DNA from: a virus
Lineage: Duplodnaviria; Heunggongvirae; Uroviricota; Caudoviricetes
Length of the DNA stretch: 64,000 nucleotides
IMG/VR virus record: IMGVR_UViG_3300023174_000099
Coordinates: 1 to 64,000 of that record
Direction: 5' to 3' (one strand)
Shown here piece after piece: positions 1 to 64,000 of this stretch (position 1 is the first letter of the stretch; each line of letters opens with the position of its first letter). Below the pieces are notes generated by a model. The model was not told the DNA's origin. It did not search any database and worked only from the letters and a program-made list of their open reading frames with translations. The position numbers were made by a program, and so were the translations under genes.

Positions 1-20
1 GGGGGGGGGGGGGCGGGGGA
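1..20. repeat. Poly-G run at window start; likely contig-end/assembly or terminus artifact
   Basis: 19 of the first 20 bases are G, in an otherwise AT-rich genome. Confidence 0.5.
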
Positions 21-30
21 GGGCCGAAAA

Positions 31-226
31 TCCTTATTGATAATGCGTCGCAATAGCAGCAATGGCTGGGCCCGATATAATGCATTATGTTCAATAGATT
101 TATCCCAATGAATCCAATGGGTTAGGTCGCTCCCACATGATAAAGCGTATTATGTTCAATGGCCAAAAATCCGAATGATACAATATATCCTATCACGAGC
201 CTTATTGATAATGATTCGCAATAGCA
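31..226. repeat. Two copies of direct repeat CCTTATTGATAATGnnTCGCAATAGCA (31-58, 199-226) in a non-coding terminal region
   Basis: Direct comparison of the sequence at 31-58 and 199-226; no ORF in 1-370. Confidence 0.6.
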
Positions 227-374
227 TGATACAATATCTCATAACATCCCCTATAGCCTGCTGCGCCAGTGCAAAAGTAGTAATATAATAATGTTACGTG
301 TATATTGCGCCAAAACGAGTAGTAGTTCAATAACTATTATTTTCCGCGTGGGAGGGTAGCAAAAATTTAGTGCT

Positions 375-403
375 TGACATTATGTCTCTTTTTTGGTATT
401 ATG
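375..403 (+). promoter_or_regulatory. sigma70-type promoter: TTGACA-17-TATTAT, start codon near the TSS
   Basis: TTGACA 375-380, TATTAT 398-403; ATG at 410. Confidence 0.55.
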
Positions 404-409
404 TATATT

Positions 410-1159
410 ATGAAGAAATGGACCTACGAGGAAAACGAGCTTATAACATCAAACAAGGCTAATGGTAAATCCTATGCCGAGATTACTAAATTACTACCTG
501 AGCGCAGCTATACTGCTGTAAGACTTCAAGGCTTTAAATTGCTTGGAGGGATAAACAAGAAAACGCCTTGGACATACAAAGAAGAAGAAGAGCTTCTTAC
601 TTTACGAGGGCTAGACTATACTTACCCTGAAATTGGTGAGTTGATGAATAGAACCAAAGATTCTATAGCTGTCAAAGTTCAAAACCTAGTAAAAGAGGGT
701 AGAACTCAACCGAAACTTCCTAATTCATATACTAAAGAAGAATTAATAGATATAGTTAAACAGTACAAAAAAGTCACACTATGTCCATATGATAAACTAT
801 ATCATATAAAGAAACAATTTGGTAGCTGGACTAATGCAGCAGCAGAGGCCGGTATAGCTTTTAGTGGGCTAGACCCTTCTATAAATACTACACTATATTT
901 ACTGGACTTCGGTAAATTTTATAAGATTGGAATAACTCAGCAAGGTATAAAACATAGATTTTATGGTGTACAGCTAGAGTACCGGGTAGTGGACTTACTA
1001 GACACTACCCTACTAGAAGCTAAGCAGATGGAAAAAGAGGTTCTTAAACATATTATTAAATATTCGTATCGGCCAGAGAAATTAAAAGGTAACGGGTCAA
1101 CGGAGTGCTTTATTCCTCCACGGCCAATTCAAAGCCTGGAGGAAATCTTCGACCTATAA
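410..1159 (+). CDS. T5orf172/MUG113 (GIY-YIG-like) domain protein with N-terminal Myb/SANT-like HTH repeats (paralog 1 of 5)
   Basis: ORF track 374..1159. Start moved to ATG 410 (MKKWTYEE) because of the promoter position. WTxEE..L repeats at N-terminus. C-terminal YLLDFGKFYKIGIT...ECFI motif matches T5orf172. Confidence 0.7.
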   Translation: MKKWTYEENELITSNKANGKSYAEITKLLPERSYTAVRLQGFKLLGGINKKTPWTYKEEEELLTLRGLDYTYPEIGELMNRTKDSIAVKVQNLVKEGRTQPKLPNSYTKEELIDIVKQYKKVTLCPYDKLYHIKKQFGSWTNAAAEAGIAFSGLDPSINTTLYLLDFGKFYKIGITQQGIKHRFYGVQLEYRVVDLLDTTLLEAKQMEKEVLKHIIKYSYRPEKLKGNGSTECFIPPRPIQSLEEIFDL

Positions 1160-1176
1160 AAGCGCGCCTGCGCCAA

Positions 1177-1205
1177 ATTATAGCAGAGTGCGAAACCAAT
1201 GTCAA
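1177..1205 (-). promoter_or_regulatory. Minus-strand sigma70 promoter: TTGACA-17-TATAAT, antisense to the upstream plus-strand gene
   Basis: Reverse complement of 1177-1205 reads TTGACAttggtttcgcactctgcTATAAT. Confidence 0.5.
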
Positions 1206-1248
1206 GCGATTTTTTCAGCTGCCGTCCCACATTACGCGAATTTAAGAG

Positions 1249-1277
1249 TTGACTTTCTCAGCCCGATCCCCTATATT
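1249..1277 (+). promoter_or_regulatory. sigma70 promoter: TTGACT-17-TATATT
   Basis: TTGACT 1249-1254, TATATT 1272-1277. Confidence 0.5.
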
Positions 1278-1339
1278 ATTTATATCGAGAGGGCGGACGA
1301 GCCGATGAGCGCAGACCCCGCCTCTCCCGAAAAAAGTAG

Positions 1340-1368
1340 TTGACTGGGCCTGCTCAGTTTGCTATAAA
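1340..1368 (+). promoter_or_regulatory. sigma70 promoter: TTGACT-17-TATAAA with upstream A-tract
   Basis: aaaaaagtagTTGACTgggcctgctcagtttgcTATAAA. Confidence 0.55.
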
Positions 1369-1393
1369 GAATGGGACAGAAAGGAAGAAGGAA

Positions 1394-1795
1394 ATGAGTT
1401 TTATTTCAACTCTCAAAAAATTCTTCTTGACTGTCCAATCCCAACCGGCTATAATGGCCATCTCAACTGACGGAGAGAAGAACATGACTAAGACCATCGA
1501 AAAGAACTACACTGAAGCTCAGGAAGCCGAAATGCTCGCTCTGGGTACCATCGACAACGCTACCGCGACCATGCTTGCCACCAAGTTCGGCAAGAATGTT
1601 GCCAGCATCCGTGCCAAGGCCGTGCGTCTTGGCGTGTACCAGGCGAAGGAACGTGTTTCCAAGTCTGGTGCTGCTATCGAGCGCAAGCAAGCCATCGTGG
1701 CTGAAATCGCCTCGCTGGTCGGTCGCAACATGGAGGGCCTCGAAAAGGCTCCCAAGCAGGCTCTCGTGGCGATCCGCGCTGCGCTGAGTGCCTGA
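1394..1795 (+). CDS. Hypothetical protein with conserved HTH-like module (YTE..L...G.N.ASIRAKAVRLGVY); member of a 4-paralog family
   Basis: ORF track 1340..1795. Start chosen at ATG 1394 after RBS gaaaggaagaaggaa. Motif shared with 11751..12092, 34773..35129 and 38888..39604. Confidence 0.55.
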   Translation: MSFISTLKKFFLTVQSQPAIMAISTDGEKNMTKTIEKNYTEAQEAEMLALGTIDNATATMLATKFGKNVASIRAKAVRLGVYQAKERVSKSGAAIERKQAIVAEIASLVGRNMEGLEKAPKQALVAIRAALSA

Positions 1796-1894
1796 TTAAT
1801 GGGGAAGCGAGTGGGTAACTAACTCACATACCTTCCCGTCAGGAAGCGGGGACAGTTGGAAATCAACTGTCCCCAACCTTCTAAAAAATTGTTC

Positions 1895-1923
1895 TTGACT
1901 TGTAGTGCCAAATTTGCTATATT
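1895..1923 (+). promoter_or_regulatory. sigma70 promoter: aaaattgttcTTGACT-17-TATATT (copy 1 of a duplicated 45-bp promoter)
   Basis: Identical over about 45 bp to the promoter at 2055-2083. Confidence 0.6.
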
Positions 1924-2054
1924 GTTTAAGTAATGGGACGCCGTCTACAAGTAGAGTCCGGTGTTTAAATCAAGAGATAAACTCGTGTGCTGAAACGCTA
2001 CATCTGATAGCAATATAGTAAGACGAAAACTCTTGGCCCAGCTTAAAATTGTTC

Positions 2055-2083
2055 TTGACTTGTAGTGCCAAATTTGCTAATAT
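2055..2083 (+). promoter_or_regulatory. sigma70 promoter: aaaattgttcTTGACT-17-TAATAT (copy 2 of the duplicated promoter)
   Basis: Sequence identity with 1884-1923. Confidence 0.6.
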
Positions 2084-2092
2084 AAGGAATAG

Positions 2093-2692
2093 ATTGATGG
2101 CCCATCCATCAATCTAGGGGCAGCCAAAAGCGATGGCTTTAAAGACAGGTTCCCACGTGGTCTAACCGATCAACCTGTCGCCCATTTTTGTTTTGACCTA
2201 GATACGACTTGGGTTCTACCAAGCGTGAGAATGCTAGGACAGGAAGCGACAATCTGGTGCTTCAGTTCTACCTAGATACCGCGTACTTTCGAGTACAACG
2301 TGATAATGCTAGGAGACATTCGGCCCGACTCTGAGGGCCAGCACTCTACTAGTATGAGTTAGATTACTAGTGCTCAACCTACCAGTGAGCTTAATTTGTG
2401 GGGGGTCTGCCTGCGGAGGTGATTCGCAGGCAGTAACTTGGACATTGAGAGTGGCTAATCAATGTCGCGAAGTTTTGCCACGAAGATGGCAGGTGCCATG
2501 CACGAAGTACTTCTAGCTAGAGTACATCTTCAACGACGACGAAGGGTTGGGTCGCTCCCACCTATGACTAGACTGTGGCTTGCGCTAGCTAGTCTGAGAT
2601 AAGTCGAGGTTAAGCAAGTGGAGACCTTCGCGGGGACCCTCCAGTATAACACCTAGAGCGCATCAGTGGTCGAAAGACTGCTGGTGCGCTTT
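2093..2692 (+). ncRNA. Candidate promoter-driven noncoding RNA of about 600 nt, GC-rich and structured, with internal direct repeats
   Basis: No plus-strand ORF of 60 aa or more. Only a 6-codon ORF follows the promoter. Ends at a hairpin plus T-tract (2651-2697). Internal repeats ctagatac...gataatgctagga occur twice. Confidence 0.3.
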
Positions 2693-2697
2693 TTGCT
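2651..2697 (+). terminator. Rho-independent terminator-like hairpin followed by TTTTTGCT
   Basis: gcgcatcag...ctggtgcgc stem followed by tttttgct. Confidence 0.45.
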
Positions 2698-2704
2698 GCG
2701 CCAA

Positions 2705-2733
2705 ATTTTAGCAGAAATCTAGTGCGGAGTCAA
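2705..2733 (-). promoter_or_regulatory. Minus-strand sigma70 promoter: TTGACT-17-TAAAAT
   Basis: Reverse complement reads TTGACTccgcactagatttctgcTAAAAT. Confidence 0.45.
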
Positions 2734-2798
2734 CACAAATTTTTAGGGTGCTGCCAGATTTTTCTTAAAAAAATACCCCGCCGAAGCGAGGTACTTTC

Positions 2799-3120
2799 TT
2801 AACCATTACCAAACAGGTTCCCATCGGCACCCCGCTTGAAGAAGCCCGCCTGAATAGCGAGCTGCTCCAGCCGCGGCATCTTGGTCTTCGTGAACGCATA
2901 CGACGACAGCTTGGGACGCTTCCGCAAGAGGTCGCTACGGCGAAGACCGTCCAGCTTTGCTAGGACAGCAAGCTGGCGCCCGAACTCGTACCCGGCAGTT
3001 GCCGTGTCGTAGTCGAAGGGCTCGTCGCTGTAGACGCTCATGAAGCCCCGAGCCTTTTCGGGGTACTTATTCAACCACGTCTCGAAGCTAACGGTTCGGC
3101 TGCTCTTAGAAAAATTGCTC
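2799..3120 (-). CDS. Hypothetical protein (107 aa)
   Basis: Minus ORF 2799..3248, trimmed to the internal Met (MSNFSKSS) which has RBS GGAGAGAAG and two upstream minus promoters. Confidence 0.5.
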
Positions 3121-3146
3121 ATTGCTTCTCTCCCTTTGACTTTCAT

Positions 3147-3175
3147 AATATAGCGCAAGGGCTCGAACAAGTCAA
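3147..3175 (-). promoter_or_regulatory. Minus-strand sigma70 promoter: TTGACT-17-TATATT
   Basis: Reverse complement reads TTGACTtgttcgagcccttgcgcTATATT. Confidence 0.55.
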
Positions 3176-3213
3176 CACCTATTTTAAGCAGGCTTAAAAC
3201 ACGCGCTTGCGCC

Positions 3214-3242
3214 AAAATTATAGTGCAAATTCTACGTGGTGT
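3214..3242 (-). promoter_or_regulatory. Minus-strand consensus sigma70 promoter: TTGACA-17-TATAAT, in tandem with the previous one
   Basis: Reverse complement reads TTGACAccacgtagaatttgcacTATAAT. Confidence 0.55.
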
Positions 3243-3314
3243 CAACACAAATTTTAAGCCATGCTAGGAAACTTCGTTTCCAAAGTTGCTTTCCTGCTTT
3301 GCTTTTTATTTGTG

Positions 3315-3343
3315 TTGACTTGAAGCCCAACTTAGTCTATATT
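3315..3343 (+). promoter_or_regulatory. sigma70 promoter: TTGACT-17-TATATT
   Basis: gtgTTGACTtgaagcccaacttagtcTATATT. Confidence 0.55.
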
Positions 3344-3367
3344 CAATTATCAACTGAGGAGAGAAGC

Positions 3368-3607
3368 ATGATTTACGTTCGTGAACACATTGAAAACCTT
3401 CTGGCCGCTTTAATCGGGGAGCGCCTGCAAGCTGAGATCTTTGACCATAACCCGCAGTGGCTAGGATTTAGCCTTGACATCGACATGCCGGAAGGCGACG
3501 AATTGTTTCGGTTTGATGTTCTAGTGGAAGATGGAGACGAGGGTCTCCTAGTTGTTGCTGATGGGGTGGTTGACCACAATTTTGATTTGATTTTGAACAT
3601 TCTGTGA
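3368..3607 (+). CDS. Small highly acidic hypothetical protein (79 aa)
   Basis: ATG 3368 follows RBS gaggagagaag. D/E-rich C-terminal half. Followed by a terminator. Confidence 0.5.
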   Translation: MIYVREHIENLLAALIGERLQAEIFDHNPQWLGFSLDIDMPEGDELFRFDVLVEDGDEGLLVVADGVVDHNFDLILNIL

Positions 3608-3610
3608 GAT

Positions 3611-3645
3611 TAGCCCGCTTAGTTAAGTCTAAGCGGGCTTTTTCG
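3611..3645 (+). terminator. Rho-independent terminator: agcccgcttag...ctaagcgggct + TTTTT
   Basis: Perfect 11-bp stem followed by a T-run. The TTTTTCGTACCTG tail is shared with the terminator at 18614. Confidence 0.7.
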
Positions 3646-3756
3646 TACCTGTGCCCGGTTAATGCGGTTTTAATGTACTTTATTCTAGCTGCGCCCAACG
3701 CAGAAGCGCCAAAAATTGATAGCTGGAGTGGCACTTTGAAGCAAATCTGGCGATTG

Positions 3757-4150
3757 AAGCTAGGTCAGCGAACTTCGTTCGCAAGCTACTGTGCGTGCGC
3801 AGCTAGTGCTAAGCTAATGTAAGCTAGTGATAATCTAACGCAGACAAAGAAAAAGCCCCACCCAGTAGGGCAGAGCTTGAAGCTAGGCTTGCGAACTTCG
3901 TTCGCCAGCTAGGGCTAGAATTATGCTAGGATAGATTGAACGAGATTGACGCGATGAGTTCGGCTTTGGTAAAGATTGAATACCAAAAAGCCCGTTGAAT
4001 CCACTTAAAATTTTTTAAATTCAATAAACGGATTTCGACTCTTGCTGATTTGTAGCTCGCTTTATTAGGTTGTAATAATGCCGTTAGCTTCGCTAACAAG
4101 CCATCGAACTTCGTTCGTCTCTTTATTAAGAGCTTCGAACTTCGTTCGAT
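3757..4150. repeat. Cluster of palindromic hairpin repeats GCGAACTTCGTTCGC (4 copies) in a convergent strand-switch region
   Basis: CGAACTTCGTTCG at about 3771, 3892, 4104 and 4133. Two copies lie inside a 35-bp direct repeat TTGAAGCTAGGnnnGCGAACTTCGTTCGCnAGCTA. Confidence 0.6.
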
Positions 4151-4360
4151 GACTTAATTCATGTTATTCTCAAGCTTAGAGTAACTTTCCCCTAGTCTGC
4201 CTTCCGACGTCCGCCTAAATGCAATGCTGCCGGACGGATCGTACTGGGGCCCCTACCCCAACCGCCGTCGTCATCATCGCGGCAAGGCCGCCAGAAGATC
4301 ATCCCAGGGATATCTTCTCTCTTACTTATGTTAGTATTATACATGAGTATAGTTTGAAAG

Positions 4361-4666
4361 TCAAGCACTATTTTTCCCAGGTTCGGTAGATCTGCGTAGA
4401 ACATTTAGCATCGAAGCTACGGTTCCTACGGAACAATCGAATTGACGGGATAATGCTTTGTTAGATGCTCCTTCATCTTTAAGACGAAGAAGTAGTTCTT
4501 TATCTTCCGTAGACCATTTGCGGTTCTTTTTAAGCCCGAGCTTATAAATCCTTGACTTTACAGCACTCTCGCTCCTGCCGGGCATTCGTACTGTGATCTC
4601 TCTAGCCGTGAAACCCTCCATCCACAGCTTGGAGATTAGTTCTTCTTCAATTTCTGTCCAGCGCAT
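4361..4666 (-). CDS. Myb/SANT-like HTH repeat protein (two WTxEE..L repeats)
   Basis: MRWTEIEEELISKLW... and RKWSTEDKELLLRLKDEG. Confidence 0.55.
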   Translation of the reverse strand: MRWTEIEEELISKLWMEGFTAREITVRMPGRSESAVKSRIYKLGLKKNRKWSTEDKELLLRLKDEGASNKALSRQFDCSVGTVASMLNVLRRSTEPGKNSA

Positions 4667-5225
4667 TTAGAATTGCCTCCGCCTCTTCTGAAGTAAGATT
4701 ACTTGTAAGCTTTCTAATTGTCTCTTTAGCATACATCTCTTGAGAACCAGTCTTAGCGGATAGTGCATTAATTAATGTTTTAGTCAGCTCCTGTGTATTA
4801 CCTGGAAGTTGAGCCTTACTAGAGAACATCCATGCAACTACATGCCCTTCATACAAAATAGTGGAATGATCGAACTTAAATCCCGTTTTTTGGGATATTT
4901 CGGCTCTAATTTCATTTTTCTTTTCAATAGTAGGAACGTTACTGATCTCTTTAGTAGAACCTGGATAAATAAGCTCGATAATAGCTAGCTTATCAAGAAG
5001 TTCTGGACTTAAGTCTACTTGAACTTTTTTCTCTACAATTTTAGTGCCATCAGCAAACCGAAGCCTTCCATCCTCAGCTAGACGACGTGCTTTTCGTGAA
5101 ACTCTATCCCAACTAGATGTTGCGTGTACTAGTGCCTCAGTAATATCATCTTTAGCCGCTCTGATAGATGGGTGCTTTGAGCAGATTTTAATTAGTGTAT
5201 CTTCTTCTTCTTTAGTCCAGCCCAT
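4647..5225 (-). CDS. Hypothetical protein with N-terminal Myb/SANT-like HTH (MGWTKEEEDTLI)
   Basis: ORF track; start overlaps the upstream gene. Confidence 0.55.
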   Translation of the reverse strand: MGWTKEEEDTLIKICSKHPSIRAAKDDITEALVHATSSWDRVSRKARRLAEDGRLRFADGTKIVEKKVQVDLSPELLDKLAIIELIYPGSTKEISNVPTIEKKNEIRAEISQKTGFKFDHSTILYEGHVVAWMFSSKAQLPGNTQELTKTLINALSAKTGSQEMYAKETIRKLTSNLTSEEAEAILNALDRN

Positions 5226-5694
5226 AATGTCCTCCTAGTATATCTTTAACTTTTTGTATATTTGATTCATTTACTAGCTTCTTAAAAAACTGAAAGCCAG
5301 CTGGGTTAATTGGATCAACTACTTCTAACTCATCCGCTAGGTCATACCAACGGTTGCGGTAAGCTTCTACTTTAATACGAGCAATATCTCTTTTTAAAAC
5401 TCTAGAGTCGGTTTGCTTAGCTTTATTCCAAATTTCATCGAGAGTCTGGCCTTGTAATGAATAGTCTAGCACTAGTCTCTCAATATCCCGCCTATTGTAT
5501 TCGCTGAATAGCTTTTGAAATCTATTATTATCTAGCTCACGTTCTACCAGAATAACAGCCATATCAGTTATATAATCTTCAGACGTATCTATCATTATGC
5601 CACCGTAGTCTTCTACAATAGCTTGTTCTACAGTAGTTATATTATTTCTTTTTAAGTATTTTCTAAGTTTATTTATATCTTTTTTAGTTAACAT
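5212..5694 (-). CDS. Hypothetical protein (160 aa); first gene of a minus-strand operon
   Basis: RBS GAAAGGAGG before ATG at 5694; promoter at 5733-5761. Confidence 0.55.
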   Translation of the reverse strand: MLTKKDINKLRKYLKRNNITTVEQAIVEDYGGIMIDTSEDYITDMAVILVERELDNNRFQKLFSEYNRRDIERLVLDYSLQGQTLDEIWNKAKQTDSRVLKRDIARIKVEAYRNRWYDLADELEVVDPINPAGFQFFKKLVNESNIQKVKDILGGHYGLD

Positions 5695-5732
5695 TTAATC
5701 CTCCTTTCTTTTCTCGTATTGAGAATATACAT

Positions 5733-5761
5733 ATATTACAACTTTTTGATTAAAAAGTCAA
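5733..5761 (-). promoter_or_regulatory. Minus-strand sigma70 promoter: aatagttcTTGACT-17-TAATAT
   Basis: Reverse complement of 5733-5770. Confidence 0.55.
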
Positions 5762-5806
5762 GAACTATTTTCTCCCAACCCCTCAAAGGCAACACCGCTG
5801 AATTTA

Positions 5807-5835
5807 GTTCTTGACCAACCGAGGGGTTTGTGTTA
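5807..5835 (+). promoter_or_regulatory. sigma70 promoter: TTGACC-17-TATATT, duplicated at 6557-6590
   Basis: Promoter plus leader with RBS ataaggagagaa is repeated before the 6616 gene. Confidence 0.5.
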
Positions 5836-5859
5836 TATTAAATCATAAGGAGAGAAGTA

Positions 5860-6552
5860 ATGCTTTATATTGAAAACAAGAATAACGTATCTGGCGATGC
5901 TTGGGTCTCTGGCAATGCTTGGGTCTCTGGCAATGCTGAGGTCTATGGCGATGCTAAGGTCTTTGGCAGTGCTGAGGTCTATGGCGATGCTATGGTCTCT
6001 GGCAATGCTGAGGTCTATGGCGATGCTAAGGTCTTTGGCAATGCTATGGTCTCTGGCAATGCTGAGGTCTCTGGCAATGCTATGGTCTCTGGCAATGCTG
6101 AGGTCTATGGCGATGCTTGGGTCTCTGGCAATGCTGAGGTCTATGGCGATGCTTGGGTCTCTGGCAATGCTTGGGTCTCTGGCAATGCTGAGGTCTATGG
6201 CGATGCTAAGGTCTTTGGCAATGCTAAGGTCTTTGGCAATGCTAAGGTCTATGGCGATGCTGAGGTCTATGGCGATGCTTGGGTCTCTGGCAATGCTGAT
6301 ATTCAATGTAATAACGATTGGTTCACAATTACACATAATGGTAATACTATTACCGGCTATCGTTCACGCAATGATCTAGGTTATGAGTTGAATATTGATG
6401 GTGTGGCTACTGAGCTTTCAGAACTTGGCGGCTCTACATACATCGCATCTCTTATCGCTAAGTTCACTACATTAAAGACTGAGTTAGACATTCGTATTGA
6501 AAATCTCGAATTTGAACTTGCAGAACTCAAAGCAATCAGAAAAGCTAACTGA
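5860..6552 (+). CDS. Hexapeptide-repeat (left-handed beta-helix type) protein with C-terminal coiled coil
   Basis: About 23 repeats of V-x-G-[ND]-A-x (VSGNAE/VYGDAK/VFGNAM). Strong RBS. C-terminus LKTELDIRIENLEFELAELKAIRKAN. Confidence 0.65.
   Translation: MLYIENKNNVSGDAWVSGNAWVSGNAEVYGDAKVFGSAEVYGDAMVSGNAEVYGDAKVFGNAMVSGNAEVSGNAMVSGNAEVYGDAWVSGNAEVYGDAWVSGNAWVSGNAEVYGDAKVFGNAKVFGNAKVYGDAEVYGDAWVSGNADIQCNNDWFTITHNGNTITGYRSRNDLGYELNIDGVATELSELGGSTYIASLIAKFTTLKTELDIRIENLEFELAELKAIRKAN
5886..6300 (+). repeat. Tandem 18-bp DNA repeats (about 23 units, e.g. ggcaatgctgaggtctat) encoding the hexapeptide repeats
   Basis: Visible periodicity. It creates artefactual long ORFs in other frames and on the other strand (5833..6336 minus, 5870..6379 plus). 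Confidence 0.8.
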
Positions 6553-6615
6553 AGCCAATATAGTTCTTGATTGGTTGACGGGTTTGTATTATATTAAGTC
6601 ATAAGGAGAGAACTA

Positions 6616-6798
6616 ATGAGTATTCATTATCTAGACAAAGACAGTGTGGAGTTTATTATGCAGCTTCGCTCGGTCTCAAAAGAGATCGCGCTATGGGCCA
6701 GTGAAGAACTACTTCGAGGAACTCCACTAGAGGAGGTAAAGTTGCGTATGAATACCATGGTTACTGAACTCGAAAAGCAGAGGAAAACCAATGTTTGA
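6616..6798 (+). CDS. Hypothetical protein (60 aa)
   Basis: RBS aaggagagaac; promoter/leader duplicated from the 5860 gene. Confidence 0.45.
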   Translation: MSIHYLDKDSVEFIMQLRSVSKEIALWASEELLRGTPLEEVKLRMNTMVTELEKQRKTNV

Positions 6799-6973
6799 TG
6801 TAATTGTTGATATTGACGAAGCGATCGCTCAGGAACTGTCGGATTGGTGCGATTTCAATCTCGATGGCTTCATGGGCTATGTGACTCATGGTAAGGGTCA
6901 TAAGTTCTATTTTGAGGATAAGACTGCCGCGAAGGCTTTTGAGATTCTTGTGCAGAGTGAGGAGTGGAACTAA
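6791..6973 (+). CDS. Hypothetical protein (60 aa)
   Basis: Start overlaps the upstream stop. Confidence 0.4.
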   Translation: MFDVIVDIDEAIAQELSDWCDFNLDGFMGYVTHGKGHKFYFEDKTAAKAFEILVQSEEWN

Positions 6974-7525
6974 TGAGTCCTGATGATATTGATGACATTG
7001 CGCTAGATGTATTTGATTTACTGGCTGACCTAGGCTGCGATCTAGGAGATGATGACTACGATCAACTTTCGTCTCTGCTTCATGACAAGCTGGGGCCTTT
7101 TGTAACTCGTGAGAGGAACTATAACTAGTGGTCTTCATAGTTCTCACTCTGAGGGACGGCTCTGTGCTAGTAGACTCCGTCTACAGGACGCTCGCCGAGG
7201 CCCAAGCCTGCGTAAGTTCAAAGTCAATCGAAACCGTCTGGATAGTAAGGAAACTAATCAAATGAATAAGTATGAACGCTGTATTACCTTTTTCGCCCTG
7301 TCGTTTCTAGTCTCCTCAACCTCCTCAGGTATTTGGAGTGCTATTGTGGCAATCATTCTAATTGTTTATGGCATCTGGACTCACTTTCGATGAGAATAGC
7401 AGTCTACCTTCTGTATGAGAAATCGTACCGAGATGAGAACGTTCGAGTCTTCTCTAGCCTAGAGAAACTTCAGGCCACACGTCGCAAGCGAGGGTATACA
7501 TATACCTATGAAAGAGTGATAGTCG

Positions 7526-8062
7526 ATGAAGTATAAAATCATCAAGAATGAAACCTTCGACGGCCAAGACTTTCGAGAAGTTTCGTTTCTAGGTGCCGAG
7601 CTAGAAAACTCCGTTTTCATGAACTGTAACTTCGGTGAGGCTCTTCTCACCGGAGTTATTTTCACATCCTGCGAGTTCTACGGGTGCAACTTCGATCTAG
7701 CGTATATCTTTCGCAGCCAGTTCAAGAACTGTCAGATAACCGATTGTAGCTTCACACAGAGTACACTCATGTCGACGGTTGACTTTCCCGGCACAACTTT
7801 CGTGGACGTCGTATACAATGATCTGCCTATTGGCCGACCACCACTTATCATCGACGGCATTGAATATCCCATCATCGCGCTAGACAATGGCTATATGCAA
7901 GTCGGGTGCGAGTTCAATACCTATGAGTGGTTTTATAATACTGACGAGAAGCACAGTGCCAGAATGGAAGGCTTGAAGGCCCGAAGGTTCTGGAAGAAGA
8001 ATAAGAAGTGGATTTTTAATATGCTAGAAGCAAGGGGGCTTTATGTACGTACTAATGACTAA
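7526..8062 (+). CDS. Pentapeptide-repeat protein
   Basis: Repeated A(D/N)LxG/F-type pentapeptides, e.g. NCNFGEALLTGVIFTSCEFYGCNFDLAYIFRSQFKNCQITDCSFTQSTL. Confidence 0.65.
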   Translation: MKYKIIKNETFDGQDFREVSFLGAELENSVFMNCNFGEALLTGVIFTSCEFYGCNFDLAYIFRSQFKNCQITDCSFTQSTLMSTVDFPGTTFVDVVYNDLPIGRPPLIIDGIEYPIIALDNGYMQVGCEFNTYEWFYNTDEKHSARMEGLKARRFWKKNKKWIFNMLEARGLYVRTND

Positions 8063-8160
8063 ACGTCCAGATAGACCAGGTTTTGATTATGTTGCACTGT
8101 TTGATACCTATCAAGAAGCAGCTTTAGCTGCTTTGAACCACAAAGAAGAAACTCTTATCT

Positions 8161-8367
8161 TTGAGGAGCCATCACTTGTACGACCCAAATGAAGATCAGA
8201 GCCTCCAGAGGCTTTTAGACATTGCAACCCACGAGCAGCTCAAGCAACTGTTCACTAAGCTTTATGCTGAACATCAAAAAAACTGTGCTGATTATGATAA
8301 ACTAAAAACTGACGTAGCGTGGGAAAAGTCTGCTCGACACGCTGAAAGGAGCGGAGGATGGATGTAA
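8161..8367 (+). CDS. Hypothetical protein
   Basis: ORF track only. Confidence 0.3.
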   Translation: MRSHHLYDPNEDQSLQRLLDIATHEQLKQLFTKLYAEHQKNCADYDKLKTDVAWEKSARHAERSGGWM

Positions 8368-8546
8368 GATTCTTGGGTGAGTCCAAAACTTATTACTTCA
8401 CTTGCTCTAGTGAGTACTGGGAAGATTGGCGTACTACGGATGGTGAAACTTGGGAAAATCTAATGGGTGACAGTTGGGAAACAATGTACACTGTTCCCAA
8501 GGAACTTCAGGACTACTGGGACAACGAGTTCAAAGATAACTCTTGA
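8358..8546 (+). CDS. Hypothetical protein (W/D/E-rich)
   Basis: ORF track only. Confidence 0.35.
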   Translation: MDVRFLGESKTYYFTCSSEYWEDWRTTDGETWENLMGDSWETMYTVPKELQDYWDNEFKDNS

Positions 8547-9454
8547 TCTTAGCGGTTTATTTTGCTATATTAAGATGAAAGGAATAAATAGTGTTTTTTC
8601 TATCAGTACCAAGTGAATATATGCACGCTTTGCAACAGGTTCAGTGTGAGTTTCCAACGAAGATCACGATGAATCAGTTTGAAGACGTGCTTGATATTAC
8701 GGTTGATGAACCCGGACTGCTGATTCTGCTAGCAGCCACTATCGCAAAGGCATCCTAATGTTCTGTGCAGACTGTTCTAACTCAACGCTCTTTAATGGGC
8801 ATTTTCTTTGCACTAGGTTTTATAAGACAGAAATCAATCTAGTGACAGGCGAAACGAATACTCGCGGCGCGCTGACTTCATGTGACTATGAACGAAGTGC
8901 TAGATCAACGCGAACCTGCGGCCCAGAGGGCAAGTTCTTTCAAGGAATAGATAATGTTTAGTGCTTTCACATGGTTCTGGATTATCTACTTCTCTATTGG
9001 TGTGTTGATTATGATGGAACCTCTAGCGACCGTACTGGATAATCCAAAATACTATGAACTTAGTATGCTAACAAAAATAGTTGCCGCCTTCACATCTATT
9101 ATTGTGTGGCCACTAGTGTTCTTCGTTAGTTAAAATAGTTCTTGACTTTGCAGGCCCATTCTAGTATTATATCTAAGTTGAGAGGGAGGACTTATGCGCT
9201 ACATTATCTACGTTCAATTAATCACTGGTGAGGTTATTCGTGCGTTCACGTGGCTGGGTCTTCCTGCTATGGGCATTATCCGTGCGCATCAGGTCGCGCA
9301 GGATCGTGGCTACGAAGGTGTAATGAAGGTTTGGGCTACTCGTTTGGAGGATTTTGAATGAGTTTAGAAGAACGCTATCTTAAATGCTTTATAGCTATGC
9401 AGCGAGCACAGAACCCAAGCTTTAAGAAGATTTGGCTTACCAAGATGAGATACT

Positions 9455-9670
9455 TTGAAAGGAAAATTCTTAATGCTATCTCGTGAGATTCTAGAGAAGC
9501 TTACTCATAAGCAGCTCATTGATGCTTATATTGGTCTAGCCTTTAAGTATAAAAAGCTAGAGCAGGATCTTAGTAAGTCGAGTTCAGATTTGTCTTGGAT
9601 TAGAAATCCTGATCGCAGCGGCGGTCAATTCACGGATGAAGAAATCGAAAGGTCTCGAAATGGATACTAA
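9455..9670 (+). CDS. Hypothetical protein
   Basis: ORF track; promoter at 9131-9170 upstream. Confidence 0.4.
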   Translation: MKGKFLMLSREILEKLTHKQLIDAYIGLAFKYKKLEQDLSKSSSDLSWIRNPDRSGGQFTDEEIERSRNGY

Positions 9671-9699
9671 GTTCTATCTACATATTAAGGAGCGTCTCC

Positions 9700-10023
9700 A
9701 TGTATGATCCAGACTATTGGTGTGTGATTAAGATTAACTCTAAAGACCCACACTATCGAGTGTTTGGGTCGTGGGCTAGTAGCTATGCTACTGGATCATC
9801 TTGGCGCTTGAATAGCGGTATTACTAAAGTGGAAGAGAAGGATGACTGTTTTCTCTTTCATGGCAGTACTGGCTCTATTTATCGCTGCCACAAGGAAATG
9901 TATGGCTGCCATCATGGTAGTCAGGGACAGTTGAATTACTACATGAGCCAACCAGAAGTAGCAGTCGTAGACCTTCTTCCGGAGGACACTAACTGGCTAG
10001 AAATAGATTGGATTATTCAATAA
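9700..10023 (+). CDS. Hypothetical protein (107 aa)
   Basis: RBS aaggagcg before ATG. Confidence 0.45.
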   Translation: MYDPDYWCVIKINSKDPHYRVFGSWASSYATGSSWRLNSGITKVEEKDDCFLFHGSTGSIYRCHKEMYGCHHGSQGQLNYYMSQPEVAVVDLLPEDTNWLEIDWIIQ

Positions 10024-10037
10024 AGGTAATATGACTA

Positions 10038-10265
10038 ATGAATATCGAGATTAATTGGCTCAGCGATTCTTCTGATTGCGATCAAGCAGGCTGCTCTGGC
10101 GGTTACAGTGAGGGCGCAGTCGTAAAGGTCGATGGCAAGACCATCCTAGAACTTATTCCAGTTGCTCATTGCTTTGGCGGAGATAGCTGGGATCGCGATC
10201 AGGTCTGGGCTATGATTCTAGACAAGTTGATTGGTAATGTAACTGTGGAGCAGTGGTATGGATGA
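10038..10265 (+). CDS. Hypothetical protein
   Basis: ORF track. Confidence 0.4.
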   Translation: MNIEINWLSDSSDCDQAGCSGGYSEGAVVKVDGKTILELIPVAHCFGGDSWDRDQVWAMILDKLIGNVTVEQWYG

Positions 10266-10901
10266 TATTATTTTATTTGTTGTCTCTCTAGTAGTGTTAT
10301 TTCTTATTATGGTAGGACTTGCACTTTATAGCTTAGAATCTACTCGTAACTGTAGAATGGAAGCCGCTGCTAAGGGCTATAACGTCAAGGAGATTTGCGA
10401 ATGATTCCAGATATGCGAAAGAAGGAAGAGCTTACTTACGAGGAGGCTCTTCATCATCTGTGGCGACTTCTCAACGCTGATACCTACCGTAAGATTACGA
10501 AGGCAATCAACGCTGAGATCGCTAAAAATAATCCTTGACTTTCCCAGCCCAAGCTAGTATAGTGTTTATCTAATGGGAGATAGACATGAAGAACTTTGTT
10601 GCAAAAAACGCTTGGAAATTCAATCGCGCTAAGGTCGTGCCTTCCAAGAAGCTGTACTCCAGGAAGAAGGTGAAGCATGATTACTAGCCTAGTAATCGCG
10701 TATCTAATGATACCCGGCTCAATAATTCTGCCTGCAAGCGGAGTGTTATTTCTATGGAGGAAATATGGCAAAAGAGTTCACTAATCTAGAATGTACCCAT
10801 GCTTCATTGCAAAAGTACATGGATAATAATTATCCCTATCTAAACTATAAGATTAAGTATTTTGACGGCAAACTGTCAATTCCGATGAAAGGATTAAAGA
10901 A

Positions 10902-11288
10902 ATGAAGACTGTAAGTGTAGTATTCCAGAGCGACAACTATGATCGTGGAGTGGGTGGTAACTCTTACGACTATCTAGTGGCTGACGATGTGGCCGTAGAA
11001 GCTGGCGACTTTGCAGTCGCACATAATGGCACTAAGTATGCTATTGTTCGGGTAGTAAGTGTAAGCATGGAAATCAGCCAGAACGCTACTAAGTCCCTAG
11101 TACTTATGCTAAACAAGCAGGTTTTTACAGACTATGAAAAGCAGAATGAAGCTGTAAACGAGCAGAAGCGCATGTTCGTGCGTCTTCAGCAGCTCATGGA
11201 ACAGGAATACGAGAAGAACAAGTATCGTGTGCTTGCCCAGAGCAATGCCGAAGCCGCTGAACTAGCCAATAAGCTCGGCCTAGTTTGA
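10902..11288 (+). CDS. Hypothetical protein (128 aa)
   Basis: RBS aaagaaATG. Confidence 0.45.
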   Translation: MKTVSVVFQSDNYDRGVGGNSYDYLVADDVAVEAGDFAVAHNGTKYAIVRVVSVSMEISQNATKSLVLMLNKQVFTDYEKQNEAVNEQKRMFVRLQQLMEQEYEKNKYRVLAQSNAEAAELANKLGLV

Positions 11289-11355
11289 TCTGGTTTGGGG
11301 GTGACAAAAAATAGTTCTTGACAGTCACCCCCAAATCCTATATATTAGGACTTCA

Positions 11356-11754
11356 ATGACGGATTTCTTACACGCTCTTGAGTTCTATTGTAACGAGTTA
11401 GATATTGACTCAAGTAAAATCATCCTGTTTCTTAGCGAAGCGGATGATATGGATGTGGCTGGATACTGTGATAGGTTGGACGATTCATACATAGTTAAAC
11501 TCGTTCGAACTCAATTAGAGCATAACGCACCTCCACTAGCCATTCTAGCACATGAACTTATTCATGTTATGCAATACGAATCGGGTCTTCTAGAAGACTT
11601 ACCTGATGGCCTCTGTCGTTGGAAGGGCAAGATATATCTTGATCCCTGCATATTTTTATGTGAAAATATTTACTACAATGCTCCTTGGGAGCATCAGGCC
11701 TATGCGTTACAAGATAGGCTATACTATAAATACTTGAGGAGTTTAGGTCAATGA
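11356..11754 (+). CDS. Hypothetical protein with HExxH motif (possible zinc metallopeptidase-like)
   Basis: LAILAHELIHVMQYE; promoter at 11318-11345. Confidence 0.4.
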   Translation: MTDFLHALEFYCNELDIDSSKIILFLSEADDMDVAGYCDRLDDSYIVKLVRTQLEHNAPPLAILAHELIHVMQYESGLLEDLPDGLCRWKGKIYLDPCIFLCENIYYNAPWEHQAYALQDRLYYKYLRSLGQ

Positions 11755-12092
11755 GTTATACGGAAGAACTCACTACACTTATTGTAGCTGAATACTCTAA
11801 CGATCCCACTAGAGAGACTGTTGACCGGCTCGCTGAGGAGCATGGAAAGAGTGCTCGCTCTATTATTGCAAAGCTAAGCAGCTCAGGAGTCTATAAAGCT
11901 CCTGAACGAGTAACCAAGAGTGGCGAACCTATCGTTCGCAAAGAGGAACTCGCTAAGGATATAGGAAACTGGTTCGGACTAGAACTTCCTACACTAGCAA
12001 AGGCAGCCAAGCTGGAACTAATTAGTCTCCACAAGGCCCTTTCTAACCCTGACTATATTCGTGCTCATTTAGTGGATCTACAAGATGATTGA
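11751..12092 (+). CDS. HTH-like module protein (paralog family: GKSARSIIAKLSSSGVYKAPERVTKSG)
   Basis: Motif shared with 1394..1795, 34773..35129 and 38888..39604. Confidence 0.5.
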   Translation: MSYTEELTTLIVAEYSNDPTRETVDRLAEEHGKSARSIIAKLSSSGVYKAPERVTKSGEPIVRKEELAKDIGNWFGLELPTLAKAAKLELISLHKALSNPDYIRAHLVDLQDD

Positions 12093-12247
12093 TCTTATCG
12101 ACGTCCATGTATTCTCTCCCCGGCTAGTCAATGACTATCTACGGTTTGACGAGTTCACTTGGTATATTCACGATAAGATTTCGGATAGCTATAATCGTAT
12201 TTACGATACAGAAGCACTAGAACGTGCGTTTCAACAGGAGAAAGAAA

Positions 12248-12421
12248 ATGGGAAATCGAATTAAGGCAGCACTAGCTGCTACACTAATTACTTTTGGTGG
12301 ACTATGTATCATAGCCTGCGCTCCAGAAGCTCCAGGTGGTGTTGAAGCTCCTGCTGACCCAGCTCTACCCCCATGTCGGGAAAATGCTGGCGGTGAAACA
12401 CCTGAATGTCAACCTCAGTAA
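12248..12421 (+). CDS. Putative small lipoprotein
   Basis: ORF track 12224..12421, trimmed to the downstream ATG 12248. MGNRIKAALAATLITFGGLCIIAC is a signal peptide with lipobox-like LCIIAC. Confidence 0.35.
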   Translation: MGNRIKAALAATLITFGGLCIIACAPEAPGGVEAPADPALPPCRENAGGETPECQPQ

Positions 12422-12430
12422 AAATTGTTC

Positions 12431-12459
12431 TTGACTTCCTAGGCCAGATTTGGTAATAT
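12431..12459 (+). promoter_or_regulatory. sigma70 promoter: aaaattgttcTTGACT-17-TAATAT, followed by a perfect 9-bp GAAA-tetraloop hairpin and a 360-nt structured leader
   Basis: catcagttgGAAAcaactgatg at 12464-12485; ggacggtg...caccgtcc at 12706-12733. Confidence 0.5.
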
Positions 12460-12823
12460 GTTTCATCAGTTGGAAACAACTGATGTTCTGGAACTTGAGA
12501 ATATGTCCAGCACTACGTAAGTAGTGGGTTAACCTCTCTAATGCCTGGTTGGGTTTCTTAGAGACTCCGAAGCGGCCTTTCTGACGGCGATTGTGCCTAA
12601 CAATAGTTCCGTTCCGGCGGCGTATTTGTCGTTACATGATTACGCGTTCAACACTGTCACGAACTACGGGCCTTCTTCATAGAGAGATGAGCGACAGATA
12701 AGGCTTTGGACGGTGTGCCTTAAAACACCGTCCATTCTGGTGGTTCCATGCAACCAGCGTGGACTTTATAGATTAGATTTTTACATACGAGCACGGCTTG
12801 TGTTTGTGTGGAACCACCTGAAT

Positions 12824-12906
12824 GGCTGGGTAGAGGAGTTTGGTTATCTCGCCGCGCTCATAACGCGGGCTTTTACACGCCGGTTCAAATCCGGCCCCAG
12901 CAACCA
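12824..12906 (+). tRNA. tRNA-like gene, anticodon CAT (Met/initiator-like); irregular (G1-A72 mismatch, 10-nt variable region)
   Basis: T-arm gccggTTCAAATccggc, anticodon stem ccgcg/cgcgg with loop cuCAUaa, 3' CCA. The minus-strand ORF translation here contains the GFEP signature. Confidence 0.4.
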
Positions 12907-13065
12907 TAATAATCGGCGGCACAGCTAGGCCAGCTAGTGTCTCATCTGCGAATCTTGTCTGGGCGTGCGCAGACCCTAGGCCACCTGTGGAGGTGGTAAT
13001 GAGGAAGGGACAAGAGCCGAATATAAATACAATAAATAAACCTAATATTAGGTTAAGAATTTGCC

Positions 13066-13085
13066 GAAAAGGGTAGCTCCCCTGA
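13066..13085 (+). promoter_or_regulatory. Conserved homing-endonuclease leader motif GAAAAGGGTAGCTCCCCTG (copy 1 of 4)
   Basis: Near-identical copies at about 27667, 28634 and 32660, each 40-70 nt upstream of an HNH or GIY-YIG gene. Confidence 0.6.
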
Positions 13086-13128
13086 CTTCTCCCTTGAAGA
13101 AGTCTAGGCAATTAGTTTCAAGGGAACA

Positions 13129-13800
13129 ATGAAAACAACAGGTATAATATATAGAATTTGGAATATAAAAAGTGGTAAATCGTATATAGGTAAAACATAT
13201 AGATGCTTTTATATACGAATAGATGAACATATAAAACAACGATATAGACCCGTACATAAAAATAGACCTATTTATAGAGCTTTAAATAAATATGGGTTAG
13301 AAGCGTTCTCAGCAGAAATATTAGGCACTTTTTGCTCATCTATACTAGACGAGCAAGAACAATATTTTATAAAATTATATAACTCATTTGGGTCTACAGG
13401 GTATAATGCTACCCAGGGTGGCGAAGGTACAAAACTTTTATCAGTTGACACCGAACTCTTAATGGATACCTACAATAAATATGGCAATATAGCCGCAACG
13501 GCCAGATATTTAAAAATTGATGATGGAACGTGCACTAGACTTCTAAAATCAATACCTGAGTTTAAAGCTAGAACAAGAAATGATATTTTTAGAATGGGTA
13601 TAAAACCTGTTTTACTAGAAGACTTAGAATTTACTTTTAATGATGTTTATGAGTGTGCTAATTTCTTAATACAATCAGATGTATCTAATATTACTAATGA
13701 GGTACAAGTTGCTAAATCAATTAGAAAAGTTTGTACGGGGCATTTAAAAACATATCTAGGATTAAAGTTTTCATATACAGATACTGCGGACGTGGTATAA
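13129..13800 (+). CDS. GIY-YIG homing endonuclease
   Basis: N-terminal IYRIWNIKSGKSYIGKT...R...H motif (GIY-YIG). C-terminal region conserved with the ORF at 32723. Confidence 0.75.
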   Translation: MKTTGIIYRIWNIKSGKSYIGKTYRCFYIRIDEHIKQRYRPVHKNRPIYRALNKYGLEAFSAEILGTFCSSILDEQEQYFIKLYNSFGSTGYNATQGGEGTKLLSVDTELLMDTYNKYGNIAATARYLKIDDGTCTRLLKSIPEFKARTRNDIFRMGIKPVLLEDLEFTFNDVYECANFLIQSDVSNITNEVQVAKSIRKVCTGHLKTYLGLKFSYTDTADVV

Positions 13801-14203
13801 ATAGATGTGCCATAGCTTTCCAAGCTATAGATGCCCGCGCGATACGGGTCGTCCGCTCCAGAATATGCCGCTCTAAGGAGATAATAGCTGCTATGCATTT
13901 ATGCGCAGATAGCCGGTGTTCTAGCCCCTTATGGGGATAAACCAGCAAAACTAGCGATATGCTAGGCTAGGCTGCTGCGGTTAGTCCACGCGTTGTATGG
14001 ATTACGTGTACCTAGAAGGTCTTATCGAACCTACCACGTAAAATCCAGCATGATATACTGGCGTCACTGTTTACGCAATACAGTCGGTAACGCATTCAGC
14101 CGTTAGTGTGAATGACTGCGTTTTTGTTAGTTTAACGCAAATAAGAGAAAACAATACTGACCACCCGGAACAGTCGGGTAGTCCCACTAGCGCGGTGGGC
14201 GGC

Positions 14204-14240
14204 TAGGCCCGATCATCTTCGTGATGGTCGGGCCTTTTGC
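14204..14240 (+). terminator. Rho-independent terminator: ggcccgatcatc...gatggtcgggcc + TTTTGC
   Basis: 12-bp stem plus T-tract. Confidence 0.6.
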
Positions 14241-14304
14241 TTAAAAAGTTCTTGACATTCATCCCAATTTTTGTTATATTACTAAAACTAGAGAAGGAGA
14301 ATTT

Positions 14305-14640
14305 ATGTTTTGGTTCCGCGAGAAGAATAACCTGACCCTTGCTTTTCGTTATGCGAAGCAAGCAACGACTGACAATATGGTAAAGAAGTATGGCGGCAGT
14401 CTAGTCGCCAGCCCCAAGATGCCCGAAAATGCACCTAATGGCGATATTATGTCAGTTCTTACTAACTCAGAACCCCAAACAGAAGCTGCTGCCATTACCT
14501 CTGGAGACTTCAAGGTCATAGTTCAGACAGCAGACGGCTCCTGGACCGAGCACAGTAGTTCAGCTACTATTAGTGAAGCCAATACAACGGCAAAAGAGAT
14601 TATTAAGTTTTACAGCGCAGTAGTAGTTGTAAAACAATAA
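14305..14640 (+). CDS. Hypothetical protein (111 aa)
   Basis: Promoter at 14250-14280; RBS gaaggagaa. Confidence 0.5.
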   Translation: MFWFREKNNLTLAFRYAKQATTDNMVKKYGGSLVASPKMPENAPNGDIMSVLTNSEPQTEAAAITSGDFKVIVQTADGSWTEHSSSATISEANTTAKEIIKFYSAVVVVKQ

Positions 14641-14823
14641 TTAGAGAAGTAATTTGGACTACGATCAACTTAAGCAAGCAGTAGAACTACTTGCCGACTC
14701 ATTCTGCCAACTAGCAGAGCGTGCTTCTGACATAGCTTACGCACGTCGTGAACTATACGAAGCATACCTACTAGAAGGTTTCACCCCAGAGCAAGCCCTG
14801 GAGCTATGTAAGGTACTATAACA

Positions 14824-15078
14824 ATGCAAATTAATATCAACACAAAGGGCTTCGGCCTAGTAGACTACACTATGAATACTAGTTTTTCTACAGAGGGTAC
14901 TGTGACTGTAACCGCTCCAGAAGCTGAACAGGACACACTATCTCCGCTAGATGAAATTCAGGAATATCTAAGCGCTATCAAGGAAGTATTCCTTTCTCCT
15001 GAGTATGACGATGAGACAATGGGCTGTATAGTCGAGGATTATATTATCGCCATTCAAGAGGTTCTAGATGCTAACTGA
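14824..15078 (+). CDS. Small acidic hypothetical protein
   Basis: ORF track; D/E-rich. Confidence 0.4.
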   Translation: MQININTKGFGLVDYTMNTSFSTEGTVTVTAPEAEQDTLSPLDEIQEYLSAIKEVFLSPEYDDETMGCIVEDYIIAIQEVLDAN

Positions 15079-15394
15079 TTTTGAGTATTCTCAAATCATA
15101 GAGTTACTAGTTTTAGAAGACAGATCCTTTGAAGAGGTTCAACAAATGCTAAACTTAACCGAAGATCAAATGGACGAGGCTTTGTCTAAGATGGAAGAGG
15201 ATGGGTATATTCAAACCCATACAATCCATTGAGTTGCGCTGCCTGTAAATATGGTGAGATGCTAGTAAGTAAGGGTAGTACCTTTAGTATGCTAAATCCA
15301 GTCGGAGACGAGGTAACTCGTATTCATGAAGAAACAGTATTGATCTGTCGAGCAATGCCTCCAATATCAGGTTCTTTTCCACAAGTAACAGAGG

Positions 15395-15622
15395 ATGATT
15401 GGTGTGGACAATTTAGCCCAACCCCCGAAAATGGCTGATTATCGCTTTGGCGAACTAATCAAAGCTGAAAACTATGCATATGCTCGCGGACTCATGGTAA
15501 GTCCAGTTCATCTTCCGGGAGCACTAGACGCAATGCTGGCAGATGGCTGGGAGCTAATGAGTATTTTTGGCGAGACAAACTCAGAAAAGATTGGGTTTAT
15601 CTTCAAAAAAGTCTTGAAATAA
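15395..15622 (+). CDS. Hypothetical protein
   Basis: ORF track. Confidence 0.35.
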   Translation: MIGVDNLAQPPKMADYRFGELIKAENYAYARGLMVSPVHLPGALDAMLADGWELMSIFGETNSEKIGFIFKKVLK

Positions 15623-15648
15623 CTGTTAGAAGGGCTTATATTAGAACC

Positions 15649-15987
15649 ATGACAGACAAATTCACACAAGAGTTTAATGATTATAACAAGCTGATGCGTC
15701 GGCTTGGTTCTAAGCAGATGAGCCTGTTCGAGTACAAAAAGTACCGTGCAGGCCGTATGCGTGTGTCTAAACATGGGGTAAAAAAGGCCCCAATGCATGC
15801 CGAGTCGCTTCGCCGCGAGTCTCCTAAGATTCCTAGCGGTGACGGTATTGCATATACTCCTATGAGCGAGGCCCCTAAAGAATACACAGGTACATTTGTC
15901 AAGGGCATTGGCACAATGCACAAGAGTAACAGTGTGCCAGTAACCAACGACGAAGATGCTCTAGCTATTGCAAGGATGAGACGATGA
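15649..15987 (+). CDS. Hypothetical protein (112 aa)
   Basis: ORF track. Confidence 0.4.
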   Translation: MTDKFTQEFNDYNKLMRRLGSKQMSLFEYKKYRAGRMRVSKHGVKKAPMHAESLRRESPKIPSGDGIAYTPMSEAPKEYTGTFVKGIGTMHKSNSVPVTNDEDALAIARMRR

Positions 15988-16634
15988 AAGTATATATCGG
16001 ACCCTACTCAAGTTACCTTGTCACTTTTCGTAATCTAGAACACAAGTACGAAGCCTATCGGGCAGAGAAGCTTGGTATTCCCTTCTATAGCTACGAACCC
16101 GTAACCAAGGTAGATAAGGCTTTTGGAAAATCAGTAGACTTTCTAGAACGCTTCTTCTTGCCAGTAAACCGCTACTGGAACTCTCGTAAGCGCAGGATCA
16201 ATGTACAGATTCATGACTATGATGTTTGGGGCGTCGATCATACTCTAGCTCTCATTATTGTTCCTATGCTTGAAAAACTAAGAGAGAAGAAGCACGGCTC
16301 ACCTCATGTCGATCTAGATGATGTTCCAGAACATCTTCGAAATGAAGAAGACTTTCATGAGCGTTGGGATTGGGTTCTAGACGAAATGATCTGGGCCTTT
16401 GAACAACATCGGAAAGAAAATTGGGAAGATCAGTACTGCCACAATGTTGACCAACTCGATGTTACTTTTAAGAGTATCCCGAACTCAACGAACTCGGAGC
16501 TTCTAGTAAATCGGCAAAAGGACGTTAATAAACCCAAGTACTGGTATGACCAAGATGGTGCTAAAGCCCATTCTGATCGTATGGATAACGGACGTAGACT
16601 GTTTGCTAAGTATTATAACTGTCTCTGGGATTAA
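15984..16634 (+). CDS. Hypothetical protein (216 aa)
   Basis: Start overlaps the upstream stop. Confidence 0.5.
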   Translation: MKVYIGPYSSYLVTFRNLEHKYEAYRAEKLGIPFYSYEPVTKVDKAFGKSVDFLERFFLPVNRYWNSRKRRINVQIHDYDVWGVDHTLALIIVPMLEKLREKKHGSPHVDLDDVPEHLRNEEDFHERWDWVLDEMIWAFEQHRKENWEDQYCHNVDQLDVTFKSIPNSTNSELLVNRQKDVNKPKYWYDQDGAKAHSDRMDNGRRLFAKYYNCLWD

Positions 16635-16654
16635 GGCTTGACTTTGCTTGGCCA

Positions 16655-16984
16655 TTGATGTATTATAACAACATGGCGAAGAAAGAGCAGAACATCACGG
16701 CGATTATCTATGATAAGAAGGGCCGTGTCCTTTCTGTAGGTAAGAACTCATATATTAAGACCCACCCCAAGCAGGCTAAGCTCGCGCAAAAAGCTGGCCT
16801 GCCAATGAAGGAGTTTCTCCATGCGGAAGTCGCTAGTATCATTCGCTGCAAAGACTTGTCTAAGGCGTACAGAATTGTAGTGTACCGGAATAATAAGGCA
16901 GGCTTTGCAAATGCGGAACCCTGTCCAATCTGTAAACTTGCGATTAAAGAAACCGGCATCAAACAAGTGGAGTGGACCAAATGA
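16655..16984 (+). CDS. Cytidine/dCMP deaminase-like zinc-binding protein
   Basis: HAE...PCxxC signature (LHAEVASII ... PCPICKLAI); promoter at 16638. Confidence 0.55.
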   Translation: MMYYNNMAKKEQNITAIIYDKKGRVLSVGKNSYIKTHPKQAKLAQKAGLPMKEFLHAEVASIIRCKDLSKAYRIVVYRNNKAGFANAEPCPICKLAIKETGIKQVEWTK

Positions 16985-17190
16985 ACTTTCGTGAAATCCT
17001 AGAAGCTAAGACCCGCGAAGCTCTTGAAGCGTCAGCCTATTGCTCAGGGGGTGATGACTACCTACAGGGTATGTTCTATCTTAATCCCTTCGATGAAGGC
17101 ACAAAGGCTCATTTAGACTACTTCATTGGGTATGAAGATATGCGCTTCCTCCAGACTATGGAAAGGTTTGAACATCGTGTTACAGCTTGA
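16972..17190 (+). CDS. Hypothetical protein
   Basis: ORF track. Confidence 0.35.
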   Translation: MDQMNFREILEAKTREALEASAYCSGGDDYLQGMFYLNPFDEGTKAHLDYFIGYEDMRFLQTMERFEHRVTA

Positions 17191-17423
17191 AGAATATGAG
17201 GGCGAACTTGCAGAACTGCGAAAGCTAAAGGCAGTCATTCGCCACAATGTCCTAGCCGAAAAGCTAGGAAATATTTTCTTTATTTGCGGAGAGACCGGAA
17301 GTAAAGACGATAATGGGCTACCAGAGAATATTCTAGTATGCCCTGCATACGGATGTGACTGGTTTCAAGTCTATAAAAGGACTGAAAAGACCCATGGCCC
17401 ACAATATTAATAAGGAATCAAAA

Positions 17424-17681
17424 ATGCCACGCTATCTAGTTGAAACAGTATCAAGTTTTCGTATCTCATATTGGGTTGAGGCATCTGAACCCGAACATGC
17501 CGCTGATGAAGTTATAATGCATGATGCAACTGAGTTTACTCAAAGGCATCTAGATGAAGTGATCTTTAATGTTCGTGAGATTTCAAATGAGGATGCAGAA
17601 ACAGAATTCTTTGAAGAGCATCCCTATCTTGCTGACACGAATGTAGACATTCTAGAATACCTTCACAAAATCAAGTATTAA
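17424..17681 (+). CDS. Small acidic hypothetical protein
   Basis: ORF 17355..17681 trimmed to the ATG after RBS taaggaatcaaaa. Confidence 0.4.
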   Translation: MPRYLVETVSSFRISYWVEASEPEHAADEVIMHDATEFTQRHLDEVIFNVREISNEDAETEFFEEHPYLADTNVDILEYLHKIKY

Positions 17682-17746
17682 CATAAATCCTCCATTGAGC
17701 TGTAATATAGCCCAATGGAGGATTTTTCGTGCAAGGAGAATATTAA

Positions 17747-18057
17747 TGATTTCGGATAATTTTAAGCCTCTAGATACTTTTTTATTAGAATTGAGACAAA
17801 TATATAGAGAAAGTGCCGACTTATACAAATTGGAAGCCAATACCTTCTGGGATGGCTTATCTGAGGATGATAAGCTTAAAGCTTTCTATTCAGTAGTGAG
17901 CCGTATTTACAAAGGTGAAATTAAAGACAAGGGATCTTATCGCTATGTTCTTTATGATGTATTTGGATTTGGTCCTGAAGCCTATGGACTTGGTATGGAA
18001 TGTGGGTATCTGTACTTACATAATGCCATCATAGATGGAGAAAAAACTAATGAATGA
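17747..18057 (+). CDS. Hypothetical protein
   Basis: ORF 17695..18057 trimmed to the ATG after RBS caaggagaa. Confidence 0.45.
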
Positions 18058-18192
18058 AGCAAAAATAAAACAAGCGTTTGAGAAGGTTTTTCCAAAAGTT
18101 TACGAGCGCCCTGGAATCTATCCATTCAAAACTGATATTTATAAAATTGTACAAGACACAATTGAGGCACTTCTACCTTCTAGTACTATGCC

Positions 18193-18423
18193 ATGGGACA
18201 AGGAACTTTGATTACAGCAGAGTTACTAGCATATTGTGCTAAAGAGGTCGAGTTTGGTGATGAACCAATTGACCTGGGCATGACACCTCTTGACATTGAT
18301 GAAATCTATAGACTCATGTCTATCACCGTAGCCGAAATGGAAGCTGATGAGCTGGTTCTACGAGCGTCCGTAGTAAAGCTCCTAGTAGAGAACTTCGTTC
18401 TCAATTACAGGCTTATGACATGA
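18193..18423 (+). CDS. Hypothetical protein
   Basis: ORF track. Confidence 0.35.
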   Translation: MGQGTLITAELLAYCAKEVEFGDEPIDLGMTPLDIDEIYRLMSITVAEMEADELVLRASVVKLLVENFVLNYRLMT

Positions 18424-18620
18424 AGTATTATACTTATCAAGACCCGGATGGTACGCATACTTTCTCTACAAGTCAAATCTTTGATCAGTATTGGCCCTAC
18501 TGGTACTCAAAGATGGTCAAGAAGTACGGCCCAGACAGTCCTCTAGTCAACTGGGAAAGTTGCCTAGACGACTGGATAACGGTACATTGGGCTTACGAAG
18601 AGCGTCCTACTGAAAAGTAG
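18420..18620 (+). CDS. Hypothetical protein
   Basis: ORF track; ends at the terminator. Confidence 0.4.
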   Translation: MKYYTYQDPDGTHTFSTSQIFDQYWPYWYSKMVKKYGPDSPLVNWESCLDDWITVHWAYEERPTEK

Positions 18621-18650
18621 GGCGCTTTTTTCGTACCTGCGCCAAACGGC
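18614..18650. terminator. Bidirectional terminator region (cctact GAAA agtagg + GCGC TTTTTT) between convergent blocks
   Basis: Hairpin plus T-run; a second hairpin ggcccgctgaaattaatcagcgggcc lies at 18685-18712 for the minus block. Confidence 0.6.
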
Positions 18651-18718
18651 AACGATTTCTCACCTAATGTTACGTGTACGTAAAAAGGCCCGCTGAAATT
18701 AATCAGCGGGCCTTCATT

Positions 18719-19054
18719 TTATACAGAATAGAAAATATGACTACCGTATCTCAGTGTCACTTTAAGCTCTCTAATCCAATATGGCTTAACACTTCTGTTG
18801 TGGAAGTACACAGCCCCCTTAGTAATATCTCTACCAGGGTTCTTTACTAGTGTTTTGGCTAACTGCCAAATTGGGTCGCCGGGTTTGTATAGCCCTTTGG
18901 CAAACTGACCTCGCTGCTTTACAACGTGGCACGCTGGCTTATGCTGCTTCTTGGATCTATTGAGAATAACGTGAAGAACTCCACGCATACCCTTCTCACT
19001 CTCACCTCTAGCCTCAGCATACAATACACTAGTTACAGTATTTACACATTCCAT
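18719..19054 (-). CDS. Cell wall hydrolase, SleB-like (candidate endolysin)
   Basis: VLYAEARGESEKGMRGVLHVILNR ... GAVYFHNRSVKPYW motifs. Confidence 0.6.
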   Translation of the reverse strand: MECVNTVTSVLYAEARGESEKGMRGVLHVILNRSKKQHKPACHVVKQRGQFAKGLYKPGDPIWQLAKTLVKNPGRDITKGAVYFHNRSVKPYWIRELKVTLRYGSHIFYSV

Positions 19055-19062
19055 AATATAGA

Positions 19063-19257
19063 TTAAGACTCTTCTTGAGCCCTCCCTCTACGTCTCTCCC
19101 TGACAACAGCAGCGCGCTTTAGCCTACGCCTTTTATCGCTTGGCTTTTCATAAAAGCGCCGCTCCTGAATTTCTCTAAACACGCCTTCTTCAATAAGCTT
19201 CCGCTTTAATAGCTGCAAAGCCCTGTTTAGGTTGCCGTTTCTAACTTCTACTCTCAT
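19063..19257 (-). CDS. rpsU: Ribosomal protein bS21 homologue
   Basis: MRVEVRNGNLNRALQLLKRKLIEEGVFREIQERRFYEKPSDKRRRLKR matches the bS21 FYEKP core and basic tail. Confidence 0.7.
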   Translation of the reverse strand: MRVEVRNGNLNRALQLLKRKLIEEGVFREIQERRFYEKPSDKRRRLKRAAVVRERRRGRAQEES

Positions 19258-19664
19258 AGTCCTGTCGATCCAAATCCGTTGTCTTCTCTAGTATTATCTA
19301 GTAATAGTTCCTGCTCAATGTGAACGGGCGCTAATACTAGCTGCGCGATTCTGTCTCCGGTCTTAACATAGAAAGCTTCCTTGCCCGCATTAAAGAGAAT
19401 GATTTTAATCTCACCTCGATAATCCGAGTCAATTGTGCCAGGGCTATTAAGAACAAAAACACTGTTTTTTGCTGCTAGGCCTGAGCGAGAACGAACTTGC
19501 CCCTCGAAGCCCTCTGGTAAATTAATGCGAAGACCGGTTCCGATCAATGCACTATCACCGGGCAAAATAACAGTTGCTTCAATACTATGAAGATCTAAAC
19601 CTACAGAGCCTTTAGTTTGATAGCGAGGAATGATTGCATCCTCACGAAGTCGCTCAATTATCAT
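19254..19664 (-). CDS. dut: dUTP diphosphatase
   Basis: dUTPase motifs SVGLDL, RSG, GTIDSDYRGEI. Confidence 0.8.
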   Translation of the reverse strand: MIIERLREDAIIPRYQTKGSVGLDLHSIEATVILPGDSALIGTGLRINLPEGFEGQVRSRSGLAAKNSVFVLNSPGTIDSDYRGEIKIILFNAGKEAFYVKTGDRIAQLVLAPVHIEQELLLDNTREDNGFGSTGL

Positions 19665-19887
19665 TACTTAGTAACATCCCTTGCATACAGGCCATAATGC
19701 CTGCTGCGTTTAGCTTGAAAAGCATGCAATCAACATCAATTTCATTTTCCACAGCCCAAGGAATCAGAGCTGCTTCAATAAAGTCCTCGACCGGATCGAA
19801 GTCCGACTCTTCGGGAGCCTTGCCTGGAAATTGAATTACATTATCCACGTGCTTTTCCTTGTGTACAAACCCTGATGTACAGGGCAC
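19654..19887 (-). CDS. Hypothetical protein (77 aa)
   Basis: ORF in operon with dut. Confidence 0.4.
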   Translation of the reverse strand: MPCTSGFVHKEKHVDNVIQFPGKAPEESDFDPVEDFIEAALIPWAVENEIDVDCMLFKLNAAGIMACMQGMLLSNDN

Positions 19888-20065
19888 TTTTGTTGTCTTT
19901 GTCTGGATTACGAATGGTTTCGCAGACTCGCTTACCAGCTGCTCTAGCCTCCGCCTTAAAGATAAGGCGGTCTATCAGAGACCAAGTATCAAACTTATGC
20001 TTCTTGGCTACATTACTATGCAAGCCCTTAGAAGTTTTCTTTGATCTAGTACGCTTTTTACCCAA
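19841..20065 (-). CDS. Small basic hypothetical protein
   Basis: RBS aaaggaa; minus promoter upstream. Confidence 0.45.
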   Translation of the reverse strand: MGKKRTRSKKTSKGLHSNVAKKHKFDTWSLIDRLIFKAEARAAGKRVCETIRNPDKDNKSALYIRVCTQGKARG

Positions 20066-20108
20066 TTTTAGTTCCTTTCTAACTTAGGCATCTTCGTGCC
20101 TAGTTAGT

Positions 20109-20137
20109 ATAGTAACCTATTTACGATCGAAAGTCAA
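20109..20137 (-). promoter_or_regulatory. Minus-strand sigma70 promoter: TTGACT-17-TACTAT
   Basis: Reverse complement of 20109-20137; divergent from the plus promoter at 20170. Confidence 0.5.
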
Positions 20138-20169
20138 GTATTATTTTTGGTCAAGCTATAAAAAAATAC

Positions 20170-20198
20170 TTGACTTTTTAGTTAAATTTAGCTATAAT
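20170..20198 (+). promoter_or_regulatory. sigma70 promoter: TTGACT-17-TATAAT; leaderless-type start
   Basis: aaaaaatacTTGACTttttagttaaatttagcTATAATaaaatATG. Confidence 0.6.
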
Positions 20199-20203
20199 AA
20201 AAT

Positions 20204-20980
20204 ATGGCTGAAAAATGGACAATAGAAGAAGACAACATTATAATAGACTTAAGAAGTCAGGGAATACCTTATAAAGTAATTCATAAGGATCATTTATTTA
20301 ATAGAAGTTTAAGAAGTGTACAAGTAAGGGGCTCCCTATTAATAAATAGGGGTAAAATAAATACTAATAAAAAGTTTAAACAAATATCTTGGACTGACAA
20401 AGAATGTGAAGAGTTAATTAAGTATAAAGTACTAGGATTTTCAACTGCAGAAATATCTAGTAAATTAAAAAAGACGGAGAGTTCTATTGCGAATAAAATA
20501 AGTATACTATCTTCTGGTATATCCAGTAAAAAAGCTTTTATTGAAGAAATAAGGGGTATAGTTAATCAATATAGGACAGAGGAAGAGTACCTATTAAGAT
20601 TTTATCATAGTAGAGATATACCTGAATTAGAAGCATTATTAGATATATTTTCTGATTATGAAGAAGCTAGAGTGATTTTATTAAATGATTCCAGCGTTTC
20701 ATATCTTTACTATGTAAAAATACAATCACTGGATAACAGATACTTCTATAAAATAGGCATAACATCAAAAGATGCTACAAGCAGATTTAAATATGAAAAA
20801 ATAAACTACTTAAAAGTTATAAAAACATGGGAATTTTCTACGTTAAAAGAAGCGAGAGAAAGAGAAAAAGAAATTTTAAGAAAATATAAAGATAAAAGGT
20901 TAACTTCAGATAACGTAATTCTATCAAAGGGTGGAAATACAGAGTTATTCAATGAAGATATCTTGGGTTTGGATGCTTAA
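20204..20980 (+). CDS. T5orf172/MUG113 domain protein with N-terminal Myb/SANT-like repeats (paralog 2)
   Basis: MAEKWTIEEDNII.., SWTDKECEELI..; C-terminal YFYKIGIT...GGNTELF. Confidence 0.7.
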   Translation: MAEKWTIEEDNIIIDLRSQGIPYKVIHKDHLFNRSLRSVQVRGSLLINRGKINTNKKFKQISWTDKECEELIKYKVLGFSTAEISSKLKKTESSIANKISILSSGISSKKAFIEEIRGIVNQYRTEEEYLLRFYHSRDIPELEALLDIFSDYEEARVILLNDSSVSYLYYVKIQSLDNRYFYKIGITSKDATSRFKYEKINYLKVIKTWEFSTLKEAREREKEILRKYKDKRLTSDNVILSKGGNTELFNEDILGLDA

Positions 20981-21040
20981 TTTTTTACTTGACTCTGAAG
21001 CTTAAACCTCGTAATATGAGACATAGATAGGAGACGCATA

Positions 21041-21247
21041 ATGAAGACGCCTGAACAAATTGCAGAAAAGCTAATTCCTATGGAACGTGAATGGCTAACA
21101 GGGTGGGCAGGCCCTCCTGGTGCAGCATATAACGTAATTGGATCTTATATGGCTAGGATTGGTCTCACCAGATCTTACACAGATTGGAATTTAAATGAGC
21201 GAGGCTTAGCTGTCCGCGATTATATATTGGAGCAAACTAATGATTGA
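21041..21247 (+). CDS. Hypothetical protein
   Basis: ORF track; RBS taggagacgc; promoter at 20985. Confidence 0.45.
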   Translation: MKTPEQIAEKLIPMEREWLTGWAGPPGAAYNVIGSYMARIGLTRSYTDWNLNERGLAVRDYILEQTND

Positions 21248-21452
21248 AGGAATGACTATCCACAAAGACTTTATCAGTGGAAATTTATTTGTTTTTATAG
21301 TAGACTACAAGCTGGGCCAAAAACAGTACTCCGTACAAATCTGGGCCGAGTCTATGGAAGATGCCGAGAGGCACGTGAAAGCTATCCGCGATACTGCGAT
21401 AGTAGCTGGTCAACTATATCAGTCTGAACCCGTTCTTGGCGGGATTCACTAA
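21240..21452 (+). CDS. Hypothetical protein
   Basis: ORF track; overlapping start. Confidence 0.4.
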   Translation: MIEGMTIHKDFISGNLFVFIVDYKLGQKQYSVQIWAESMEDAERHVKAIRDTAIVAGQLYQSEPVLGGIH

Positions 21453-21462
21453 AATATATCTT

Positions 21463-21491
21463 GACTTTTCGAGCATAATTTGTTATAACAA
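21463..21491 (+). promoter_or_regulatory. sigma70 promoter: TTGACT-17-TATAAC
   Basis: aaatatatcTTGACTtttcgagcataatttgtTATAAC. Confidence 0.45.
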
Positions 21492-21532
21492 ATGCATAGT
21501 CGCTGACGATTTGTAATAAAAATGGACAGCAC

Positions 21533-21560
21533 GCGAGTTCGACTCTCGCCGTCTCCACCA
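21533..21560 (+). other. tRNA 3'-half-like element (T-arm gcgagTTCGACTctcgc + 7-nt acceptor strand + A + CCA) with no recognisable 5' half
   Basis: Matches canonical T-arm, acceptor and CCA geometry. No complementary 5' acceptor strand found within 90 nt upstream. Confidence 0.35.
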
Positions 21561-21875
21561 TTTACGGGGACGACTTGGAAATCGACTGACATTACATAGA
21601 CCTTTCCGAGACTATTGACTGGCAAAGTGCCATAATTAACTGCAAACGATAACGTTGCATTCGCGCTAGCTGCATAAGCTAGACGACAGGCGGTGGGAGC
21701 CTTGGAACAGAATCCCACACTCAAAGGAGAGATATGCGTAACATTTGGACAATACCTTTTAATAATAATTATTATATTTGCTGGAAAGACAAACAAGGTA
21801 AGACCCAGCATCGTCCAATGACTGATGCAGAAGATCGTGCCTACTTTACCTCCAAAGACCCTGAAAGAACCCTAA

Positions 21876-22163
21876 ATGAACTACTTGATAACCGATGAAG
21901 TCCCAGAATACTGGGAATCTCTTTTAGACTCTTTCATTACAATGGTACAGTGGGAAGAGGAGTTCAACAACGGACCTCCTGTAGACGCTGTGGAAGCAAG
22001 AGTCCACAAGGGCCTTCTTCATCTTATCTATGAGGGTGGGGATCATACCACAGACTCTATGGCAAGATTTGCTAGACAACACTCTAGCAAGATTTGCTTT
22101 AGTTGTGGTGCTCCTGCAAGTAGATTTGTATTTCAATATCCAAAATGTGAAGCATGTGACTAG
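21876..22163 (+). CDS. Hypothetical protein with C-terminal CxxC...CxxC zinc ribbon
   Basis: CFSCG...KCEAC. Confidence 0.45.
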   Translation: MNYLITDEVPEYWESLLDSFITMVQWEEEFNNGPPVDAVEARVHKGLLHLIYEGGDHTTDSMARFARQHSSKICFSCGAPASRFVFQYPKCEACD

Positions 22164-22186
22164 GGGCTTAACGGCCCCTATTTGCA

Positions 22187-22594
22187 TTGGAGAAACGAAT
22201 GGAATTCATCCTAAGTATAATAGGGTTCGGAAAAGCTGCCGTTAAGTGGGCCTTTGACAACTGGCGAATAACAATTCCGATTCTAGCTATTGTAATAACT
22301 TTTCTTTGGACAAAGGAACATTATTACATCCAGGGTCGGGAAGACTGTCGCGTAGAGTGGGAAGCTAAAGTAACTGCTGAGACCCTAAAGAACGAGAAAC
22401 TTAGTAAAAAACTAATTGATAACTCGATCAAGTTTGGTGAGCATACAGACAAAGACAATAACGAGCGCAAAGAGAAGGAGACTTCTATTCAGACTCGTAT
22501 TGAAACAATCGTCGAAAAGCCCATCTATCAGGAGTGCAAGGTCGATGCCGAAGTCGTAACAGACCAGAATAAACTGAAGGAGGCACTAAAGTGA
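22187..22594 (+). CDS. Putative i-spanin (N-terminal TM + coiled coil)
   Basis: TM segment ITIPILAIVITFLW then a charged coiled-coil region; the o-spanin gene overlaps at its 3' end. Confidence 0.45.
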   Translation: MEKRMEFILSIIGFGKAAVKWAFDNWRITIPILAIVITFLWTKEHYYIQGREDCRVEWEAKVTAETLKNEKLSKKLIDNSIKFGEHTDKDNNERKEKETSIQTRIETIVEKPIYQECKVDAEVVTDQNKLKEALK

Positions 22595-22869
22595 GAATTC
22601 TATTAGTAGCACTTCTATTAGTCGGATGCGCAGAATCACAGACTGGTCTAGGTACGTACCATAAAGTGCCTCCAGTACCTGAGCAACTTAACGACAAGGT
22701 GGGCCCCTTGCCACCTAATTCTGATCTAACAATGGCTGGACAGATTAGAGACAATAACCGAAGCATCCGAGCCTACAACGAAACGGGCTTTAAATATAAT
22801 CGTCTTCTAGAATACTATAACTGTGTTCGAGAAGCTATCAATGAGAGAAAAGAACCTAAATGTCAGTAG
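22591..22869 (+). CDS. Putative o-spanin lipoprotein
   Basis: MRILLVALLLVGC lipobox; start overlaps the upstream stop (ATGA). Confidence 0.5.
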   Translation: MRILLVALLLVGCAESQTGLGTYHKVPPVPEQLNDKVGPLPPNSDLTMAGQIRDNNRSIRAYNETGFKYNRLLEYYNCVREAINERKEPKCQ

Positions 22870-23135
22870 AAGACACACTAGAAGAACGAGGCTTACGGTA
22901 CGGAGCTTTTGAAGAGCACGCTACTATAGCTCAGGCTATTCAGGATGCTTACCGAATTAGACCTGAGCGTTGGGAGAAACTTCCCCCCGTATTAAAACAA
23001 GGTCTTACCACTATCGCAGATAAGATTGCTCGTATGTTAAATGGCGATCATATGTACGAAGATAATATACATGACATTGTTGGCTACGGAAAGCTTATGG
23101 AAAATTGGGTTCGTAAAGAAAATAATACCAAGTAA
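22860..23135 (+). CDS. Hypothetical protein
   Basis: ORF track. Confidence 0.4.
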   Translation: MSVEDTLEERGLRYGAFEEHATIAQAIQDAYRIRPERWEKLPPVLKQGLTTIADKIARMLNGDHMYEDNIHDIVGYGKLMENWVRKENNTK

Positions 23136-23200
23136 AATTTAATTTACCAACTAATAAAAAGTTCTTGACATATGTAGGTATTTATGCTAAAGTATATATT

Positions 23201-23884
23201 ATGAATAAATATATATTTACAAAAATGCTTGTAGAAGCATACAATAGAAACCCAACAGATATAGTAAAAAGGAAAAGAGGACATGTTCCTGAGATAACAT
23301 TTGACGACTTATGCTATAAAATTTTTGAACTAGAAAATATTACTTTAGTATCCAAAAGTTTTGGTATAACGCATAAAACGTTAAAGTCAGCTTTAGTGGA
23401 TGCATTTCCAGATATTGCTGAAGTAAAAGATAAAAGTACAGTTTGGAGAGTAGAATTACTTTTAAAACTAGGGTATAGAAGATGTGTAACCTGTAAAGAA
23501 GATAAAGCTTTGGAAGAATTCTATAATAGTAAGTCTGTAAAAGCTGGAAAGAGTTATGACTGTAAAGACTGTTCTAAGGAGGCTAACAAGCAACAAAGGA
23601 TTCATAGACCAGAAATAATTAGAGCCTCTAATGCTAAAAGGAAAGCAATAATAAAAGGTGCTTCTTTGAATGGAGCTAACTTAGACTTAATAAAAAAGAT
23701 TTATAAAGAATGTCCTGAAGGGTACCAGGTAGACCACATTTACCCATTGTCTAAGGGAGGAGACCATCATGAATCAAATCTATGTTACCTTCCTGCTCAG
23801 TTAAATCTACAAAAACAAGCTAAGTCACCAGAGGAAGTTCCTGAAATTATGAAATATGCAATTTATCCGGATCTAAGCCAATGA
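23201..23884 (+). CDS. HNH homing endonuclease with zinc-finger region
   Basis: ORF 23165..23884; start probably ATG 23201 after the promoter at 23161. YQVDHIYPLSKGGDHHESNLCYLP is an HNH motif; Cys cluster CVTC...CKDC. Confidence 0.75.
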   Translation: MNKYIFTKMLVEAYNRNPTDIVKRKRGHVPEITFDDLCYKIFELENITLVSKSFGITHKTLKSALVDAFPDIAEVKDKSTVWRVELLLKLGYRRCVTCKEDKALEEFYNSKSVKAGKSYDCKDCSKEANKQQRIHRPEIIRASNAKRKAIIKGASLNGANLDLIKKIYKECPEGYQVDHIYPLSKGGDHHESNLCYLPAQLNLQKQAKSPEEVPEIMKYAIYPDLSQ

Positions 23885-24480
23885 ATTTATTTTTTTTAGA
23901 TAGAGATCTTGATCGTTGTGCTGAATATCATATAGATAAACACGTAACCAAAATGGTCCTCGAAGCAGCCCAGCTACTTACAACTACAGTTTGGATTGAT
24001 AAACTATTTGGTTATGTACCAGAAAAACTATCTTCTGAACAATTAAAGGAACTTAACCATGCTAAGTCTAAAGAACCTTCTATTGAGGAGCGTACTTTTA
24101 CTAGATACCTTCCAACTCACGTTTCACATCCCAGTGCTGTGTGGGTTCGCTCAAGTATTGAACACTATTACTGGACAGTTAACTATGCTAATGCTTTAAC
24201 AGAAGAAGCAGTTTATCGCGGATTTAAACGACATGCTTCTTGTACTGAAGTTAATAGACTTCCAGACTTAAAGCACCTACCCGACGTTGGTTGGACAGAC
24301 CCTACACTAGCAATGCCTGAACATCTAAAAGGCCCCGATCACATCCAAGCATATCGTATGTTTTACATGCTTGACAAATGGCCCTTTGCTAGCTGGAAGG
24401 TACGAGGTAAACCGCATTGGTGGGATGATGAACTTGTAGAAGCCCAGAAAGAAAAAGGTGGGAGAGTGAGTGGACGATAA
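23881..24480 (+). CDS. Hypothetical protein (199 aa)
   Basis: ORF track; overlaps the upstream stop. Confidence 0.5.
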   Translation: MNLFFLDRDLDRCAEYHIDKHVTKMVLEAAQLLTTTVWIDKLFGYVPEKLSSEQLKELNHAKSKEPSIEERTFTRYLPTHVSHPSAVWVRSSIEHYYWTVNYANALTEEAVYRGFKRHASCTEVNRLPDLKHLPDVGWTDPTLAMPEHLKGPDHIQAYRMFYMLDKWPFASWKVRGKPHWWDDELVEAQKEKGGRVSGR

Positions 24481-24603
24481 TGGATTTCTTAGGTGATTTT
24501 CTAACTATTTGTTTTGTGTTATTATTAATAGCCTTGCTAATTGTAGCACTACCAGCTTGGATTTGGTTCCTTGTAGCACTATTCTTAATAAGTATGTTCA
24601 TAT

Positions 24604-24816
24604 TTGGAGATAAAAATGAAAAATGAAATCATAGAGGCACTAGAGGCGCATTTTGAAGGCAATATTAAAAAGCATAGAATGAATATTCTGATTATGCTGG
24701 CTAATCCAATGGCTATTCACGATCATACTGATCTTCTAGGAGCTATAGAAACAGAACTAGGTCACATTGCCGAGTATCACGATAAGTTAGAAGCACTAAA
24801 CGAGGTTCTTTCGTGA
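24604..24816 (+). CDS. Hypothetical protein
   Basis: ORF track. Confidence 0.4.
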   Translation: MEIKMKNEIIEALEAHFEGNIKKHRMNILIMLANPMAIHDHTDLLGAIETELGHIAEYHDKLEALNEVLS

Positions 24817-25484
24817 GTCAAGTAAACTTAGTATGCTTATCTAAGCCCAGTGCTTACACCGAGTGCCTTAGTGCCGAGGAACTAGTCGCTTGGTGCGCTA
24901 GAGTATCCAATCCGGATAACCAGAACAACACAAAGACTGCTGCAAAGCTAGTCAAGTATCTTATTTCTAATCAGCATTGGTCTCCTCTAGAAATGGTTCA
25001 CATGAGCCTAGAGATCAAGACTACACGCGATATTGCGAGACAGATTCTTCGGCATCGTAGTTTTGCGTTTCAGGAATACAGTCAGCGGTACGCTGATCCA
25101 ACAAAGACACTAGGATTTGAGGCTAGGGAAGCCCGCCTCCAGGACCCAAAGAATCGTCAAAATTCTGTAGAACTATCAAAAACTGATAGTCGTATTCAAG
25201 AAGATTGGAATATGATTCAATGGGAAGTTATCTCAAGGTCTCAAAAAGCATATAACTGGGCTATAGAGAACGGTATTGCTAAAGAGCAAGCAAGAGCGGT
25301 ATTACCAGAAGGCAATACTGAATCAACTGTAATCATGGCGGGAACTCTACGTTCTTGGGTACATTTCTGTCTACTAAGGATGGATAATGGCACTCAGAAA
25401 GAGCACCGCATAGTGGCTGAACAATGCTGGGAAATAGTAAAACAACATTTCCCTTCGGTAGTAGAAGCCTGCACGGAGAAATAA
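24813..25484 (+). CDS. thyX: Flavin-dependent thymidylate synthase
   Basis: ThyX motif RHRSFAFQEYSQRY (RHRxxxxxxS). Confidence 0.8.
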   Translation: MSQVNLVCLSKPSAYTECLSAEELVAWCARVSNPDNQNNTKTAAKLVKYLISNQHWSPLEMVHMSLEIKTTRDIARQILRHRSFAFQEYSQRYADPTKTLGFEAREARLQDPKNRQNSVELSKTDSRIQEDWNMIQWEVISRSQKAYNWAIENGIAKEQARAVLPEGNTESTVIMAGTLRSWVHFCLLRMDNGTQKEHRIVAEQCWEIVKQHFPSVVEACTEK

Positions 25485-25677
25485 AAGTGGAACTAGAATA
25501 TAATGAAGAACTGGACGAACATTTTGTCACCATTCCAGAAAGTATGTTACGCAATCTAGACTGGAATGAAGGTGACATGTTAGACTATGAAGTGTCTGAT
25601 GGTATTCTAACAATCTTCAAAATTTAAGTTGACATTATCGGTTAAACAAGCTATATTTCTGCTTTAAGGAGGGCTTA

Positions 25678-26385
25678 ATGACTAAATCTAAGATTAAAGT
25701 CAAAGAACACGAAAATCTAAGTGAAGCTAACATCAAGCGAGTTATTGAACTCCTTGAAGCAGAAAAGCCTATTCCAAAGAAGGATGCCTACGCAATCCTT
25801 AATATTTCTCCTAATCCTACTCGATTGGCTAAGATAATCGAGAACTATAAGGAGGAAAAGGCAGAGCTAGAGCGTCGTCGCGCTCAAAATCGTGGCAAAC
25901 CCGCAGAAGCTCATGAGATTCAAACGTGTATTGAAGGCTATCTAGATGGAGATTCCATTTCAGAAATTGCACAGCGTTTGTATCGTAGTGTGGGTTTTGT
26001 AAAGGAAATCGTCGAACAAGTCGGCGTACCTTCACGAGTTGTTGGTGCTAATTACAGTAACCCAGGTATTATTCCAGAACCATGCATCCGAGAATCCTTC
26101 GAAGTCGGAGAGATAGTTTGGCACGCTAAGGAACACGCCATGGCTATTATCGTCAAAGAGCTAGATCAAGTAAAAGATAAGTCGGCAAAGTACTACAGAA
26201 CTTTTGTTATTGAGGCTCTGGAGGATGACAGTCGCTTTTTCTTAAAACAGCAAAACTACGCTGGACGTTACGTAGGGGCCTATTCGTATGATTTAGGTTC
26301 ACTAGAACATCTAAAACAATATGGAGTGGACGTTTATCGTCCGTATAGGCATGACTTCGCAAGTTTTAGCCTAAAGGAAAATTAA
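25678..26385 (+). CDS. Hypothetical protein (235 aa)
   Basis: RBS aaggagggc. Confidence 0.5.
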   Translation: MTKSKIKVKEHENLSEANIKRVIELLEAEKPIPKKDAYAILNISPNPTRLAKIIENYKEEKAELERRRAQNRGKPAEAHEIQTCIEGYLDGDSISEIAQRLYRSVGFVKEIVEQVGVPSRVVGANYSNPGIIPEPCIRESFEVGEIVWHAKEHAMAIIVKELDQVKDKSAKYYRTFVIEALEDDSRFFLKQQNYAGRYVGAYSYDLGSLEHLKQYGVDVYRPYRHDFASFSLKEN

Positions 26386-26750
26386 TGCTAGTACATCATC
26401 TTCTTGTAGTAAACGCAAGAGTCAATAAACCACCTGTAGATCCTGTATTCATCAATGCTTGGAAAAAGCAATTGATTGAGAATATTGGAATGAAGCTTCT
26501 TATGGGGCCATTCAGTACCTATCATGATATGCCAGGTAACAGGGGTTTAACCTCTGTGAGTGTTATCGAGACCTCACACATCGCTCTTCATGTATGGGAT
26601 GAGGAATCTCCAGGTAATCTAAGACTAGACGTGTACTCTTGTGCCGAGTTTGATATTGATACTATCATATCAGCTCTGAAACCTTTTGATCCTACCTATG
26701 TAGATTACAAGTTTCTAGACCGCACAGGCGATGATATAGTAGCCTCGTAA
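26385..26750 (+). CDS. speD: S-adenosylmethionine decarboxylase proenzyme (SpeD, class 1B-like)
   Basis: ETSHIALHVWDEESPGNLRLDVYSC matches the SpeD ESH(L/I)xIHTWPE processing site and downstream cysteine. Confidence 0.6.
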   Translation: MLVHHLLVVNARVNKPPVDPVFINAWKKQLIENIGMKLLMGPFSTYHDMPGNRGLTSVSVIETSHIALHVWDEESPGNLRLDVYSCAEFDIDTIISALKPFDPTYVDYKFLDRTGDDIVAS

Positions 26751-26767
26751 AACTTTTTGGAGTATAA

Positions 26768-26983
26768 ATGCTAAACAATATTTTCTTAACCTTTGGTGTA
26801 GCCGGTGTAGTTTTGTTGGTATTAGCTATATTTGCTATAGGCCCTTTCCTTAGTATTCTAGCTGTTAATCAACTGTTTGGAACAACTATTACTTTCACTT
26901 TTTGGAATTGGTTAGCAACATTCTGGTTACACCTAGTTGTTGCAAGTGCAACAAAAAGTAACATTGCCTCAAAAAGTTCTTGA
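26768..26983 (+). CDS. Small membrane protein (2 TM)
   Basis: Hydrophobic LTFGVAGVVLLVLAIFAIGPF. Confidence 0.4.
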   Translation: MLNNIFLTFGVAGVVLLVLAIFAIGPFLSILAVNQLFGTTITFTFWNWLATFWLHLVVASATKSNIASKSS

Positions 26984-27009
26984 CTTTTAAGATAATCTGG
27001 GATATACTT
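26981..27009 (+). promoter_or_regulatory. sigma70 promoter: aaaagttcTTGACT-17-TATACT, positioned to start transcription 4 nt before tRNA-Leu
   Basis: TTGACT 26981-86, TATACT 27004-09. Confidence 0.55.
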
Positions 27010-27019
27010 TGTAAGTAAT

Positions 27020-27106
27020 GAGGGCGTGGCGAAACTGGTTATACGCGCGAGACTTAAAATCTCGTGGATTGATTCCGTGTGGGTTCGAGTCCCACCGCCC
27101 TCACCA
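27020..27106 (+). tRNA. tRNA-Leu (anticodon TAA), type II with long variable arm
   Basis: Acceptor gagggcg/cgccctc, anticodon loop cuUAAaa, T-arm gtgggTTCGAGTcccac, CCA. Confidence 0.75.
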
Positions 27107-27296
27107 GATCTAGGAGAACACAATGCGAGTAATTATTCAATCAGTTTATCGTCTTCGCGATAAATTCATTACAGCTTATTATGCGTATCCTCAGTTCTCT
27201 CTAGAGATTGAGGACAAGATGGCCAGTGAACTTACATTTCTGCAAAGGCTGAAAGTGCCTTTTACACTGGAAATGAAGGTCGAGCAAAAATAATCC

Positions 27297-27325
27297 TTGA
27301 CTTTGTTGCCCAATTTGTCTATATT
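27297..27325 (+). promoter_or_regulatory. sigma70 promoter: aataatccTTGACT-17-TATATT
   Basis: Sequence. Confidence 0.5.
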
Positions 27326-27344
27326 ACATTGAAAGGAAACGGGA

Positions 27345-27620
27345 ATGACTATTGATGAGATTCGCGATCAACTTCGGCAGGGAACCCTAGAGGTTCACTT
27401 CAAGAAGAAGGACGGCTCAGTTCGTCGTATGATCTGCACTACACACACTGATGTGCTTGGTGATTCCTCAGAAAGCACTCGTAGCGCTCCCGTTTTTCAG
27501 AATGAGATTGTAACCGTATGGGACATGGAAGCCGATGCTTGGCGTTCCTTCCGGTTTGATAGTATTATTAATTTTGGACCTGTATCGCCCCCGCCTTCTA
27601 AGCGGTCGTTAAAAGCGTAA
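27345..27620 (+). CDS. Hypothetical protein; 3' end runs into a degenerate tRNA-like element
   Basis: RBS aaaggaaacgggaATG. Confidence 0.45.
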   Translation: MTIDEIRDQLRQGTLEVHFKKKDGSVRRMICTTHTDVLGDSSESTRSAPVFQNEIVTVWDMEADAWRSFRFDSIINFGPVSPPPSKRSLKA

Positions 27621-27657
27621 TTGGAGTATGCAGGTTCGAGTCCTGCTAGGTTCACCA
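27577..27657 (+). other. Degenerate tRNA-like element (good T-arm gcaggTTCGAGTcctgc, acceptor, ACCA; no foldable anticodon arm)
   Basis: ggacctg/taggttc acceptor pairing with wobbles; the internal region does not fold into D or anticodon arms. Confidence 0.3.
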
Positions 27658-27727
27658 GTTTGCCGAAAAGGGTAGCTCCCCTGTTAGTGCCTATACACTA
27701 ACTAGGCAAAGTCTTATAGGAGACAAA

Positions 27728-28306
27728 ATGTACAGAGAAATTAAAGAAAATGAACTAAGAATAGATAGCTCACTAAAGTATGCTTACTTTCTAGATAAGA
27801 ATCATCCACTAGCAACTGGTAACTCATATAGGGTTTACTACCATAGGCATATAATGTCAATGAAGCTAGGCAGATGGGTTACTTCAGAAGAAGTTGTTCA
27901 TCACAAAGATGAAAACCGTTCCAATAACTCAATAGATAATCTAGAATTAACAACTAATAGTGAACATGCTAGGCTACATCAAACTATATTAGTAGATATA
28001 ACCTGTCAATGTTGTAATACCATGTTTAAACCAAAAGACTCAGATCAGATTTATTGCAGTCAAAAATGTGCTTCCTTAGCTAGACAGAAAAAGAGTCATA
28101 ACTCTTTTGATAAAAGCTTATTGGAAAAACAAATTTGGGAGCTTGGATTTACACAGACAGGTAAAATATATGGCTACTCAGATACTGGTATTAAAAAGTT
28201 AGCCAAAAAGTTAAATTGTGCTTTACCTCCTCCATATTTTCATAATAAAATACGAAGTTCCGAGGAAAGACTAAATTCATATTATTCGGATGTAGCTCAG
28301 CGGTAG
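27728..28306 (+). CDS. HNH homing endonuclease with C-terminal zinc ribbon; 3' end overlaps tRNA-Asn
   Basis: HHKDENRSNNSIDNLELTTNSEHARLH is an HNH motif; CQCCN...CSQKC; leader motif GGGTAGCTCCCCTG upstream. Confidence 0.75.
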   Translation: MYREIKENELRIDSSLKYAYFLDKNHPLATGNSYRVYYHRHIMSMKLGRWVTSEEVVHHKDENRSNNSIDNLELTTNSEHARLHQTILVDITCQCCNTMFKPKDSDQIYCSQKCASLARQKKSHNSFDKSLLEKQIWELGFTQTGKIYGYSDTGIKKLAKKLNCALPPPYFHNKIRSSEERLNSYYSDVAQR

Positions 28307-28361
28307 TAGCTCTTGTCTGTTAAACAAGTGGTCGCAGGTTCGATCCCTGCCATCCGAGCCA
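28286..28361 (+). tRNA. tRNA-Asn (GTT)
   Basis: Acceptor tcggatg/catccga, loop cuGUUaa, T-arm gcaggTTCGATCcctgc, CCA. Confidence 0.75.
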
Positions 28362-28377
28362 GTTTTTGGAGATAACC

Positions 28378-28545
28378 ATGCTAGAAATAGCTATTGCACT
28401 ATACGTAATTGTCGGAATCATTACGTTTCTAACGGCGATCTCCGATAAATATGTTAAGTTAAACTCTAAACTAACAACTATTTTTGGTTTACTTAGTTTC
28501 GTTTGGCCCATCCTTTGGCTAGTTTATCTAGTCGATGAGCTATAA
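28378..28545 (+). CDS. Small membrane protein (55 aa, below the ORF-track cutoff)
   Basis: ATG after RBS tggagataacc; two hydrophobic segments. Confidence 0.35.
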   Translation: MLEIAIALYVIVGIITFLTAISDKYVKLNSKLTTIFGLLSFVWPILWLVYLVDEL

Positions 28546-28573
28546 AATATTGTGGGCCTGTATTTCAAAGGTA

Positions 28574-28648
28574 GAAAATGCTCCTCATAAGAGCTAAGAT
28601 GGGAGTTCGAGTCTCTCCGGGCCTACCAAGATAGCTGAAAAGGGTAGC
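28574..28648 (+). tRNA. tRNA-Met (CAT)
   Basis: Acceptor gggcctg/cgggcct (2 GU), loop cuCAUaa, T-arm gggagTTCGAGTctctc, CCA. Confidence 0.6.
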
Positions 28649-28701
28649 TCCCCTGTTAGTACCTATATGCTAACTAGGCTAATGCCTTATAGGAGGCTAA
28701 A

Positions 28702-29295
28702 ATGTTAATTTCAGAGAAAGAAGAACTTATAGCTTTAATATTAAGTGACTTAGATACAAGTATCTTACATAGATATAATATAAACTTTACTATTTTTTGT
28801 AATGCCATAGCTAGTGGTGAAAATCTCCACTCCAAGTTGGGTGTAAGTTACAATAGTTTAAGTAAAATAATTAAGGACTTGTTTCCCAATAAAAATAAAG
28901 GTAAACTCCTAAATTATGTATTATCTTTAGTAGATCACAAAGTTTGTACTAGTTGCGAAAAATTCTTGCATACAGAAGATTTTAGATTAAACTCAAGCAA
29001 TGCTGATGGTCTTAATGCACATTGCAAAATGTGCCATGCTGTAGTTACTTATAAAACACAAAATTATAGACAATCAAACTATAATGCTAGAAAGGCTCAG
29101 AGAACTCCCAAATGGGCGAACCTTGAGACAATAAAAGAGTTTTATTCTAAGTGCCCAGAAGGCTACCATGTAGATCATATAATACCTTTGAACGGGGAAT
29201 TAGTATGCGGATTACATGTTGAGAATAACCTTCAATATCTAACAGCGCAAGAAAATATTCAAAAGAGCAATAAGTTTGTGCCTTATAGTATATGA
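28702..29295 (+). CDS. HNH homing endonuclease with zinc-finger region
   Basis: EGYHVDHIIPLNGELVCGLHVENNLQYLTAQEN is an HNH motif; CTSC..CKMCH; conserved leader motif upstream. Confidence 0.75.
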   Translation: MLISEKEELIALILSDLDTSILHRYNINFTIFCNAIASGENLHSKLGVSYNSLSKIIKDLFPNKNKGKLLNYVLSLVDHKVCTSCEKFLHTEDFRLNSSNADGLNAHCKMCHAVVTYKTQNYRQSNYNARKAQRTPKWANLETIKEFYSKCPEGYHVDHIIPLNGELVCGLHVENNLQYLTAQENIQKSNKFVPYSI

Positions 29296-29858
29296 CAACA
29301 ATTCTTGCACTAGACATGTCGGGAACTCCTCGTGCATGGATCAATTGCGACGAAGCCATTAGCTATCATGCTAAAGACCTCGTCGCATGGTCACTTGGCG
29401 AAACTGTCGCTGAGTATCACGGAGGGTTCAATCGTATAACCGGAAAGCAGAGCAAGCTTGAAACTAGCAGTATTATTGCTATTAAAGGCTCCGAGTTCCA
29501 TAAACATACTAAAGTTCTTCTAACAAATCCTACCCTTTTTGCTAGAGACAGGCATTTATGTGCTTATTGTGGGTTTACCCATACCAATCATAGATTTTTT
29601 AGCCGCGATCATATTGTGCCACGTTCGCGTGGTGGTAAAGACGAGTGGACTAATGTGGTTACAGCCTGCGTGCCTTGTAATCAAGAGAAAGGCGCTAAGA
29701 CTCTTAATGAGTCTGATATGAGTCTTATTTATGTTCCCTATGCTCCTAATCACTATGAGAATATGATTCTTAAGAACAAACGTATTCTAGCAGATCAAAT
29801 GGAATATCTCCTAGCAGGAGTTCCAAAACACAGTAGGGTGTGGTGGCCGACCGTTTAG
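29292..29858 (+). CDS. HNH endonuclease (McrA-like)
   Basis: CAYCG...DHIVPRSRGGKDEWTNVVTACVPCNQEK. Confidence 0.75.
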   Translation: MTTILALDMSGTPRAWINCDEAISYHAKDLVAWSLGETVAEYHGGFNRITGKQSKLETSSIIAIKGSEFHKHTKVLLTNPTLFARDRHLCAYCGFTHTNHRFFSRDHIVPRSRGGKDEWTNVVTACVPCNQEKGAKTLNESDMSLIYVPYAPNHYENMILKNKRILADQMEYLLAGVPKHSRVWWPTV

Positions 29859-29913
29859 GCATCTGATTGCAACCCAGATTCAAGCAGGTTAAATTCCTGT
29901 CCACACCTCCAAT

Positions 29914-29987
29914 GCCGGTATAGTTAAGTGATATAACAGTTGCCTTGTAAGCATCAGTTCAGAGTTTGATTCTCTGTTCCGGCACCA
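29914..29987 (+). tRNA. tRNA-Thr (TGT)
   Basis: Acceptor gccggta/ttccggc (1 mismatch), loop cuUGUaa, T-arm cagagTTTGATTctctg, CCA. Confidence 0.6.
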
Positions 29988-29988
29988 C

Positions 29989-30064
29989 GTACCCTTAGCT
30001 CAATGGTTAGAGCGACCGCCTTTTAAGCGGTAGGTTCCGGGTTCAAGTCCCGGAGGGTTCACCA
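29989..30064 (+). tRNA. tRNA-Lys (TTT)
   Basis: D-arm gctcaatggttagagc, loop cuUUUaa, T-arm ccgggTTCAAGTcccgg, CCA. Confidence 0.7.
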
Positions 30065-30071
30065 TAATTAC

Positions 30072-30145
30072 GTCGGTGAAGTGTTACGGTAGCACGGCGG
30101 TCTCCAAAACTGCAAGCCAGAGTTCGACTCTCTGCACCCTCGCCA
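30072..30145 (+). tRNA. tRNA-Trp (CCA) with two adjacent acceptor-stem mismatches (2-71 U-U, 3-70 C-C)
   Basis: Anticodon stem gcggt/actgc with loop cuCCAaa, T-arm cagagTTCGACTctctg, CCA. Confidence 0.5.
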
Positions 30146-30146
30146 T

Positions 30147-30220
30147 TTCCCGTTCGTCTAAAGGTAGGACCCTAGACTTTGAATCTGGTTATCGTGGTTC
30201 GAATCCACGGCGGGAAACCA
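30147..30220 (+). tRNA. tRNA-Gln (TTG)
   Basis: Acceptor tttcccg/cgggaaa, loop cuUUGaa, T-arm cgtggTTCGAATccacg, CCA. Confidence 0.7.
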
Positions 30221-30410
30221 ATTAGGAGATTATTGTGCTTCTTAGTACTTACGAACAAAATAATAGAATTGCTAAAATTCATAGAGAAGACGAAACTTTC
30301 GTCGTCTATATGTATGAAGATAATATTTTAAAAGAGCGCAGACCTCTTATTGGTTATTCTGAGCAATATGCTGAGAACTGCGCTGAAAACTGGATTACAG
30401 GAATTATTTA

Positions 30411-30620
30411 ATGTTTCTAAAAGCAATTTGGTCAGAAGGTTGCCCCAAGCGGGAATATACAGCGGGTCACATGGGCGACGCTCGTGGTGAAACGCTAGAA
30501 GAAGTTTGTAATGATCTAGCCTCTCGTAAGGAATGGTTCGCGCGCAAGTATAAAAACTTGCGATATGATGGGATGCGACTATTTCTTAGCGAGGAAGAAG
30601 CTAGAGAAAGTTTTGGGTGA
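30411..30620 (+). CDS. Hypothetical protein (69 aa); 3' end abuts tRNA-Ser
   Basis: ORF track. Confidence 0.4.
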   Translation: MFLKAIWSEGCPKREYTAGHMGDARGETLEEVCNDLASRKEWFARKYKNLRYDGMRLFLSEEEARESFG

Positions 30621-30703
30621 GTTGGCTGAGCGGTCTAAAGCGACAGTTTGCTAAATTGTTGTACTTAACGGTACCGAGGGTTCGAATCCCTCACTCACCT
30701 CCA
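30616..30703 (+). tRNA. tRNA-Ser (GCT), type II
   Basis: Acceptor ggtgagt/actcacc, loop uuGCUaa, long variable arm gtacttaacggtac, T-arm gagggTTCGAATccctc, CCA. Confidence 0.7.
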
Positions 30704-30718
30704 TTAAAATAGATGTTG

Positions 30719-30747
30719 ACTTGTCACCCTAACTAGGGTATATTACG
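30719..30747 (+). promoter_or_regulatory. sigma70 promoter: TTGACT-17-TATATT with CCTAACTAGG-like spacer
   Basis: TTGACTtgtcaccctaactagggTATATT; spacer motif shared with the promoter at 32381. Confidence 0.5.
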
Positions 30748-30773
30748 TTATTCTCTTTAAGAAAGGTTAATTT

Positions 30774-31565
30774 ATGAATTTTAAGATTATCGCCGTATCA
30801 GCCCTAGCTCTTACTCTAGCTGCTTGCTCGCGTGTTGAGACTGGCCAGTCAGCTATCCGCGTCAACTTTGATAAGACCATTGAAAAGGAAGAACTACTTC
30901 CAGGTTCGTTTAATCAAACTCTATTTGGGGATGTTCTTCTGTTTCCCGTCAAGGACGTTTCTGTATCTGTAGAGGATCTAACTCCTCTAGCGTCGGATAA
31001 CAGCACTGTTGCAGACTTTGACGTATCAATCATCTACAACATTAATCCAAGCTCAGTAGCTGATATCTACACAACTAAGAGCCGTTCATTCCATGCTACG
31101 GACGACGAAGGCCACACCTATTTGATGTTCAATTATATGCATCAGGTTGGTCGCAATGCGGTCTATAAGATCGCTCGCCGGTACGAATCGCTGAAGATGA
31201 ATGATAGCCGAGCTGAGATTGAGAACTCTATTCGTGAAGAAGTTGTTCGTTCGCTTCAGGAAGAAAAGCTTGATACCTCAATTAATATCTCGCAGGTTCT
31301 AGTCAAGCAGATTATTCCTGCTAAAAACATCGTTCAGTCAGCTAACCTTCTGGTTCAGGCTCAGAACGAGCGTAAGCGTAAGGCTGTTGAAGTCGATACT
31401 GCTAAGCTAGAAGCTGAACGTATTGCGGCTCTGAATGCTAACGCTGGTGCGACCAAGTACATGGAAGCTACTGCTATCGTTACGATTGCGGAAGCGGTTG
31501 CTGCTGGTAAGGTTAACACGATCGTAATTCCATATGACTTCAAGGGCATTGTGAACGTAAAATGA
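30774..31565 (+). CDS. SPFH/band-7 (prohibitin/HflK-like) domain lipoprotein
   Basis: Signal plus lipobox LTLAAC; C-terminal Ala/Glu-rich coiled region typical of SPFH proteins. Confidence 0.5.
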   Translation: MNFKIIAVSALALTLAACSRVETGQSAIRVNFDKTIEKEELLPGSFNQTLFGDVLLFPVKDVSVSVEDLTPLASDNSTVADFDVSIIYNINPSSVADIYTTKSRSFHATDDEGHTYLMFNYMHQVGRNAVYKIARRYESLKMNDSRAEIENSIREEVVRSLQEEKLDTSINISQVLVKQIIPAKNIVQSANLLVQAQNERKRKAVEVDTAKLEAERIAALNANAGATKYMEATAIVTIAEAVAAGKVNTIVIPYDFKGIVNVK

Positions 31566-31819
31566 TTATTTGGCTTATCGGATTCCTAGCGTTTATCTTT
31601 TATCGGACTTTTAAGGCCGGTATGAAGTCAGATAGTCTATTCTACATGGATAGAATGGAATATACTACTGACTATACTAAGAAAGTACTAGTACGTAAAT
31701 TTGATGGAGATAAGTTATTTTTCTACGGTATTACAACTATTGTCGTAGGACTCTCATGGCCTATCTCGTTACCCTGCATTGGCATTTACCTACTAGGCAA
31801 GCGATTCACTGCTAAGTGA
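31562..31819 (+). CDS. Small membrane protein (2 TM), translationally coupled to the SPFH gene
   Basis: ATGA overlap; hydrophobic IIWLIGFLAFIF and ITTIVVGLSWPISLPCIGIYLLG. Confidence 0.45.
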   Translation: MIIWLIGFLAFIFYRTFKAGMKSDSLFYMDRMEYTTDYTKKVLVRKFDGDKLFFYGITTIVVGLSWPISLPCIGIYLLGKRFTAK

Positions 31820-31831
31820 TTTATAGGAGGC

Positions 31832-32224
31832 GTGAGTATGAGACTATTCTTCAAGTCTAAAGATGGCGGTCCAGATAGCTCTGTAACAGGCTACTGGCTT
31901 ATCGAGTCAAAGAAGCTCTTTTCTATTGTGCTTCTCAAATTTGACGGTCGTAGCCGTGAAGCTTATCATACTCACGCCTTCAATGCATGGAGTTGGATTC
32001 TTCCTAGTGGACTCGGCATGACGGAACATCTAGAAGATGGGTCTAGAAAGTTTCTCAAGCCTGATTCCTTTGTGTTTACTCCTCGTGATCGGATGCACAA
32101 AGTAGACAGTAATGGCACTACTTGGGTTCTGTCTTTTAGAGGCCCTTGGTTGGACAATTGGAAAGAAATTAACGAGCATGGTCATCAAACGCTGACACAT
32201 GGTCGCAAAGTTATGGACACTTAG
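31832..32224 (+). CDS. Hypothetical protein (130 aa)
   Basis: RBS ataggaggcgtgagtATG. Confidence 0.5.
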   Translation: MSMRLFFKSKDGGPDSSVTGYWLIESKKLFSIVLLKFDGRSREAYHTHAFNAWSWILPSGLGMTEHLEDGSRKFLKPDSFVFTPRDRMHKVDSNGTTWVLSFRGPWLDNWKEINEHGHQTLTHGRKVMDT

Positions 32225-32289
32225 CTCAGTAGGTAGAGCGCAGCCCTCTTAAGGCTTAGGTCACAGGTTCGATCCCTGTAGTGTCTACC
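32215..32289 (+). tRNA. tRNA-Lys (CTT)
   Basis: D-arm gctcagtaggtagagc, loop cuCUUaa, T-arm acaggTTCGATCcctgt, CCA. Confidence 0.55.
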
Positions 32290-32290
32290 A

Positions 32291-32368
32291 TATGCCCGTA
32301 GCTCAACTGGAATAGAGCGTCTGATTACGAATCAGAAGGTTGAGGGTTCGAGTCCTTCCGGGCATACC
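32291..32368 (+). tRNA. tRNA-Arg (ACG)
   Basis: Acceptor atgcccg/cgggcat, loop uuACGaa, T-arm gagggTTCGAGTccttc, CCA. Confidence 0.7.
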
Positions 32369-32380
32369 ATAAAATACATA

Positions 32381-32409
32381 TTGACTTAGTAGCCTAACTA
32401 GGCTATATT
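32381..32409 (+). promoter_or_regulatory. sigma70 promoter inside the tRNA array: TTGACT-17-TATATT, TSS about 3 nt before tRNA-Ile
   Basis: TTGACTtagtagcctaactaggcTATATT. Confidence 0.55.
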
Positions 32410-32418
32410 ACATAAATG

Positions 32419-32504
32419 ATGTTCCATAGCTCAGCTGGTAGAGCGCGACACTGATAATGTCGAGGTCACTGGTTCGAACCCAGTTGGAACAACCATGGGG
32501 ATGT
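32419..32504 (+). tRNA. tRNA-Ile (GAT)
   Basis: Acceptor tgttcca/tggaaca, D-arm gctcagctggtagagc, loop cuGAUaa, T-arm actggTTCGAACccagt, CCA. Confidence 0.75.
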
Positions 32505-32505
32505 A

Positions 32506-32571
32506 GCTCACCGGGGAGAGCGTCTGATTTGCATTCAGAAGGTAGCAGGTTCGAGTCCTGTCATCTCCACC
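32506..32571 (+). tRNA. tRNA-Ala (TGC)
   Basis: Acceptor ggggatg/catctcc, loop uuUGCau, T-arm gcaggTTCGAGTcctgt, CCA. Confidence 0.7.
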
Positions 32572-32575
32572 ATTT

Positions 32576-32650
32576 TCTAGATGTGGCCTAATGGTAAGGC
32601 ACCGCGTTTGGGGCGCGGGGACTGGGAGTTCGAGTCTCTCCATCTAGACC
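32576..32650 (+). tRNA. tRNA-Pro (TGG)
   Basis: Acceptor ctagatg/catctag, anticodon stem ccgcg/cgcgg with loop uuUGGgg, T-arm gggagTTCGAGTctctc, CCA. Confidence 0.7.
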
Positions 32651-32722
32651 AGTTTTTGCTGAAAGGGTAGCTCCCCTGTCTGTCCTCCTACGACAGAATA
32701 AGCAATTCAAGTAGGAGTTAAA

Positions 32723-33223
32723 ATGAATGGTACTTTATACAGAATTATAAATATGAAAAATGATAAGTCGTATATTGGTAAGACTTATCAAGATATGCAC
32801 ACTAGACTATCTCAACACATACGTGACGCTAATAAGTTTCCCTATAGACCCCTTTATGCTGCTATGAACAAGTACGGACTAGATTCTTTCTCTATGGAAA
32901 TCATTGGAGAATTTCCAGAAGGTATCCTGGAGCATAAAGAAATAGAATATATAGAAATATACAATTCTTACGGCCAGAGAGGCTATAACGCCACAAAAGG
33001 TGGGGATGGAGTTAGATACCTAGACCTCCCAGAAGAAGAAATAGTAAATCTATATAAATCAAATACTATAAAATACATAGCTAATTTCTATAGCGTAGAT
33101 CATAGTACTATACGAAAAATACTACTAAATCAAGGTATCTCCCTAAGAAATCATAAGGAAGATAGTATTTTTGCGGAAAGTAAAAGAAAAAATGCATCTA
33201 AAATACTTTTAGCACATTCATAA
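32723..33223 (+). CDS. GIY-YIG homing endonuclease, interrupted: in-frame TAA at 33221 separates the catalytic domain from a conserved C-terminal domain (33224-33378)
   Basis: LYRIINMKNDKSYIGKTY is a GIY-YIG motif. After the stop the same frame reads VYENTYECAKDLIEIG...VCTGNRKSYKGLIFKYDI, homologous to the C-terminus of the 13129 gene. Confidence 0.7.
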   Translation: MNGTLYRIINMKNDKSYIGKTYQDMHTRLSQHIRDANKFPYRPLYAAMNKYGLDSFSMEIIGEFPEGILEHKEIEYIEIYNSYGQRGYNATKGGDGVRYLDLPEEEIVNLYKSNTIKYIANFYSVDHSTIRKILLNQGISLRNHKEDSIFAESKRKNASKILLAHS

Positions 33224-33251
33224 GTATATGAAAATACTTATGAATGTGCTA
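33205..33251. repeat. Perfect 17-bp inverted repeat (agcacattcataagtat / atacttatgaatgtgct) flanking the in-frame TAA of the GIY-YIG gene
   Basis: Direct reading of the sequence; loop atgaaa. Confidence 0.7.
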
Positions 33252-33384
33252 AAGATCTTATTGAAATAGGTATAATTAGTCCAACACTGTCTATTAAGTC
33301 AATACAGCATGGTATAAGAAATGTATGCACAGGTAATAGAAAGTCCTATAAAGGCTTAATATTTAAATACGATATTTAGTAGAT

Positions 33385-33460
33385 AGACTAGTAGCTCAGT
33401 GGTAGTAGCGCTGCTTTTACACAGCAGAGGTCATAGGTTCGAAACCTATCTAGTCTACCA
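33385..33460 (+). tRNA. tRNA-Val (TAC)
   Basis: Acceptor agactag/ctagtct, anticodon stem ctgct/agcag with loop uuUACac, T-arm ataggTTCGAAAcctat, CCA. Confidence 0.7.
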
Positions 33461-33462
33461 GT

Positions 33463-33536
33463 TCCCCCTTCGTCTAACGGTAGGATAGCAGACTCTGACT
33501 CTGTATGTGGTGGTTCGAATCCATCAGGGGGATCCA
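33463..33536 (+). tRNA. tRNA-Gln (CTG)
   Basis: Acceptor tccccct/aggggga, loop cuCUGac, T-arm ggtggTTCGAATccatc, CCA. Confidence 0.6.
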
Positions 33537-33537
33537 T

Positions 33538-33612
33538 GACGGCGTAGTGTAGTTGGTAACACGCAGGCTTGTGGTGCCTGAGTCACGGGTTCGAATCCCG
33601 TCGTCGCGACCA
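33538..33612 (+). tRNA. tRNA-His (GTG) with mismatched top of acceptor stem (1-72 G-G, 2-71 A-C) and no encoded G-1
   Basis: Perfect anticodon stem caggc/gcctg with loop uuGUGgu, D-arm gtgtagttggtaacac, T-arm acgggTTCGAATcccgt, CCA. Confidence 0.5.
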
Positions 33613-33621
33613 GAGTTAAAT

Positions 33622-33706
33622 GCGGATGTGGCGGAATTGGTAGACGCCCTGGTTTTAGGTACCAGTATCGAAAGGTGTGGGGGTTCGAGTCCCTTCATCC
33701 GCACCA
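33622..33706 (+). tRNA. tRNA-Leu (TAG), type II
   Basis: Acceptor gcggatg/catccgc, loop uuUAGgu, long variable arm, T-arm gggggTTCGAGTccctt, CCA. Confidence 0.7.
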
Positions 33707-33707
33707 T

Positions 33708-33793
33708 GGGAGCGCGGCTTGAGTTGGAGAGCAGCGGCTGACTGTAAATCAGTTCCTTCGGGTGAGTAGGTTCGAATCCTTCCGCTCCCACCA
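33708..33793 (+). tRNA. tRNA-Tyr (GTA), type II
   Basis: Acceptor gggagcg/cgctccc, loop cuGUAaa, variable arm tccttcgggtga, CCA. Confidence 0.65.
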
Positions 33794-33798
33794 TATTT

Positions 33799-33873
33799 GG
33801 CCCGGTCGTCTAGTGGCTAGGATACTTGGTTTTCACCCAAGAGAAGCGGGATCGAAACCCGTTCGGGCTACCA
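33799..33873 (+). tRNA. tRNA-Glu (TTC)
   Basis: D-arm gtctagtggctaggat (Glu-like), anticodon stem cttgg/ccaag with loop uuUUCac, T-arm gcgggATCGAAAcccgt, CCA. Confidence 0.7.
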
Positions 33874-33934
33874 AAAATAACAGACTGGGATAGTGGTTAA
33901 CACTGTCCCAGTTTCTATTTCAGGAGAAACGATG

Positions 33935-34303
33935 GATTGTGTAATTATAGGTGATTCCATTGCCAAAGGTATGGGCCAGCTAGCGCAAAATTGTGCTACA
34001 CATGCAAAAGAAGGCGCAACGTCTTCCTATATTAAGCGATTTAAGCAGCAGGGTAATGTGACCATCATATCAGCAGGGTCCAACGATCCTAACAGCGCCG
34101 AACTGCCCGAAAATTTATGCAAAATTAGACAAAGAATTTCCGGGCATGTAGTCTGGATTCTACCCTACAACAGAATAGCCGCCGCTAAGGTGCGAAAAGC
34201 CGCAAAACCGGGTGATGTTCTAGTGAACCTTAAGTACTGCCCCACGAGAGACAGAATTCACCCAACCAGTTACAAATGCCCATGGAGATTAATAAATGGA
34301 TAA
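33935..34303 (+). CDS. SGNH/GDSL-like hydrolase (small)
   Basis: ORF 33893..34303 trimmed to ATG 33935 after RBS caggagaaacg; motifs VIIGDSIAKG and SAGSNDP. Confidence 0.45.
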   Translation, partial: DCVIIGDSIAKGMGQLAQNCATHAKEGATSSYIKRFKQQGNVTIISAGSNDPNSAELPENLCKIRQRISGHVVWILPYNRIAAAKVRKAAKPGDVLVNLKYCPTRDRIHPTSYKCPWRLING

Positions 34304-34550
34304 AACCCTAGTACCCTGTTTCGTGTGTGGAAAAGAGCTAGAGAATATTGGGAGAAATCAGCCCCTAGAAGGAACCGAGTTCAGTACCTATGGTCACTAT
34401 GGCTCAGGAGTTTTTGACCCTATGGACGGCTCAGAACTAGCTATTAATATTTGCAACACTTGTCTTTTAGACGGTGTAAAGAAGGGACGAGCCCTTCACA
34501 TGAGAGTCACTGCATTCAATGACTCATTGGAGATTTTCAAATGCCAGTAG
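34296..34550 (+). CDS. Zinc-ribbon hypothetical protein
   Basis: CFVCG...CNTC. Confidence 0.4.
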   Translation: MDKTLVPCFVCGKELENIGRNQPLEGTEFSTYGHYGSGVFDPMDGSELAINICNTCLLDGVKKGRALHMRVTAFNDSLEIFKCQ

Positions 34551-34691
34551 AACCACGTAAAAATGAAACAAAAGAAGAATTCGTTTCCAGATGTATTGCT
34601 CAGGAAGTAGCCAGTGGCTATGAGCAGGGTCAAGCTGTGGCTATATGTTACAGCAAATGGAAAGAACGAAAAGAATATTCAAAAAATAATT

Positions 34692-34720
34692 CTTGACTTT
34701 TCAATTCAATAAATCTATAA
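34692..34720 (+). promoter_or_regulatory. sigma70 promoter: aataattcTTGACT-17-TATAAT
   Basis: TTGACTtttcaattcaataaatcTATAAT. Confidence 0.55.
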
Positions 34721-34772
34721 TACATTCATCAACTAAGAAGTTGATGTTTTAACTTTTAAGGAGCTTATTAAT

Positions 34773-35129
34773 ATGCCATGGACAGATGAGAGCAAGGCAC
34801 AGGCCATTGAAATGTATGAGAAGGCCGAGCCTACTCCAGAAAACTCAATGGACATTGTAGCCGAAATTGCCGAGCAACTCGGTGAGTCAGTAAACGGTGT
34901 ACGTATGATTCTTAGCAAGGCTGGTGTCTACGTAAAGAAGGAAGCCGCTAAGTCAGGTGGCAGCAGTGCCTCTAAGACTACAAAGTCAGCGTCTACTCGC
35001 GTAAGCAAGGAAGATGCTCAGGCTCAGCTTATCGCTGCGCTAGAAGAGGCCGGTAAGACTGTTGATAATGATATTATCAGCAAGCTAACTGGTAAGGCGG
35101 CTGTTTATTTCGCCGGACTCTTTGCCTAA
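34773..35129 (+). CDS. HTH-like module protein (paralog family; WTDESKAQAIEMY...VNGVRMILSKAGVYV)
   Basis: Shared motif with 1394, 11751 and 38888 genes; RBS aaggagc. Confidence 0.5.
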   Translation: MPWTDESKAQAIEMYEKAEPTPENSMDIVAEIAEQLGESVNGVRMILSKAGVYVKKEAAKSGGSSASKTTKSASTRVSKEDAQAQLIAALEEAGKTVDNDIISKLTGKAAVYFAGLFA

Positions 35130-35174
35130 TCTAACTCGTGTCAGCAAGTATGCCAACCTGCCGACAAGAGGATT

Positions 35175-35447
35175 ATGACAAAAGACGAATTAATTAACGC
35201 AGTAAAAGAGTTTGGAGATGCAACTATCACGTATAGAAGCTTAGAGTCAAATAAGCTGAAGTACAATGTTTGCACTCTAGATTTTTCCACCCCATACATT
35301 CAAGATAAGTCTAATAGAGCCAGGGAAACAGAAGATACAGTTCTTATGTTCTGCTGGGATGCTGACTCCTTTAGGCTTATCAGACCCTCTAGTGTAACTA
35401 GTGTAGCCCCTTTAGCGGCCTCGCTAAAGGAAAGGTCACATGGATGA
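35175..35447 (+). CDS. Hypothetical protein
   Basis: ORF track. Confidence 0.4.
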   Translation: MTKDELINAVKEFGDATITYRSLESNKLKYNVCTLDFSTPYIQDKSNRARETEDTVLMFCWDADSFRLIRPSSVTSVAPLAASLKERSHG

Positions 35448-35724
35448 TGAAGAAATCTATTCACGAATAATTCACTGCACTGATGATTTTCAGGTTCGCC
35501 TGACAATCAACAGATTCAGAGGCGTCGAGTACCTTCATGTTAGAAAGTACTTTTTAGACTTCTCTGAGGAGTGGATGCCGTCTAAAGAAGGAGTTGCTAT
35601 GCCACTAGATCTAAATAACTCAAAAGAGCTATTTATCGGCTTAGTTGAAATCTTGTCTTTAGCTGAGTCTAAAGATGTGATAGTATCAAACTTCAAAGAA
35701 CTTTTACAGGATATTTATCAATGA
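35440..35724 (+). CDS. Hypothetical protein
   Basis: ORF track. Confidence 0.4.
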   Translation: MDDEEIYSRIIHCTDDFQVRLTINRFRGVEYLHVRKYFLDFSEEWMPSKEGVAMPLDLNNSKELFIGLVEILSLAESKDVIVSNFKELLQDIYQ

Positions 35725-36665
35725 AGAACTTCCTAGATTATGCGAGTGCCAAATATTACGCGGGTGATCCAATCATCAGCGATGAGGAATTCGATAAGCT
35801 AGCGGAGTACTACGGATATCAAGGCGTGGGGGCTCCAGTCGTTGGCGACAGGATTCCTCACGCCTTTCCTATGTGGAGTCTACAGAAGTGTTATGATGAC
35901 GAACCGCTTATTGATCTAGGTGGCGAAGTGGTTGTAACTCCGAAGCTTGATGGAGCTGCTGTAGCTCTTTACTACGCGGAAGGTAGATTTGTTCTAGCCC
36001 TTACTCGTGGCGACGGTAAGGAGGGTCTAGATATTACAGACAAGATGGCTACTCTAGTTCCAAATGAACTTGAGCACTGGATCAATCCATTCTTGCAAAT
36101 TACAGGTGAGATTGTAGCTCCTAAGACGATTGAGAATGCTCGCAACTATGCTGCTGGCGCTCTGAACCTAAAGTTAGTAGACGAGTTTCAATCTAGGAAC
36201 TTGACCTTTGTTGCTTATGGGGTTACGCCCTTTGTAGATAATGAACATTGGTCTACAGATATGTTGTATCTAAGTATTGAGGGCTTCAATACTGCAACTA
36301 ATAAATCAAAAGACTGGTACGATCAGTTCCCTCAGGATGGCCTAGTGTATAGGCTTAACAAGCACAATGAGTTCCAAGCTCTAGGGTATACTTCCAAGCA
36401 TCCTCGTGGTGCCTTTGCTCTTAAGGAGCGAAAGGGCGGAGTAGTTACTAAACTTCTAGCAGTAGAATGGCAGGTTGGCCGTAGCGGTGTAGTTAGTCCA
36501 GTAGCAATCTTGGAACCCGTTAACATTGGTGGCGCTGTAGTCTCTAGGGCTACACTACACAATGCTAAGTATATCCAAGAACTAAATTTAGAGTTGCATT
36601 GCTTAGTAGAAGTTATACGAGCAGGTGAGATTATTCCTAGAGTTGTAAGGAGAGTATATGAATAA
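35721..36665 (+). CDS. ligA: NAD-dependent DNA ligase, N-terminal part (Ia, adenylation and OB domains); gene is split
   Basis: AKYYAGDPIISDEEFDKL (domain Ia), KLDGAAVALYYAEGRFVLALTRGDGKEGLDIT (KxDG adenylation motif), EGLVYR, RAGEIIPRV at the end of the OB fold. Confidence 0.7.
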   Translation: MKNFLDYASAKYYAGDPIISDEEFDKLAEYYGYQGVGAPVVGDRIPHAFPMWSLQKCYDDEPLIDLGGEVVVTPKLDGAAVALYYAEGRFVLALTRGDGKEGLDITDKMATLVPNELEHWINPFLQITGEIVAPKTIENARNYAAGALNLKLVDEFQSRNLTFVAYGVTPFVDNEHWSTDMLYLSIEGFNTATNKSKDWYDQFPQDGLVYRLNKHNEFQALGYTSKHPRGAFALKERKGGVVTKLLAVEWQVGRSGVVSPVAILEPVNIGGAVVSRATLHNAKYIQELNLELHCLVEVIRAGEIIPRVVRRVYE

Positions 36666-36906
36666 ACTAATTATTTTCTCAGCTTCTTGGTGTAGTCCTT
36701 GTAAGAGACTTAAAAATACTTTAGAGTCTCTAAATGATTACTCGAATATCAAAGTGTATGATATTGATATTAACGTAGAGAAAGCTATAGAATGGAGAGT
36801 GGATGCGGTACCCACTATTATATTAGTGAATGATCAAGGGGAGGAGCTTAAGAGGACACTGGGTGTCTTACCCAAAGAAAAGCTCCTAGAACTTCTAAAT
36901 GCTTAA
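36658..36906 (+). CDS. trx: Thioredoxin
   Basis: WCSPC active site; size 82 aa. Confidence 0.65.
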   Translation: MNKLIIFSASWCSPCKRLKNTLESLNDYSNIKVYDIDINVEKAIEWRVDAVPTIILVNDQGEELKRTLGVLPKEKLLELLNA

Positions 36907-38065
36907 TAAGGCTACTTTAGTAGTAGCTCTACTATTGAGTGCTACCGCCGCATGGTACTCAATATCGGGGCTTACTGCCATATTTGCCGCAGCTATCGTT
37001 CCCATAATTATTATGGGAATAGTATTAGAAACAGCAAAAATAGTTACTAGCCTATGGCTGCATAAATACTGGGATACATGTGGTTGGCAGCTTAAACTAT
37101 ACTTAGTCCCAGCAGTAATAATTCTAGCATTTATTACTAGTATGGGTATTTTTGGATTTCTGTCGAAAGCTCACAGCGACCAAGCTTTAGTATCTAGTAA
37201 TGTATTAGCTAAGCTAGAAGTATTTGATACTAAGCTGGATAACGCGAAAGCTATTATACAATCTAATAGACAGAGCCTAATACAAATGGACGCACAAGTA
37301 GATCAACTACTAGTAAGGTCCGATGACGCTAACGGAGCTATGATAGCAGCTAGGCTGAGAAATAGACAAAAGGCTGAAAGAACTCAGCTGCTAAATAGCA
37401 TATCTAATAACCAAGATACTATTTCTGAAATAAACGAAAAGTCCGCACCTCTTAGAGCCGAAGCTAGACAACTTGAGGCTGAGGTAGGACCAATTAAGTA
37501 TATTGCTGCGCTTATTTACGGCACTGATCTCAATCAAACCATGCTTGAAAGTGCTGTAAGAGCAATCATCATACTACTTGTAGTAGTATTTGACCCACTA
37601 GCCTTAGCCCTTATTATTGCTGCCCAAAAGGCACCAGTAGAGCCAGTAGCAGTTCCTCAGCCTAAAGAGGAAGTAGAGGAAGAAGAAGAGCCTATGAGTA
37701 AGGGAATCTATAATCCTAAGTATTTTGAGAACCATCCAGATGAAGCTAACTTAGACGCAATTCTATATGTAGTAGTTCTAGTAAATCAGACTACTAATTT
37801 ACGAGAATGCGTTAAGATAGGAATTACGAAGGGTCGCAATTGGAAGGATGCTATCAAGAGAGCTGGTGGTTTCAAGGGATACGACATTCGTATTCAGAAG
37901 ATCATTCCGGGTAAACTAGAAGAAATTTATTATCTAGAAGAGTATCTGCATGAACTATGGATCGACCATAGATATCACGGAGCCTCTAAGTTTGGGGGTT
38001 GGACTGAACTATTCTCCATAGATAAACTATCTGAGATTCTAGCAAGTATTCCCCCTAAGCTATAA
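36899..38065 (+). CDS. T5orf172/MUG113 domain protein with N-terminal TM segments and coiled coil (paralog 3), inserted between the two halves of ligA
   Basis: C-terminal LYVVVLVNQTTNLRECVKIGITKGRNWKDAIKR...GGWTELFSI. Confidence 0.65.
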   Translation: MLNKATLVVALLLSATAAWYSISGLTAIFAAAIVPIIIMGIVLETAKIVTSLWLHKYWDTCGWQLKLYLVPAVIILAFITSMGIFGFLSKAHSDQALVSSNVLAKLEVFDTKLDNAKAIIQSNRQSLIQMDAQVDQLLVRSDDANGAMIAARLRNRQKAERTQLLNSISNNQDTISEINEKSAPLRAEARQLEAEVGPIKYIAALIYGTDLNQTMLESAVRAIIILLVVVFDPLALALIIAAQKAPVEPVAVPQPKEEVEEEEEPMSKGIYNPKYFENHPDEANLDAILYVVVLVNQTTNLRECVKIGITKGRNWKDAIKRAGGFKGYDIRIQKIIPGKLEEIYYLEEYLHELWIDHRYHGASKFGGWTELFSIDKLSEILASIPPKL

Positions 38066-38072
38066 AAAAATA

Positions 38073-38101
38073 ATCCTTGACATTTACCCCTAACATGGGT
38101 A
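38073..38101 (+). promoter_or_regulatory. sigma70 promoter: aataatccTTGACA-17-TATAAT
   Basis: TTGACAtttacccctaacatgggTATAAT. Confidence 0.55.
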
Positions 38102-38131
38102 TAATGGCTGTATCAAGAGCAGAGAGATAGT

Positions 38132-38884
38132 ATGCAAATAGAAATACCAAACAATTGTCCTTCTTGCAATAGCTCTCTAGCTCTTGTTAATGATATTCTT
38201 TATTGTAAGAATCCAGATTGTGGCTCCATGAGCCGTAAGCGTGTTGAGCATTTTGCCACGACGCTAAAGATTAAAGGTCTAGGACCTTCTTCAATTGAGA
38301 AGTTAGAGTTATCGCATCCTCTCGATATTTATTCCATGAGCCTAGAGGAAATTACAGAGGCTCTTAATTCAGAGAAAGTAGCAACTAAGCTTTTTGATGA
38401 GATTGAGCAATCTAAGTCTAAAAATCTTAACGATCTGCTACCTGCTCTAGGTATTCCACTCATTGGTCAGACAGCCACAGATAAACTTGCAAAAGCCTGT
38501 AAGGCTCTTGAAGAAATTACAGATGAAGTCTGTAAGTCTGCTGGCTTAGGCCCAAAAGCTACTGAAAACCTTCTAACGTGGCTACATGAAAACGACTGGT
38601 ATTTACTATTACCTCAAAACCTAGCTTTTGAAAATACTGTGTCTTCAGGTCAGCAAGTTAAAGGTATTGTCTGTATTACAGGCAAACTAGATAGCTACAA
38701 AACTAAGGCGGAAGCCCAAGTCGAACTAGAACGATTAGGATATGTAGTGAAGTCATCCCTAACGAAAGACGTCACTATTCTAGTAAATGAGAGCGGAAAA
38801 GAAACCGCGAAAACCTCAAAAGCCAGAGACGCTGGCGTTTTGATTGTAGAAAACCTAAGACAATATATAACGGAGAATAATTAA
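38132..38884 (+). CDS. ligA: NAD-dependent DNA ligase, C-terminal part (Zn-finger, HhH, BRCT domains)
   Basis: CPSCNSSL...CKNPDC zinc finger, GLGPSSIEKL HhH, C-terminal BRCT-like KGIVCITGKLDSYKTKAEAQVELERLGYVV. Confidence 0.65.
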   Translation: MQIEIPNNCPSCNSSLALVNDILYCKNPDCGSMSRKRVEHFATTLKIKGLGPSSIEKLELSHPLDIYSMSLEEITEALNSEKVATKLFDEIEQSKSKNLNDLLPALGIPLIGQTATDKLAKACKALEEITDEVCKSAGLGPKATENLLTWLHENDWYLLLPQNLAFENTVSSGQQVKGIVCITGKLDSYKTKAEAQVELERLGYVVKSSLTKDVTILVNESGKETAKTSKARDAGVLIVENLRQYITENN

Positions 38885-38887
38885 TTT

Positions 38888-39604
38888 ATGACTACCCTAA
38901 AGTGGACCGAAGATCGTACTGCCCAGCTAGTAAACGGCGTTGCCGATGAAACCCCTGTTTCACGCGCTACTGTAGCCACCCTAGCCGAAGATCTAGAAAC
39001 AAGTACTCGGTCAATCTCTTCCAAGCTTCGTAAGCTTGGTTACGACGTAGAACTAGCTACAGCAGCCCCAAAGGCATTCTCTGACGAAGTAACAGCAGAA
39101 CTTCGTCAATTTGTTACTGAGAATAGCCGTGAGTTCACATACGCTGAAATCGCTGAGCAGTTCCCCGGTGGCTACACAGCCAAGGCTATTCAGGGCAAGA
39201 TCCTTTCAATGGAACTAACCCAGCACGTTAAGGAAGCTCCAAAGCCAGAGAGCACAAAGACCTACACTGCTGATGAAGAAGCCGTAGTTCTTCGCATGAT
39301 TCGTGCTGGTAACTTCGTTGAAGAAATTTCCGAAGCTGTTGGCAAGAGCGTTCAGTCAGTTCGTGGTAAGGCTCTAAGCCTACAGCGCGCTGGTGAGATC
39401 GACGCTATGCCAAAGCAGCGTGATCTAAAGGGAGCTGCTGCTGATCCACTAGAAGCCATCAGTGATATCGCTAATATGACTGTTGCCCAGATTGCTGAAG
39501 CTATTGGTAAGACCGAGCGTGGTGTTAAGACCATGCTAACGCGTCGTGGTCTAGTAGCTTCTGACTATGATGGTGCAGCTAAGCGTGAGAAAGCTGCTGC
39601 TTAA
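38888..39604 (+). CDS. Protein with four tandem HTH-like modules (paralog family)
   Basis: WTEDRTAQL..., STRSISSKLRKLGYDV, GKSVQSVRGKALSLQRAGEI, GKTERGVKTMLTRRGLV. Confidence 0.5.
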   Translation: MTTLKWTEDRTAQLVNGVADETPVSRATVATLAEDLETSTRSISSKLRKLGYDVELATAAPKAFSDEVTAELRQFVTENSREFTYAEIAEQFPGGYTAKAIQGKILSMELTQHVKEAPKPESTKTYTADEEAVVLRMIRAGNFVEEISEAVGKSVQSVRGKALSLQRAGEIDAMPKQRDLKGAAADPLEAISDIANMTVAQIAEAIGKTERGVKTMLTRRGLVASDYDGAAKREKAAA

Positions 39605-39611
39605 GTTTTCT

Positions 39612-39650
39612 CTTTGAAAGTGAAAGCCGGAGCAGCTTCTAGCTGCTCCG
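39612..39650 (+). terminator. Rho-independent terminator: agccggagcagc..gctgctccggct
   Basis: 12-bp perfect stem, loop ttct, followed by aaacttgtttt. Confidence 0.6.
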
Positions 39651-39676
39651 GCTAAACTTGTTTTAAGGAGACGACT

Positions 39677-41059
39677 TTGAACCTTGCATCCGCATTATTT
39701 AAGAGGCTCCTTGAGGAAGGGGACTTTGATACTTGGGCGAACTTAAGAAAGCATTATCTGCCCGGTGAATATGACCGCGTTTACGATGCAATTGAAAAGC
39801 ACGTCGAAAATTATCACAAGTTACCTAACTTAGATGAGTTAAAGTTATCCATCAAGGATACCCCTACTCTAGAAAAAGTATATGCTATTGAGGTAGTAGA
39901 AGTCGATGCTGAGCCTTTTCTTCTTCTTGACTATCTAAAAAACGAATTCGCTCAGAAGGAAACACTATTTCAGCTTCAGAAGTATGTTGAAAATACCATT
40001 TCCTTTGAAACAGCGGAAGAAACTATTGAGTCTCTATACTCCATTATTTCTAAGATCGAAGACAAGGTTGATCTAAAGCCAGAAGAAGAAAATCTAGAAA
40101 AGCTAAGTCTATTCTACAGTGATGAAGAAATCGCTGACTATATTCCTCTAGGTCTTAACGCTGAGTTTGACGAGCGAGTACGATTCAAACGTAGTGATTA
40201 CATTCTTATGGGTGGTCAGAGAGGTTCAGGTAAGTCAATTACTTGCTCTAACCTTGCCAACACAGTATATAATCAAGGTAAATCGGTACTTTACTTTAGT
40301 GTCGAAATGCCTATCAGAGAAATTCTCCAAAGACAATGTTCTATTGGGGCTAATGTATCTCACTCCAAGGTCAAGTATAAAACACTAGACAATATGGAGT
40401 GGTTAAAGGTAGCTAATTGGTGGGCCAATAGGTATGAGAATGGGCAGGAACACCTGGAAGCTTACAAGACTCATAGAGACTTTGATAAGTTTCACAAGGC
40501 TATCCAGAAGGAGGGCCTAAATCCTGTTCAGATTGATATTATATATGATCCTTCTTTAACGCTACCAAAGCTAAAAGCTGAAATCATCAAACGAGTTCGT
40601 AAGCTTGGTAACGTTGGTCTGATTATTATCGACTACGTTAACCAGATTAAGAAGACTTCTGGAACAACTGACAAGTTCGACTGGAAAGACCAAATTGATG
40701 TTAGTACCGCTCTAAAGGAAATCGCAGGTGTTTTACAGATTCCTGTATTCTCACCTTATCAGATTGACTCTAGTGGTGAAGCACGCTTTGCGAAGGGTAT
40801 TCTCGACTCAGCAGATGCGGCTTTCATTCTAAAAGCTGGCGATGGGTCAATATCCTTCACCTGTACCAAGATGAGAGGAGATGCTAAGATTGACTTTATA
40901 TCTAAGGTAGATTGGAACAGTCTTACTATTGGGCCTGAGAATGGCGAAGTAGTAGAGGAAAAAGATCCAGAGGAAGAGAAGCCTAAAAAGCGGAAAGGCT
41001 TTAAGCAGGAACCTGATAAAGCCATAATGGATGAAATATGGGATTCTCCACCATTTTAA
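39677..41059 (+). CDS. Replicative DNA helicase, DnaB-like (T7 gp4 helicase-domain type)
   Basis: Walker A LMGGQRGSGKS; RecA-fold layout. Confidence 0.7.
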   Translation: MNLASALFKRLLEEGDFDTWANLRKHYLPGEYDRVYDAIEKHVENYHKLPNLDELKLSIKDTPTLEKVYAIEVVEVDAEPFLLLDYLKNEFAQKETLFQLQKYVENTISFETAEETIESLYSIISKIEDKVDLKPEEENLEKLSLFYSDEEIADYIPLGLNAEFDERVRFKRSDYILMGGQRGSGKSITCSNLANTVYNQGKSVLYFSVEMPIREILQRQCSIGANVSHSKVKYKTLDNMEWLKVANWWANRYENGQEHLEAYKTHRDFDKFHKAIQKEGLNPVQIDIIYDPSLTLPKLKAEIIKRVRKLGNVGLIIIDYVNQIKKTSGTTDKFDWKDQIDVSTALKEIAGVLQIPVFSPYQIDSSGEARFAKGILDSADAAFILKAGDGSISFTCTKMRGDAKIDFISKVDWNSLTIGPENGEVVEEKDPEEEKPKKRKGFKQEPDKAIMDEIWDSPPF

Positions 41060-41068
41060 GGAATTACT

Positions 41069-41896
41069 ATGACAGTAGATGAGCTATTAACAAAAGAGAA
41101 CATATACTTTCGTTCCAGTGGAAAAGACCATGTAGTATGCTGTTTAAATCCAGATCACGAGGATAAAAACCCCAGTATGAGAATCGACAAGATTACTGGG
41201 GTTTTTAACTGTATGTCTTGTGGATTCTCTGGTAATATATTCGAGCACTTTGGTGGAAAACCTAATTGGCTTGGTATTCAGAGAGAGCGATTTAAAAGTC
41301 TAGTACAGAATAAACTAAAGGAGACGGTAGGTCTAGAGATTCCAGAAAATGCTACTCCCTTCGATCAGGAGTGGCGAGGTATCTCTAAAGAGACTTTCCG
41401 TAAATTTAGAGCCTTCCAGCATCCAGACTATGTTAATAGAGTGGTGTTTCCTATCACTGATATGTCTGGTAAGATCAGAGTGTTTTGTGGTAGAGACTTA
41501 GCGAACAACACACCCAAGTATATGTTCTATCCCGCAGAAACACACATACCTTTGTTTCCTATGGTAAAACCCTATAATGGCGATATTATTCTAGTAGAAG
41601 GCATCTTTGATATGCTAAACTTACACGACAAAGGTTTAACCAATGTTTGTTGTATGTTTGGTGTTAATAAGGGAAGCATTGACAAGCTCAAGCTTCTAAA
41701 AGTACAGAACATAAGCTCGGTAACTCTAATGCTAGATTCGGATGAAGCAGGGCAGCGCGGAGCTGAAAAGCTTAAAGCAGAGTTAGAGGGCCTACACGTA
41801 AGCGTAAACAACTTTGTATTACAAACAGTAAAAGATCCAGGTGAATTGACAGCCTCTAAAGTGATCAAATTAAAGGAGACCCTATACGGTGGCTAA
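41069..41896 (+). CDS. DNA primase (zinc-binding + TOPRIM)
   Basis: CCLNPDHEDKNPSM...CMSCG zinc ribbon; TOPRIM VEGIFDMLNLHD ... DSDEAG. Confidence 0.7.
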   Translation: MTVDELLTKENIYFRSSGKDHVVCCLNPDHEDKNPSMRIDKITGVFNCMSCGFSGNIFEHFGGKPNWLGIQRERFKSLVQNKLKETVGLEIPENATPFDQEWRGISKETFRKFRAFQHPDYVNRVVFPITDMSGKIRVFCGRDLANNTPKYMFYPAETHIPLFPMVKPYNGDIILVEGIFDMLNLHDKGLTNVCCMFGVNKGSIDKLKLLKVQNISSVTLMLDSDEAGQRGAEKLKAELEGLHVSVNNFVLQTVKDPGELTASKVIKLKETLYGG

Positions 41897-43634
41897 TGTA
41901 GCATTAATTGAGACTAAACCAAGCAGAACAAACTTCTTCAGTGAATTTGATGAAGCCTTTGAATTTGATAGGTTTGCCCTATGTTCTGACCCAACAATTA
42001 AAAAGGTCCTAAAGAAAAACGTAGATATTGAGTTCAATCCAGATAACTACGAATGGGTAATTCTAGTAGGTGCTGACACAGTAAAGTACTTTACTAAGGC
42101 ATCAGTAACAGACCATAGTGGCAAGATTGTTGATGAGAAGTTTCTCCCGGTAATCAATCCAGCTATGGTATCGTTCAAGCCTGAGTCTGCTAGAACTTGG
42201 GAAGAATCCAAAAAGAATATCGTCGGGTATATCACTGGGTCTAAGAAAGTAGTAAAGTATGCTACTGACAAGATCTATGGTATTCGTGACAGCGAGCAGC
42301 TTAAGAAGTTCTTGCAGGCTGCCATTGATAGTCCAAATTCTTTCATCGGTCTAGACTCTGAAACTTCCGGACTGTATCCTAGAGACGGTTACATTCTAGG
42401 TGTTAGTGTTTGTTATGAACGCGATCATGGCGTTTATATTGACTCAGACTGCATTGACGAAGAAGCATCATGGCTTTTTCAGGAACTATTCAACAAGAAG
42501 ATCGTAGTACTACACAACGCTAAGTTCGATATTCCCTTCTTCAAGTTCCATATGGGATGGGAGTTTCCTCGGTATGAAGATACAATGCTTCTTCACTACT
42601 GCATTGATGAAAATCCCGGTACCCACGGACTTAAGCAACTAGCTCTTCAGTTTACAGAATACGGTGACTATGAACAGCCAATGTATGACTGGATTGCTGA
42701 TTACTGTAAGCGTAACAGTGTTCTAAAGGAAGACTTCACCTTCGAAGCTATTCCTTTTGAAGTTATTCAGCCATACGCTGCTATTGACGCTATTGTAACT
42801 TTTCTTATCTACGCCAAGCTAAAGCCCTCCGTTCAGAAGAACAAGAAGCTAGACAAGGTATACAATGAGATCTTGATTCCAGCATCTGACTTTCTAATTG
42901 ACGTTCAGGACAATGGAGTTCCGTTCGATATGGATCGCCTAAAGTTTGGTCAGCTAGAAATGCAGAAGAGCATCGACGAGTCAGTTGCAGAGTTGTACTT
43001 AGAGCCTAAGATCAAAGAGTTTGAAGAATTTCAGGGTAAGCAGTTCAATCCTAATAGTGTCATGCAGCTACGCACGCTATTGTTTGATTTCTTAAAACTT
43101 TCCCCTACAGGTAAAAAGACTGGTACTGGTTCCAATTCAACTGATGCCGAAGTGCTTCAGGAACTAGCAGGACAACACCCCGTACCTCAGTTAATCCTTA
43201 ACATCCGTCAAAAGAGTAAGATTAAGAATACTTATCTGGACAAGATTATCCCACAGCTAGATAGGGATGGTAGACTTCGTACTAGCTTTAATATTCACGG
43301 CACTACTAGCGGACGACTAAGCTCTAGTGGTAAACTGAATATGCAGCAGCTACCACGAGATAACCCCGTTGTCAAGGGAGCCATCAAGGCAAAGCCTGGC
43401 CACAAGATCATCTCGATGGACTTGACCACTGCGGAAGTTTACGTAGCCGCAGTATTATCCAAAGATCCAGCACTTCAAGATGTGTTTAGAACTGGCCAAG
43501 ATTTTCACTCTACAGTAGCTCACCAGGTATTTAAGCTGGATTGCGAAGTAAGCGAAGTTAAAAAACTATATCCGCTTATGCGGCAAGCTGCTAAAAGCAC
43601 TACATTCGGGGTTAGTAACATAGCCCTCCTATAA
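41889..43634 (+). CDS. polA: DNA polymerase I family (family A), N-terminal part: 3'-5' exonuclease + palm up to motif B; truncated inside motif B
   Basis: Exo I FIGLDSETSGL; ends ...MRQAAKSTTFGVSNIALL* where RQAAKxxxFG is motif B. Confidence 0.75.
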   Translation: MANVALIETKPSRTNFFSEFDEAFEFDRFALCSDPTIKKVLKKNVDIEFNPDNYEWVILVGADTVKYFTKASVTDHSGKIVDEKFLPVINPAMVSFKPESARTWEESKKNIVGYITGSKKVVKYATDKIYGIRDSEQLKKFLQAAIDSPNSFIGLDSETSGLYPRDGYILGVSVCYERDHGVYIDSDCIDEEASWLFQELFNKKIVVLHNAKFDIPFFKFHMGWEFPRYEDTMLLHYCIDENPGTHGLKQLALQFTEYGDYEQPMYDWIADYCKRNSVLKEDFTFEAIPFEVIQPYAAIDAIVTFLIYAKLKPSVQKNKKLDKVYNEILIPASDFLIDVQDNGVPFDMDRLKFGQLEMQKSIDESVAELYLEPKIKEFEEFQGKQFNPNSVMQLRTLLFDFLKLSPTGKKTGTGSNSTDAEVLQELAGQHPVPQLILNIRQKSKIKNTYLDKIIPQLDRDGRLRTSFNIHGTTSGRLSSSGKLNMQQLPRDNPVVKGAIKAKPGHKIISMDLTTAEVYVAAVLSKDPALQDVFRTGQDFHSTVAHQVFKLDCEVSEVKKLYPLMRQAAKSTTFGVSNIALL

Positions 43635-43967
43635 AGTAATTTATAGGTAATAAACCTGCTCAATTGCTGGAAGCCTAAGTCTAAAATTAGATATGGTAAT
43701 CAGCAGCCAGAGGCGATAGGGATATCGTCAAATGGTTCAGAGACTCACAGAATTTCTAGAACAGAAGTTGCTGGGGTAATAAATTTTATATCTTGACTTT
43801 TTTTGGTCGAAATATAGTACCATCTTAATATTAAAAATTAATTTGGTGTTTATTACAAAAGGCAGGTATCTACGTATGGAATTAAATTTAGAAAACTATA
43901 CTAACAAATGGTAGAAAACGTAGATAAAGGTATAGTCCGTGCCCTACTAAAGTAGGGACTAACATGT
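43635..43967 (+). other. 333-nt in-frame non-coding insert splitting polA (candidate ORF-less group I intron or true split-gene junction); contains a TTGACT promoter-like element and hairpin ccctactAAagtaggg
   Basis: No ORF. Length is a multiple of 3. Flanks reconstitute motif B as FG-x-x-YQAG. Confidence 0.4.
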
Positions 43968-44528
43968 ATGTATCAGGCTGGTGCTCCTACTGTAGCCGAT
44001 CAGATCAATAAAGAAGCCCGCAGTAATAATATGGATTACAGATTCTCCCTACAGGAAGCTCAAGATGTTATTGACCAGTACTTCAAGACCTTCAAAGGAC
44101 TTAAGAGCTGGATTGATGTAAACAAGGAGTTCATTTCCAAGAATGGTTACATCTATTCTTTCTTTGGTCGTAAGCGCAGACTACCAAATGTTCTATCTAG
44201 CGATGGTGGCATCCGTAGTCATGCTGTAAGATCTGGTCTAAACTTCCTCGTGCAGTCTCCTAGCTCAGATGTTAACTTGCTAGGTGGCATTGATATGAAT
44301 AAGTTCATTAAGGACAACAAGATGAAGACTCGGATCTTCGCTCTAGTTCATGACTCTATTCTAGCAGAAGTACCAGAAGACGAGATCGAGTTGTATACCA
44401 CTACCCTTAAGAAGTTCATTCAAAAGGATCGTGGGCTTTCGATTCTTGGATGCCCTATCGGATGCGATTTCGAAATGGGTGATGACTACTCTCTAGGTAA
44501 GTTTGAGAAACAGTATGGAATACTATGA
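43968..44528 (+). CDS. polA: DNA polymerase I family, C-terminal part (rest of motif B through motif C)
   Basis: MYQAGAPTVADQIN..., LVHDSILAEVPEDE (motif C). Confidence 0.7.
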   Translation: MYQAGAPTVADQINKEARSNNMDYRFSLQEAQDVIDQYFKTFKGLKSWIDVNKEFISKNGYIYSFFGRKRRLPNVLSSDGGIRSHAVRSGLNFLVQSPSSDVNLLGGIDMNKFIKDNKMKTRIFALVHDSILAEVPEDEIELYTTTLKKFIQKDRGLSILGCPIGCDFEMGDDYSLGKFEKQYGIL

Positions 44529-45036
44529 GTATAGAAATGAGATTCCTTTAAATACTCTGAAGGCGTGGCGAGACCAAGTTCTCGCCACAGCCAACTTCCA
44601 ACCTATTGGCTGGACTGGATTACCTAAGGAACCTTATAGACACTGGGCCGCTTATCCGAAGAATGATGAGCTTTATAAGTCTATATTTGATTGTATGAAT
44701 TATTCTTTCAAGGAAGATGGTTTTAATCTCAAGCCTGAAAGAACAATCGTAAATATGTACAACCACGGAGATAGTTCATGGTTGCATACAGATTCTGAAG
44801 AAGGTATTTGCTGGACTGCTATTCTATTTATGAATGAGTACTGGAACAGCAATTGGGGTGGGGACTTCGTTATGGTAGACTCCGATGGGGAGATACTACA
44901 CGCAGCTGCCCCTACTCCCGGTAAGTTTATTCTATTCCGTGGTGATATTCTTCACGGTGCTAGACCAGTATCTAGAGAAGCCCAGTTCGCCAGAATGGGA
45001 GTTGCGTTTCAGTGTATAAACGATTTGAAGATGTAA
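44503..45036 (+). CDS. 2OG-Fe(II) oxygenase (prolyl 4-hydroxylase-like)
   Basis: HxD...H triad: WLHTDSEE ... ILHGARPV. Confidence 0.55.
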   Translation: MRNSMEYYEYRNEIPLNTLKAWRDQVLATANFQPIGWTGLPKEPYRHWAAYPKNDELYKSIFDCMNYSFKEDGFNLKPERTIVNMYNHGDSSWLHTDSEEGICWTAILFMNEYWNSNWGGDFVMVDSDGEILHAAAPTPGKFILFRGDILHGARPVSREAQFARMGVAFQCINDLKM

Positions 45037-45509
45037 AAAATATACGATTCCCAGTATATCCGCTACCCTCTAATGACTGGTATCGTCAAGATGGAATGTT
45101 ATTTATTAATAATGGAAAAGTCTTAGATGATAAAAATATGCCTGGAGCTAGTCTAGGTGTAAGGCGTTTACAATGCGGAAGAACGGATTTACAAAGCCTA
45201 AGAAGAGCCTATCCAGACTTTTTAAGTATGCTACAAAGTAAGAATAAAATCTTTATAGATAGCAATGGAGTTCCTTTCATATATGAAAGAACTATAAATG
45301 CTCCCCTTATACATCACAGGGTCAAACGAATGGAACAGAAAGAAGGTGTAACAGTTATTCAGCTAGAACGAATAACTTCCTTTTTCTCTGTGCCTAGGCC
45401 TCCCTACGGGGATGCCAGATACGCAAGGGTACTTTATTATAGAGGGTATCCTTGGCTAATTTATGACTTTACGCTCGAAAAGGGCAAGGACTCTTTTAGA
45501 AGAGTATGA
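45012..45509 (+). CDS. Hypothetical protein (165 aa)
   Basis: ORF track. Confidence 0.45.
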   Translation: MYKRFEDVKNIRFPVYPLPSNDWYRQDGMLFINNGKVLDDKNMPGASLGVRRLQCGRTDLQSLRRAYPDFLSMLQSKNKIFIDSNGVPFIYERTINAPLIHHRVKRMEQKEGVTVIQLERITSFFSVPRPPYGDARYARVLYYRGYPWLIYDFTLEKGKDSFRRV

Positions 45510-45515
45510 GTAATC

Positions 45516-46193
45516 ATGGGTAACAGAAAAAGAAGTGGTGCGCCAAAGCAACAAGAATTTCACTTGAAGTACGTGCAGCCACTTACTGATAACCAAGCCC
45601 TAGTGCTTGGTAGTAATAAGAGCCAGGTTCTAATGGGGTACGCCGGTACAGGTAAAACTTTGTTAGCATCTTATTTAGCATATAAAGCTATCTTTGAAGA
45701 TAGAGAGTTTGATAAACTTATCTATATGAGAAGTGCCGTACCAACTAGAAATATTGGATTTCTACCAGGTACGGACAAAGAAAAGATTGCCGTTTATGAA
45801 GCCCCCTATGTCGACACAGCTAATAAGCTGCTGGGTCGAGGTGACGCATACGAAATTCTGAAAGCAAAGGGAGTGGTTCATTTTAGTTCTACTTCGTTTG
45901 TTAGAGGTATTAATCTAGACAATACCATTCTAATCGTTGATGAGTGCCAGAATATGAGCTATCATGAACTAGATTCTATTATTACCCGACTTGAGGAAAA
46001 TTGTAGAGTATATTTCTGCGGTGACATGAGACAGGCCGATCTAGCTAATAATGGACTTAAAGACTTTTTCAAGGTGCTTAAGTCCATGGGCGAATTCGAT
46101 TTCACAGAGTTTCAAAAAGAAGATATTGTCCGCAGTCAATTAGTTAAAAACTATATTATTAAAAAGGAAGAGGTCTTAGGACGTCTTAGCTAA
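45516..46193 (+). CDS. phoH: PhoH-like ATPase
   Basis: Walker A GYAGTGKTLLA, LIVDECQN. Confidence 0.7.
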   Translation: MGNRKRSGAPKQQEFHLKYVQPLTDNQALVLGSNKSQVLMGYAGTGKTLLASYLAYKAIFEDREFDKLIYMRSAVPTRNIGFLPGTDKEKIAVYEAPYVDTANKLLGRGDAYEILKAKGVVHFSSTSFVRGINLDNTILIVDECQNMSYHELDSIITRLEENCRVYFCGDMRQADLANNGLKDFFKVLKSMGEFDFTEFQKEDIVRSQLVKNYIIKKEEVLGRLS

Positions 46194-46224
46194 GAGGGTA
46201 GTACGACTACCTATTTGAGGTTTT

Positions 46225-47529
46225 ATGAAAGCAATTATAAGTAATAAAATCTATATGGTAGTAGAGCCAGCTTTGCATCGGGCATTAGAGAAGGAACTTA
46301 CGTACAAAGTTCCTTCTTACAACGCACCTGATCAATTTACGATTATTAAAAATCTAAAGGTAATCAATTTCAATATCGCCGGAGGAAAGATGCTAGTAGC
46401 CTTTCCAGTTGGTAGAACCGATTTAATTCCTAAAGGTTATTCAGTCGAAGATAAGCGGTCATACAATCAAATAGAAGATTTTCCAAAGTTCCAATTCGAA
46501 CTGAGGCCAAGCCAAAAAGAGATAGTGTACGATATGCAGGATAACTGCATCATCAACGCTAAGGTGGGTTTTGGTAAAACATTCTGCGGGCTTGCTCTTG
46601 CAGCGAGACTAAAAGAGAAAACACTGGTCGTGACACATACTGTTGCCCTTAGAAACCAGTGGGAGAAAGAAGTAGTAAAGACACTAGGTATCAAGCCCGG
46701 TATTATTGGTAGTGGTAAATTTAATATTGATAGCCCAATTGTGGTATCTAATATTCAATCACTAGTTAAATATATACCACAGCTTAATAGGGAGTTTGGT
46801 TTGCTAATCGTGGACGAAATGCACCACGTTAGTAGTCCTACTTTTACCAAAGTAGTGGATGCTATGTTCTCTAGATACAAGGTCGGACTCTCGGGTACAA
46901 TTGAGAGAAAAGATCAGAAGCACGTAGTATTCAAAGATTACTTTGGCTCTAAAATTTATAGACCAGAACGAGAGAATACGATGACACCAACTGTTGATGT
47001 TATCAATAGTGGGGTAGCTTTCTCGAATACTAATGCCTCCTGGGCTGAAAAAGTTAATGTGCTAAAAGAATCATATCTTTATAAGAATCTCGTAGTTCGT
47101 CTAGCAGATCACTATTCCTCTCTAGGACATAAGGTTCTTATTGTATCGGACAGAGTAGAGTTTCTTAAAGAATGTTCTGAGTTATCCGAGTATCCCTCAG
47201 AAGTTCTTATTGGTGCGCTAAAGGAAGATCAAAGAGAAGAAGTCATAAATAAGATTTCCTCTGGTGAAGTAAAGCAACTGTGGTCTACACAGAGCTTAGT
47301 CTCAGAAGGTATTTCTATTAACCCTCTAAGCTGTATTATTCTAGGGACTCCCCTAAATAATATGCCGCTGTTAGAGCAGCTTATAGGTCGTATTCAGCGA
47401 CAGGCAGAGGGTAAGCTCGATCCAGTAGTAGTTGATATTAAACTAGAGGGCTGGACCGTAAATAATCAGTTTAATAACAGGCTTGGGCATTACATGAAAC
47501 AGGGCTATGAAATTAATTTCATAAAATAG
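46225..47529 (+). CDS. SF2 DNA helicase (DEAH box; UvsW/RecG-like)
   Basis: Walker A AKVGFGKTF, DEMHH box, motif VI QLIGRIQRQ. Confidence 0.65.
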   Translation: MKAIISNKIYMVVEPALHRALEKELTYKVPSYNAPDQFTIIKNLKVINFNIAGGKMLVAFPVGRTDLIPKGYSVEDKRSYNQIEDFPKFQFELRPSQKEIVYDMQDNCIINAKVGFGKTFCGLALAARLKEKTLVVTHTVALRNQWEKEVVKTLGIKPGIIGSGKFNIDSPIVVSNIQSLVKYIPQLNREFGLLIVDEMHHVSSPTFTKVVDAMFSRYKVGLSGTIERKDQKHVVFKDYFGSKIYRPERENTMTPTVDVINSGVAFSNTNASWAEKVNVLKESYLYKNLVVRLADHYSSLGHKVLIVSDRVEFLKECSELSEYPSEVLIGALKEDQREEVINKISSGEVKQLWSTQSLVSEGISINPLSCIILGTPLNNMPLLEQLIGRIQRQAEGKLDPVVVDIKLEGWTVNNQFNNRLGHYMKQGYEINFIK

Positions 47530-47530
47530 T

Positions 47531-47559
47531 TCTTGACATGACGCTCAATTTTTGGTAAT
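47531..47559 (+). promoter_or_regulatory. sigma70 promoter: atagttcTTGACA-17-TAATAT
   Basis: TTGACAtgacgctcaatttttggTAATAT. Confidence 0.55.
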
Positions 47560-47605
47560 ATGTTACTCTATAGTTGGAAGAAGATATATAGAAAGTCAGG
47601 AGGTA

Positions 47606-47955
47606 TGTCTTCTAGGATAATACTTATTCTAAAGACAATGCTAAACACGACTATTCCTAAAAACAGATGGGATCCAACTTATAAATACTTTTATGAGGAC
47701 TTCTCCGGGACTAGTTTCCTGATAAATCCTTATGATCTCCTACAAAACAGTTTCCGATGGACAAAAAAAGAAATCGGTGACTATGTAGGATTAGCGAGCT
47801 TTCGTAGCTTAGGGGAATACAGAGCTACAGGAAAGAAAACCTTAGACCTAGCCCATAGCCCCATTGGGATAGACGCTATAAACAAAAACAGACTACTTCG
47901 GGTAGAAAACGGTGAGATCCACTTCTACTACGAAGATTACACAAAGGAGAAATAA
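47606..47955 (+). CDS. Hypothetical protein
   Basis: ORF 47560..47955 trimmed to ATG 47606 after RBS caggaggt. Confidence 0.45.
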
Positions 47956-47956
47956 C

Positions 47957-48598
47957 ATGGCAGGTATCGGTTTTGGTTCAGTTAAGGGTTCAGCAAAGAA
48001 AGAAAAGGCTGACCAGTATAAGTATGTAGACGGCGACAACTCAGTTCGTCTTTTCGGGAATATTCTTCCACGGTACGTCTACTGGATTAAGGGAACCAAT
48101 GGTAAAAACCTACCTTTTGAATGTCTAGAGTTCAATCGTGAAACAGAGTCTTTTGACAAGGCTGAGAAGGATTGGGTAAAGGAATACTTCCCAGACCTTA
48201 AGTGCAGCTGGTCGTATTCTATGATGGGTCTAGACAAAGACAACAAGCCTGTTGTCTTTAACTTCAAGAAAAAGCTATTCGATCAGATCATGTCTAACAT
48301 TGACGATCTTGGCGATCCAACTGATCCAGAAAATGGTTGGGTTCTAAAGTTCAACAAGAAGAAGACTGGTCCCCTACCAATTAACGTAGAGTATACTCTT
48401 CAAACTGTTAAGTGCCTCAATTCAAAGGGTCCACTTAAAGCAGCTGAGGTTGAAGCAATTGCTTCAGCTAAGCCAATCGAAGAAGTTATTCCTCGTGCTA
48501 CACCACAGGCACAAAAGGAGCTTCTAGAGAAGATTGTCAACGGTGACGGAAACGAAAACGTTGATGAAAGCGTTGAAGAAGAACTAAACGCTATCTAA
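47957..48598 (+). CDS. Single-stranded DNA-binding protein (T7 gp2.5-like, acidic C-terminal tail)
   Basis: Start after RBS aaaggagaaataac; acidic tail NVDESVEEELNAI; position in the replication module. Confidence 0.5.
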   Translation: MAGIGFGSVKGSAKKEKADQYKYVDGDNSVRLFGNILPRYVYWIKGTNGKNLPFECLEFNRETESFDKAEKDWVKEYFPDLKCSWSYSMMGLDKDNKPVVFNFKKKLFDQIMSNIDDLGDPTDPENGWVLKFNKKKTGPLPINVEYTLQTVKCLNSKGPLKAAEVEAIASAKPIEEVIPRATPQAQKELLEKIVNGDGNENVDESVEEELNAI

Positions 48599-48602
48599 AA
48601 AG

Positions 48603-48640
48603 TAAGCCCAGGGCGCATAAAGTGTCCTGGGCTTCTTATT
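48603..48640 (+). terminator. Rho-independent terminator: gcccagg...cctgggc + TTCTT
   Basis: Hairpin plus T-rich tail. Confidence 0.55.
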
Positions 48641-48649
48641 CGGAGTATT

Positions 48650-49615
48650 ATGAAAACATTACTAATTGCTGATGTACATATAAAGCTAGGGCAAAAGAAT
48701 GTTCCAAAAGAGTGGGCGTATAACAGATACGAGCTATTCTTTAAACAAGTTGCCGAGGTTGAAAAACAGGTTGATCAAATTATCATTCCCGGAGATATAT
48801 TTGATCGTATGCCTAATCTAGATGAGCTAAAACTTTACTTTAAGTTTATTGCTCAGCGAAAGAAGCGTACAATAATCTCAACGGGAAATCACGAGTCTAC
48901 AAAGAAAGGAAAGAGTTTCTTTACGGAGCTTAAAGAAGTCTCAGAAAGTCTCAATCCTTTAGTAGAAGTGGTAGTAGATTATATATTCAAACACGATGAG
49001 TTTTATGTAGTTCCATATGAATACGTAAAGCACGAAACAACATGGCAAGATCTCGATCCTAGACCAGTGTTTACTCACGTTAGAGCAGAAATACTACCAC
49101 ACGTTAAATCTGAAATTCCACTAGAGTGGCTGGATAAGTTTCCTGTAGTTTTTGCAGGCGACTTACACTCACACTCTAATACTCAGAGAAATATCGTCTA
49201 TCCGGGTAGCCCAATGACTACATCCTTTCACAGGAACGAAGTAGACACTGGATATATCATAATTGATAGTGATAATGATTGGGATTGGACTTGGCATGCC
49301 TTTGATTTACCCCAGCTTATTCGTAAGACGGTATCGTCTCCTGATGAAATGGTTCCAACGGACTTTCATCATACGATCTATGAGTTAGAAGGTAGCATCA
49401 AGGACTTAGCGAAGATAGACAACACTGAGCTTCTGGACAAGAAGATTGTGAAGCGCAAGAGTGATACGGCGCTAGTTCTGGATAAGAAGATGACTATTCC
49501 AGAAGAACTGGCTGAGTACTTGCGATATATTCAAGAGTTACCAGAAGATCAAGTTGAATCTATAATGGGAGTATTTAATGAGTACGGTAGTACTACAATC
49601 AATAGAGTGGGATAA
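48650..49615 (+). CDS. sbcD: SbcD/Mre11-like nuclease
   Basis: Metallophosphoesterase motifs ADVHI, PGDIFD, GNHE. Confidence 0.7.
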   Translation: MKTLLIADVHIKLGQKNVPKEWAYNRYELFFKQVAEVEKQVDQIIIPGDIFDRMPNLDELKLYFKFIAQRKKRTIISTGNHESTKKGKSFFTELKEVSESLNPLVEVVVDYIFKHDEFYVVPYEYVKHETTWQDLDPRPVFTHVRAEILPHVKSEIPLEWLDKFPVVFAGDLHSHSNTQRNIVYPGSPMTTSFHRNEVDTGYIIIDSDNDWDWTWHAFDLPQLIRKTVSSPDEMVPTDFHHTIYELEGSIKDLAKIDNTELLDKKIVKRKSDTALVLDKKMTIPEELAEYLRYIQELPEDQVESIMGVFNEYGSTTINRVG

Positions 49616-51380
49616 GTGCTTTAGCTTTGGCGACAATAATAAAGTCGATCTAAGCAAAGAAGCAGTTACTCAGATTATTGCTCCTAATGGGTTTGGAAAG
49701 TCTTCTATTCCACTTATCATGGAAGAAGCCCTTTATAATAAGAACTCAAAGGGAGCTAAGAAAGCAGACATTCCAAACAGACTATTGGATGGAAGCTACA
49801 ATATTAAACTAGTATTCTCGATTGATAGTCAAGAATACACGGTGGATATCGCTAGAAAAAGTGGTGCCATCAAGATTAAGCTTTCGAATGAAGGCACTGA
49901 TATTAGCAGTCACACAGCTACTAATACATTCAAGCAGATAGAAGAACTTCTTGGAATGGATTTCAAAACATTCCAGCAATTGATTTATCAATCGACAAAT
50001 TCTTCTCTCGCATTTTTGACTGCTACAGACACAGCCCGAAAAAAATTCTTGATCGATCTATTTGACCTCGAAGACTATACGAAGTTGTTTGAGGTTTTTA
50101 AGGAGGCCGCGAAGTCCCTAGGGACGGAAGTGACCTCACTCGACTCTCGAATCGAGACTATCAATAAGTGGCTATCTAATAACTCTAAGCTAGATTTGGA
50201 ATTAAAAGATATTGAGGAATTACCAGAACGACCAGATTTTAGCTCTGAAGTTGGTAATTTGAACTCAAAATTATCTAATATAAAATCTCACAACGATTCG
50301 ATTAAGAAAAATAATACGGTTCGTAAACTTATAGATGCCATTGATATTGAAGAACTTAGAAATGTCAATGTTACGAAAGAATCATACGATGATATTCAGG
50401 GTGACATTGGACAGTTAAAATCTGCAAAGCAATCTGCTGACGCTGTAGTGCAAAAGCTAAAGGGTCTAAAGGATAAGTGTCCTACGTGTCTACAGGACAT
50501 TGATAAAGAATTCTATGATGGTCTACTTAATAGTAATACTACTAACTCTAATGAATATACGGCTCGCATTAAAGAACTAGAAGCAGAGGTAGATCGGATC
50601 AAAAAGAATAATCGTCTTTTTGATATGACTCAGGAACAGATAAAGGAATGGGAGCAACTGAACGCGTCTCTCAATCCCAATCTTAGTTCTAGCTTACTCA
50701 GTGCTTCTGATATTGAAGACGAGCTAGTCGTAATAAAGAATACACTAGCTAAAGTAGACGCCGAAATTTCTAAGGTAACGGCTCTCAACAATGAGGCGCT
50801 AAAGCATAACTCTAAGATAAACGTATATCTAGAGCAGAATGAGAAGTTTTCTGAAGAGCTAAAGGAAGCTAGGGAACAACTAGTATCTTTAACTGACAAG
50901 TATAAAAACTTAGAGGTTCTTAAGAAGGCATTTAGCACTAATGGTCTGATCGCCTATAAGCTAGAGAATCTAGTCAAGGACTTAGAAGTTCATACTAACG
51001 AGTACCTAGCGGAGTTATCGGATGGAAGATTTACAATCGAGTTCTCAATTAGTTCTGACAAACTTAACGTCATTGTCACAGATGAGGGGAAAGAGATCAG
51101 TATCTCTGCTCCATCATCAGGGGAAATGGCAAGAATTAATATTTCTACCTTACTCGCCATCAGAAAGCTCATGTCTAGTATCTCGAAGAATACAATTAAC
51201 GTATTGTTCCTTGACGAAGTCATTAGTGTGCTCGATGACTATGGACGAGAAAGATTAGTAGAAGTCCTACTGCAAGAAGAAGGACTCAATACTTTCCTAG
51301 TCAGTCATGGCTGGCAGCACCCCCTACTTACTAAGTTAATCATAACCAAAAAAGACGGTATAAGCCGTATAGAGACGTAA
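49578..51380 (+). CDS. sbcC: SbcC/Rad50-like ATPase
   Basis: Walker A APNGFGKSS, long coiled coil with CPTC zinc hook, signature/Walker B SGEM...LFLDEV. Confidence 0.7.
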   Translation: MSTVVLQSIEWDKCFSFGDNNKVDLSKEAVTQIIAPNGFGKSSIPLIMEEALYNKNSKGAKKADIPNRLLDGSYNIKLVFSIDSQEYTVDIARKSGAIKIKLSNEGTDISSHTATNTFKQIEELLGMDFKTFQQLIYQSTNSSLAFLTATDTARKKFLIDLFDLEDYTKLFEVFKEAAKSLGTEVTSLDSRIETINKWLSNNSKLDLELKDIEELPERPDFSSEVGNLNSKLSNIKSHNDSIKKNNTVRKLIDAIDIEELRNVNVTKESYDDIQGDIGQLKSAKQSADAVVQKLKGLKDKCPTCLQDIDKEFYDGLLNSNTTNSNEYTARIKELEAEVDRIKKNNRLFDMTQEQIKEWEQLNASLNPNLSSSLLSASDIEDELVVIKNTLAKVDAEISKVTALNNEALKHNSKINVYLEQNEKFSEELKEAREQLVSLTDKYKNLEVLKKAFSTNGLIAYKLENLVKDLEVHTNEYLAELSDGRFTIEFSISSDKLNVIVTDEGKEISISAPSSGEMARINISTLLAIRKLMSSISKNTINVLFLDEVISVLDDYGRERLVEVLLQEEGLNTFLVSHGWQHPLLTKLIITKKDGISRIET

Positions 51381-51381
51381 C

Positions 51382-52167
51382 ATGCCGAAAAGGTGGACAG
51401 ATAAAGAAAAAGAGTTATTAGACAATAACTACTCAGAACTAGGCCCCAAAGGCTGTGCTAAATTATTAGACAGGCCGGAAGACTCTGTTAAAAGTATAGC
51501 CAACAAACGGGGACTTAAATACGATAATAAAAGTACTTGGAAGCCTCATGAGATTGAATTCTTAATAGAAGAACTAAATAATGGAAATACCCATGAGGCC
51601 ATAGGAGTTTTATTAAATAGAACAAAAAGCTCTGTTATGCACAAAGTGCAAAGATTAAGTCTATCTAGTTTAGGCAACTCCTGGGCGCATTTATCTGATA
51701 AAGAATTACTAGAATTAGTAGTAAAGTATAAAACAGCAGAAGAATTCGATAATAACATACATCTACCCAGTTATAAAACAATAGTTAAACGTTTCAAAGT
51801 GTCATGCTGGAACGATGTCAAGGCCTTAGCAGGCCTACCTATACATAAAAATACTGGTAGATACGATTACACTAAAGACGCTGTATTTTATATTCTGGAA
51901 TTTATAGATATAGATGGAACTTTTTTTAAGAAATATGGAGTAACTCAAAGATCTATAGAGCTAAGATATAAAGGAAGAAAAAACTTCAATATAATATATG
52001 AAAAAAGTTTTAGCTTACAAGAATCCCTAGATAAAGAGATAGAACTAGCTGAATCAACTAATAAATATATTCCTAAGGATCCTAAGTTTACTAAAGAGGG
52101 CCACGGTGGTTATACGGAGTGCTTTATAGACTACGCAACTAAGCCTAGCTGGATCGAAAATGATTAA
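51382..52167 (+). CDS. T5orf172/MUG113 domain protein with N-terminal Myb/SANT-like repeats (paralog 4)
   Basis: MPKRWTDKEKELL, WKPHEIEFLIEE; C-terminus ...GGYTECFI. Confidence 0.6.
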   Translation: MPKRWTDKEKELLDNNYSELGPKGCAKLLDRPEDSVKSIANKRGLKYDNKSTWKPHEIEFLIEELNNGNTHEAIGVLLNRTKSSVMHKVQRLSLSSLGNSWAHLSDKELLELVVKYKTAEEFDNNIHLPSYKTIVKRFKVSCWNDVKALAGLPIHKNTGRYDYTKDAVFYILEFIDIDGTFFKKYGVTQRSIELRYKGRKNFNIIYEKSFSLQESLDKEIELAESTNKYIPKDPKFTKEGHGGYTECFIDYATKPSWIEND

Positions 52168-52600
52168 TCCTCGCCAAAAAGGTAAAGTAGGTGAGAAGTT
52201 AGTTAAGGAGTTTCTTGAAAAGGAAACTCCTCATACTTTTGACTATACTCCCGGATCAGGTAGTGGCACTATAAAGGGGGATCTCATGATACCTCAGTAT
52301 AGAAATGTATTCTGCATCGAAGTAAAAAACTATGCAGAGTCTCCCATATCGGATAAGATTCTAACGAGTAAAACAAATGACTTCGTTCAGTGGTGGACTA
52401 AACTACAGAAACAAGCAAAGCCGCTCAGCCCTCTGTTATTCTTTAAGTATAACAGATCAAAGCTATTTGTAAGTACAGACATAAAGCCAGCGAACGTTGA
52501 GAAATATCTTGACATTCCGTGGCTAAACTGCTATATTATGGAAGCTAGTGAATGGATAAAGAAAGAAAATATAACATGGCTACATTTACCCAAGAAGTAA
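52160..52600 (+). CDS. VRR-NUC / PD-(D/E)xK nuclease
   Basis: GDLMIP...CIEVKNY...QWW pattern. Confidence 0.5.
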   Translation: MINPRQKGKVGEKLVKEFLEKETPHTFDYTPGSGSGTIKGDLMIPQYRNVFCIEVKNYAESPISDKILTSKTNDFVQWWTKLQKQAKPLSPLLFFKYNRSKLFVSTDIKPANVEKYLDIPWLNCYIMEASEWIKKENITWLHLPKK

Positions 52601-53418
52601 AACCAGACAGCAACATGATGATTGTTGACTGCATGAACGTTGCCTTTCGCTGGAAGCATTCAGGCGCTAGCAAGTTTGTAGACGAGTATATCGCTACAGT
52701 AATGTCCCTAGCTAAATCCTACAATGCTGGCACTATTATTGCCGCAGCAGACTGGGGTGGTTCCTCTTACCGTAAAACTCTTTTTCCAGAGTACAAAGCT
52801 AATCGCAAGGAACTTGTCGAGAAGCAGACCTCAGAAGAAAAAGAAGCATCTAGAAAGTTTTTTGATGAATATGAAAGAGTACTCGAAGCCCTTGACAAGC
52901 ATCCTCGAATTCAGCTCTTTAGATACCAAGGTGTCGAAGCCGACGATATTGCAGCGTATCTCGTATCTCGGCTACATGACTATGGCTTCGATCAAGCTTG
53001 GCTTATCAGTTCTGATCGTGACTGGGATCTGCTTGTTGGTCCTCATGTATCGCGGTTTTCTACGGTTACTCGGAAAGAAGTAACTCTAGATACTTGGGAT
53101 TATCCTGTGACTCCAGAGCAGTACATTTCCTACAAGGTTCTAATTGGAGATACTTCTGACAATATTCCTGGCATTCCAGGAGTAGGACCAAAGCGTGCTG
53201 CCGCTCTTATTGAAGAATATGGCTCCGCTTTGGACATATATGATGCGTGTCCATTACCCGGCAAACAAAAGTTTATTCAAGCAATAAATGAAAACAAAGA
53301 AACTATACCAACAAATTATGAATTGATGGATCTAGTTTCTTTTTGCCAAGAAGCCGTAGGTCATAATAATATTAATGATATCGGCAGGAGACTAGTATAT
53401 GGCAGCAAGAATAACTGA
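52576..53418 (+). CDS. 5'-3' exonuclease / flap endonuclease (T4 RNaseH-like)
   Basis: MMIVDCMNVAFRW, VEADDIAAYL, GDTSDNIPGIPGVGPKRAAALI (H3TH). Confidence 0.7.
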   Translation: MATFTQEVKPDSNMMIVDCMNVAFRWKHSGASKFVDEYIATVMSLAKSYNAGTIIAAADWGGSSYRKTLFPEYKANRKELVEKQTSEEKEASRKFFDEYERVLEALDKHPRIQLFRYQGVEADDIAAYLVSRLHDYGFDQAWLISSDRDWDLLVGPHVSRFSTVTRKEVTLDTWDYPVTPEQYISYKVLIGDTSDNIPGIPGVGPKRAAALIEEYGSALDIYDACPLPGKQKFIQAINENKETIPTNYELMDLVSFCQEAVGHNNINDIGRRLVYGSKNN

Positions 53419-54142
53419 TGAAGAAATAAACTCTAGACTATCTAACAAAAGGAATAGTGAATACCTGTTAGATGGACCTAGTAAGGGCATAAAAACTAAG
53501 ACAAGAGTTAAACACATTACATGTGGTGACTCATGGGAAGTAATTCCTCATGATGTTATCAGAGGTGTTAGCACTTGTCCAAAATGTGCTGTAGCTAAAA
53601 GGCGTACTATAGAAGAAGCTAACGTACAAATGAATGAGCTAACTTCAGGTGAGTATGAAATTGTAGGAAAATACTCAGGTGTTAAGACAAAAGCAGAAAT
53701 AAGACATAAATCTTGTGGGTATACCTGGGACACCCTACCACACGATATTAATCGTGGCGCTAGTAGATGTTTGAACTGTACTCCAAGTAAGGATTCAGGA
53801 TTTGATAAAACTAAACCCGCTAGTTTATATTTTCTATCTTTTACCGTAGACAGTGAACCCTACTTTAAAATAGGAATTACAAATAGAACAGTAGAAGCTA
53901 GATATTCCAATGAGCCTTATCCCTTTGATATTATTTGGCAGTTGAATTTTGATAAAGGTATTGTAGCATTAGAGCTAGAAAAGCACTTTTTAAATAAGTA
54001 CAAAAGCTATCTAGTTAATACTAAGGCTTTAATATCTGGTAATTATGAAACAATTAGTAAGTTCATAGAACTTAAAGAGGCTACTGAACAAGCCAGTATA
54101 GTTATGGAGAAATTAAATAATGCTAAAAGTAACAAAGCGTGA
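53399..54142 (+). CDS. T5orf172/MUG113 domain protein with two N-terminal zinc-ribbon repeats (paralog 5)
   Basis: CGDSWEV..CPKC and CGYTWDT..CLNC; C-terminal LYFLSFTVDSEPYFKIGIT. Confidence 0.6.
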   Translation: MAARITDEEINSRLSNKRNSEYLLDGPSKGIKTKTRVKHITCGDSWEVIPHDVIRGVSTCPKCAVAKRRTIEEANVQMNELTSGEYEIVGKYSGVKTKAEIRHKSCGYTWDTLPHDINRGASRCLNCTPSKDSGFDKTKPASLYFLSFTVDSEPYFKIGITNRTVEARYSNEPYPFDIIWQLNFDKGIVALELEKHFLNKYKSYLVNTKALISGNYETISKFIELKEATEQASIVMEKLNNAKSNKA

Positions 54143-56372
54143 TGGACGCCTAGAAGAACTAAACGTTGACAAGATCCACACTGTGCTTGAATGGGCTTGT
54201 GAGGGTCTAGACAGCGTTTCGGTGAGTGCTATTGAAATGGCCTCACACATTCAGTTTTATGATGGTATCCAAACTAGGGACATTCATGAAACTATGATTA
54301 AGGCGACAGCAGACCTGATCTCGGAGGAGTCTCCTGATTATCAGTATGTAGCTGGTCGCTTAATCAACTATCAGCTTCGTAAGGAAGTCTATGGGGATTA
54401 TAACCCACCGGAGTTAGTTGATCACCTTCGTAAGGTAGTTGATCTAGGGTTCTATGACCCAACGCTTCTAAAGCGTTATTCCGAAAAGGACTGGAAGATC
54501 CTAGGTGATTATATTGATCACGAGAGGGACAGTAAACTAACATACGCTGCTATGGAGCAGCTACGTGGTAAGTATCTAGTAAAGAATCGTGCCACTGGTG
54601 AGATCTTCGAGACCCCTCAGATGGCTAATATGCTCATTGCAGCTACCCTCTTTGTTAGCTACAAGAAGGAGCGGCTAAAGTGGGTAAAGGAGCTTTATGA
54701 TGCTCTGTCAAACTTTGATCTTAGCTTCCCTACGCCAATCATGGCTGGGGCAAGAACGCCACAGCGTCAGTTCAGCTCGTGCGTGCTTATCGAAGCCGCA
54801 GACAGTTTAGATTCAATCTCTGCAACTGGCTCTGCGATTATGAAGTATGTATCACAGAAGGCTGGTATCGGAATTGGTGCAGGATCTATTCGTGCTCTCA
54901 AGTCTCCAGTTCGTACTGGTGACACGGCACATACGGGTGTTATTCCCTTCTATCGGTTCTTCCAGTCTTCTGTAAAGAGCTGCTCACAGGGTGGCGTTCG
55001 TGGTGGTGCAGCTACCCTTCACTATCCCATGTGGCATCTAGAAGTAGAAGACCTACTAGTTCTCAAGAACAACAAGGGTACTGAGGACAACCGAGTTCGT
55101 CACCTAGACTACTCTGTTCAACTTAATAAGCTAATGTACGAGCGTCTGCTACAAGGTGGAGTAATTACTTTATTCAGTCCTAGTGATGTTCCCGGACTCT
55201 ATGATGCGTTCTTTAGCAGCAATGACGAGTTCCAGAAGCTGTATGAAGAAGCCGAAGCTAATCCTACTATTCGCAAGAAGCAGGTATCAGCACTAGAGCT
55301 ATTCTCTAGCCTGATGCAGGAGCGCAAGGACACTGGCCGTATCTACATCATGAATGTGGATCATGCTAATACACATAGCTCGTTCACAGTTCCTGTTCGA
55401 ATGAGTAATCTGTGCCAAGAGATTACTCTGCCAACCACTCCGATTGATAACCTTTGGGACGATCAGGGCGAGATTGCACTTTGTATTCTAGCCGCGATTA
55501 ACTGGGGTAACATCCAGAAGCCTGAAGACTTTCAGCGTCCCTGCGAACTAGCAGTACGAGCACTCAATGCTCTTATTGACACGCAGGAGTATCGTATTCT
55601 AGCAGCTGAACTAGCCACGCTAAACCGCAGACCACTAGGTATTGGTATCGTTAACTTTGCCTATTGGCTTGCTAAGAACGGCTCGAACTACTCTGATCCT
55701 AATCTGGACTTAGTGCATGAGTACGCAGAGGCTTGGTCTTACTACATGATTAAGGCATCGGCTGATCTAGCCGTAGAGTTTGGAGCTTGTCCAAAGTCTG
55801 ATGAGACTAAGTATGAATACGGTGTTCTACCGATTGATACTTACAAAAAGGCTGTAGACGAACTGGTTGCTCCGAACTACAAGATGGATTGGGACTCGTT
55901 ACGTGACCAGTTGTATGAGAATGGCATCTATAACTCCACTCTTATGGCGCTCATGCCCTCGGAAACATCCTCACAGATTAGCAACTCTACAAACGGTATT
56001 GAACCTCCTCGCAGTCTAGTATCAGTTAAACAGTCTAAAGACGGAGTTCTTAAGCAAGTTGTTCCTGATATTGGCAATGTTCAATACGAACTTCTCTGGG
56101 ATCAAAAGTCTCCAGAAGGTTACATCAAGATTATGGCTGTTCTGCAAAAGTTCATTGACCAGTCTATCTCGACAAATACGTCGTACAATCCGGCATTTTA
56201 TCCAGAAGATAAACTGCCCATGTCTGTTCTTATAAGTCACTTATTAATGACTTACAAGTACGGTTTAAAGACTCTGTACTATTTCAATACGAATGATGGT
56301 GCAGGAGAAGAAGTTAACATGCCATCTACAACAGTTGTAGAGGAAGAGGATTGTGATTCCTGTAAGGTATAA
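54120..56372 (+). CDS. nrdA: Ribonucleotide reductase class Ia alpha subunit
   Basis: N-terminal ATP cone (VTKRDGRLEELNVDKI), catalytic NLCQEI, C-terminal CxxC. Confidence 0.85.
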   Translation: MLKVTKRDGRLEELNVDKIHTVLEWACEGLDSVSVSAIEMASHIQFYDGIQTRDIHETMIKATADLISEESPDYQYVAGRLINYQLRKEVYGDYNPPELVDHLRKVVDLGFYDPTLLKRYSEKDWKILGDYIDHERDSKLTYAAMEQLRGKYLVKNRATGEIFETPQMANMLIAATLFVSYKKERLKWVKELYDALSNFDLSFPTPIMAGARTPQRQFSSCVLIEAADSLDSISATGSAIMKYVSQKAGIGIGAGSIRALKSPVRTGDTAHTGVIPFYRFFQSSVKSCSQGGVRGGAATLHYPMWHLEVEDLLVLKNNKGTEDNRVRHLDYSVQLNKLMYERLLQGGVITLFSPSDVPGLYDAFFSSNDEFQKLYEEAEANPTIRKKQVSALELFSSLMQERKDTGRIYIMNVDHANTHSSFTVPVRMSNLCQEITLPTTPIDNLWDDQGEIALCILAAINWGNIQKPEDFQRPCELAVRALNALIDTQEYRILAAELATLNRRPLGIGIVNFAYWLAKNGSNYSDPNLDLVHEYAEAWSYYMIKASADLAVEFGACPKSDETKYEYGVLPIDTYKKAVDELVAPNYKMDWDSLRDQLYENGIYNSTLMALMPSETSSQISNSTNGIEPPRSLVSVKQSKDGVLKQVVPDIGNVQYELLWDQKSPEGYIKIMAVLQKFIDQSISTNTSYNPAFYPEDKLPMSVLISHLLMTYKYGLKTLYYFNTNDGAGEEVNMPSTTVVEEEDCDSCKV

Positions 56373-56374
56373 AG

Positions 56375-57469
56375 ATGACAGTATTTAACACGGACAATAA
56401 GTCCCACCTAGACAAGACAGCGTTCTTTGACGGACAACTAGATATTGCACGTTATGACGTTATGAAGTATCCACAGTTTGACAAGCTAACAGAAAAGCAG
56501 CTAGGGTTCTTTTGGAGACCCCAAGAGGTTGAACTAGGGAAGGATAGTGGGGACTTTAAGACACTGTCACCTCATGAGAAGCATATCTTCACTAGCAATC
56601 TAAAAAGACAGATTCTACTAGACTCAGTACAGGGTAGGGCGCCATCAGTTGCGCTTCTACCTATCTGTTCACTTCCAGAGCTAGAGAACTGGATTCAAAC
56701 CTGGGCCTTCTTTGAAACGATTCACTCCAAGTCCTACACTTGGATTATCAAGAACGTTTATCCAGATCCTTCTATCGTATTCGATGAGATTATGAATATC
56801 AAGGAGATTGTGGATTGTGCTGGCGATATTAGTAAGTACTATGATGAACTTATTGAACTCAATGAGTTCATGAGTAATCCTAAATACACGCAGTTCAATA
56901 TGCAGGCAGCGCACAAAGAAGCACTCTGGATGTGTCTCAATGCCGTGAATTTCCTAGAGGGTATTCGTTTTTACGTTTCCTTTGCGTGTTCTTGGGCTTT
57001 CGCTGAGCTTAAAAAGATGGAGGGTAATGCCAAGATCATTAAGTTCATTGCTAGAGACGAGAACATTCACTTGGGTTCGACTCAGCAGCTATTGAAGATT
57101 CTTCCAACGGATGATCCTGATTTCGCTGCTATTCGCACTAAGCTTCGTCCGGAAGTTATGGAACTCGTTAAGACTGTAGTAGATCAAGAAAAGGCGTGGG
57201 CCAGCTATCTGTTTAAGGATGGCTCGGTTATTGGACTTAACGAAAAGCTTCTATGCAACTATGTCGAGTGGATTGCCGACAAGCGACTAGTCGCACTAGG
57301 ATACCCGCCAGTATACGGCACAAAGAGTAATCCTCTGCCTTGGACACAAAAGTGGATTGCTGGTTCTGATGTTCAGGTAGCTCCACAAGAGACAGAGATT
57401 ACGTCTTACATTGTGGGCGGAGTGGACAAAGATGTATCAGCAGATATGTTTAAGGAGTTTAAGCTATGA
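56375..57469 (+). CDS. nrdB: Ribonucleotide reductase beta subunit
   Basis: Di-iron ligands EENIH; R2 fold. Confidence 0.8.
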   Translation: MTVFNTDNKSHLDKTAFFDGQLDIARYDVMKYPQFDKLTEKQLGFFWRPQEVELGKDSGDFKTLSPHEKHIFTSNLKRQILLDSVQGRAPSVALLPICSLPELENWIQTWAFFETIHSKSYTWIIKNVYPDPSIVFDEIMNIKEIVDCAGDISKYYDELIELNEFMSNPKYTQFNMQAAHKEALWMCLNAVNFLEGIRFYVSFACSWAFAELKKMEGNAKIIKFIARDENIHLGSTQQLLKILPTDDPDFAAIRTKLRPEVMELVKTVVDQEKAWASYLFKDGSVIGLNEKLLCNYVEWIADKRLVALGYPPVYGTKSNPLPWTQKWIAGSDVQVAPQETEITSYIVGGVDKDVSADMFKEFKL

Positions 57470-57684
57470 ATAAGGTATACTCTAAAGACAACTGTCCTTA
57501 CTGCGTTAAAGCAAAAAATCTACTAAACGCACGTGGTATTGAGTTTACGGAAATTAAAATCGGAGTAGATATTACACGAGATGAGTTTCTGGAGACTTTT
57601 CCAGACGCTCGGACTGTTCCACAGATTATTTTAGGGGGTGAACATGTTGGTGGATACGATATGCTTGCTATAAAATTAGCATAA
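57466..57684 (+). CDS. Glutaredoxin (NrdH/Grx-like)
   Basis: CPYC active site, 72 aa, directly after nrdB. Confidence 0.7.
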   Translation: MNKVYSKDNCPYCVKAKNLLNARGIEFTEIKIGVDITRDEFLETFPDARTVPQIILGGEHVGGYDMLAIKLA

Positions 57685-57689
57685 AAGAA

Positions 57690-57722
57690 GCCCCGCTAGA
57701 TGCTCTAGCGGGGCTATTTTTT
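57690..57722. terminator. Bidirectional rho-independent terminator: ccccgctagatgctctagcgggg flanked by A- and T-runs
   Basis: Hairpin between convergent nrd/grx and tail-fibre genes. Confidence 0.7.
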
Positions 57723-60513
57723 ATTCGGTCGAACCTACACTAATATTTTGAGTTAGATTGTTGGTGGTTAAATTACCACCTGCAATTGTAGGTAATGTAC
57801 GAGTGGTTATTCTGCCCCTCAATAGCATTGATCCAGCCGCTGTGGTATTAGTTACAGTTGTGGACCCCGCTGCTGCATAGTCATAATAATCTGTATAAAT
57901 AGGCTCAGCTTCAGTACCACTAGTTTCAGTGCTTACAGACCTTGTAGTTTCACTAGGCGTTAGAGTAGTTATTGTAGTCCATGTTGAGCCACCATTAGTA
58001 GACTTCTCTAGTATTACAGAAATACTTAGGCTTCCTGTAATACTAACACTAAATCCGTCTCCAGTACCTGATCTATTATAGCTGTATGAAAGCGTAATAG
58101 TTTGTACGTTACCATTAGTGCTATAAGGACCGAGAACTATTTGAGCGTTAGCCGCAGTATCGGTGGTTTGAGCTGAGTTTCTGATAATACCAACAGCAAG
58201 GGTTCCTCCGAAGTAAGCATTGCCTTGGTTAGTTAAGAAGTATATTGCATCGATTGCTGTACACAGGGATGGATCTACAATTCCACCAGTTAACTTAATA
58301 GGACCGTACCACTCAATAAATTGACTAGTACCCGGACCATCTCCAAATGGAACTCCACTTACTTTCATAAAGGAGCCACTTACTACGATCTGTCTTCCAG
58401 AATCCAAATTAATATTATAAGTATTAGCTGTATTTCTAATAGTACCAGCAGTTAAATCCCCTACGTTAGCAGTAATTGAGGATAGTTGAGTAACACTAAT
58501 CTTAGCTGCTGTAACAGCCCCCGCATTAATTTTATTTGCTGTAACAGCATTAGCAGCAATTTGTGTTTCTGATATTTGTCCTGTTAGATCAGTAGTAGGT
58601 ACTGATGCAACCCAATTTGCAGTATCAAAACGATAGAGTTTATCATCTGTCGTCAAAAAGACAATAGAACCTTCAAAGCGTCTTGGGTCTCCTACTCCTG
58701 GAAGGCTTGATACGATTTCATATCCTCCCTTTGTTTTTGCAAGTGAGAATACTTTGTCTACAGTTACACCGGCCCAAGCTCCAGATCCTGTAGCTCTGAT
58801 AGTAAGACTTGCCGTGTCTTCATTAGCATCAAATCCTGCAGAAACTGCATAGACTCTATTTGTATATGTAACTGTTAGAGCCTGAGGATTAGCTACTGTA
58901 CTCAGGGTAAAGTTTGTGCTTATATCTGTGGTGCCACTTAAAATTACGAACGATCCGGTGGCTGGAGTATAAGAAGTAACAACTCCATTAGCATAAGCAA
59001 ATACCGAAACGGATTCTCTAGTTAAGTATCCACTGACTGCAGGGGCTCCATTAGTTCCATTGGTGCCATTAGTTCCGTTAGTACCATTTTGAGCTAGCAC
59101 TCTTGCTGTAGCCCATTCAGTATTTGCAATCGTATCAGTAGCAGTATTGGATACTGCTGTAGCGGTTGTAACATATAAAGGATCAGTTCCAGCAGGAACA
59201 GCCTGAGTCCAGCTACCCAGTGTACCACTTAAAACCCCTGTAGCAAATGTATAGGTTAGTGTAATAGTAGGAAGTGCAGGAGCTGAGGCGGCTCTTTGAT
59301 ACAGAAATACTGTAGCGGAGTTAAGGCCATCAGTCCCATTAGTTCCATTAGTTCCGTTAGTCCCATCAGCCACTAAAGTTACAGGACTAGAGAACTCCGC
59401 AGCAGCAATAGTATCTGTAGCTGTGCTAGCGCTAGCTGTAGCTGCTATAACCCATAATGGATTACCATTTGTAGCTGGAATAGCCTGAGTCCAGCTACCT
59501 GGCGTGCCACCGCTAAGAACGCCTGTAGCAAATGTATAAGTAAAAGTACCTGAAGGTGCTGCAGGTGCTGTAGCAGCTCTCTGATATAGATATACTATAG
59601 CATTATTAGCTCCAGCAGCTCCATTAGCTCCATTAGCTCCATTCTGAGCTAGTACTCTTGCTGTAGCCCATTCAGTTGTTAGAATGGTATCAGTAGCTGT
59701 AGTTGCTGCAGCGGTAGCTGTAGTTACATAGAGCGGATCTGTACCTGCTGGAACTGTTTGAGTCCAGCTCTCAAGTGCTCCGGCTAATACTCCTGTAGCA
59801 AATGTATAAGTGGTAGTTGTACTAGGAACTGTAGGTGTTGTAGCGGATCTTTTATATAGAAATACTGTGGCTGAGTTAAGGCCTGCTGCACCTGCTGCTC
59901 CATCAGCCACTAAAGTTACAGGACTAGAGAACTCCGCAGCAGCAATAGTATCTGTAGCTGTGCTAGCGCTAGCTGTAGCTGCTATAACCCATAATGGGTT
60001 ACCATTTGTAGCTGGAATAGCCTGAGTCCAGCTACCTGGCGTGCCACCGCTAAGAACGCCTGTAGCAAATGTATAAGTAAAAGTACCTGAAGGTGCTGCA
60101 GGTGCTGTAGCAGCTCTCTGATATAGATATACTATAGCATTATTAGCTCCAGCAGCTCCATTAGCTCCATTAGCTCCATTCTGAGCTAATATAACAGGAG
60201 TTGACCATTCTCCAGTAGTGATGGTTACAGTAGGATTATCACTAGCTACTGTTATAATTACTGCGTATAACGGATCACTTCCTGCTGGAATAGTACTTGT
60301 CCATCCATTGCTAACTCCTGTTAGGTTAATACCAGGAGGATCAAATGTATAAGTTGTAGTAGCATTTGGCTTATCACCTGCTGTTAAAGCAGTAGCCGAT
60401 CTACGGTATAAATATATAACCGCAGTATTTAATGCAGAACCCGCGAAAGCAGCGGAACCTTTGGCTCCGCTGCTCTCTGCTGGGTGGAATGTTGAATAGT
60501 AAGTTGTACTCAT
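57721..60513 (-). CDS. Tail fibre protein with collagen-like G-x-N triplet runs and an internal duplicated module of about 96 aa
   Basis: GANGANGAAGAN / GTNGTNGTNGTDG runs; protein segment AIVYLYQRAATAPAAPSGTFTYTF...VTLVADG occurs twice. Confidence 0.65.
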   Translation of the reverse strand: MSTTYYSTFHPAESSGAKGSAAFAGSALNTAVIYLYRRSATALTAGDKPNATTTYTFDPPGINLTGVSNGWTSTIPAGSDPLYAVIITVASDNPTVTITTGEWSTPVILAQNGANGANGAAGANNAIVYLYQRAATAPAAPSGTFTYTFATGVLSGGTPGSWTQAIPATNGNPLWVIAATASASTATDTIAAAEFSSPVTLVADGAAGAAGLNSATVFLYKRSATTPTVPSTTTTYTFATGVLAGALESWTQTVPAGTDPLYVTTATAAATTATDTILTTEWATARVLAQNGANGANGAAGANNAIVYLYQRAATAPAAPSGTFTYTFATGVLSGGTPGSWTQAIPATNGNPLWVIAATASASTATDTIAAAEFSSPVTLVADGTNGTNGTNGTDGLNSATVFLYQRAASAPALPTITLTYTFATGVLSGTLGSWTQAVPAGTDPLYVTTATAVSNTATDTIANTEWATARVLAQNGTNGTNGTNGTNGAPAVSGYLTRESVSVFAYANGVVTSYTPATGSFVILSGTTDISTNFTLSTVANPQALTVTYTNRVYAVSAGFDANEDTASLTIRATGSGAWAGVTVDKVFSLAKTKGGYEIVSSLPGVGDPRRFEGSIVFLTTDDKLYRFDTANWVASVPTTDLTGQISETQIAANAVTANKINAGAVTAAKISVTQLSSITANVGDLTAGTIRNTANTYNINLDSGRQIVVSGSFMKVSGVPFGDGPGTSQFIEWYGPIKLTGGIVDPSLCTAIDAIYFLTNQGNAYFGGTLAVGIIRNSAQTTDTAANAQIVLGPYSTNGNVQTITLSYSYNRSGTGDGFSVSITGSLSISVILEKSTNGGSTWTTITTLTPSETTRSVSTETSGTEAEPIYTDYYDYAAAGSTTVTNTTAAGSMLLRGRITTRTLPTIAGGNLTTNNLTQNISVGSTE
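59373..60190. repeat. Intragenic direct repeat of about 290 bp (two copies, about 59373-59660 and 59903-60190) in the tail fibre gene
   Basis: Near-identical DNA blocks; approximate boundaries. Confidence 0.55.
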
Positions 60514-63500
60514 GTTCTTATCACCTTATGTCTTAGCCAGTAGTATTTTTCTACGGTACCAGATACGTCATTAGCTATAGTGTCCATATAAGATCTAGTA
60601 GGTACAGCTAGCGATGCTAATAGTGTAGCGGTTCTTATCTTAATACTTAAACCAGTTCCATTCGTTATCGTAGCATTAGTACCATTTCTAGTCTCTGATA
60701 ATGTAAAAGTATTATTAGAGGGCGTAGAAGTAACGAAGTATACCTTAGCTTCATCCAATCCATTAGCACTAGACTCAATATAAACTGGCATACCTATTGT
60801 TAAACCATGTGCGTTACTAGTAAGAACATTAGTAGCTATACTAGTTACAGTTATAAATAGCTTCTGTGCCATTCCTCCATATACTTCAGTAAATACGTTC
60901 GGGCTATCTACAATATCAGGATCATTATTCCAGAACAGTTCTACCCCATTAATAAGTTCATCTGCATTATCTGCACTAGTAACAACTAAACCAGTGGGAC
61001 TTCCAGGAACACTTGTTACAGGAGAAGATCCAGCAGTTATATTAGCACTAGAACTGCCACCAGACAGATTACTGGCCCCATAGAAGCTATCATCGTATTC
61101 CTTAGCAACTACATCAACCAGACCGTCGACTTGGTAAGTTAGACTTTCGATTCTAAAACGCTTCCCAGGAGATTCCCAGTTACTTCCGTATCTTGGATAA
61201 ACTACCTGAATAATTGATCCAGCTAGTAGTAGAATACCATGATATCTCATAGTGAAACTGATCGTTAGACCAAATCTACTCTTGTTGAGAAGTCCATCAG
61301 CTAGAATTCGAGTATTATAGTAATTGGTACTTCCAGGAACACTTAGGTTTCCCTTCTTCGGAACATTACGATCAATACGTAGGTACTCGGAGTTAAAGAA
61401 GCTTACATTACGAGCCTCGAATTTATTCGCAGGATCGGCAAATGCGGCTGTTACCGAGTTAAACGCACTTCTCACACCTTCATCTGAAAGCTGAATCTTA
61501 CCGATAATATCGTCCGTAGTTACGATTCTAATAGTATCAGAGGACGAACTTCCAGAAGTGATCGCTACTGGTTCCTCAATATTCAGAAAGTACTGTCCAG
61601 AAGTATAGCGAAGAATCCCGTTATAGTGCTCTAGTAACCCATTTGTATTATCAAACAATGGAACGCTAGTATCAATCTGAAGGTTTGTCTGGTACTTAGT
61701 TACGTAACGTTGTTCATGTCCGTCCCAGCCACAAAGCTTCCAATAATTAATGTCGTCGGAGTCATAGATAGAATATCCTGAGATCTTACGTCCATCTTTT
61801 TCATCGAACACCGGGTTACCCGCAGTTGTAGGTAAAGTTAAAGTAGCTGGTCCAGTTCCTGATACTCTTGTAAGTGTTACTGAAGAGACATAAGTTAGAC
61901 CATTAACACTTCCTGAGGTATGAGTTGGCGCTACAGTTTTAATGCCCGCCGTATCAACAGTATAAACTCTACCTTCATAATATAGAATTGTATCCGCATC
62001 CCAATTCTTCCATGAGTTCCAAAGGTTTGTTAGTTTGCCGATAACATCAGTAAATGTAACTACTCTAGTAGCAAACTTACCAGCAGTATTAGGTGCTAGA
62101 GCAACCTTACCTTGCCATAGAATATTACCAGCAGCAGGATAACGATATACATCAGCTACTACAGATCCCGTAGTACTAGTACCAACAGAAACATCTGATC
62201 TAGTATCGCACTTCTGCGCTGTAGAAATTACGGCTGGTAAATTTACATCTTTACCGATATCTAGTCCTCTTCCGTAAGTCTTGGAAGTAAGGTAATCGGT
62301 AGTTTGAATAGCTGGATTTATGCTTACTCTCTTATCCGCATAACGTGGAGAGATAGTTACAGTATCTCCAGACTTAGGAATAAATGTCCATAGTGTATCA
62401 ATAGTTGCAATTCTAGTGCTGCCCTGATACGCAATAATTTCCGCTGTTTGAACAAAGCTTCTTCCAGTGCTTGAGATAATTCTTACTACTTCAATAGTGT
62501 CACCTACATAAGTGTCATTTGAAGATGAAGCTGCTGCTGGTAGCCTGATAGTATTGGTAGAAGCTAGTAAAGCTCCAGCAGGTACTGTTTGTCCTGTATA
62601 AACAGAAGCTGGATACAATGTAGTTAAGGCTGTTGCAGTAACTGTTCCAGAGAATGCACTCTGAGCAAGTAAAGAACTATCAGTTAGATTGTCCAAGTTC
62701 GCATCAACAACTCTAAAGATAGGACTGTTGTGAGCAGGATCACCTTCTACGGTCATATCCGTATTAGAAGCAAAGCTAAATCCGAGATTTGATCCTACTG
62801 TTGTTGTAGCTAATGTACCTGCTGAGATATTATTTGCTATAGTTCCCGTAAACTCTTTATGATTATATGTAACCATAGTCCAGCGTTGACTGGCTCCATT
62901 CTGCATATAAAACTTTGTAATGGTTGGTACACCATTTACATAGCCTAGTGTTGGAGTAACACTAAAACGGAATCTAGTGTTTGAAGTGCCATCTGGATTA
63001 AAGAATGTCCACTTGTCTATAATCTGCACGTTGGAGTTTATGAGCGCGTCAGTATCAGATCTGTAAAGTGACACTGTAGAACCTAAAGGGAAGTTGGCAG
63101 CATCTTGACCAGCTGTTTTACGATCCTTTAGGTAGCTTCCATCGTAATTATAGCAGTCAATAACTTTACCTCTTACTACCATCTTAAGTTCTGGTAGCGA
63201 GGTATCTCCCTCTGCAATCTTAAACTTTCCAACAACATATGCGGTATCGAGAAGTCTATGGTTTGGTCCCCAATACTCTGTTGTATCAGATCCAGTCCAG
63301 TAATCGTTCTGCACTTTGAATTGCTTGTTTTTAGCAATATCTACAAGTTGCGACGCTGCTTTTTGTCCAGGCTTACCAGAGAAGAAGTCAAGAGTAAATT
63401 GTAGTGGAGAAGACAATGTTAAGCTTTGGCCATCAATAATTCCTGTACCTGGTGTATACTGCTGAGCCGGAGGTAGTTCCGCTGGAATATCATATTGTAT

Positions 63501-63947
63501 GTATCTACCTTCTGAAATATAATTTTCTCTAACAAATAGAGAATCAAACTCTAGTCCAGCAGCAAACATATTTATACTTGCTAGATCATAACGTAATCCA
63601 CTGGATCCACCTAAAACATCCCCACGATCTGAGCGACCTCGACAAAAGATTTCGATTGCTTCTGAGGCATCCGGTGTTCTAGCAACTTCATCCGATCTAG
63701 CATCAAAGTCTGCTTTGTCTGTGCAGATAAGACTTTGTCCATCTACATAAATATCATAGAGTCCTCCGATTTCACCCTCTGAGATAGCCGAAATGGCATA
63801 CACAGTGGAGCTGTCAGTATTAAGTGTATCTGCAAATACTCCGATACCTTCGGTGACTCTTACTCCATAGACAATCGGAATACTCTTGGCGGCCAACTGA
63901 AAATCAAGATCTGTGAATCGGTCTTCTGTTACCGTTTTCTTTGTCAT
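60510..63947 (-). CDS. Large tail fibre / host-recognition protein (1145 aa)
   Basis: Long Ser/Thr/Gly/Asn-rich beta-type protein in the same operon as the collagen-like fibre. Confidence 0.55.
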   Translation of the reverse strand: MTKKTVTEDRFTDLDFQLAAKSIPIVYGVRVTEGIGVFADTLNTDSSTVYAISAISEGEIGGLYDIYVDGQSLICTDKADFDARSDEVARTPDASEAIEIFCRGRSDRGDVLGGSSGLRYDLASINMFAAGLEFDSLFVRENYISEGRYIQYDIPAELPPAQQYTPGTGIIDGQSLTLSSPLQFTLDFFSGKPGQKAASQLVDIAKNKQFKVQNDYWTGSDTTEYWGPNHRLLDTAYVVGKFKIAEGDTSLPELKMVVRGKVIDCYNYDGSYLKDRKTAGQDAANFPLGSTVSLYRSDTDALINSNVQIIDKWTFFNPDGTSNTRFRFSVTPTLGYVNGVPTITKFYMQNGASQRWTMVTYNHKEFTGTIANNISAGTLATTTVGSNLGFSFASNTDMTVEGDPAHNSPIFRVVDANLDNLTDSSLLAQSAFSGTVTATALTTLYPASVYTGQTVPAGALLASTNTIRLPAAASSSNDTYVGDTIEVVRIISSTGRSFVQTAEIIAYQGSTRIATIDTLWTFIPKSGDTVTISPRYADKRVSINPAIQTTDYLTSKTYGRGLDIGKDVNLPAVISTAQKCDTRSDVSVGTSTTGSVVADVYRYPAAGNILWQGKVALAPNTAGKFATRVVTFTDVIGKLTNLWNSWKNWDADTILYYEGRVYTVDTAGIKTVAPTHTSGSVNGLTYVSSVTLTRVSGTGPATLTLPTTAGNPVFDEKDGRKISGYSIYDSDDINYWKLCGWDGHEQRYVTKYQTNLQIDTSVPLFDNTNGLLEHYNGILRYTSGQYFLNIEEPVAITSGSSSSDTIRIVTTDDIIGKIQLSDEGVRSAFNSVTAAFADPANKFEARNVSFFNSEYLRIDRNVPKKGNLSVPGSTNYYNTRILADGLLNKSRFGLTISFTMRYHGILLLAGSIIQVVYPRYGSNWESPGKRFRIESLTYQVDGLVDVVAKEYDDSFYGASNLSGGSSSANITAGSSPVTSVPGSPTGLVVTSADNADELINGVELFWNNDPDIVDSPNVFTEVYGGMAQKLFITVTSIATNVLTSNAHGLTIGMPVYIESSANGLDEAKVYFVTSTPSNNTFTLSETRNGTNATITNGTGLSIKIRTATLLASLAVPTRSYMDTIANDVSGTVEKYYWLRHKVIRT

Positions 63948-64000
63948 CTTAGTTTTAGCTCCGATACCTAGGAAGCCTTTCTTTGACTTAATGTCATCAA

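Follow-up and report, generated by a model that had tools for sequence, protein, structure and literature searches.

To our knowledge, few RNAs of bacteria or phages that exceed about 500 nt have a conserved, intricate structure, and GOLLD, ROOL, OLE and HEARO are the main examples. GOLLD is encoded by phages and is longer than 800 nt in many of its members; its 3' region is conserved universally, its 5' region less so, and in some cases the linker contains tRNAs (PMC12286853). ROOL is a large RNA of phages and prophages that is reported to be very abundant and to self-assemble via kissing loops (PMC12286853). Phage K (Kayvirus) makes two abundant long noncoding RNAs, lnc001 and lnc002, one of which has its own early promoter (PMC9241854). 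Additionally, the terminal repeats of T5-like phages contain long untranslated regions that are conserved and full of repeats and palindromes, which are read as DNA sites with a fixed order of repeats (bioRxiv 10.1101/866236).

The locus presented here lies in a window of 64 kb (the whole stretch of DNA that was analysed, in whose numbering all positions are given). Judged from its sequence and from related loci, the segment 2090-2695 is very probably a gene in its own right, whose product is a large, structured noncoding RNA of about 606 nt transcribed from a promoter designated P2; the gene covers 1930-2695 if transcription starts at the upstream promoter P1. When 2088-2700 was folded and compared with shuffled sequences, the z score was -8.1 for the plus strand and -5.3 for the minus strand. 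The earlier note had proposed a dedicated noncoding RNA locus, and this is upheld by the relatives, which keep the promoter, the terminator and covarying helices and keep no reading frame; its description of a structured, GC-rich region with internal direct repeats, a terminal hairpin with a T-tract and a minus-strand promoter directed into the region is also confirmed, with the particulars given below. The product which it had in mind, a small RNA or riboregulator, is replaced by one large structured RNA.

The phage of the window is a distant relative of T5, since its tail protein is approximately 33% identical to T5 pb3 and its helicase approximately 31% identical to helicases of T5-like Proteus phages, and blastn and megablast against GenBank phages gave no nucleotide match to the window. 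The window contains 20 tRNAs, a permuted alpha-type tmRNA, a PolA gene interrupted by a group I intron, and a gene for a GcrA-like protein. The RNA locus is situated about 2 kb from the end of the contig, which starts with a poly-G run, among small genes and in surroundings dense in sigma-70-type promoters. Its GC content (0.48-0.54) is higher than that directly upstream (approx. 0.41-0.44). The upstream gene encodes a 133-aa protein with a weak match to a "D5-like transcriptional regulator", while beyond the RNA terminator there is a convergent gene for a 107-aa protein (2799-3122, minus strand) that gave no sequence match in Pfam, PHROG or PDB and, as an AlphaFold model (pLDDT 80), no significant fold match.

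The gene of this 107-aa protein served as a handle for finding relatives. One of them (L004) is the same phage on a 98.7-kb contig, 99.97% identical, and another (L006) is 100% identical apart from an absent unit of 160 nt between the promoters, while in the diverged loci (L008, L011, L012, L086, L087, L089, L090, L091, L093 and L095) the 107-aa protein is 61-94% identical. Accessions that contain matching contigs include ERZ2680843, SRR7812574, SAMN10254651 and SAMEA4981869. In nearly all relatives the flanking gene is followed by an ORF-less gap of 0.5-1.2 kb, and these gaps, when aligned to the window, are homologous but mosaic. The RNAs that could be delimited measure 506-855 nt, occupy the syntenic position in nine distinct variants and run from a plus-strand promoter, of the same class in each of them, to a hairpin with a U-run. 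In between, a given hairpin module may be kept, missing, doubled or exchanged for another, even where the phage flanks are 93-100% identical (e.g., L093 and the window). In IMG/VR, one of two protein queries returned three loci, each with a relative (36-40%) of the protein encoded upstream and all of them without the RNA, and the other returned nothing; of five DNA patterns, an 18-mer (GTYGGGTCGCTCCCRNCT) gave 73 chance matches, in which the covariance model of the 3' domain (R1) finds nothing, and the remaining four gave no match. The DNA patterns also had no match in the JGI metagenome set and GTDB genomes, where the protein search yielded two further loci.

Two promoters precede the RNA on the plus strand. 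P1 (1885-1923) consists of a -35 hexamer TTGACT (1895-1900), 17-nt spacing and a TG-extended -10 hexamer TATATT (1918-1923), with AAAATTGTTC upstream; P2 (2045-2083) has the same -35 hexamer (2055-2060), spacing and TG extension, a -10 hexamer TAATAT (2078-2083) and a predicted start near 2090. They had been described as identical promoters of 45 bp, and while both indeed score as sigma-70-type, the identical block, an exact direct repeat (1885-1919 and 2045-2079; 0 matches in 100 shuffles), is 35 bp long and the -10 hexamers differ. The promoter class with the upstream motif AAAATTGTTCTTGACT is the commonest of the phage (19 in the window against 1.15 expected) and also precedes the tmRNA and tRNA genes. 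P2 is conserved in L008, L091 and L093, and a promoter of its class with a different spacer is present in L086 and L012.

As no terminator-like site was found on the plus strand between the two promoters, transcripts from P1 would run on through P2 and give an RNA of about 766 nt. The P1 unit (the 160 nt between the repeats) is missing in L006, L091 and L093, which have a single promoter there, and in L008 the upstream promoter is followed by an unrelated closed module of 190 nt in place of the 5' extension. Because the unit is missing in these three relatives and no terminator separates it from P2, the short RNA that had been assigned to the first promoter does not hold as a separate product. 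The upstream promoter copy is rather a recent, optional addition, which would give a 5'-extended isoform of the predicted 766 nt. The additional module (1930-2044) closes on itself as a domain (AAGU..GGG / CCC.AGCUU), the 125 nt between the promoters being self-contained in their fold.

A 3' domain of 127 nt (2531-2657, plus strand), composed of a three-way junction, a pseudoknot and a further hairpin, is common to all variants apart from L095 and L096. Helix P1 pairs 2537-2540 with 2603-2606 (CGAC/GUCG), helix P2 pairs 2544-2551 with 2557-2563 (GGUUGGG/CCCACC) under an almost invariant UCGCU loop, and helix P3 pairs 2566-2571 with 2589-2594 (GACUAG/CUAGUC). In the pseudoknot, the apical segment of P3 (2578-2583, GCUUGC) pairs with 2614-2619 (GCAAGU), just before helix P4, which joins 2619-2623 to 2639-2643 (RNAalifold and manual inspection). 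The minimum-energy fold of the isolated domain reproduces helices P1-P4. In the minimum-energy fold of the full-length RNA, positions 312-356 of the RNA pair with 516-556; such long-range pairings were discarded since they conflict with the 3' domain supported by covariation.

The covariation across related phages is in favour of this structure. An alignment of 8 sequences has 97.8% of its cells paired, and in 8 of its 28 pairs both partners have changed; with 12 sequences 10 pairs carry a compensatory change, and over the two alignments 97-98% of cells are paired. The sample is about 8-10 haplotypes of one phage clade, and because of this shallow phylogenetic depth the changes represent few independent events. 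Neither the paired percentage nor the covariation score of the domain was matched by any of 500 shuffles (a control which is not to be read as a probability), and when the structure was slid by 1-3 columns, only 28-45% of cells were paired (30-44% for the 8 sequences). The pseudoknot is 100% paired in 8 variants, with a G-C pair changed to A-U in L012. This means that the helices carry compensatory substitutions above the controls, as in structured RNAs generally, in a few independent lineages. Model R1, built on this domain, recovers all of the relatives, even L012 with its strong divergence (E = 1.5e-9), and finds exactly one copy in the window. The apical loop of P4 contains a self-complementary 4-6-mer in all six variants (p of approximately 0.04, a weak statistic).

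Upstream of this domain, the RNA is a succession of smaller modules on the plus strand. It starts with a 5'-terminal hairpin (2090-2116; 11-bp stem, loop CCCAU), followed by a 5' domain (2118-2183) with a stem AGCC/GGCU and a long hairpin GACAGGUU...AACCUGUC, for which RNAalifold on five variants gave 32 pairs, 6 of them with compensatory changes that come mostly from L086. The direct repeats, CCTAGATAC...GTGA(G/T)AATGCTAGGA, are present in two copies (2198-2240 and 2271-2314) and fold as two modules of the form CCUAG-AUAC-(variable hairpin)-GNRAAU(G/U)-CUAGG (2198-2314), with a GGAAGC...GCUUC hairpin between them. Inner stems of these modules vary yet stay paired (e.g., GUACU/AGUAC and CACC/GGUG), and RNAalifold counted compensatory changes in 4/15 and 5/39 pairs of the region. 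Folding further predicts the hairpins GGCCC...GGGCC (2322-2339) and ACUAGUA...UACUAGU (2348-2371).

Two more hairpins occupy 2407-2466, the second being GACAUUGA...UCAAUGUC (2441-2466), and 3 of 24 pairs in 2405-2479 have compensatory changes. The first (2407-2433) holds GGAGGUGAU (2415-2423), which is complementary to the 3' end of 16S rRNA and is found as an 11-nt form, GGAGGUGAUCC, in L008, L011 and L091. GGAGGUGAU(C/U) is invariant while its stem varies, it occurs once in the 64-kb window, and the module is missing from several variants; in the consensus fold its GGA and UUC are paired and only GGUGA lies in the loop. The connector module (2474-2530) follows, with hairpins UGCCA...UGGCA and GUACUU-[CUAGCUA]-GAGUAC, where the loop (2514-2520) includes the palindrome UAGCUA; L011, L091, L012 and L089 have an unrelated module at this position. 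The complements of two conserved single-stranded segments were also searched for in the window, and each matched only itself.

The promoters are of the host type, similar to sigma-70 promoters, and the RNA may be made abundantly soon after infection; "early" is suggested here by promoter class and map position. We consider it possible, though somewhat less likely than not, that the RNA then works in trans by virtue of its shape, be it as a scaffold, in assembly or as a decoy. A single estimate covering both the structured noncoding RNA gene and such a trans-acting role would be a compromise, slightly better than even. The conserved 3' domain would supply the common fold or assembly function, while the 5' hairpins, which are shuffled and include tandem repeats and, in relatives, tRNA-like forms, could be exchangeable surfaces or binding sites. 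The self-complementary P4 loops and the CUAGCUA loop fit an assembly like the homo-oligomeric nanocages of GOLLD and ROOL, and the GGAGGUGAU hairpin fits a contact with the ribosome, both as weak hints. The decoy idea comes from the rapid exchange of modules between near-identical phages, a pattern that would be expected of an arms-race payload. To hypothesize further, this may be a new class of ornate RNA, in which the pseudoknotted 3' domain drives self-assembly or ribosome engagement and the 5' hairpins are an exchangeable payload, e.g., multivalent decoys for RNA-binding proteins of the host with a role in defence or housekeeping, shuffled in an arms race among related T5-like phages; in this full form the proposal is a speculation that we regard as improbable.

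An unlikely explanation, although the strongest of the competing ones, is that the long transcript is a precursor from which RNase P, RNase E or RNase III releases small, active and stable RNAs, hairpin-sized or tRNA-like, as in the tRNA and stable-RNA clusters of phages. The RNA is built of hairpin modules, and in two relatives there are tRNA-like parts: L011 has a tRNA-like segment in its variable part, read by eye and without an ARAGORN call, and L095, which carries a different RNA at the same place, has a tRNA-Leu called by ARAGORN. A second unit of the window (12420-13128) has the same promoter class, a 5' hairpin and an embedded tRNA-Met, and the exact 16-mer promoter core has only three copies in the window, each located before an ORF-less unit. 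However, no tRNA was found in or next to the RNA of the window and no tRNA-like match either, processing signals were not identified, and the long-range helix P1 and the pseudoknot bind 127 nt into one domain. One more locus (L096) has a protein gene at the position of the RNA.

The end of the RNA gene brings in the minus strand. The intrinsic terminator (2657-2695) has a 15-bp stem (2657-2671/2676-2690, with three G-U pairs), a GAAA loop and a run of five U, and across the relatives its hairpin occurs in three different sequences, each followed by a U-run at the equivalent place. Hexamers spaced by 17 nt at one end and a hairpin with a U-run at the other, kept in relatives, make the region an intrinsically terminated sigma-70 unit. 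Adjoining the terminator and pointing into the RNA gene is a promoter on the minus strand (2733-2705; TTGACT-17-TAAAAT, 10/12 matches, followed by a GC-rich discriminator). It is of the same class as the plus-strand promoters and is conserved with its discriminator in every relative, as TTGACA-17-TATAAT, the perfect consensus, in L008, L011 and L012 and as TTGACT-17-TATAAT in L087. This conserved promoter counts against our main model, which leaves it unexplained. Antisense control may be what it contributes, or it may be one copy of a promoter cassette that recurs, the latter because paralogous elements exist at 1158-1210 and 3197-3258.

A sense/antisense pair has to be considered, in which this promoter transcribes the region backwards to the 5'-terminal hairpin, and an RNase III duplex or polymerase interference acts as a switch of timing or dosage. 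The minus-strand reading of that hairpin (2116-2090) scores as terminator-like, and the minus strand folds better than its shuffles. This terminator-like hairpin is, however, not present in L086 and L012, and the paralogues of the promoter stand in other contexts. The conserved helices include G-U pairs, which on the opposite strand are A-C mismatches, and in 6/6 alignments or modules the plus strand has the lower alignment-fold energy; both favour structure on the plus strand, the only strand with a conserved terminator. A conserved pseudoknotted domain is also not required for antisense control. We thus find such a pair quite doubtful as the explanation of the locus, and it may be an extra regulatory layer on a structured plus-strand RNA instead of an alternative to it.

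The structured RNA gene also has to be weighed against a DNA element acting in cis, like the left terminal repeat of T5 (an injection stop signal, an origin or a packaging site), with incidental transcription. The location about 2 kb from a contig end and the large untranslated regions of repeats and palindromes in T5-like terminal repeats (bioRxiv 10.1101/866236) would agree with this, as would CTAG, of which the RNA locus has 13 in 613 nt, the highest density in the window; CTAG is 1.9-fold enriched in the phage as a whole, and other counting windows reach 10-11. Against T5 itself, blastn (word size 7; T5 positions 3800-11000) gave only chance matches of 10-23 nt, and model R1 scored at most 8.3 bits on the T5 terminal repeat. 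DnaA boxes, TT(A/T)TNCACA, number 5 in the 64-kb window against 5.9 expected, with none in 1-6000 and hence none at the locus. Changes that keep G-U pairs are strand-specific and are not needed by DNA cruciforms, a promoter and a terminator bracket the region in every relative, and the free swapping of modules differs from the fixed repeat order of T5. A cis-acting DNA element is in our opinion very improbable.

A cis-regulatory RNA deserves equally little credence. Here the 3' domain would be an aptamer for a ligand or protein that tunes the terminator, so that read-through would be antisense to the 107-aa gene. It is true that a compact pseudoknotted junction lies directly upstream of an intrinsic terminator and that the gene past the terminator is convergent, but L086, L012 and L089 retain the 3' domain and have an entirely different terminator sequence. 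A pairing between P3 and the terminator, seen in the window as a candidate antiterminator, was dropped because it is not conserved, and there is no conserved antiterminator. A putative aptamer preceded by approximately 440 nt of structured RNA would be atypical, and Rfam scans gave no riboswitch match.

As for coding capacity, the region had been said to contain no ORF longer than 6 codons, which is incorrect, since ORFs of 37-48 codons are present on both strands (in the RNA region up to 48 codons with GTG at 2370-2516 and 46 codons with ATG at 2462-2602). Nevertheless, none is conserved among the relatives, where every ORF on either strand is frameshifted, interrupted or missing, and no conserved small protein was found there, so the noncoding reading stands. 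Thus, that the locus encodes one or more small proteins, for which these ORFs and the strong Shine-Dalgarno-like GGAGGUGAU at 2415-2423 could be cited, can be dismissed with near certainty, as the comparison of ORFs rules it out and the Shine-Dalgarno-like sequence has no start codon 5-10 nt past it, the nearest being a TTG at a distance of 18 nt, whose frame has 6 codons and varies in length.

A large structured RNA of this kind would be of interest in several respects. The shuffling of modules among near-identical phages provides natural "domain-swap" variants, which can be used for mapping the important parts, and the RNAs of the family have a length that suits in vitro transcription and cryo-EM. 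If the payload reading is true, it would be an RNA-level counterpart of the protein anti-defence islands. One more family unrelated to GOLLD, ROOL, OLE and HEARO with a matching overall plan (a 3' core that is conserved, a 5' part that varies and apparent tRNA-like inserts), here found in another lineage of phages, among host-type promoters and near a genome end, suggests a recurrent solution.

In comparison with the known systems, the arrangement of the promoters recalls rRNA operons, which carry tandem P1-P2 sigma-70 promoters before stable RNA genes: here, too, two strong sigma-70 promoters stand 160 bp apart before an RNA gene, although the upstream copy is a recent, optional duplication (35 bp identical) that three relatives do not have. 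Like the untranslated regions in the left terminal repeat of T5, the locus is a large ORF-less stretch with many repeats and palindromes, surrounded by strong promoters of the host type, towards the left end of a T5-like genome; it differs in being bracketed by promoter and terminator and in helices that covary strand-specifically. The lncRNAs of phage K were defined by RNA-seq, without reported structure or covariation, and the comparison with them by sequence is the search of GenBank phages, which was negative.

Among the RNA families, no match to any was found in the window or the ten related loci: cmscan with Rfam 15 gave no GOLLD (RF01998) or ROOL (RF03087) match in the whole window at the gathering threshold, nor at E <= 10 on 1150-4400 or at E <= 1 on the ten loci, and permissive scans produced only chance matches to terminator-like sRNAs. 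ROOL is also a large phage RNA of about equal length, but it is described as conserved along its length except for the linker and not as mosaic. The RNA described here, with 506-855 nt, is shorter than GOLLD, its copy in the window has no adjacent tRNAs, and its host element is a T5-like lytic phage from metagenome contigs. Judged by sequence and structure model, it is a new family outside GOLLD, of the "large structured phage RNA" kind and unusually mosaic. It resembles GOLLD in being an RNA of hundreds of nucleotides that is encoded by phages and has an elaborate structure with pseudoknots and, at the level of architecture only, in joining a 3' region that is conserved to a 5' part that varies; the tRNA-like segments of some relatives may be a further parallel.

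A second transcription unit devoid of ORFs lies at 12420-13128 (+), and its promoter is 87% identical across 40 nt to promoter P2, the second of the tandem promoters preceding the main RNA locus. The unit is arranged as a 5' hairpin (CAUCAGUUG-GAAA-CAACUGAUG), a leader of about 340 nt, an embedded 83-nt tRNA-Met(CAT) at 12824-12906 (+) and a trailer of about 220 nt, with a fold z of -3.3; besides the tRNA, the unit gave no match in Rfam.

On contig L007 (1169-1304), an otherwise near-identical variant of the main RNA carries a 9-nt insertion, GGGTCTGGT, which widens the UCGCU loop of helix P2 in the conserved 3' domain (window position approx. 2552), a loop that is elsewhere invariant; the inserted sequence is similar to window 2399-2409, and the insertion may be genuine or may have arisen during assembly. 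In the more distant relative L095, the syntenic position (354-1417, reverse strand) holds a different noncoding arrangement, in which T-arm-like segments and a single GGUGGAAACUACCG...UAUGG module accompany a pair of promoter-terminator units; ARAGORN called a tRNA-Leu(CAA) there, and the conserved 3' domain is missing.

A cassette of promoter hexamers and a GC-rich segment is present in three minus-strand copies, at 1158-1210, 2690-2746 and 3197-3258. The promoter reads TTGACA-17-TATAAT in two of the three copies and TTGACT-17-TAAAAT in the other, and is followed by the discriminator GGCGCA(G)GCGC. The copy at 1158-1210 is directed antisense into the 3' end of the gene at 374-1159 (+), which encodes Myb/D5-like repeats with a T5orf172/endonuclease domain, has a low GC content (approx. 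35%) and looks like a mobile insertion.

The tetranucleotide CTAG is 1.9-fold over-represented in the whole window (464 observed, about 240 expected), and its local density peaks at the main RNA locus, with 13 occurrences in 613 nt. Two other stretches are ORF-poor or repetitive. The ORF-poor one, at 3640-4200, contains four copies of the palindrome CGAACTTCGTTCG (at 3766, 3889, 4102 and 4133), a 35-nt repeat (3754-3788 and 3877-3911) and terminator-like hairpins on both strands, and may represent operator sites or another RNA. The highly repetitive one, at 5833-6552, is crossed by overlapping ORFs on both strands and built of degenerate 18-nt (6-aa) repeats, e.g., GDAWVSGNAEVY on the plus strand; its ORF at 5860-6552 (+), of 230 aa, is also called as a gene on contig L004, which belongs to the same phage, while the protein-family search with this ORF returned no match.

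Within positions 1-25, the window begins with a stretch of mostly G (poly-G, G13CGGGGGAGGG) that resembles an artefact of sequencing or assembly at a contig end. Since the 98.7-kb contig L004 runs on beyond the point matching the window start (L004:9120), this start may be a physical genome end or a terminal-repeat boundary. Short direct repeats follow within 30-250 (CCTTATTGATAATG.GTCGCAATAGCA, GATATAATGCATTATGTTCAAT and ATGATACAATAT, each present twice), and a copy of the helix-P2 hairpin sequence, GGGTTAGGTCGCTCCCAC, is found at 118-136, where the remainder of the 3' domain is absent.

Among the other genes, the family A DNA polymerase gene is separated into halves (41889-43634 and 43968-44528) by a group I intron at 43603-43958 (+; 76.7 bits). 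The window also encodes a two-piece permuted tmRNA of the alpha-type at 21457-21768 (+), with the tag ANDNVAFALAA, and a GcrA-like protein at 4361-4666 (-), which together hint at an alphaproteobacterial host.

Follow-up and report, generated by a model that had tools for sequence, protein, structure and literature searches.

Several phage endonuclease genes carry a cis-acting leader RNA. Hairpins of this kind are found at T4 I-TevI, T4 gene 49 (endonuclease VII) and mobE of Aeromonas phage Aeh1, and hairpins that sequester the SD sequence precede the metagenomic "fractured gene" homing endonuclease genes (HEGs) of Dassa et al. 2009 (PMC2677866). These structures occlude the SD, limit or delay translation, and travel with a free-standing or intron-encoded HEG. 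The T4-type hairpins have an embedded late promoter, TATAAATA, and repression is relieved because this promoter, being inside the hairpin, yields shorter transcripts without the inhibitory 5' half. A second point of reference is a collection of 10,006 csRNAs, unnamed structured-RNA candidates from the intergenic regions of IMG/VR (PMC10690425). It shares both data source and kind of object with the present work, and its unnamed models may include the motif described here; the article text describes no endonuclease-associated motif.

The present analysis concerns a leader that occurs four times in a 64-kb window, i.e., the whole stretch of viral DNA that was analysed. Like the T4, Aeh1 and Dassa hairpins, it contains an SD-occluding structure. 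Unlike these simple, lineage-specific hairpins, it combines a conserved three-way junction with a loop-loop contact, and the window leaders have no embedded late promoter; promoter-like sites, where copies have them, lie upstream of the first helix and not within the fold. It is a previously undescribed and widespread leader, shared among phage nuclease genes that are selfish and come from many unrelated families.

Architecture of the leader RNA

The motif is predicted to be the invariant core of a folded RNA leader of about 85 nt, arranged as a three-way junction. From 5' to 3' the leader comprises P1, the strand GAAAA, Px (GGG-UAGCU-CCC), CUG, P2, CUA, the closing strand of P1 and, directly 3' of P1, a weak hairpin, P3. 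In the distinct copies compared, P1 (4-8 bp) lies at or beside the 5' end of the RNA and P2 has 5-8 bp. Px consists of 3 bp closed by a loop containing UAGC, and the junction strands read GAA(N)(R), (C)UG and (C/A)UA. The 6-7-nt loop of P2 pairs with the loop of P3. The earlier note had described a cctata/tatagg hairpin at this point; the complementarity is present, but it does not form a simple hairpin and is instead a loop-loop (pseudoknot-type) pairing of the P2 loop with the loop of the ribosome-binding-site hairpin.

All four predicted helices and the loop-loop pairing covary in the alignments. P1 and P2 are 93.7% paired over 69 distinct copies (42-48% in slid controls), with 220 double-change cells versus 62 in shuffles. 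Px is 100% paired over 15 distinct cores, and double changes are seen at all three of its pairs. The P2 loop, 6.1 nt in length, forms 5.98 bp on average with the downstream strand, compared with 4.2 bp in controls, and the P3 stem has a mean of 4.24 consecutive bp versus 2.3-2.9. Calculated energies are -2.5 kcal/mol (mean) for P3 alone, -5.5 for the loop-loop duplex and -16.3 for the core. The bases that are invariant in both core classes are GAA, UAGC of the loop, UG and UA, about eleven junction and loop bases, and since the alignment samples were gathered by exact core patterns this apparent conservation of the core is inflated. A candidate UAG:CUA pairing gained no support, as AUA variants occur without compensation.

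Copies in the window and their genes

By pattern search, GAAAAGGGTAGCTCCCCTG has four copies in the window, compared with 0.01 expected by chance, and none of 100 shuffles reaches four. Copies 1, 2 and 3 are exact 19-mers (the invariant blocks of Table 1) and copy 4 is a version with two mismatches (TGAAAGGG...), all on the + strand. The distance from the start of the motif to the ATG is 63, 63, 65 and 63 nt for copies 1 to 4, respectively. The covariance model scores the four copies at 49.7-68.7 bits and identifies no fifth copy; any other match within the 64 kb reaches 11.5 bits at most. Single-sequence MFE folding yields copy 3 without P1 or Px and copy 4 without P1 or P2.

These results bear out the earlier note in its claim that the motif recurs before four HEGs, and its counter-case, i.e., a motif equally frequent away from HEGs, was not encountered in the covariance-model scan; the proposed similarity of about 70 nt between copies 2 and 3 was also found. 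The downstream genes had been described as two GIY-YIG and two HNH genes. This is correct for the GIY-YIG pair and for the HNH_3 gene; the gene at 28702 is of the endonuclease-VII/His-Me type according to PHROG, and a Pfam search of its ORF returned no match. The 3' end of the HNH_3 gene overlaps tRNA-Asn (28286-28361), and the stop codon of the 28702-29295 HEG overlaps the ATG of the next gene, HNH_5 (29292-29858). Every copy was further said to lie directly after a tRNA or tRNA-like 3' end, and this applies to three: copy 2 is preceded by a degenerate tRNA-Arg-like remnant, copy 3 begins 3 nt past tRNA-Met (28554-28628) and copy 4 begins 4 nt past tRNA-Pro (32577-32651). Copy 1 adjoins no tRNA-like end and is 154 nt away from the end of a tRNA-Met upstream of it.

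Table 1. Leader elements and downstream nuclease genes in the window (CM, covariance model score)
Feature	Position	Strand	Evidence and remarks
Copy 1, leader, three-way-junction core	13061..13111	+	CM 61.5 bits
Copy 1, P1	13061-13065 with 13107-13111	+	MFE fold recovers P1, Px, P2
Copy 1, invariant block	13066-13084	+	Px = GGG 13071-13073 with CCC 13079-13081
Copy 1, P2	13085-13103	+	loop CCCUUGA 13091-13097; CUA 13104-13106
Copy 1, ribosome-binding-site hairpin P3	13112..13128	+	direct reading; ATG 13129
Copy 1, (U)CAAGGG, complementary to P2 loop	13118-13124		flanking weak stem GUU/AAC; loop-loop duplex -9.5 kcal/mol
GIY-YIG homing endonuclease gene, 223 aa	13129..13800	+	Pfam GIY-YIG E = 1.2e-6
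Copy 2, leader core	27660..27709	+	CM 68.7 bits; MFE fold = model structure, z = -2.5
Copy 2, P1	27660-27664 with 27705-27709	+	
Copy 2, invariant block	27665-27683	+	
Copy 2, P2	27684-27701	+	loop CCUAUA 27690-27695; CUA 27702-27704
Copy 2, hairpin P3	27711..27724	+	stem GUCU 27711-27714 with AGAC 27721-27724; ATG 27728
Copy 2, P3 loop UAUAGG	27715-27720		pairs with P2 loop; SD AGGAG extends from loop into stem
HNH_3 homing endonuclease gene, 192 aa	27728..28306	+	Pfam HNH_3 E = 1.8e-14
Copy 3, leader core	28632..28681	+	CM 62.7 bits
Copy 3, P1	28632-28636 with 28677-28681	+	
Copy 3, invariant block	28637-28655	+	
Copy 3, P2	28656-28673	+	loop CCUAUA; CUA 28674-28676
Copy 3, hairpin P3	28684..28697	+	stem GCCU 28684-28687 with AGGC 28694-28697; ATG 28702
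Copy 3, P3 loop UAUAGG	28688-28693	+	
Endonuclease-VII/His-Me-type HEG, 197 aa	28702..29295	+	PHROG endonuclease VII E = 2.9e-15
Copy 4, leader core, variant 5' junction UGAAA	32656..32705	+	CM 49.7 bits
Copy 4, invariant block	32660-32678	+	
Copy 4, P2	32679-32697	+	loop CUCCUAC 32685-32691
Copy 4, AUA (in place of CUA)	32698-32700	+	P1 3' strand 32701-32705
Copy 4, ribosome-binding-site region	32706..32722	+	loop-loop duplex -9.3 kcal/mol; ATG 32723
Copy 4, GUAGGAG, includes SD, complementary to P2 loop	32711-32717		P3 stem just 2 bp (AA/UU)
GIY-YIG homing endonuclease gene, 166 aa	32723..33223	+	Pfam GIY-YIG E = 8.2e-7

Mobility and distribution

Cassettes 2, 3 and 4 are missing from a close relative of the window (L139, 87-97% identical), and each of the three inserts relative to it begins at P1. 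Cassette 3 corresponds to 28629-29291, and the insert at 32652-33384 separates tRNA-Pro from tRNA-Val, which in L139 are 1 nt apart. Compared with IME392, a relative without the cassette, Escherichia phage EP_H11, the one cultured phage that carries the element, contains an insert of 1052 nt that starts 6 nt upstream of P1. In these comparisons, the inserted DNA has the element at its 5' edge, both for the three window cassettes and for EP_H11. The suggestion that it marks HEG cassettes is thus upheld, the element being present or absent together with the HEG, and is even exceeded, as at least five nuclease folds and many phages are involved; nor is the mark confined to one phage, as hundreds of environmental phage contigs contain it.

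The element was identified in more than 117 IMG/VR contigs, and a second core class (GGY-UUAGCG-GCC) in 63 further stretches. It is essentially absent from cellular genomes: 596 Gb of these contained 19 exact 17-mer matches, only one of which is a structured element. Across phages, nearly all genes downstream of the element code for nucleases, which belong to at least five fold families (EndoVII/His-Me, HNH, GIY-YIG, LAGLIDADG, PD-(D/E)XK and Vsr-like types). HEGs do not require the element, since in one HEG family it accompanies no more than about 13 of 80 homologues, and it is missing from other HEG-like genes of the window (20204-20980, 23201-23884 and 29292-29858).

Rfam 15 gave no match at any copy when the whole window was searched at gathering thresholds. 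Relaxed searches, at E <= 10 for 27600-28760 and at E <= 5 for 12600-13140, returned nothing at the elements, and five other loci gave nothing at E <= 1. ARAGORN and the Rfam tRNA model find the neighbouring tRNAs, never the element.

Transcription and proposed translational control

A sigma70-like TTGACA-N17-TATAAC is located upstream of the element in 38 of 98 distinct copies, and in 35 of these 38 it ends 11-13 nt before GAAAA; P1 would therefore supply the first transcribed base, which would make the motif part of a transcribed leader. A promoter consensus scan around copy 1 did not exceed shuffles and placed no site at the element, in agreement with the earlier view that the element is not itself a sigma70 promoter. 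The companion proposal of a shared late promoter is not supported, in view of flanks that covary as RNA helices (G-U pairs included), sigma70-like promoters that lie upstream, and the lack of TATAAATA inside any of the four window leaders. The anatomy instead favours the proposed translation-control structure, with the SD buried in the covarying loop-loop helix and hairpin. The first half of the SD (GG or AG) belongs to the loop-loop helix and the second half to the P3 stem, and in 64 of 86 copies the strand complementary to the P2 loop has GG or AG as its last two bases, at a distance of 7-8 nt from the start codon.

The explanation that we favour, with moderate confidence, is that of a cis-acting 5'-leader RNA of mobile HEG cassettes, which would repress translation by burying the ribosome-binding site; its purpose is probably to keep HEG translation low or gated. 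The stable upstream domain would anchor the fold that buries the ribosome-binding site, leading to low HEG translation, and translation would become independent of the transcript on which the cassette lands, whether a tRNA operon or a site downstream of a strong promoter. The approximately eleven invariant bases exceed the needs of simple sequestration. A probable but less certain addition is that they form a tertiary clamp or a signal pocket that tightens or releases the loop-loop contact; a small molecule, an ion or a conserved factor may serve as a host-independent signal for such a pocket. A constitutive attenuator is not obviously in need of so many invariant bases, and this counts against the favoured explanation, as do the nearly missing P3 stem of copy 4 and the incomplete MFE folds of copies 3 and 4.

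A tentative reading, which refines the repressive leader and does not contradict it, is that of a true riboswitch or factor-responsive switch, wherein the junction and the Px loop would form a pocket that accepts a universal metabolite or ion, or else a conserved host factor. Whether the P2 loop holds the ribosome-binding-site hairpin would depend on occupancy of this pocket, and occupancy would thereby time HEG translation in infection. As in aptamers, the helices covary around junction and loop bases (G1A2A3, loop UAGC, UG and UA) that stay invariant in two core classes, and the putative expression platform, i.e., the loop-loop helix and P3, contains the SD. A minimal relative (L149) reaches loop-loop sequestration without Px, so that the junction may add something beyond sequestration, and the occurrence of the element in phages of very different kinds speaks for a signal independent of the host. 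Riboswitches, however, normally precede genes that point to their ligand, whereas the genes downstream of the element are homing-type nucleases of unrelated folds, a context that gives no shared pathway and no ligand. In addition, the sequences show no evident alternative ligand-free fold and match none of the known riboswitch classes in Rfam. A new small self-cleaving ribozyme or dedicated RNase processing site, which would free the HEG mRNA from an upstream tRNA or operon transcript, appears unlikely. Cleavage 3' of the junction and ahead of P3 would, in addition, free the ribosome-binding site, and several copies are located 2-8 nt past a tRNA CCA end. The compact size (~50 nt), with a junction, a loop-loop tertiary contact and ~11 invariant bases, recalls hammerhead or pistol, and the P2 loop is wholly paired to a downstream strand, as is a loop in pistol ribozymes. 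Yet many copies begin at the predicted transcription start, which leaves nothing upstream to remove, and no conserved candidate cleavage dinucleotide was found. The ribozyme models of Rfam, among them hammerhead, HDV-like, twister, pistol and hatchet, give no match even at E <= 10. On direct reading, the hammerhead core CUGANGA is missing and position '17' would be G, while HDV-like threading fails, as HDV P1 would need pairing between the 5' end and the strand that follows Px, and these two do not pair. The broader proposal, a new riboswitch or small ribozyme class captured by selfish HEGs of many unrelated families, is possible but doubtful. If true, the element would act as a portable timer or sensor and set the moment at which the nuclease is made, either by reading a universal cellular or infection signal or by self-cleavage, and HEGs could invade any phage genome without harming it.

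An element acting at the DNA level, either as a promoter used by an RNA polymerase or sigma factor specific to the phage or as an operator for a dimeric DNA-binding protein at the imperfect palindrome GGGTAGCTCCCC, would account for a palindromic core at a fixed position before every gene, and the core shares its length and high conservation with T7-type promoters. It is nevertheless very improbable, because the flanking helices covary with G-U pairs, which are relevant in RNA only, and because the class C cores are differently palindromic and still keep the hairpin. Moreover, the upstream sigma70-type promoters put the core inside the transcript, and a phage-specific polymerase would not be expected to be spread so widely as to be common to a coliphage and this T5-like phage. 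Least probable of all is a passive hitchhiker without function of its own, whether a tRNA-gene remnant or a sign of recent common ancestry of the cassettes. GUAGCUC does resemble tRNA positions 7-13, and many copies lie in tRNA clusters, some of them after partial tRNAs; tRNA finders and the Rfam tRNA model, however, give the element no score, and pairing and junction bases are kept although divergence has reached saturation in the ORFs and in P1, P2 and P3, and the proteins have unrelated folds.

Comparison with known RNA systems

The preQ1-I/II, SAM-II/V and guanidine-III riboswitches are likewise small, with covarying helices, invariant junction and loop bases and a pseudoknot-type helix that takes up half of the SD. 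A UAGCU loop segment and a 3' CUA are also present in the preQ1-I aptamer of B. subtilis, a resemblance that serves as a lead only. The topology of these riboswitches is unlike the three-way junction and kissing hairpin described here, the element has no Rfam match, and its downstream genes are not metabolic. The hammerhead and pistol ribozymes and the synthetic insulator RiboJ are of similar size, and in them, too, the loop of a junction or hairpin contacts a distal strand by pairing. Their core sequences differ from that of the element, in which no cleavage site was found; the place of the element at the start of the cassette suggests a comparable insulating role. Unlike the T4-type hairpins, the core recurs across hundreds of contigs, before HEGs that represent at least five folds.

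The four leader copies and their genes

A pattern search of the window located the 19-mer GAAAAGGGTAGCTCCCCTG exactly at three positions and, with two 5' mismatches, at a fourth (see the table), against 0.01 copies expected by chance; four copies were reached in no shuffle. The motif lies 63-65 nt before the ATG at all four copies, and a covariance model of the 50-nt core scores them at 49.7-68.7 bits, placing no further copy in the remainder of the 64 kb (11.5 bits or less). The earlier note's observation that one motif precedes four genes of the homing endonuclease (HEG) type is thereby upheld. Of the two genes it had called HNH, the one at 27728 is indeed HNH_3; the ORF at 28702 has no Pfam match and falls into the endonuclease VII/His-Me families of PHROGs. 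The same note placed every copy directly after a tRNA or tRNA-like 3' end. This is correct for copies 3 and 4, which begin 3-4 nt past tRNA-Met and tRNA-Pro, respectively, and for copy 2, which is preceded by a degenerate tRNA-like remnant, but not for copy 1, where the nearest tRNA lies 154 nt upstream.

Between tRNA-Met and the cassette of copy 1 is a G+C-rich stretch of ~115 nt with several inverted repeats and neither an ORF nor an Rfam match; TATAAATA and the perfect palindrome AACCTAATATTAGGTT are found closely upstream of the leader. The window cassettes are packed without spacers: the HNH_3 ORF reaches 21 nt into tRNA-Asn at its 3' end, and the EndoVII-type ORF ends in a stop codon overlapping the start (ATGA) of the following HNH_5 gene.

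Coordinates of leader copies, associated genes and neighbouring features in the window
Feature	Position	Strand	Remark
19-mer, exact (copies 1, 2, 3)	13066, 27665, 28637	+	pattern search
19-mer, two 5' mismatches (copy 4)	32660	+	pattern search
GIY-YIG genes	13129-13800, 32723-33223	+	Pfam
HNH_3 gene	27728-28306	+	Pfam
197-aa ORF	28702-29295	+	PHROG
HNH_3 ORF/tRNA-Asn overlap	28286-28306
EndoVII-type ORF/HNH_5 overlap	29292-29295
G+C-rich stretch	12907-13020
TATAAATA	13022
Palindrome AACCTAATATTAGGTT	13040-13055
Cassette 2	~27662-28281
Cassette 3	28629-29291
Cassette 4	32652-33384
tRNA-Asn	28286-28361		cassette-flanking
tRNA-Met	28554-28628		cassette-flanking
tRNA-Pro	32577-32651		cassette-flanking
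tRNA-Val	33385-33460		cassette-flanking
WYL_2 ORF	27345-27620
Degenerate tRNA-like sequence	27567-27658		upstream of copy 2
Permuted tmRNA gene	21457-21721		alpha-type, two-piece
HNH_4-type gene	23165-23884		probable start 23201
DNA polymerase A gene	41889-43634
Group I intron	43603-43958		Rfam, 76.7 bits
186-aa ORF	43968-44528

RNA architecture and covariation

In an alignment of the four window leaders, the sequence 3' of the motif varies while its complementarity is kept. Scanning IMG/VR with the 17-mer AAAGGGTAGCTCCCCTG yielded at least 117 stretches, and essentially all of those listed share a single architecture. A variable strand of 4-8 nt (P1 5') is followed by GAAAAGGGUAGCUCCCCUG, the P2 hairpin (5-8 bp with a 6-7-nt loop) and CUA or AUA. 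Next comes the strand that closes P1 (P1 3') by complementarity to the first, and after a short linker there is a strand complementary to the P2 loop, with the start codon 7-8 nt beyond. The full leader RNA measures 85-90 nt. Among the matches listed, 69 distinct copies show 93.7% pairing in P1 and P2, compared to 42-48% in shifted-register controls, and 220 double-change cells versus 62 in shuffles, although these cells do not represent independent events, since many IMG/VR copies are closely related.

A further hairpin, Px, lies within the seemingly invariant block and carries compensatory changes in diverged copies. A further 63 IMG/VR stretches contain a second core class (class C), GAA(A/U)A-(R)G(Y)-UUAGCG-GC(Y)-(C/G)UG, in an otherwise unchanged architecture. 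When 15 distinct cores are compared, pairing is 100% at all three Px positions and each pair has changed on both sides; on this comparative evidence the Px hairpin is real. About 11 bases are kept in both classes: G-A-A, which opens the first junction, U-A-G-C of the Px loop, U-G ahead of P2 and U-A ahead of P1 3'. Core conservation is overstated, as the alignments were drawn from exact-pattern scans, a bias partially corrected by the protein-sampled locus set and by class C. Single-sequence folding of the MFE type reproduces the three-way junction in copies 1 and 2 and in that of the cultured Escherichia phage EP_H11.

A minimal relative of the leader (L149:1396-1500) consists of P1 (GGCC/GGUC), GAAC and a single hairpin with the stem UAGC/GCUA, with no separate Px; the loop of this hairpin is complementary to that of the ribosome-binding-site hairpin (UUAUCU-UGUCGG-AGAUAA). 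In one HEG subfamily (MKTCxKCG..., 130-165 aa), P1 3' is always followed by (C)ACCAA, which resembles a tRNA 3' end and is kept even with a class C core (loci L142-L148, L157, L160-L163 and many class C loci).

The buried ribosome-binding site

Pairing between the P2 loop (mean 6.1 nt) and the downstream strand averages 5.98 bp, compared to 4.2 bp for swapped or shuffled loops. In 64 of 86 copies the last two bases of this strand are GG or AG, located 7-8 nt ahead of the start codon, and AG or GG comes next; the first half of the Shine-Dalgarno (SD) sequence therefore lies in the loop-loop helix. The strand also forms the loop of a hairpin, P3, in whose stem the linker pairs with the second SD half plus the spacer. 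P3 has a mean of 4.24 consecutive bp, versus 2.3-2.9 in controls, and many covarying versions of its stem occur (ATCT/AGAT, ACCT/AGGT, TTCT/AGAA, GCC/GGC). P3 has little stability by itself (mean -2.5 kcal/mol); a further -5.5 kcal/mol or so comes from the loop-loop duplex, and the upstream core is stable (-16.3 kcal/mol). As judged from covariation and calculated energies, the conserved fold puts the whole SD in helices that depend on a stable upstream domain. By their lengths, P1+P2 (~11 bp) and P3 plus the loop-loop helix (~11 bp) could be arranged side by side. Among the readings that the earlier note had offered, that of a translation-control structure gains structural support: P1, Px, P2, P3 and the loop-loop pairing all covary, and the SD is held in the loop-loop helix and the P3 stem, a modelled arrangement that suggests the function.

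Transcription context and gene association

A promoter of the TTGACA-N17-TATAAC type is present upstream in 38 of 98 distinct copies among the matches listed. For 35 of the 38, the promoter end lies 11-13 nt ahead of GAAAA, so that the predicted transcription start is the first base of P1 and the element would be part of the transcribed leader. Other copies are located a few nt past the CCA end of a tRNA, inside tRNA clusters. No T4-type late promoter was found inside the four window leaders, and in the 38 copies named the core lies downstream of a sigma70-like promoter; the proposal that the element itself is a promoter, including a shared late promoter, was abandoned.

The downstream genes are diverse. 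Among the matches listed, 63 of 91 distinct downstream proteins match endonuclease VII in PHROGs, and the further Pfam families are HNH_3, HNH_2, GIY-YIG, LAGLIDADG, PD-(D/E)XK, DUF559 (Vsr-like) and T5orf172. Ten apparently Pfam-less proteins, picked by hand, all belong to nuclease or HEG families in PHROGs, and the genes after class C copies are of the same kinds. Bacterial and archaeal genomes (596 Gb) contain 19 exact matches to the 17-mer, not above chance; one is structured, on a 4-kb MAG contig, and the other 18 score at chance level (18-30 bits). When 80 loci were selected independently of the motif, by homology to one EndoVII-type HEG family, about 13 contained the element, in the leader every time. 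Some HEG-like genes of the window are without it, and the element is not universal among HEGs. "Solo" leaders with no endonuclease ORF behind them were also observed (L084:2086-2135(-), directly next to a tRNA-Leu gene, and L001:2868-2920); these may be remnants after HEG loss.

Cassette boundaries and mobility

The only cultured phage found to carry the element is EP_H11 (OP688485.1), with a copy of 71.5 bits in a leader at about 22490-22575. Neither the element nor the ORF is present in the relative IME392, against which the EP_H11 insert comprises 1052 nt, starting 6 nt before P1. The downstream ORF (303 aa; putative nuclease) has no match in Pfam or PHROGs. A similar comparison is afforded by the IMG/VR contig L139, which is 87-97% identical to the window over 22.5-34.5 kb and contains neither the element nor three of the window cassettes. 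In L139, 8 nt separate tRNA-Met from the HNH_5 gene at the site of cassette 3; at that of cassette 4, a 1-nt gap lies between tRNA-Pro and tRNA-Val, and at that of cassette 2 a tRNA-Arg is directly followed by tRNA-Asn. P1 is the start of the insert in cassettes 2, 3 and 4. These alignments establish a physical linkage of the fold to HEG cassettes at the sequence level, and the suggestion that the motif marks such cassettes is supported by its position at the 5' edge of the inserts and by the nuclease genes that follow it in many phages.

The degenerate tRNA-like sequence upstream of copy 2 retains an anticodon loop (CTTCTAA), the T arm and ...CACCA; tRNA finders call no tRNA there, and the WYL_2 ORF overlaps it at its 3' end. 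The equivalent position, L139:4223-4299, holds an intact tRNA-Arg(TCT). The cassette-flanking tRNAs are strongly diverged from those of L139 (identity: Pro 68%, Val 71%, Met 75%, Asn 79%), and the non-adjacent tRNAs are 100% (Ala, Leu) and 93% (His) identical. Such a pattern is reminiscent of co-conversion tracts or of target-site immunity and suggests that tRNA genes are the targets of these HEGs.

The phage and neighbouring features

The window appears to derive from a distant T5-like phage; its DNA polymerase A shares 43-47% identity with homologues of Proteus and Enterobacter T5-like phages. It encodes 21 tRNA genes and a permuted tmRNA (tag ANDNVAFALAA), which may hint at an alphaproteobacterial host. 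A group I intron interrupts the DNA polymerase A gene and is followed by the 186-aa ORF and more ORF pieces (41889-44528); these features probably represent a split polymerase gene and an HEG associated with the intron. An HNH_4-type HEG-like gene without the leader has its own promoter (TTGACA-N17-TAAAGT), with the ATG ~7 nt past the -10 box (leaderless-like); L139 has 245 nt in place of window 22948-23880.

Proposed function and alternatives

Overall, the element is probably a translational repressor leader, which would keep nuclease translation low and insulate it from the transcription context. The ~11 invariant bases, together with the loop-loop contact of the Px-less L149 leader, point to a role of the junction beyond presenting the P2 loop. 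It may act as a tertiary clamp on the loop-loop helix; alternatively, it may be a pocket for a signal effective in any host. A genuine ligand- or factor-responsive switch is a possibility, if the less favoured one. The preQ1-I-like pairing of the Px-loop UAG with the junction CUA is not supported, since AUA variants occur without compensation and CUA is kept despite the Px-loop variants UGCA (L036) and UCGCU (L178).

A ribozyme or processing element is improbable. Threaded by hand, the junctions GAAAA/CUG/CUA do not fit the hammerhead pattern CUGANGA/GAAA/H, and for HDV there is no P1 partner after Px. The motif resembles tRNA positions 7-13, yet no tRNA model scores the element, and the ACCAA after P1 in one subfamily is lineage-specific. 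Dimerisation via the palindromic AGCU loop is contradicted by the class C loop, UUAGCG, which is not palindromic. Mimicry of 16S rRNA helix 24, which we take to read GGUAGUCC, would rely on an 8/9 resemblance. The variant core GAAAAGAGTTGCAACTCCTG gave two chance matches without the architecture, and GARVGAGGTAGCTCCTCTG gave the known copy only. A DNA-level element is unlikely, the G-U pairs in the helices arguing for selection at the RNA level. A passive hitchhiker is also unlikely.

Comparison with known systems and significance

Few selfish genes are as common in phages as free-standing homing endonucleases. To our knowledge, it is understood in only a few T4-type cases how their nucleases, once inserted into arbitrary transcription units, are kept from doing harm. 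A conserved, self-contained module common to EndoVII/HNH, GIY-YIG, LAGLIDADG, PD-(D/E)XK and Vsr-like HEGs would provide a general answer, whereby translational control moves along with the cassette; the element may be an example of a natural genetic insulator. For phage and virome annotation, the motif is a sequence marker of the 5' boundary of HEG cassettes. With two core classes and abundant covariation it is also a strong candidate as a new family of structured RNA, and there is a real chance that it represents a new riboswitch or ribozyme class. Since the cultured coliphage EP_H11 has a canonical copy, direct testing is possible in E. coli.

Gathering and permissive scans with Rfam 15 detected no family at the element. 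A literature search that covered the core sequence as well as RNA motifs linked to HEGs returned no description, only hairpins that sequester ribosome-binding sites in general (PMC2677866), and GGGTAGCTCCCC had a single match, in an unrelated human NCSTN genetics paper. PMC10690425, on 10,006 unnamed candidate RNAs from IMG/VR, does not describe the motif; its catalogue may include it. Phage HEG leaders that hide the ribosome-binding site include those of T4 I-TevI, T4 gene 49 and Aeh1 mobE, and such hiding has also been noted for metagenomic free-standing HEGs (PMC2677866). The T4 and Aeh1 leaders are simple hairpins with an embedded late promoter, whereas the four window leaders contain no such late promoter. 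As a probable translational-control leader of HEGs, the element represents a new and widespread RNA family.

Follow-up and report, generated by a model that had tools for sequence, protein, structure and literature searches.

Does a stop codon set within a perfect hairpin in a phage homing endonuclease gene work as a translational switch, or is it the scar of a mutation? The question is raised by a GIY-YIG gene in a 64,000-nucleotide stretch of viral DNA (hereafter the window), in which the reading frame is broken by an in-frame TAA lying inside a palindrome. The initial annotation had suggested either a recent pseudogenization by palindrome insertion or a regulated stop codon readthrough or recoding site. 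We consider it probable that the locus is an I-TevI/Seg-type free-standing GIY-YIG homing endonuclease gene, recently truncated by one templated mutation, and ordinary gene decay, rather than a trick of translation, is the most likely account of it.

The source of the window appears, from sequence comparison, to be an uncultured and distant T5-like phage. Its DNA polymerase shares 44–47% identity with the enzymes of T5-like phages that infect Proteus, Enterobacter and Vibrio, and no DNA-level match to the known phages in INPHARED was obtained beyond stretches of 73–81 nt in tRNA genes. Co-oriented tRNA genes are clustered from ~12.8 kb to 33.9 kb, 20 of them detected by ARAGORN and one more, tRNA-Cys(GCA) at 29837–29908, by Rfam; a permuted tmRNA lies within the same stretch. 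Genes resembling those of homing endonucleases are scattered through this cluster (Table 1). The copy under study is a free-standing intergenic insertion between tRNA-Pro and tRNA-Val, with its ATG (32723) 71 nt downstream of tRNA-Pro(TGG) and a GC content of 31% vs 41% for the window, and six further tRNA genes follow the hairpin on the same strand. The closest full-length homolog, L022, is likewise placed after tRNA-Pro(TGG), and the homologs in general are found after tRNA-Pro, tRNA-Cys, tRNA-Leu or tRNA-Met in other phage tRNA clusters.

Table 1. Features of the interrupted endonuclease gene, its leader and its surroundings (positions in the window)
Feature	Position	Strand	Remarks
GIY-YIG genes	13129, 32723		in tRNA cluster
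T5orf172/MUG113 gene	20204		in tRNA cluster
HNH genes	23165, 27728, 29292		in tRNA cluster
Intact paralogous cassette	13062..13800	+	same leader (core 13066-13084) and 223-aa GIY-YIG gene 13129-13800, after tRNA-Met
tRNA-Pro(TGG)	32577..32651	+	adjoins the endonuclease cassette on its upstream side
Conserved structured 5' leader	32656..32722	+	ahead of the truncated gene
Leader P1	32656-32660 paired with 32701-32705	+	
Leader core GAAA-GGGTAGCTCCCCTG	32661-32678	+	
Leader P3 hairpin	32679-32684 paired with 32692-32697	+	loop CTCCTAC 32685-32691
Truncated GIY-YIG ORF	32723..33223	+	166 codons and TAA; catalytic domain intact, linker, helix-turn-helix-like stretch
Left (derived) arm	33208..33227	+	reverse complements 33234-33253 exactly; shorter by one codon than the homologous segment
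In-frame TAA	33221..33223	+	aligned to E/K/D of homologs (GAA/AAA/GAG/GAT); in 5' arm of stem
Stranded in-frame remnant	33224..33379	+	51 codons and TAG; encodes the C-terminal module, predicted to bind DNA
Spacer ATGAAA	33228..33233	+	6 nt, length as in homologs
Right (ancestral) arm ATACTTATGAATGTGCTAAA	33234..33253	+	(N)TYECAK codons; 20/20 identical to L102 homolog
tRNA-Val(TAC)	33385..33460	+	directly downstream; cassette inside co-oriented tRNA cluster

The sequence confirms that the GIY-YIG reading frame ends at TAA 33221–33223, as first annotated, and its 166-aa product scores 27.8 bits against the Pfam GIY-YIG family PF01541, for which the cut-off is 22.6. The 51 in-frame codons reported beyond the stop are present as well. 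They read VYENTYECAKDL...FKYDI and close at TAG 33377–33379, five bases ahead of tRNA-Val; the span originally given for the locus, 32723–33378, was right in its start, its true end being 33379. The frame after the stop stays open in just 0.55% of shuffles (p = 0.0055), and the other two frames contain 4 and 10 stops. No in-frame ATG, GTG or TTG occurs in the remnant (33224–33379), which rules out independent translation of the tail. When the two GIY-YIG proteins were aligned, the conceptual 218-aa product matched the paralog at 13129–13800 from end to end, the part after the stop included, with 37% identity (E 2e-45), and the proposed homology of the tail to the paralog's C-terminus is thereby borne out. 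Furthermore, the PHROG homing-endonuclease profile covers residues 3–212 of the conceptual product, running across the stop. Identity of the tail to its closest homologs (24–25 of 45 residues, 53–56%) compares with 54% for the part before the stop.

The catalytic-domain residues that are invariant in the family are all kept, including YIGKT, R28, H32, E73 and N89. The family profile matches the I-TevI catalytic domain (E 8e-8), and an AlphaFold model of the homolog P0002 (51% identical; pLDDT 84) resembles the structures 1MK0 and 1LN0 with TM 0.77–0.80 at 32% identity. The segment rewritten in the window corresponds in this model to a beta-hairpin (E156–158, E163–165) that opens the C-terminal module, a small beta-beta-alpha-alpha-beta unit carried in 1–3 copies by the relatives, as would be expected of a DNA-binding repeat. 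Searched alone, the module had no match in Pfam or PHROGs, and its best structural neighbor in the PDB, the small DNA-binding protein 8B6E, is a weak match (E 0.78, TM 0.78). The paralog and the homologs covering the region have the module intact; in the window it is encoded behind TAA 33221–33223 and is not joined to the nuclease in one polypeptide. Conservation was assessed over 12 intact relatives (11 metagenomic homologs and the paralog), in which F165 is invariant and D160 nearly so; both are altered in the window, and both fall within the rewritten arm and spacer. As predicted from the sequence, the 166-aa product keeps the nuclease and the helix-turn-helix-like linker and loses its only C-terminal module. 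The isolated catalytic domain of I-TevI binds and cuts poorly, and by analogy homing activity is likely lost in the truncated protein.

The gene was compared with 15 metagenomic homologs at 41–59% identity, most of them 200–224 aa long; in three, additional copies of the C-terminal module bring the length to 275–281 aa, and another, a 158-aa fragment, breaks off before the site. An uninterrupted version of the gene does occur in relatives: where the site is covered, a stop at this position is found in 0 of the 15 homologs, all of 59% identity or less, and the paralog is also without it. The codons of the homologs are GTT GAT ATA GGC GAA GTA TTT AAC AAT ACC TAT GAA TGT GCA, and those of the window are GCA CAT --- TCA TAA GTA TAT GAA AAT ACT TAT GAA TGT GCT. 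In terms of protein, the homologs have K-I-L-I-V-D-I-G-E-V-F-N-N-T-Y-E-C-A, and the window has K-I-L-L-A-H-(gap)-S-stop-V-Y-E-N-T-Y-E-C-A. No closer uninterrupted relative was found in INPHARED (DNA and protein), IMG/VR, the JGI metagenome contigs, GTDB or the set of 5.8 billion proteins.

The inverted repeat around the stop is perfect, as annotated, but it measures 20 bp rather than 17 bp (33208–33227/33234–33253, with a 6-nt spacer), and neither arm carries a mismatch. It is the longest inverted repeat of the whole 64-kb window, and when the window was simulated 100 times with a first-order Markov model, the longest perfect hairpin repeat came to 8–13 bp. Folded as RNA, it gives a stem of 21 bp, one of them G-U, at -27.7 kcal/mol (z = -8.2 vs shuffles), compared with -5 to -14 kcal/mol for the same stretch in the homologs. 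With the same geometry and a 6-nt spacer, 6–9 of the 20 positions are complementary in the homologs vs 20 of 20 in the window. In L022, L023 and L107 pairing already exists over the innermost 4–6 bp, and this seed repeat, AAGTAT/ATACTT, comes from the E/K-V-F and N-T-Y codons. Weak imperfect stems of 8–10 bp occur at the site in L102 and L107; the stem itself has no counterpart in L022 (the positional ortholog), the other homologs or the paralog. The arm sequence recurs in the window solely as the homologous codons of the paralog, with 3 mismatches. A mobile palindromic element, or a repeated regulatory hairpin, was considered and rejected, as no other copy of the arm is present in the window.

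The two arms differ in how they relate to the family, as can be read directly from the alignment. The right arm is identical at 20 of 20 positions to that of L102, whose gene is ~50% identical in protein. The left arm is unlike that of every homolog, and it is there that the changes lie: it encodes L-A-H-S-stop-V-Y, where the homologs have I-V-D-I-G-E-V-F. The seed quasi-palindrome in the homologs and the restriction of the changes to one arm therefore point to a quasi-palindrome, or template-switch, mutation. The pseudogenization proposed in the initial annotation is accordingly retained in part: a recent inactivation is probable, and a palindrome insertion is not what the alignment displays, since the homologs all have one codon more in this region and the left arm has been overwritten by a templated replacement. 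The spacer differs as well (TAT GAA vs TTT AAY/GAT in the homologs), for which arm copying gives no account; its reverse complement matches the L102 spacer at 5 of 6 positions, and in direct orientation it matches the L107 spacer at 4 of 6.

Under such a mechanism, the ancestral gene would have carried a short natural inverted repeat, AAGTAT-N6-ATACTT, at the start of its C-terminal module. During DNA synthesis, either in replication or in the repair of a break, the nascent strand would have folded back or switched strand at this quasi-palindrome, some 11–14 further bases would have been copied off the opposite arm, and the strand would then have returned. The repeat would thereby have grown from ~6 bp to 20 perfect bp, turning V-D-I-G-E into A-H-S-stop with a net change of -3 nt, so that the frame was kept by chance. 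The outcome would be a 166-aa protein without its C-terminal DNA-binding module, followed by a 51-codon untranslated remnant. The ancestral sequence and the polarity of the change rest on the family consensus because the nearest uninterrupted relatives are just 51–59% identical, and one event or a few successive events would fit alike.

Mutations of this type have been documented in several systems. PMC8604942 credits Ripley (1982) with first proposing template switching at quasi-palindromes, in phage. In the coding sequence of yeast REG2, a 5-bp repeat with a 5-nt spacer became a perfect 16-bp repeat, with five adjacent amino acid changes (PMC8604942), and quasi-palindrome mutation is also documented in E. 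coli (PMC7202029). Template switching is known to make long perfect RNA hairpins (PMC8794818), and its events are strongly elevated in double-strand-break repair synthesis (bioRxiv 10.1101/2023.08.09.552703). Such repair synthesis is also the route by which homing endonuclease genes get copied, which may link it to the event at this locus. The change in the window resembles the known cases in that one arm has been overwritten, the repeat growing from ~6 to 20 bp here and from 5 to 16 bp in REG2. It is unlike them in that a mobile gene of a phage gained a nonsense codon and lost 3 nt, and in that the polarity of the change comes from distant homologs, not from a sister strain.

A conserved leader RNA precedes the truncated gene, and its motif was noticed on comparing the positional ortholog. 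Four endonuclease-like ORFs of the window have the motif, GAAAAGGGTAGCTCCCCTG, 63–65 nt ahead of them: the GIY-YIG gene at 13129, the HNH_3 gene at 27728, the ORF at 28702 and the truncated gene at 32723, the copy of which has two mismatches. We collected 104 distinct instances from the window, the homolog loci and at least 118 IMG/VR stretches. Their elements follow in the order P1, GAAAA, an invariant hairpin GGG-UAGCUC-CCC, UG, P3, CUA and the 3' strand of P1, and the 19-nt core CGAAAAGGGUAGCUCCCCUG is invariant. P1 is a helix of 4–5 bp with 25 different sequences, and at least 4 bp are paired in 102 of 103 instances among the matches listed; P3 is a variable hairpin of 5–6 bp with a loop of 6–7 nt. 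The P3 loop ahead of the truncated gene, CTCCTAC, is complementary to GTAGGAG (32711–32717) over the Shine-Dalgarno sequence, which predicts a pseudoknot. In 88 of 98 instances among the matches listed, the whole P3 loop can pair with the bases that cover the Shine-Dalgarno sequence in its 5' part, compared with ~8% when loops were swapped among instances (43 different loops, likewise among the matches listed).

The leader is widespread among uncultured phages and is shared by endonuclease genes from five unrelated families or more: among the matches listed, the downstream ORFs include an HNH-related cluster (74 instances) and GIY-YIG, LAGLIDADG, DUF559, T5orf172 and HNH_3+AP2 genes. One copy is present in a cultured phage, E. 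coli phage EP_H11 (OP688485, 22502–22570). Rfam 15 contained no match to the leader, nor did a search of 27600–28760, which holds two copies, with E up to 10; at the gathering threshold no known RNA family was recognized at the hairpin or at the leader. No leader that is shared in this way and joins a three-way junction to a pseudoknot, with a 19-nt core that does not vary, was found described in a literature search. The leader looks to be an undescribed structure with a covarying pseudoknot that would cover the ribosome-binding site. Sequestration of this site restrains the phage homing endonucleases I-TevI and mobE and has been implicated for segB (PMC3014915). Control of expression of this cassette would then sit at initiation, and the leader is intact in the truncated copy.

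The leader, the Shine-Dalgarno sequence, the catalytic residues, the tail with its open frame and both arms of the palindrome are undecayed, and the truncation is therefore probably recent. A kept frame and an undecayed tail are equally the look of a functional readthrough gene, in which ribosomes would pass the TAA at a set frequency to give a 166-aa nuclease-only form and a 218-aa full-length form, limiting the active endonuclease. The tail is in frame, open (p = 0.0055), conserved like the rest of the protein and without a start codon of its own, and tight down-regulation is known for homing endonucleases (PMC3014915). We nevertheless regard programmed readthrough as very unlikely, given that the stop and the hairpin are missing from all 15 homologs and from the paralog. 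TAA is, moreover, the main terminator of this phage, closing 32 of the 55 long ORFs in the window, and no ochre suppressor (TTA anticodon) is found among the tRNAs of the window, so that the regulated readthrough or recoding put forward in the initial annotation is disfavored. The TAA here is followed by G, a context that gives strong termination in E. coli. Known recoding stimulators begin a few bases 3' of the recoding site, but the TAA occupies positions 14–16 of the 20-nt 5' arm; the stem would be melted with the stop in the A site, and no structure would be left downstream at decoding because the stop sits inside that arm. A readthrough product would also be without the family-conserved D and F, and control of expression appears already present at the 5' leader. 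Frameshifting was rejected: a +1 shift at TCA-TAA meets TAG after 15 codons and a -1 shift meets TGA after 3, neither giving a homologous tail. Bypassing of the gene 60 type was rejected too, as the sole in-frame TCA landing codon (33299–33301) would delete the conserved YECA helix.

Could the hairpin have been selected for a function of its own, the loss of the C-terminus being tolerated collateral? RNase III or other processing, an attenuator or a protein-binding palindrome could be imagined for a structure located within a co-oriented tRNA cluster that needs processing, with both arms undecayed, and, at 21 bp, the perfect stem has the length that RNase III needs. This too is unlikely, since the hairpin is unique, with no counterpart in L022, the other homologs or the paralog and with its arm absent elsewhere in the window, and changes on one side only, with no compensatory pairs, are what a mutational origin would leave rather than selection. 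A lenient terminator scan lists it on both strands; only 5 of the 20 stem pairs are G-C, however, the tail is GATCTTATTG, with GAUCUUAUUG a poor U-tract, and termination here would sever the six downstream tRNAs. A function gained after the event, for example RNase III processing in the tRNA operon, may exist, though nothing supports it. An artefact of sequencing or assembly, for instance a fold-back chimera, might be suspected where the evidence consists of metagenomic contigs only, one of them at ~15x coverage by its name. However, contigs of two other assemblies (an SPAdes-style ENA assembly and the Logan assembly of SRR7812574) are base-identical over 6.5 and 3.9 kb, and an artefact of a single assembler is unlikely because both carry the same sequence. 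The truncated allele is present in every assembly that has the gene and is not a rare variant, and the identical truncated ORF is found as P0001 in the set of 5.8 billion proteins. The change is, in addition, a local and nearly length-neutral replacement in a colinear gene, not an inverted junction, and we hold an artefact to be highly improbable. As for a reassigned stop codon, the gene family does occur in recoded phages, and many distant gut and rumen homologs contain 1–4 in-frame TAG codons. The codon here, however, is TAA, with which most long ORFs end; code 11 gives uninterrupted ORFs of 581 to 1145 aa, and the window has no suppressor tRNA. The TAGs of the gut and rumen homologs reflect TAG-recoded phages and are unrelated to the TAA of the window, for which an alternative code has a practically negligible chance of being the explanation.

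Truncation by a templated mutation, the reading preferred here, places the locus among several known systems. T4 SegB is a free-standing GIY-YIG homing endonuclease encoded within a tRNA gene cluster (PMC2330249). The gene in the window is alike in lying between phage tRNA genes, in joining an N-terminal catalytic domain to C-terminal DNA-binding modules in its intact form, and in that RNA structure at the translation start has been implicated in limiting expression of SegB (PMC3014915). It differs in being truncated and in belonging to a phage that is T5-like, not T4-like. No sequence match to SegB itself was obtained, and the family is at most 28% identical to any endonuclease of cultured phages. 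The likeness to I-TevI lies in the catalytic domain, both by profile and by fold (1MK0, 1LN0); unlike I-TevI, the gene is not intron-encoded, and its C-terminal module is a beta-beta-alpha-alpha-beta unit. The C-terminal part of I-TevI consists of a zinc finger, a helix and a helix-turn-helix.

The apparently defective mobA of T4 (PMC3014915) is likewise a selfish endonuclease gene inactivated in place, but in the window the lesion appears as a single identifiable event in a gene that is otherwise intact. Inactivation in place is as expected in the homing cycle once an element is fixed. The bypass in T4 gene 60 (PMC3014915) is alike in having a stop in a stem-loop inside a coding sequence, near a homing endonuclease gene. 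In contrast to gene 60, the tail in the window is in frame, which makes a hop needless, a landing at TCA 33299–33301 would drop 26 codons, and nothing is conserved at the site in relatives.

That the hairpin-embedded TAA is a working switch, in which the ratio of the 166-aa to the full-length protein would be set by low readthrough, or by processing of the tRNA-operon transcript that depends on the hairpin, we consider a long shot; if true, it would be a new phage means of throttling a toxic homing enzyme, made in one template-switch step. Hairpins and truncations of this kind are already known, and the truncation opens no new question; the leader RNA is the more valuable item and is worth a study of its own. 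The locus is best seen as a clean natural case of two known processes meeting, the decay of a homing endonuclease gene and template-switch mutation, useful as an illustration and as a warning that a stop codon enclosed by a perfect hairpin may record a past mutation rather than signal recoding.

Unrelated families of homing endonucleases, including HNH-related, GIY-YIG, LAGLIDADG, DUF559 and T5orf172 proteins, are preceded by one conserved structured 5′ leader. Copies of the leader were observed in the window, in homolog loci, in an Escherichia coli phage, and in at least 118 stretches of IMG/VR. The 197-aa ORF downstream of one window copy had no match in a Pfam search; by BLAST, it was grouped with a large HNH-related set of leader-associated ORFs, the same cluster that contains the HNH_3 gene at 27728.

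Leader copies and other features
Feature	Sequence	Positions	Detail
Leader	window	13062-13128, 27661-27727, 28633-28701, 32656-32722	
Leader	homolog loci L022, L102, L104, L106, L107		two copies each in L102 and L104
Leader	phage EP_H11 (L226), OP688485	22502-22570	
ORF	window	28702-29295	197 aa
Permuted tmRNA	window	21457-21721	RF04321, 83.6 bits; RF01849, 68.7 bits
tRNA-Cys(GCA)	window	29837-29908	Rfam, 45.4 bits
DNA polymerase, N-terminal part	window	41889-43634	
Group I intron	window	43603-43958	RF00028, 76.7 bits
ORF following the intron	window	43968-44528	
tRNA, anticodon CTA	L102	8325-8399	amber suppressor

The elements of the leader are arranged in the order P1, GAAAA, the GGGUAGCUCCCC hairpin, UG, the P3 hairpin, CUA, and the 3′ strand of P1. 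The GGGUAGCUCCCC hairpin is invariant and the P3 hairpin is variable, with 43 different loop sequences. A covarying pseudoknot of 6-7 nt is formed by the P3 loop over the Shine-Dalgarno region in 88 of 98 leader instances; when loops were swapped as a control, the figure was 8%. The leader probably serves to repress translation, and its invariant core suggests that it binds a factor or acts catalytically. No match to the leader was found in Rfam 15, and no account of it was found among the papers searched.

The T5-like phage of the window carries a two-piece tmRNA of alphaproteobacterial type (tag peptide ANDNVAFALAA, as predicted by ARAGORN), which hints at an alphaproteobacterial host. Its DNA polymerase gene is split by a group I intron, and its tRNA-Cys, with a mismatch in the anticodon stem, was not called by ARAGORN. 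Distant GIY-YIG homologs on gut and rumen metagenome contigs (L001, L002, L024, L029, L052, L068, L074, L082, L099 and others) contain one to four TAG codons in frame, at various conserved positions, which indicates that their phages are TAG-reassigned; the homolog in L035 contains one in-frame TAA. The CTA-anticodon tRNA, labeled "tRNA-Pyl" by ARAGORN, lies inside the tRNA cluster of L102, the phage contig encoding homolog P0010.

The closest full-length homolog of the truncated GIY-YIG endonuclease (P0002, 51% identity) is encoded directly 3′ of tRNA-Pro(TGG) behind the same leader, the same place as the window copy (comparison of window 32577-32722 with L022 2852-3000). Other homologs were found after tRNA-Cys, tRNA-Leu or tRNA-Met. 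Among the loci examined, several have the cassette of leader and endonuclease gene starting within ~15 nt of a tRNA 3′ end. These locations suggest the 3′ flanks of tRNA genes as targets of homing.
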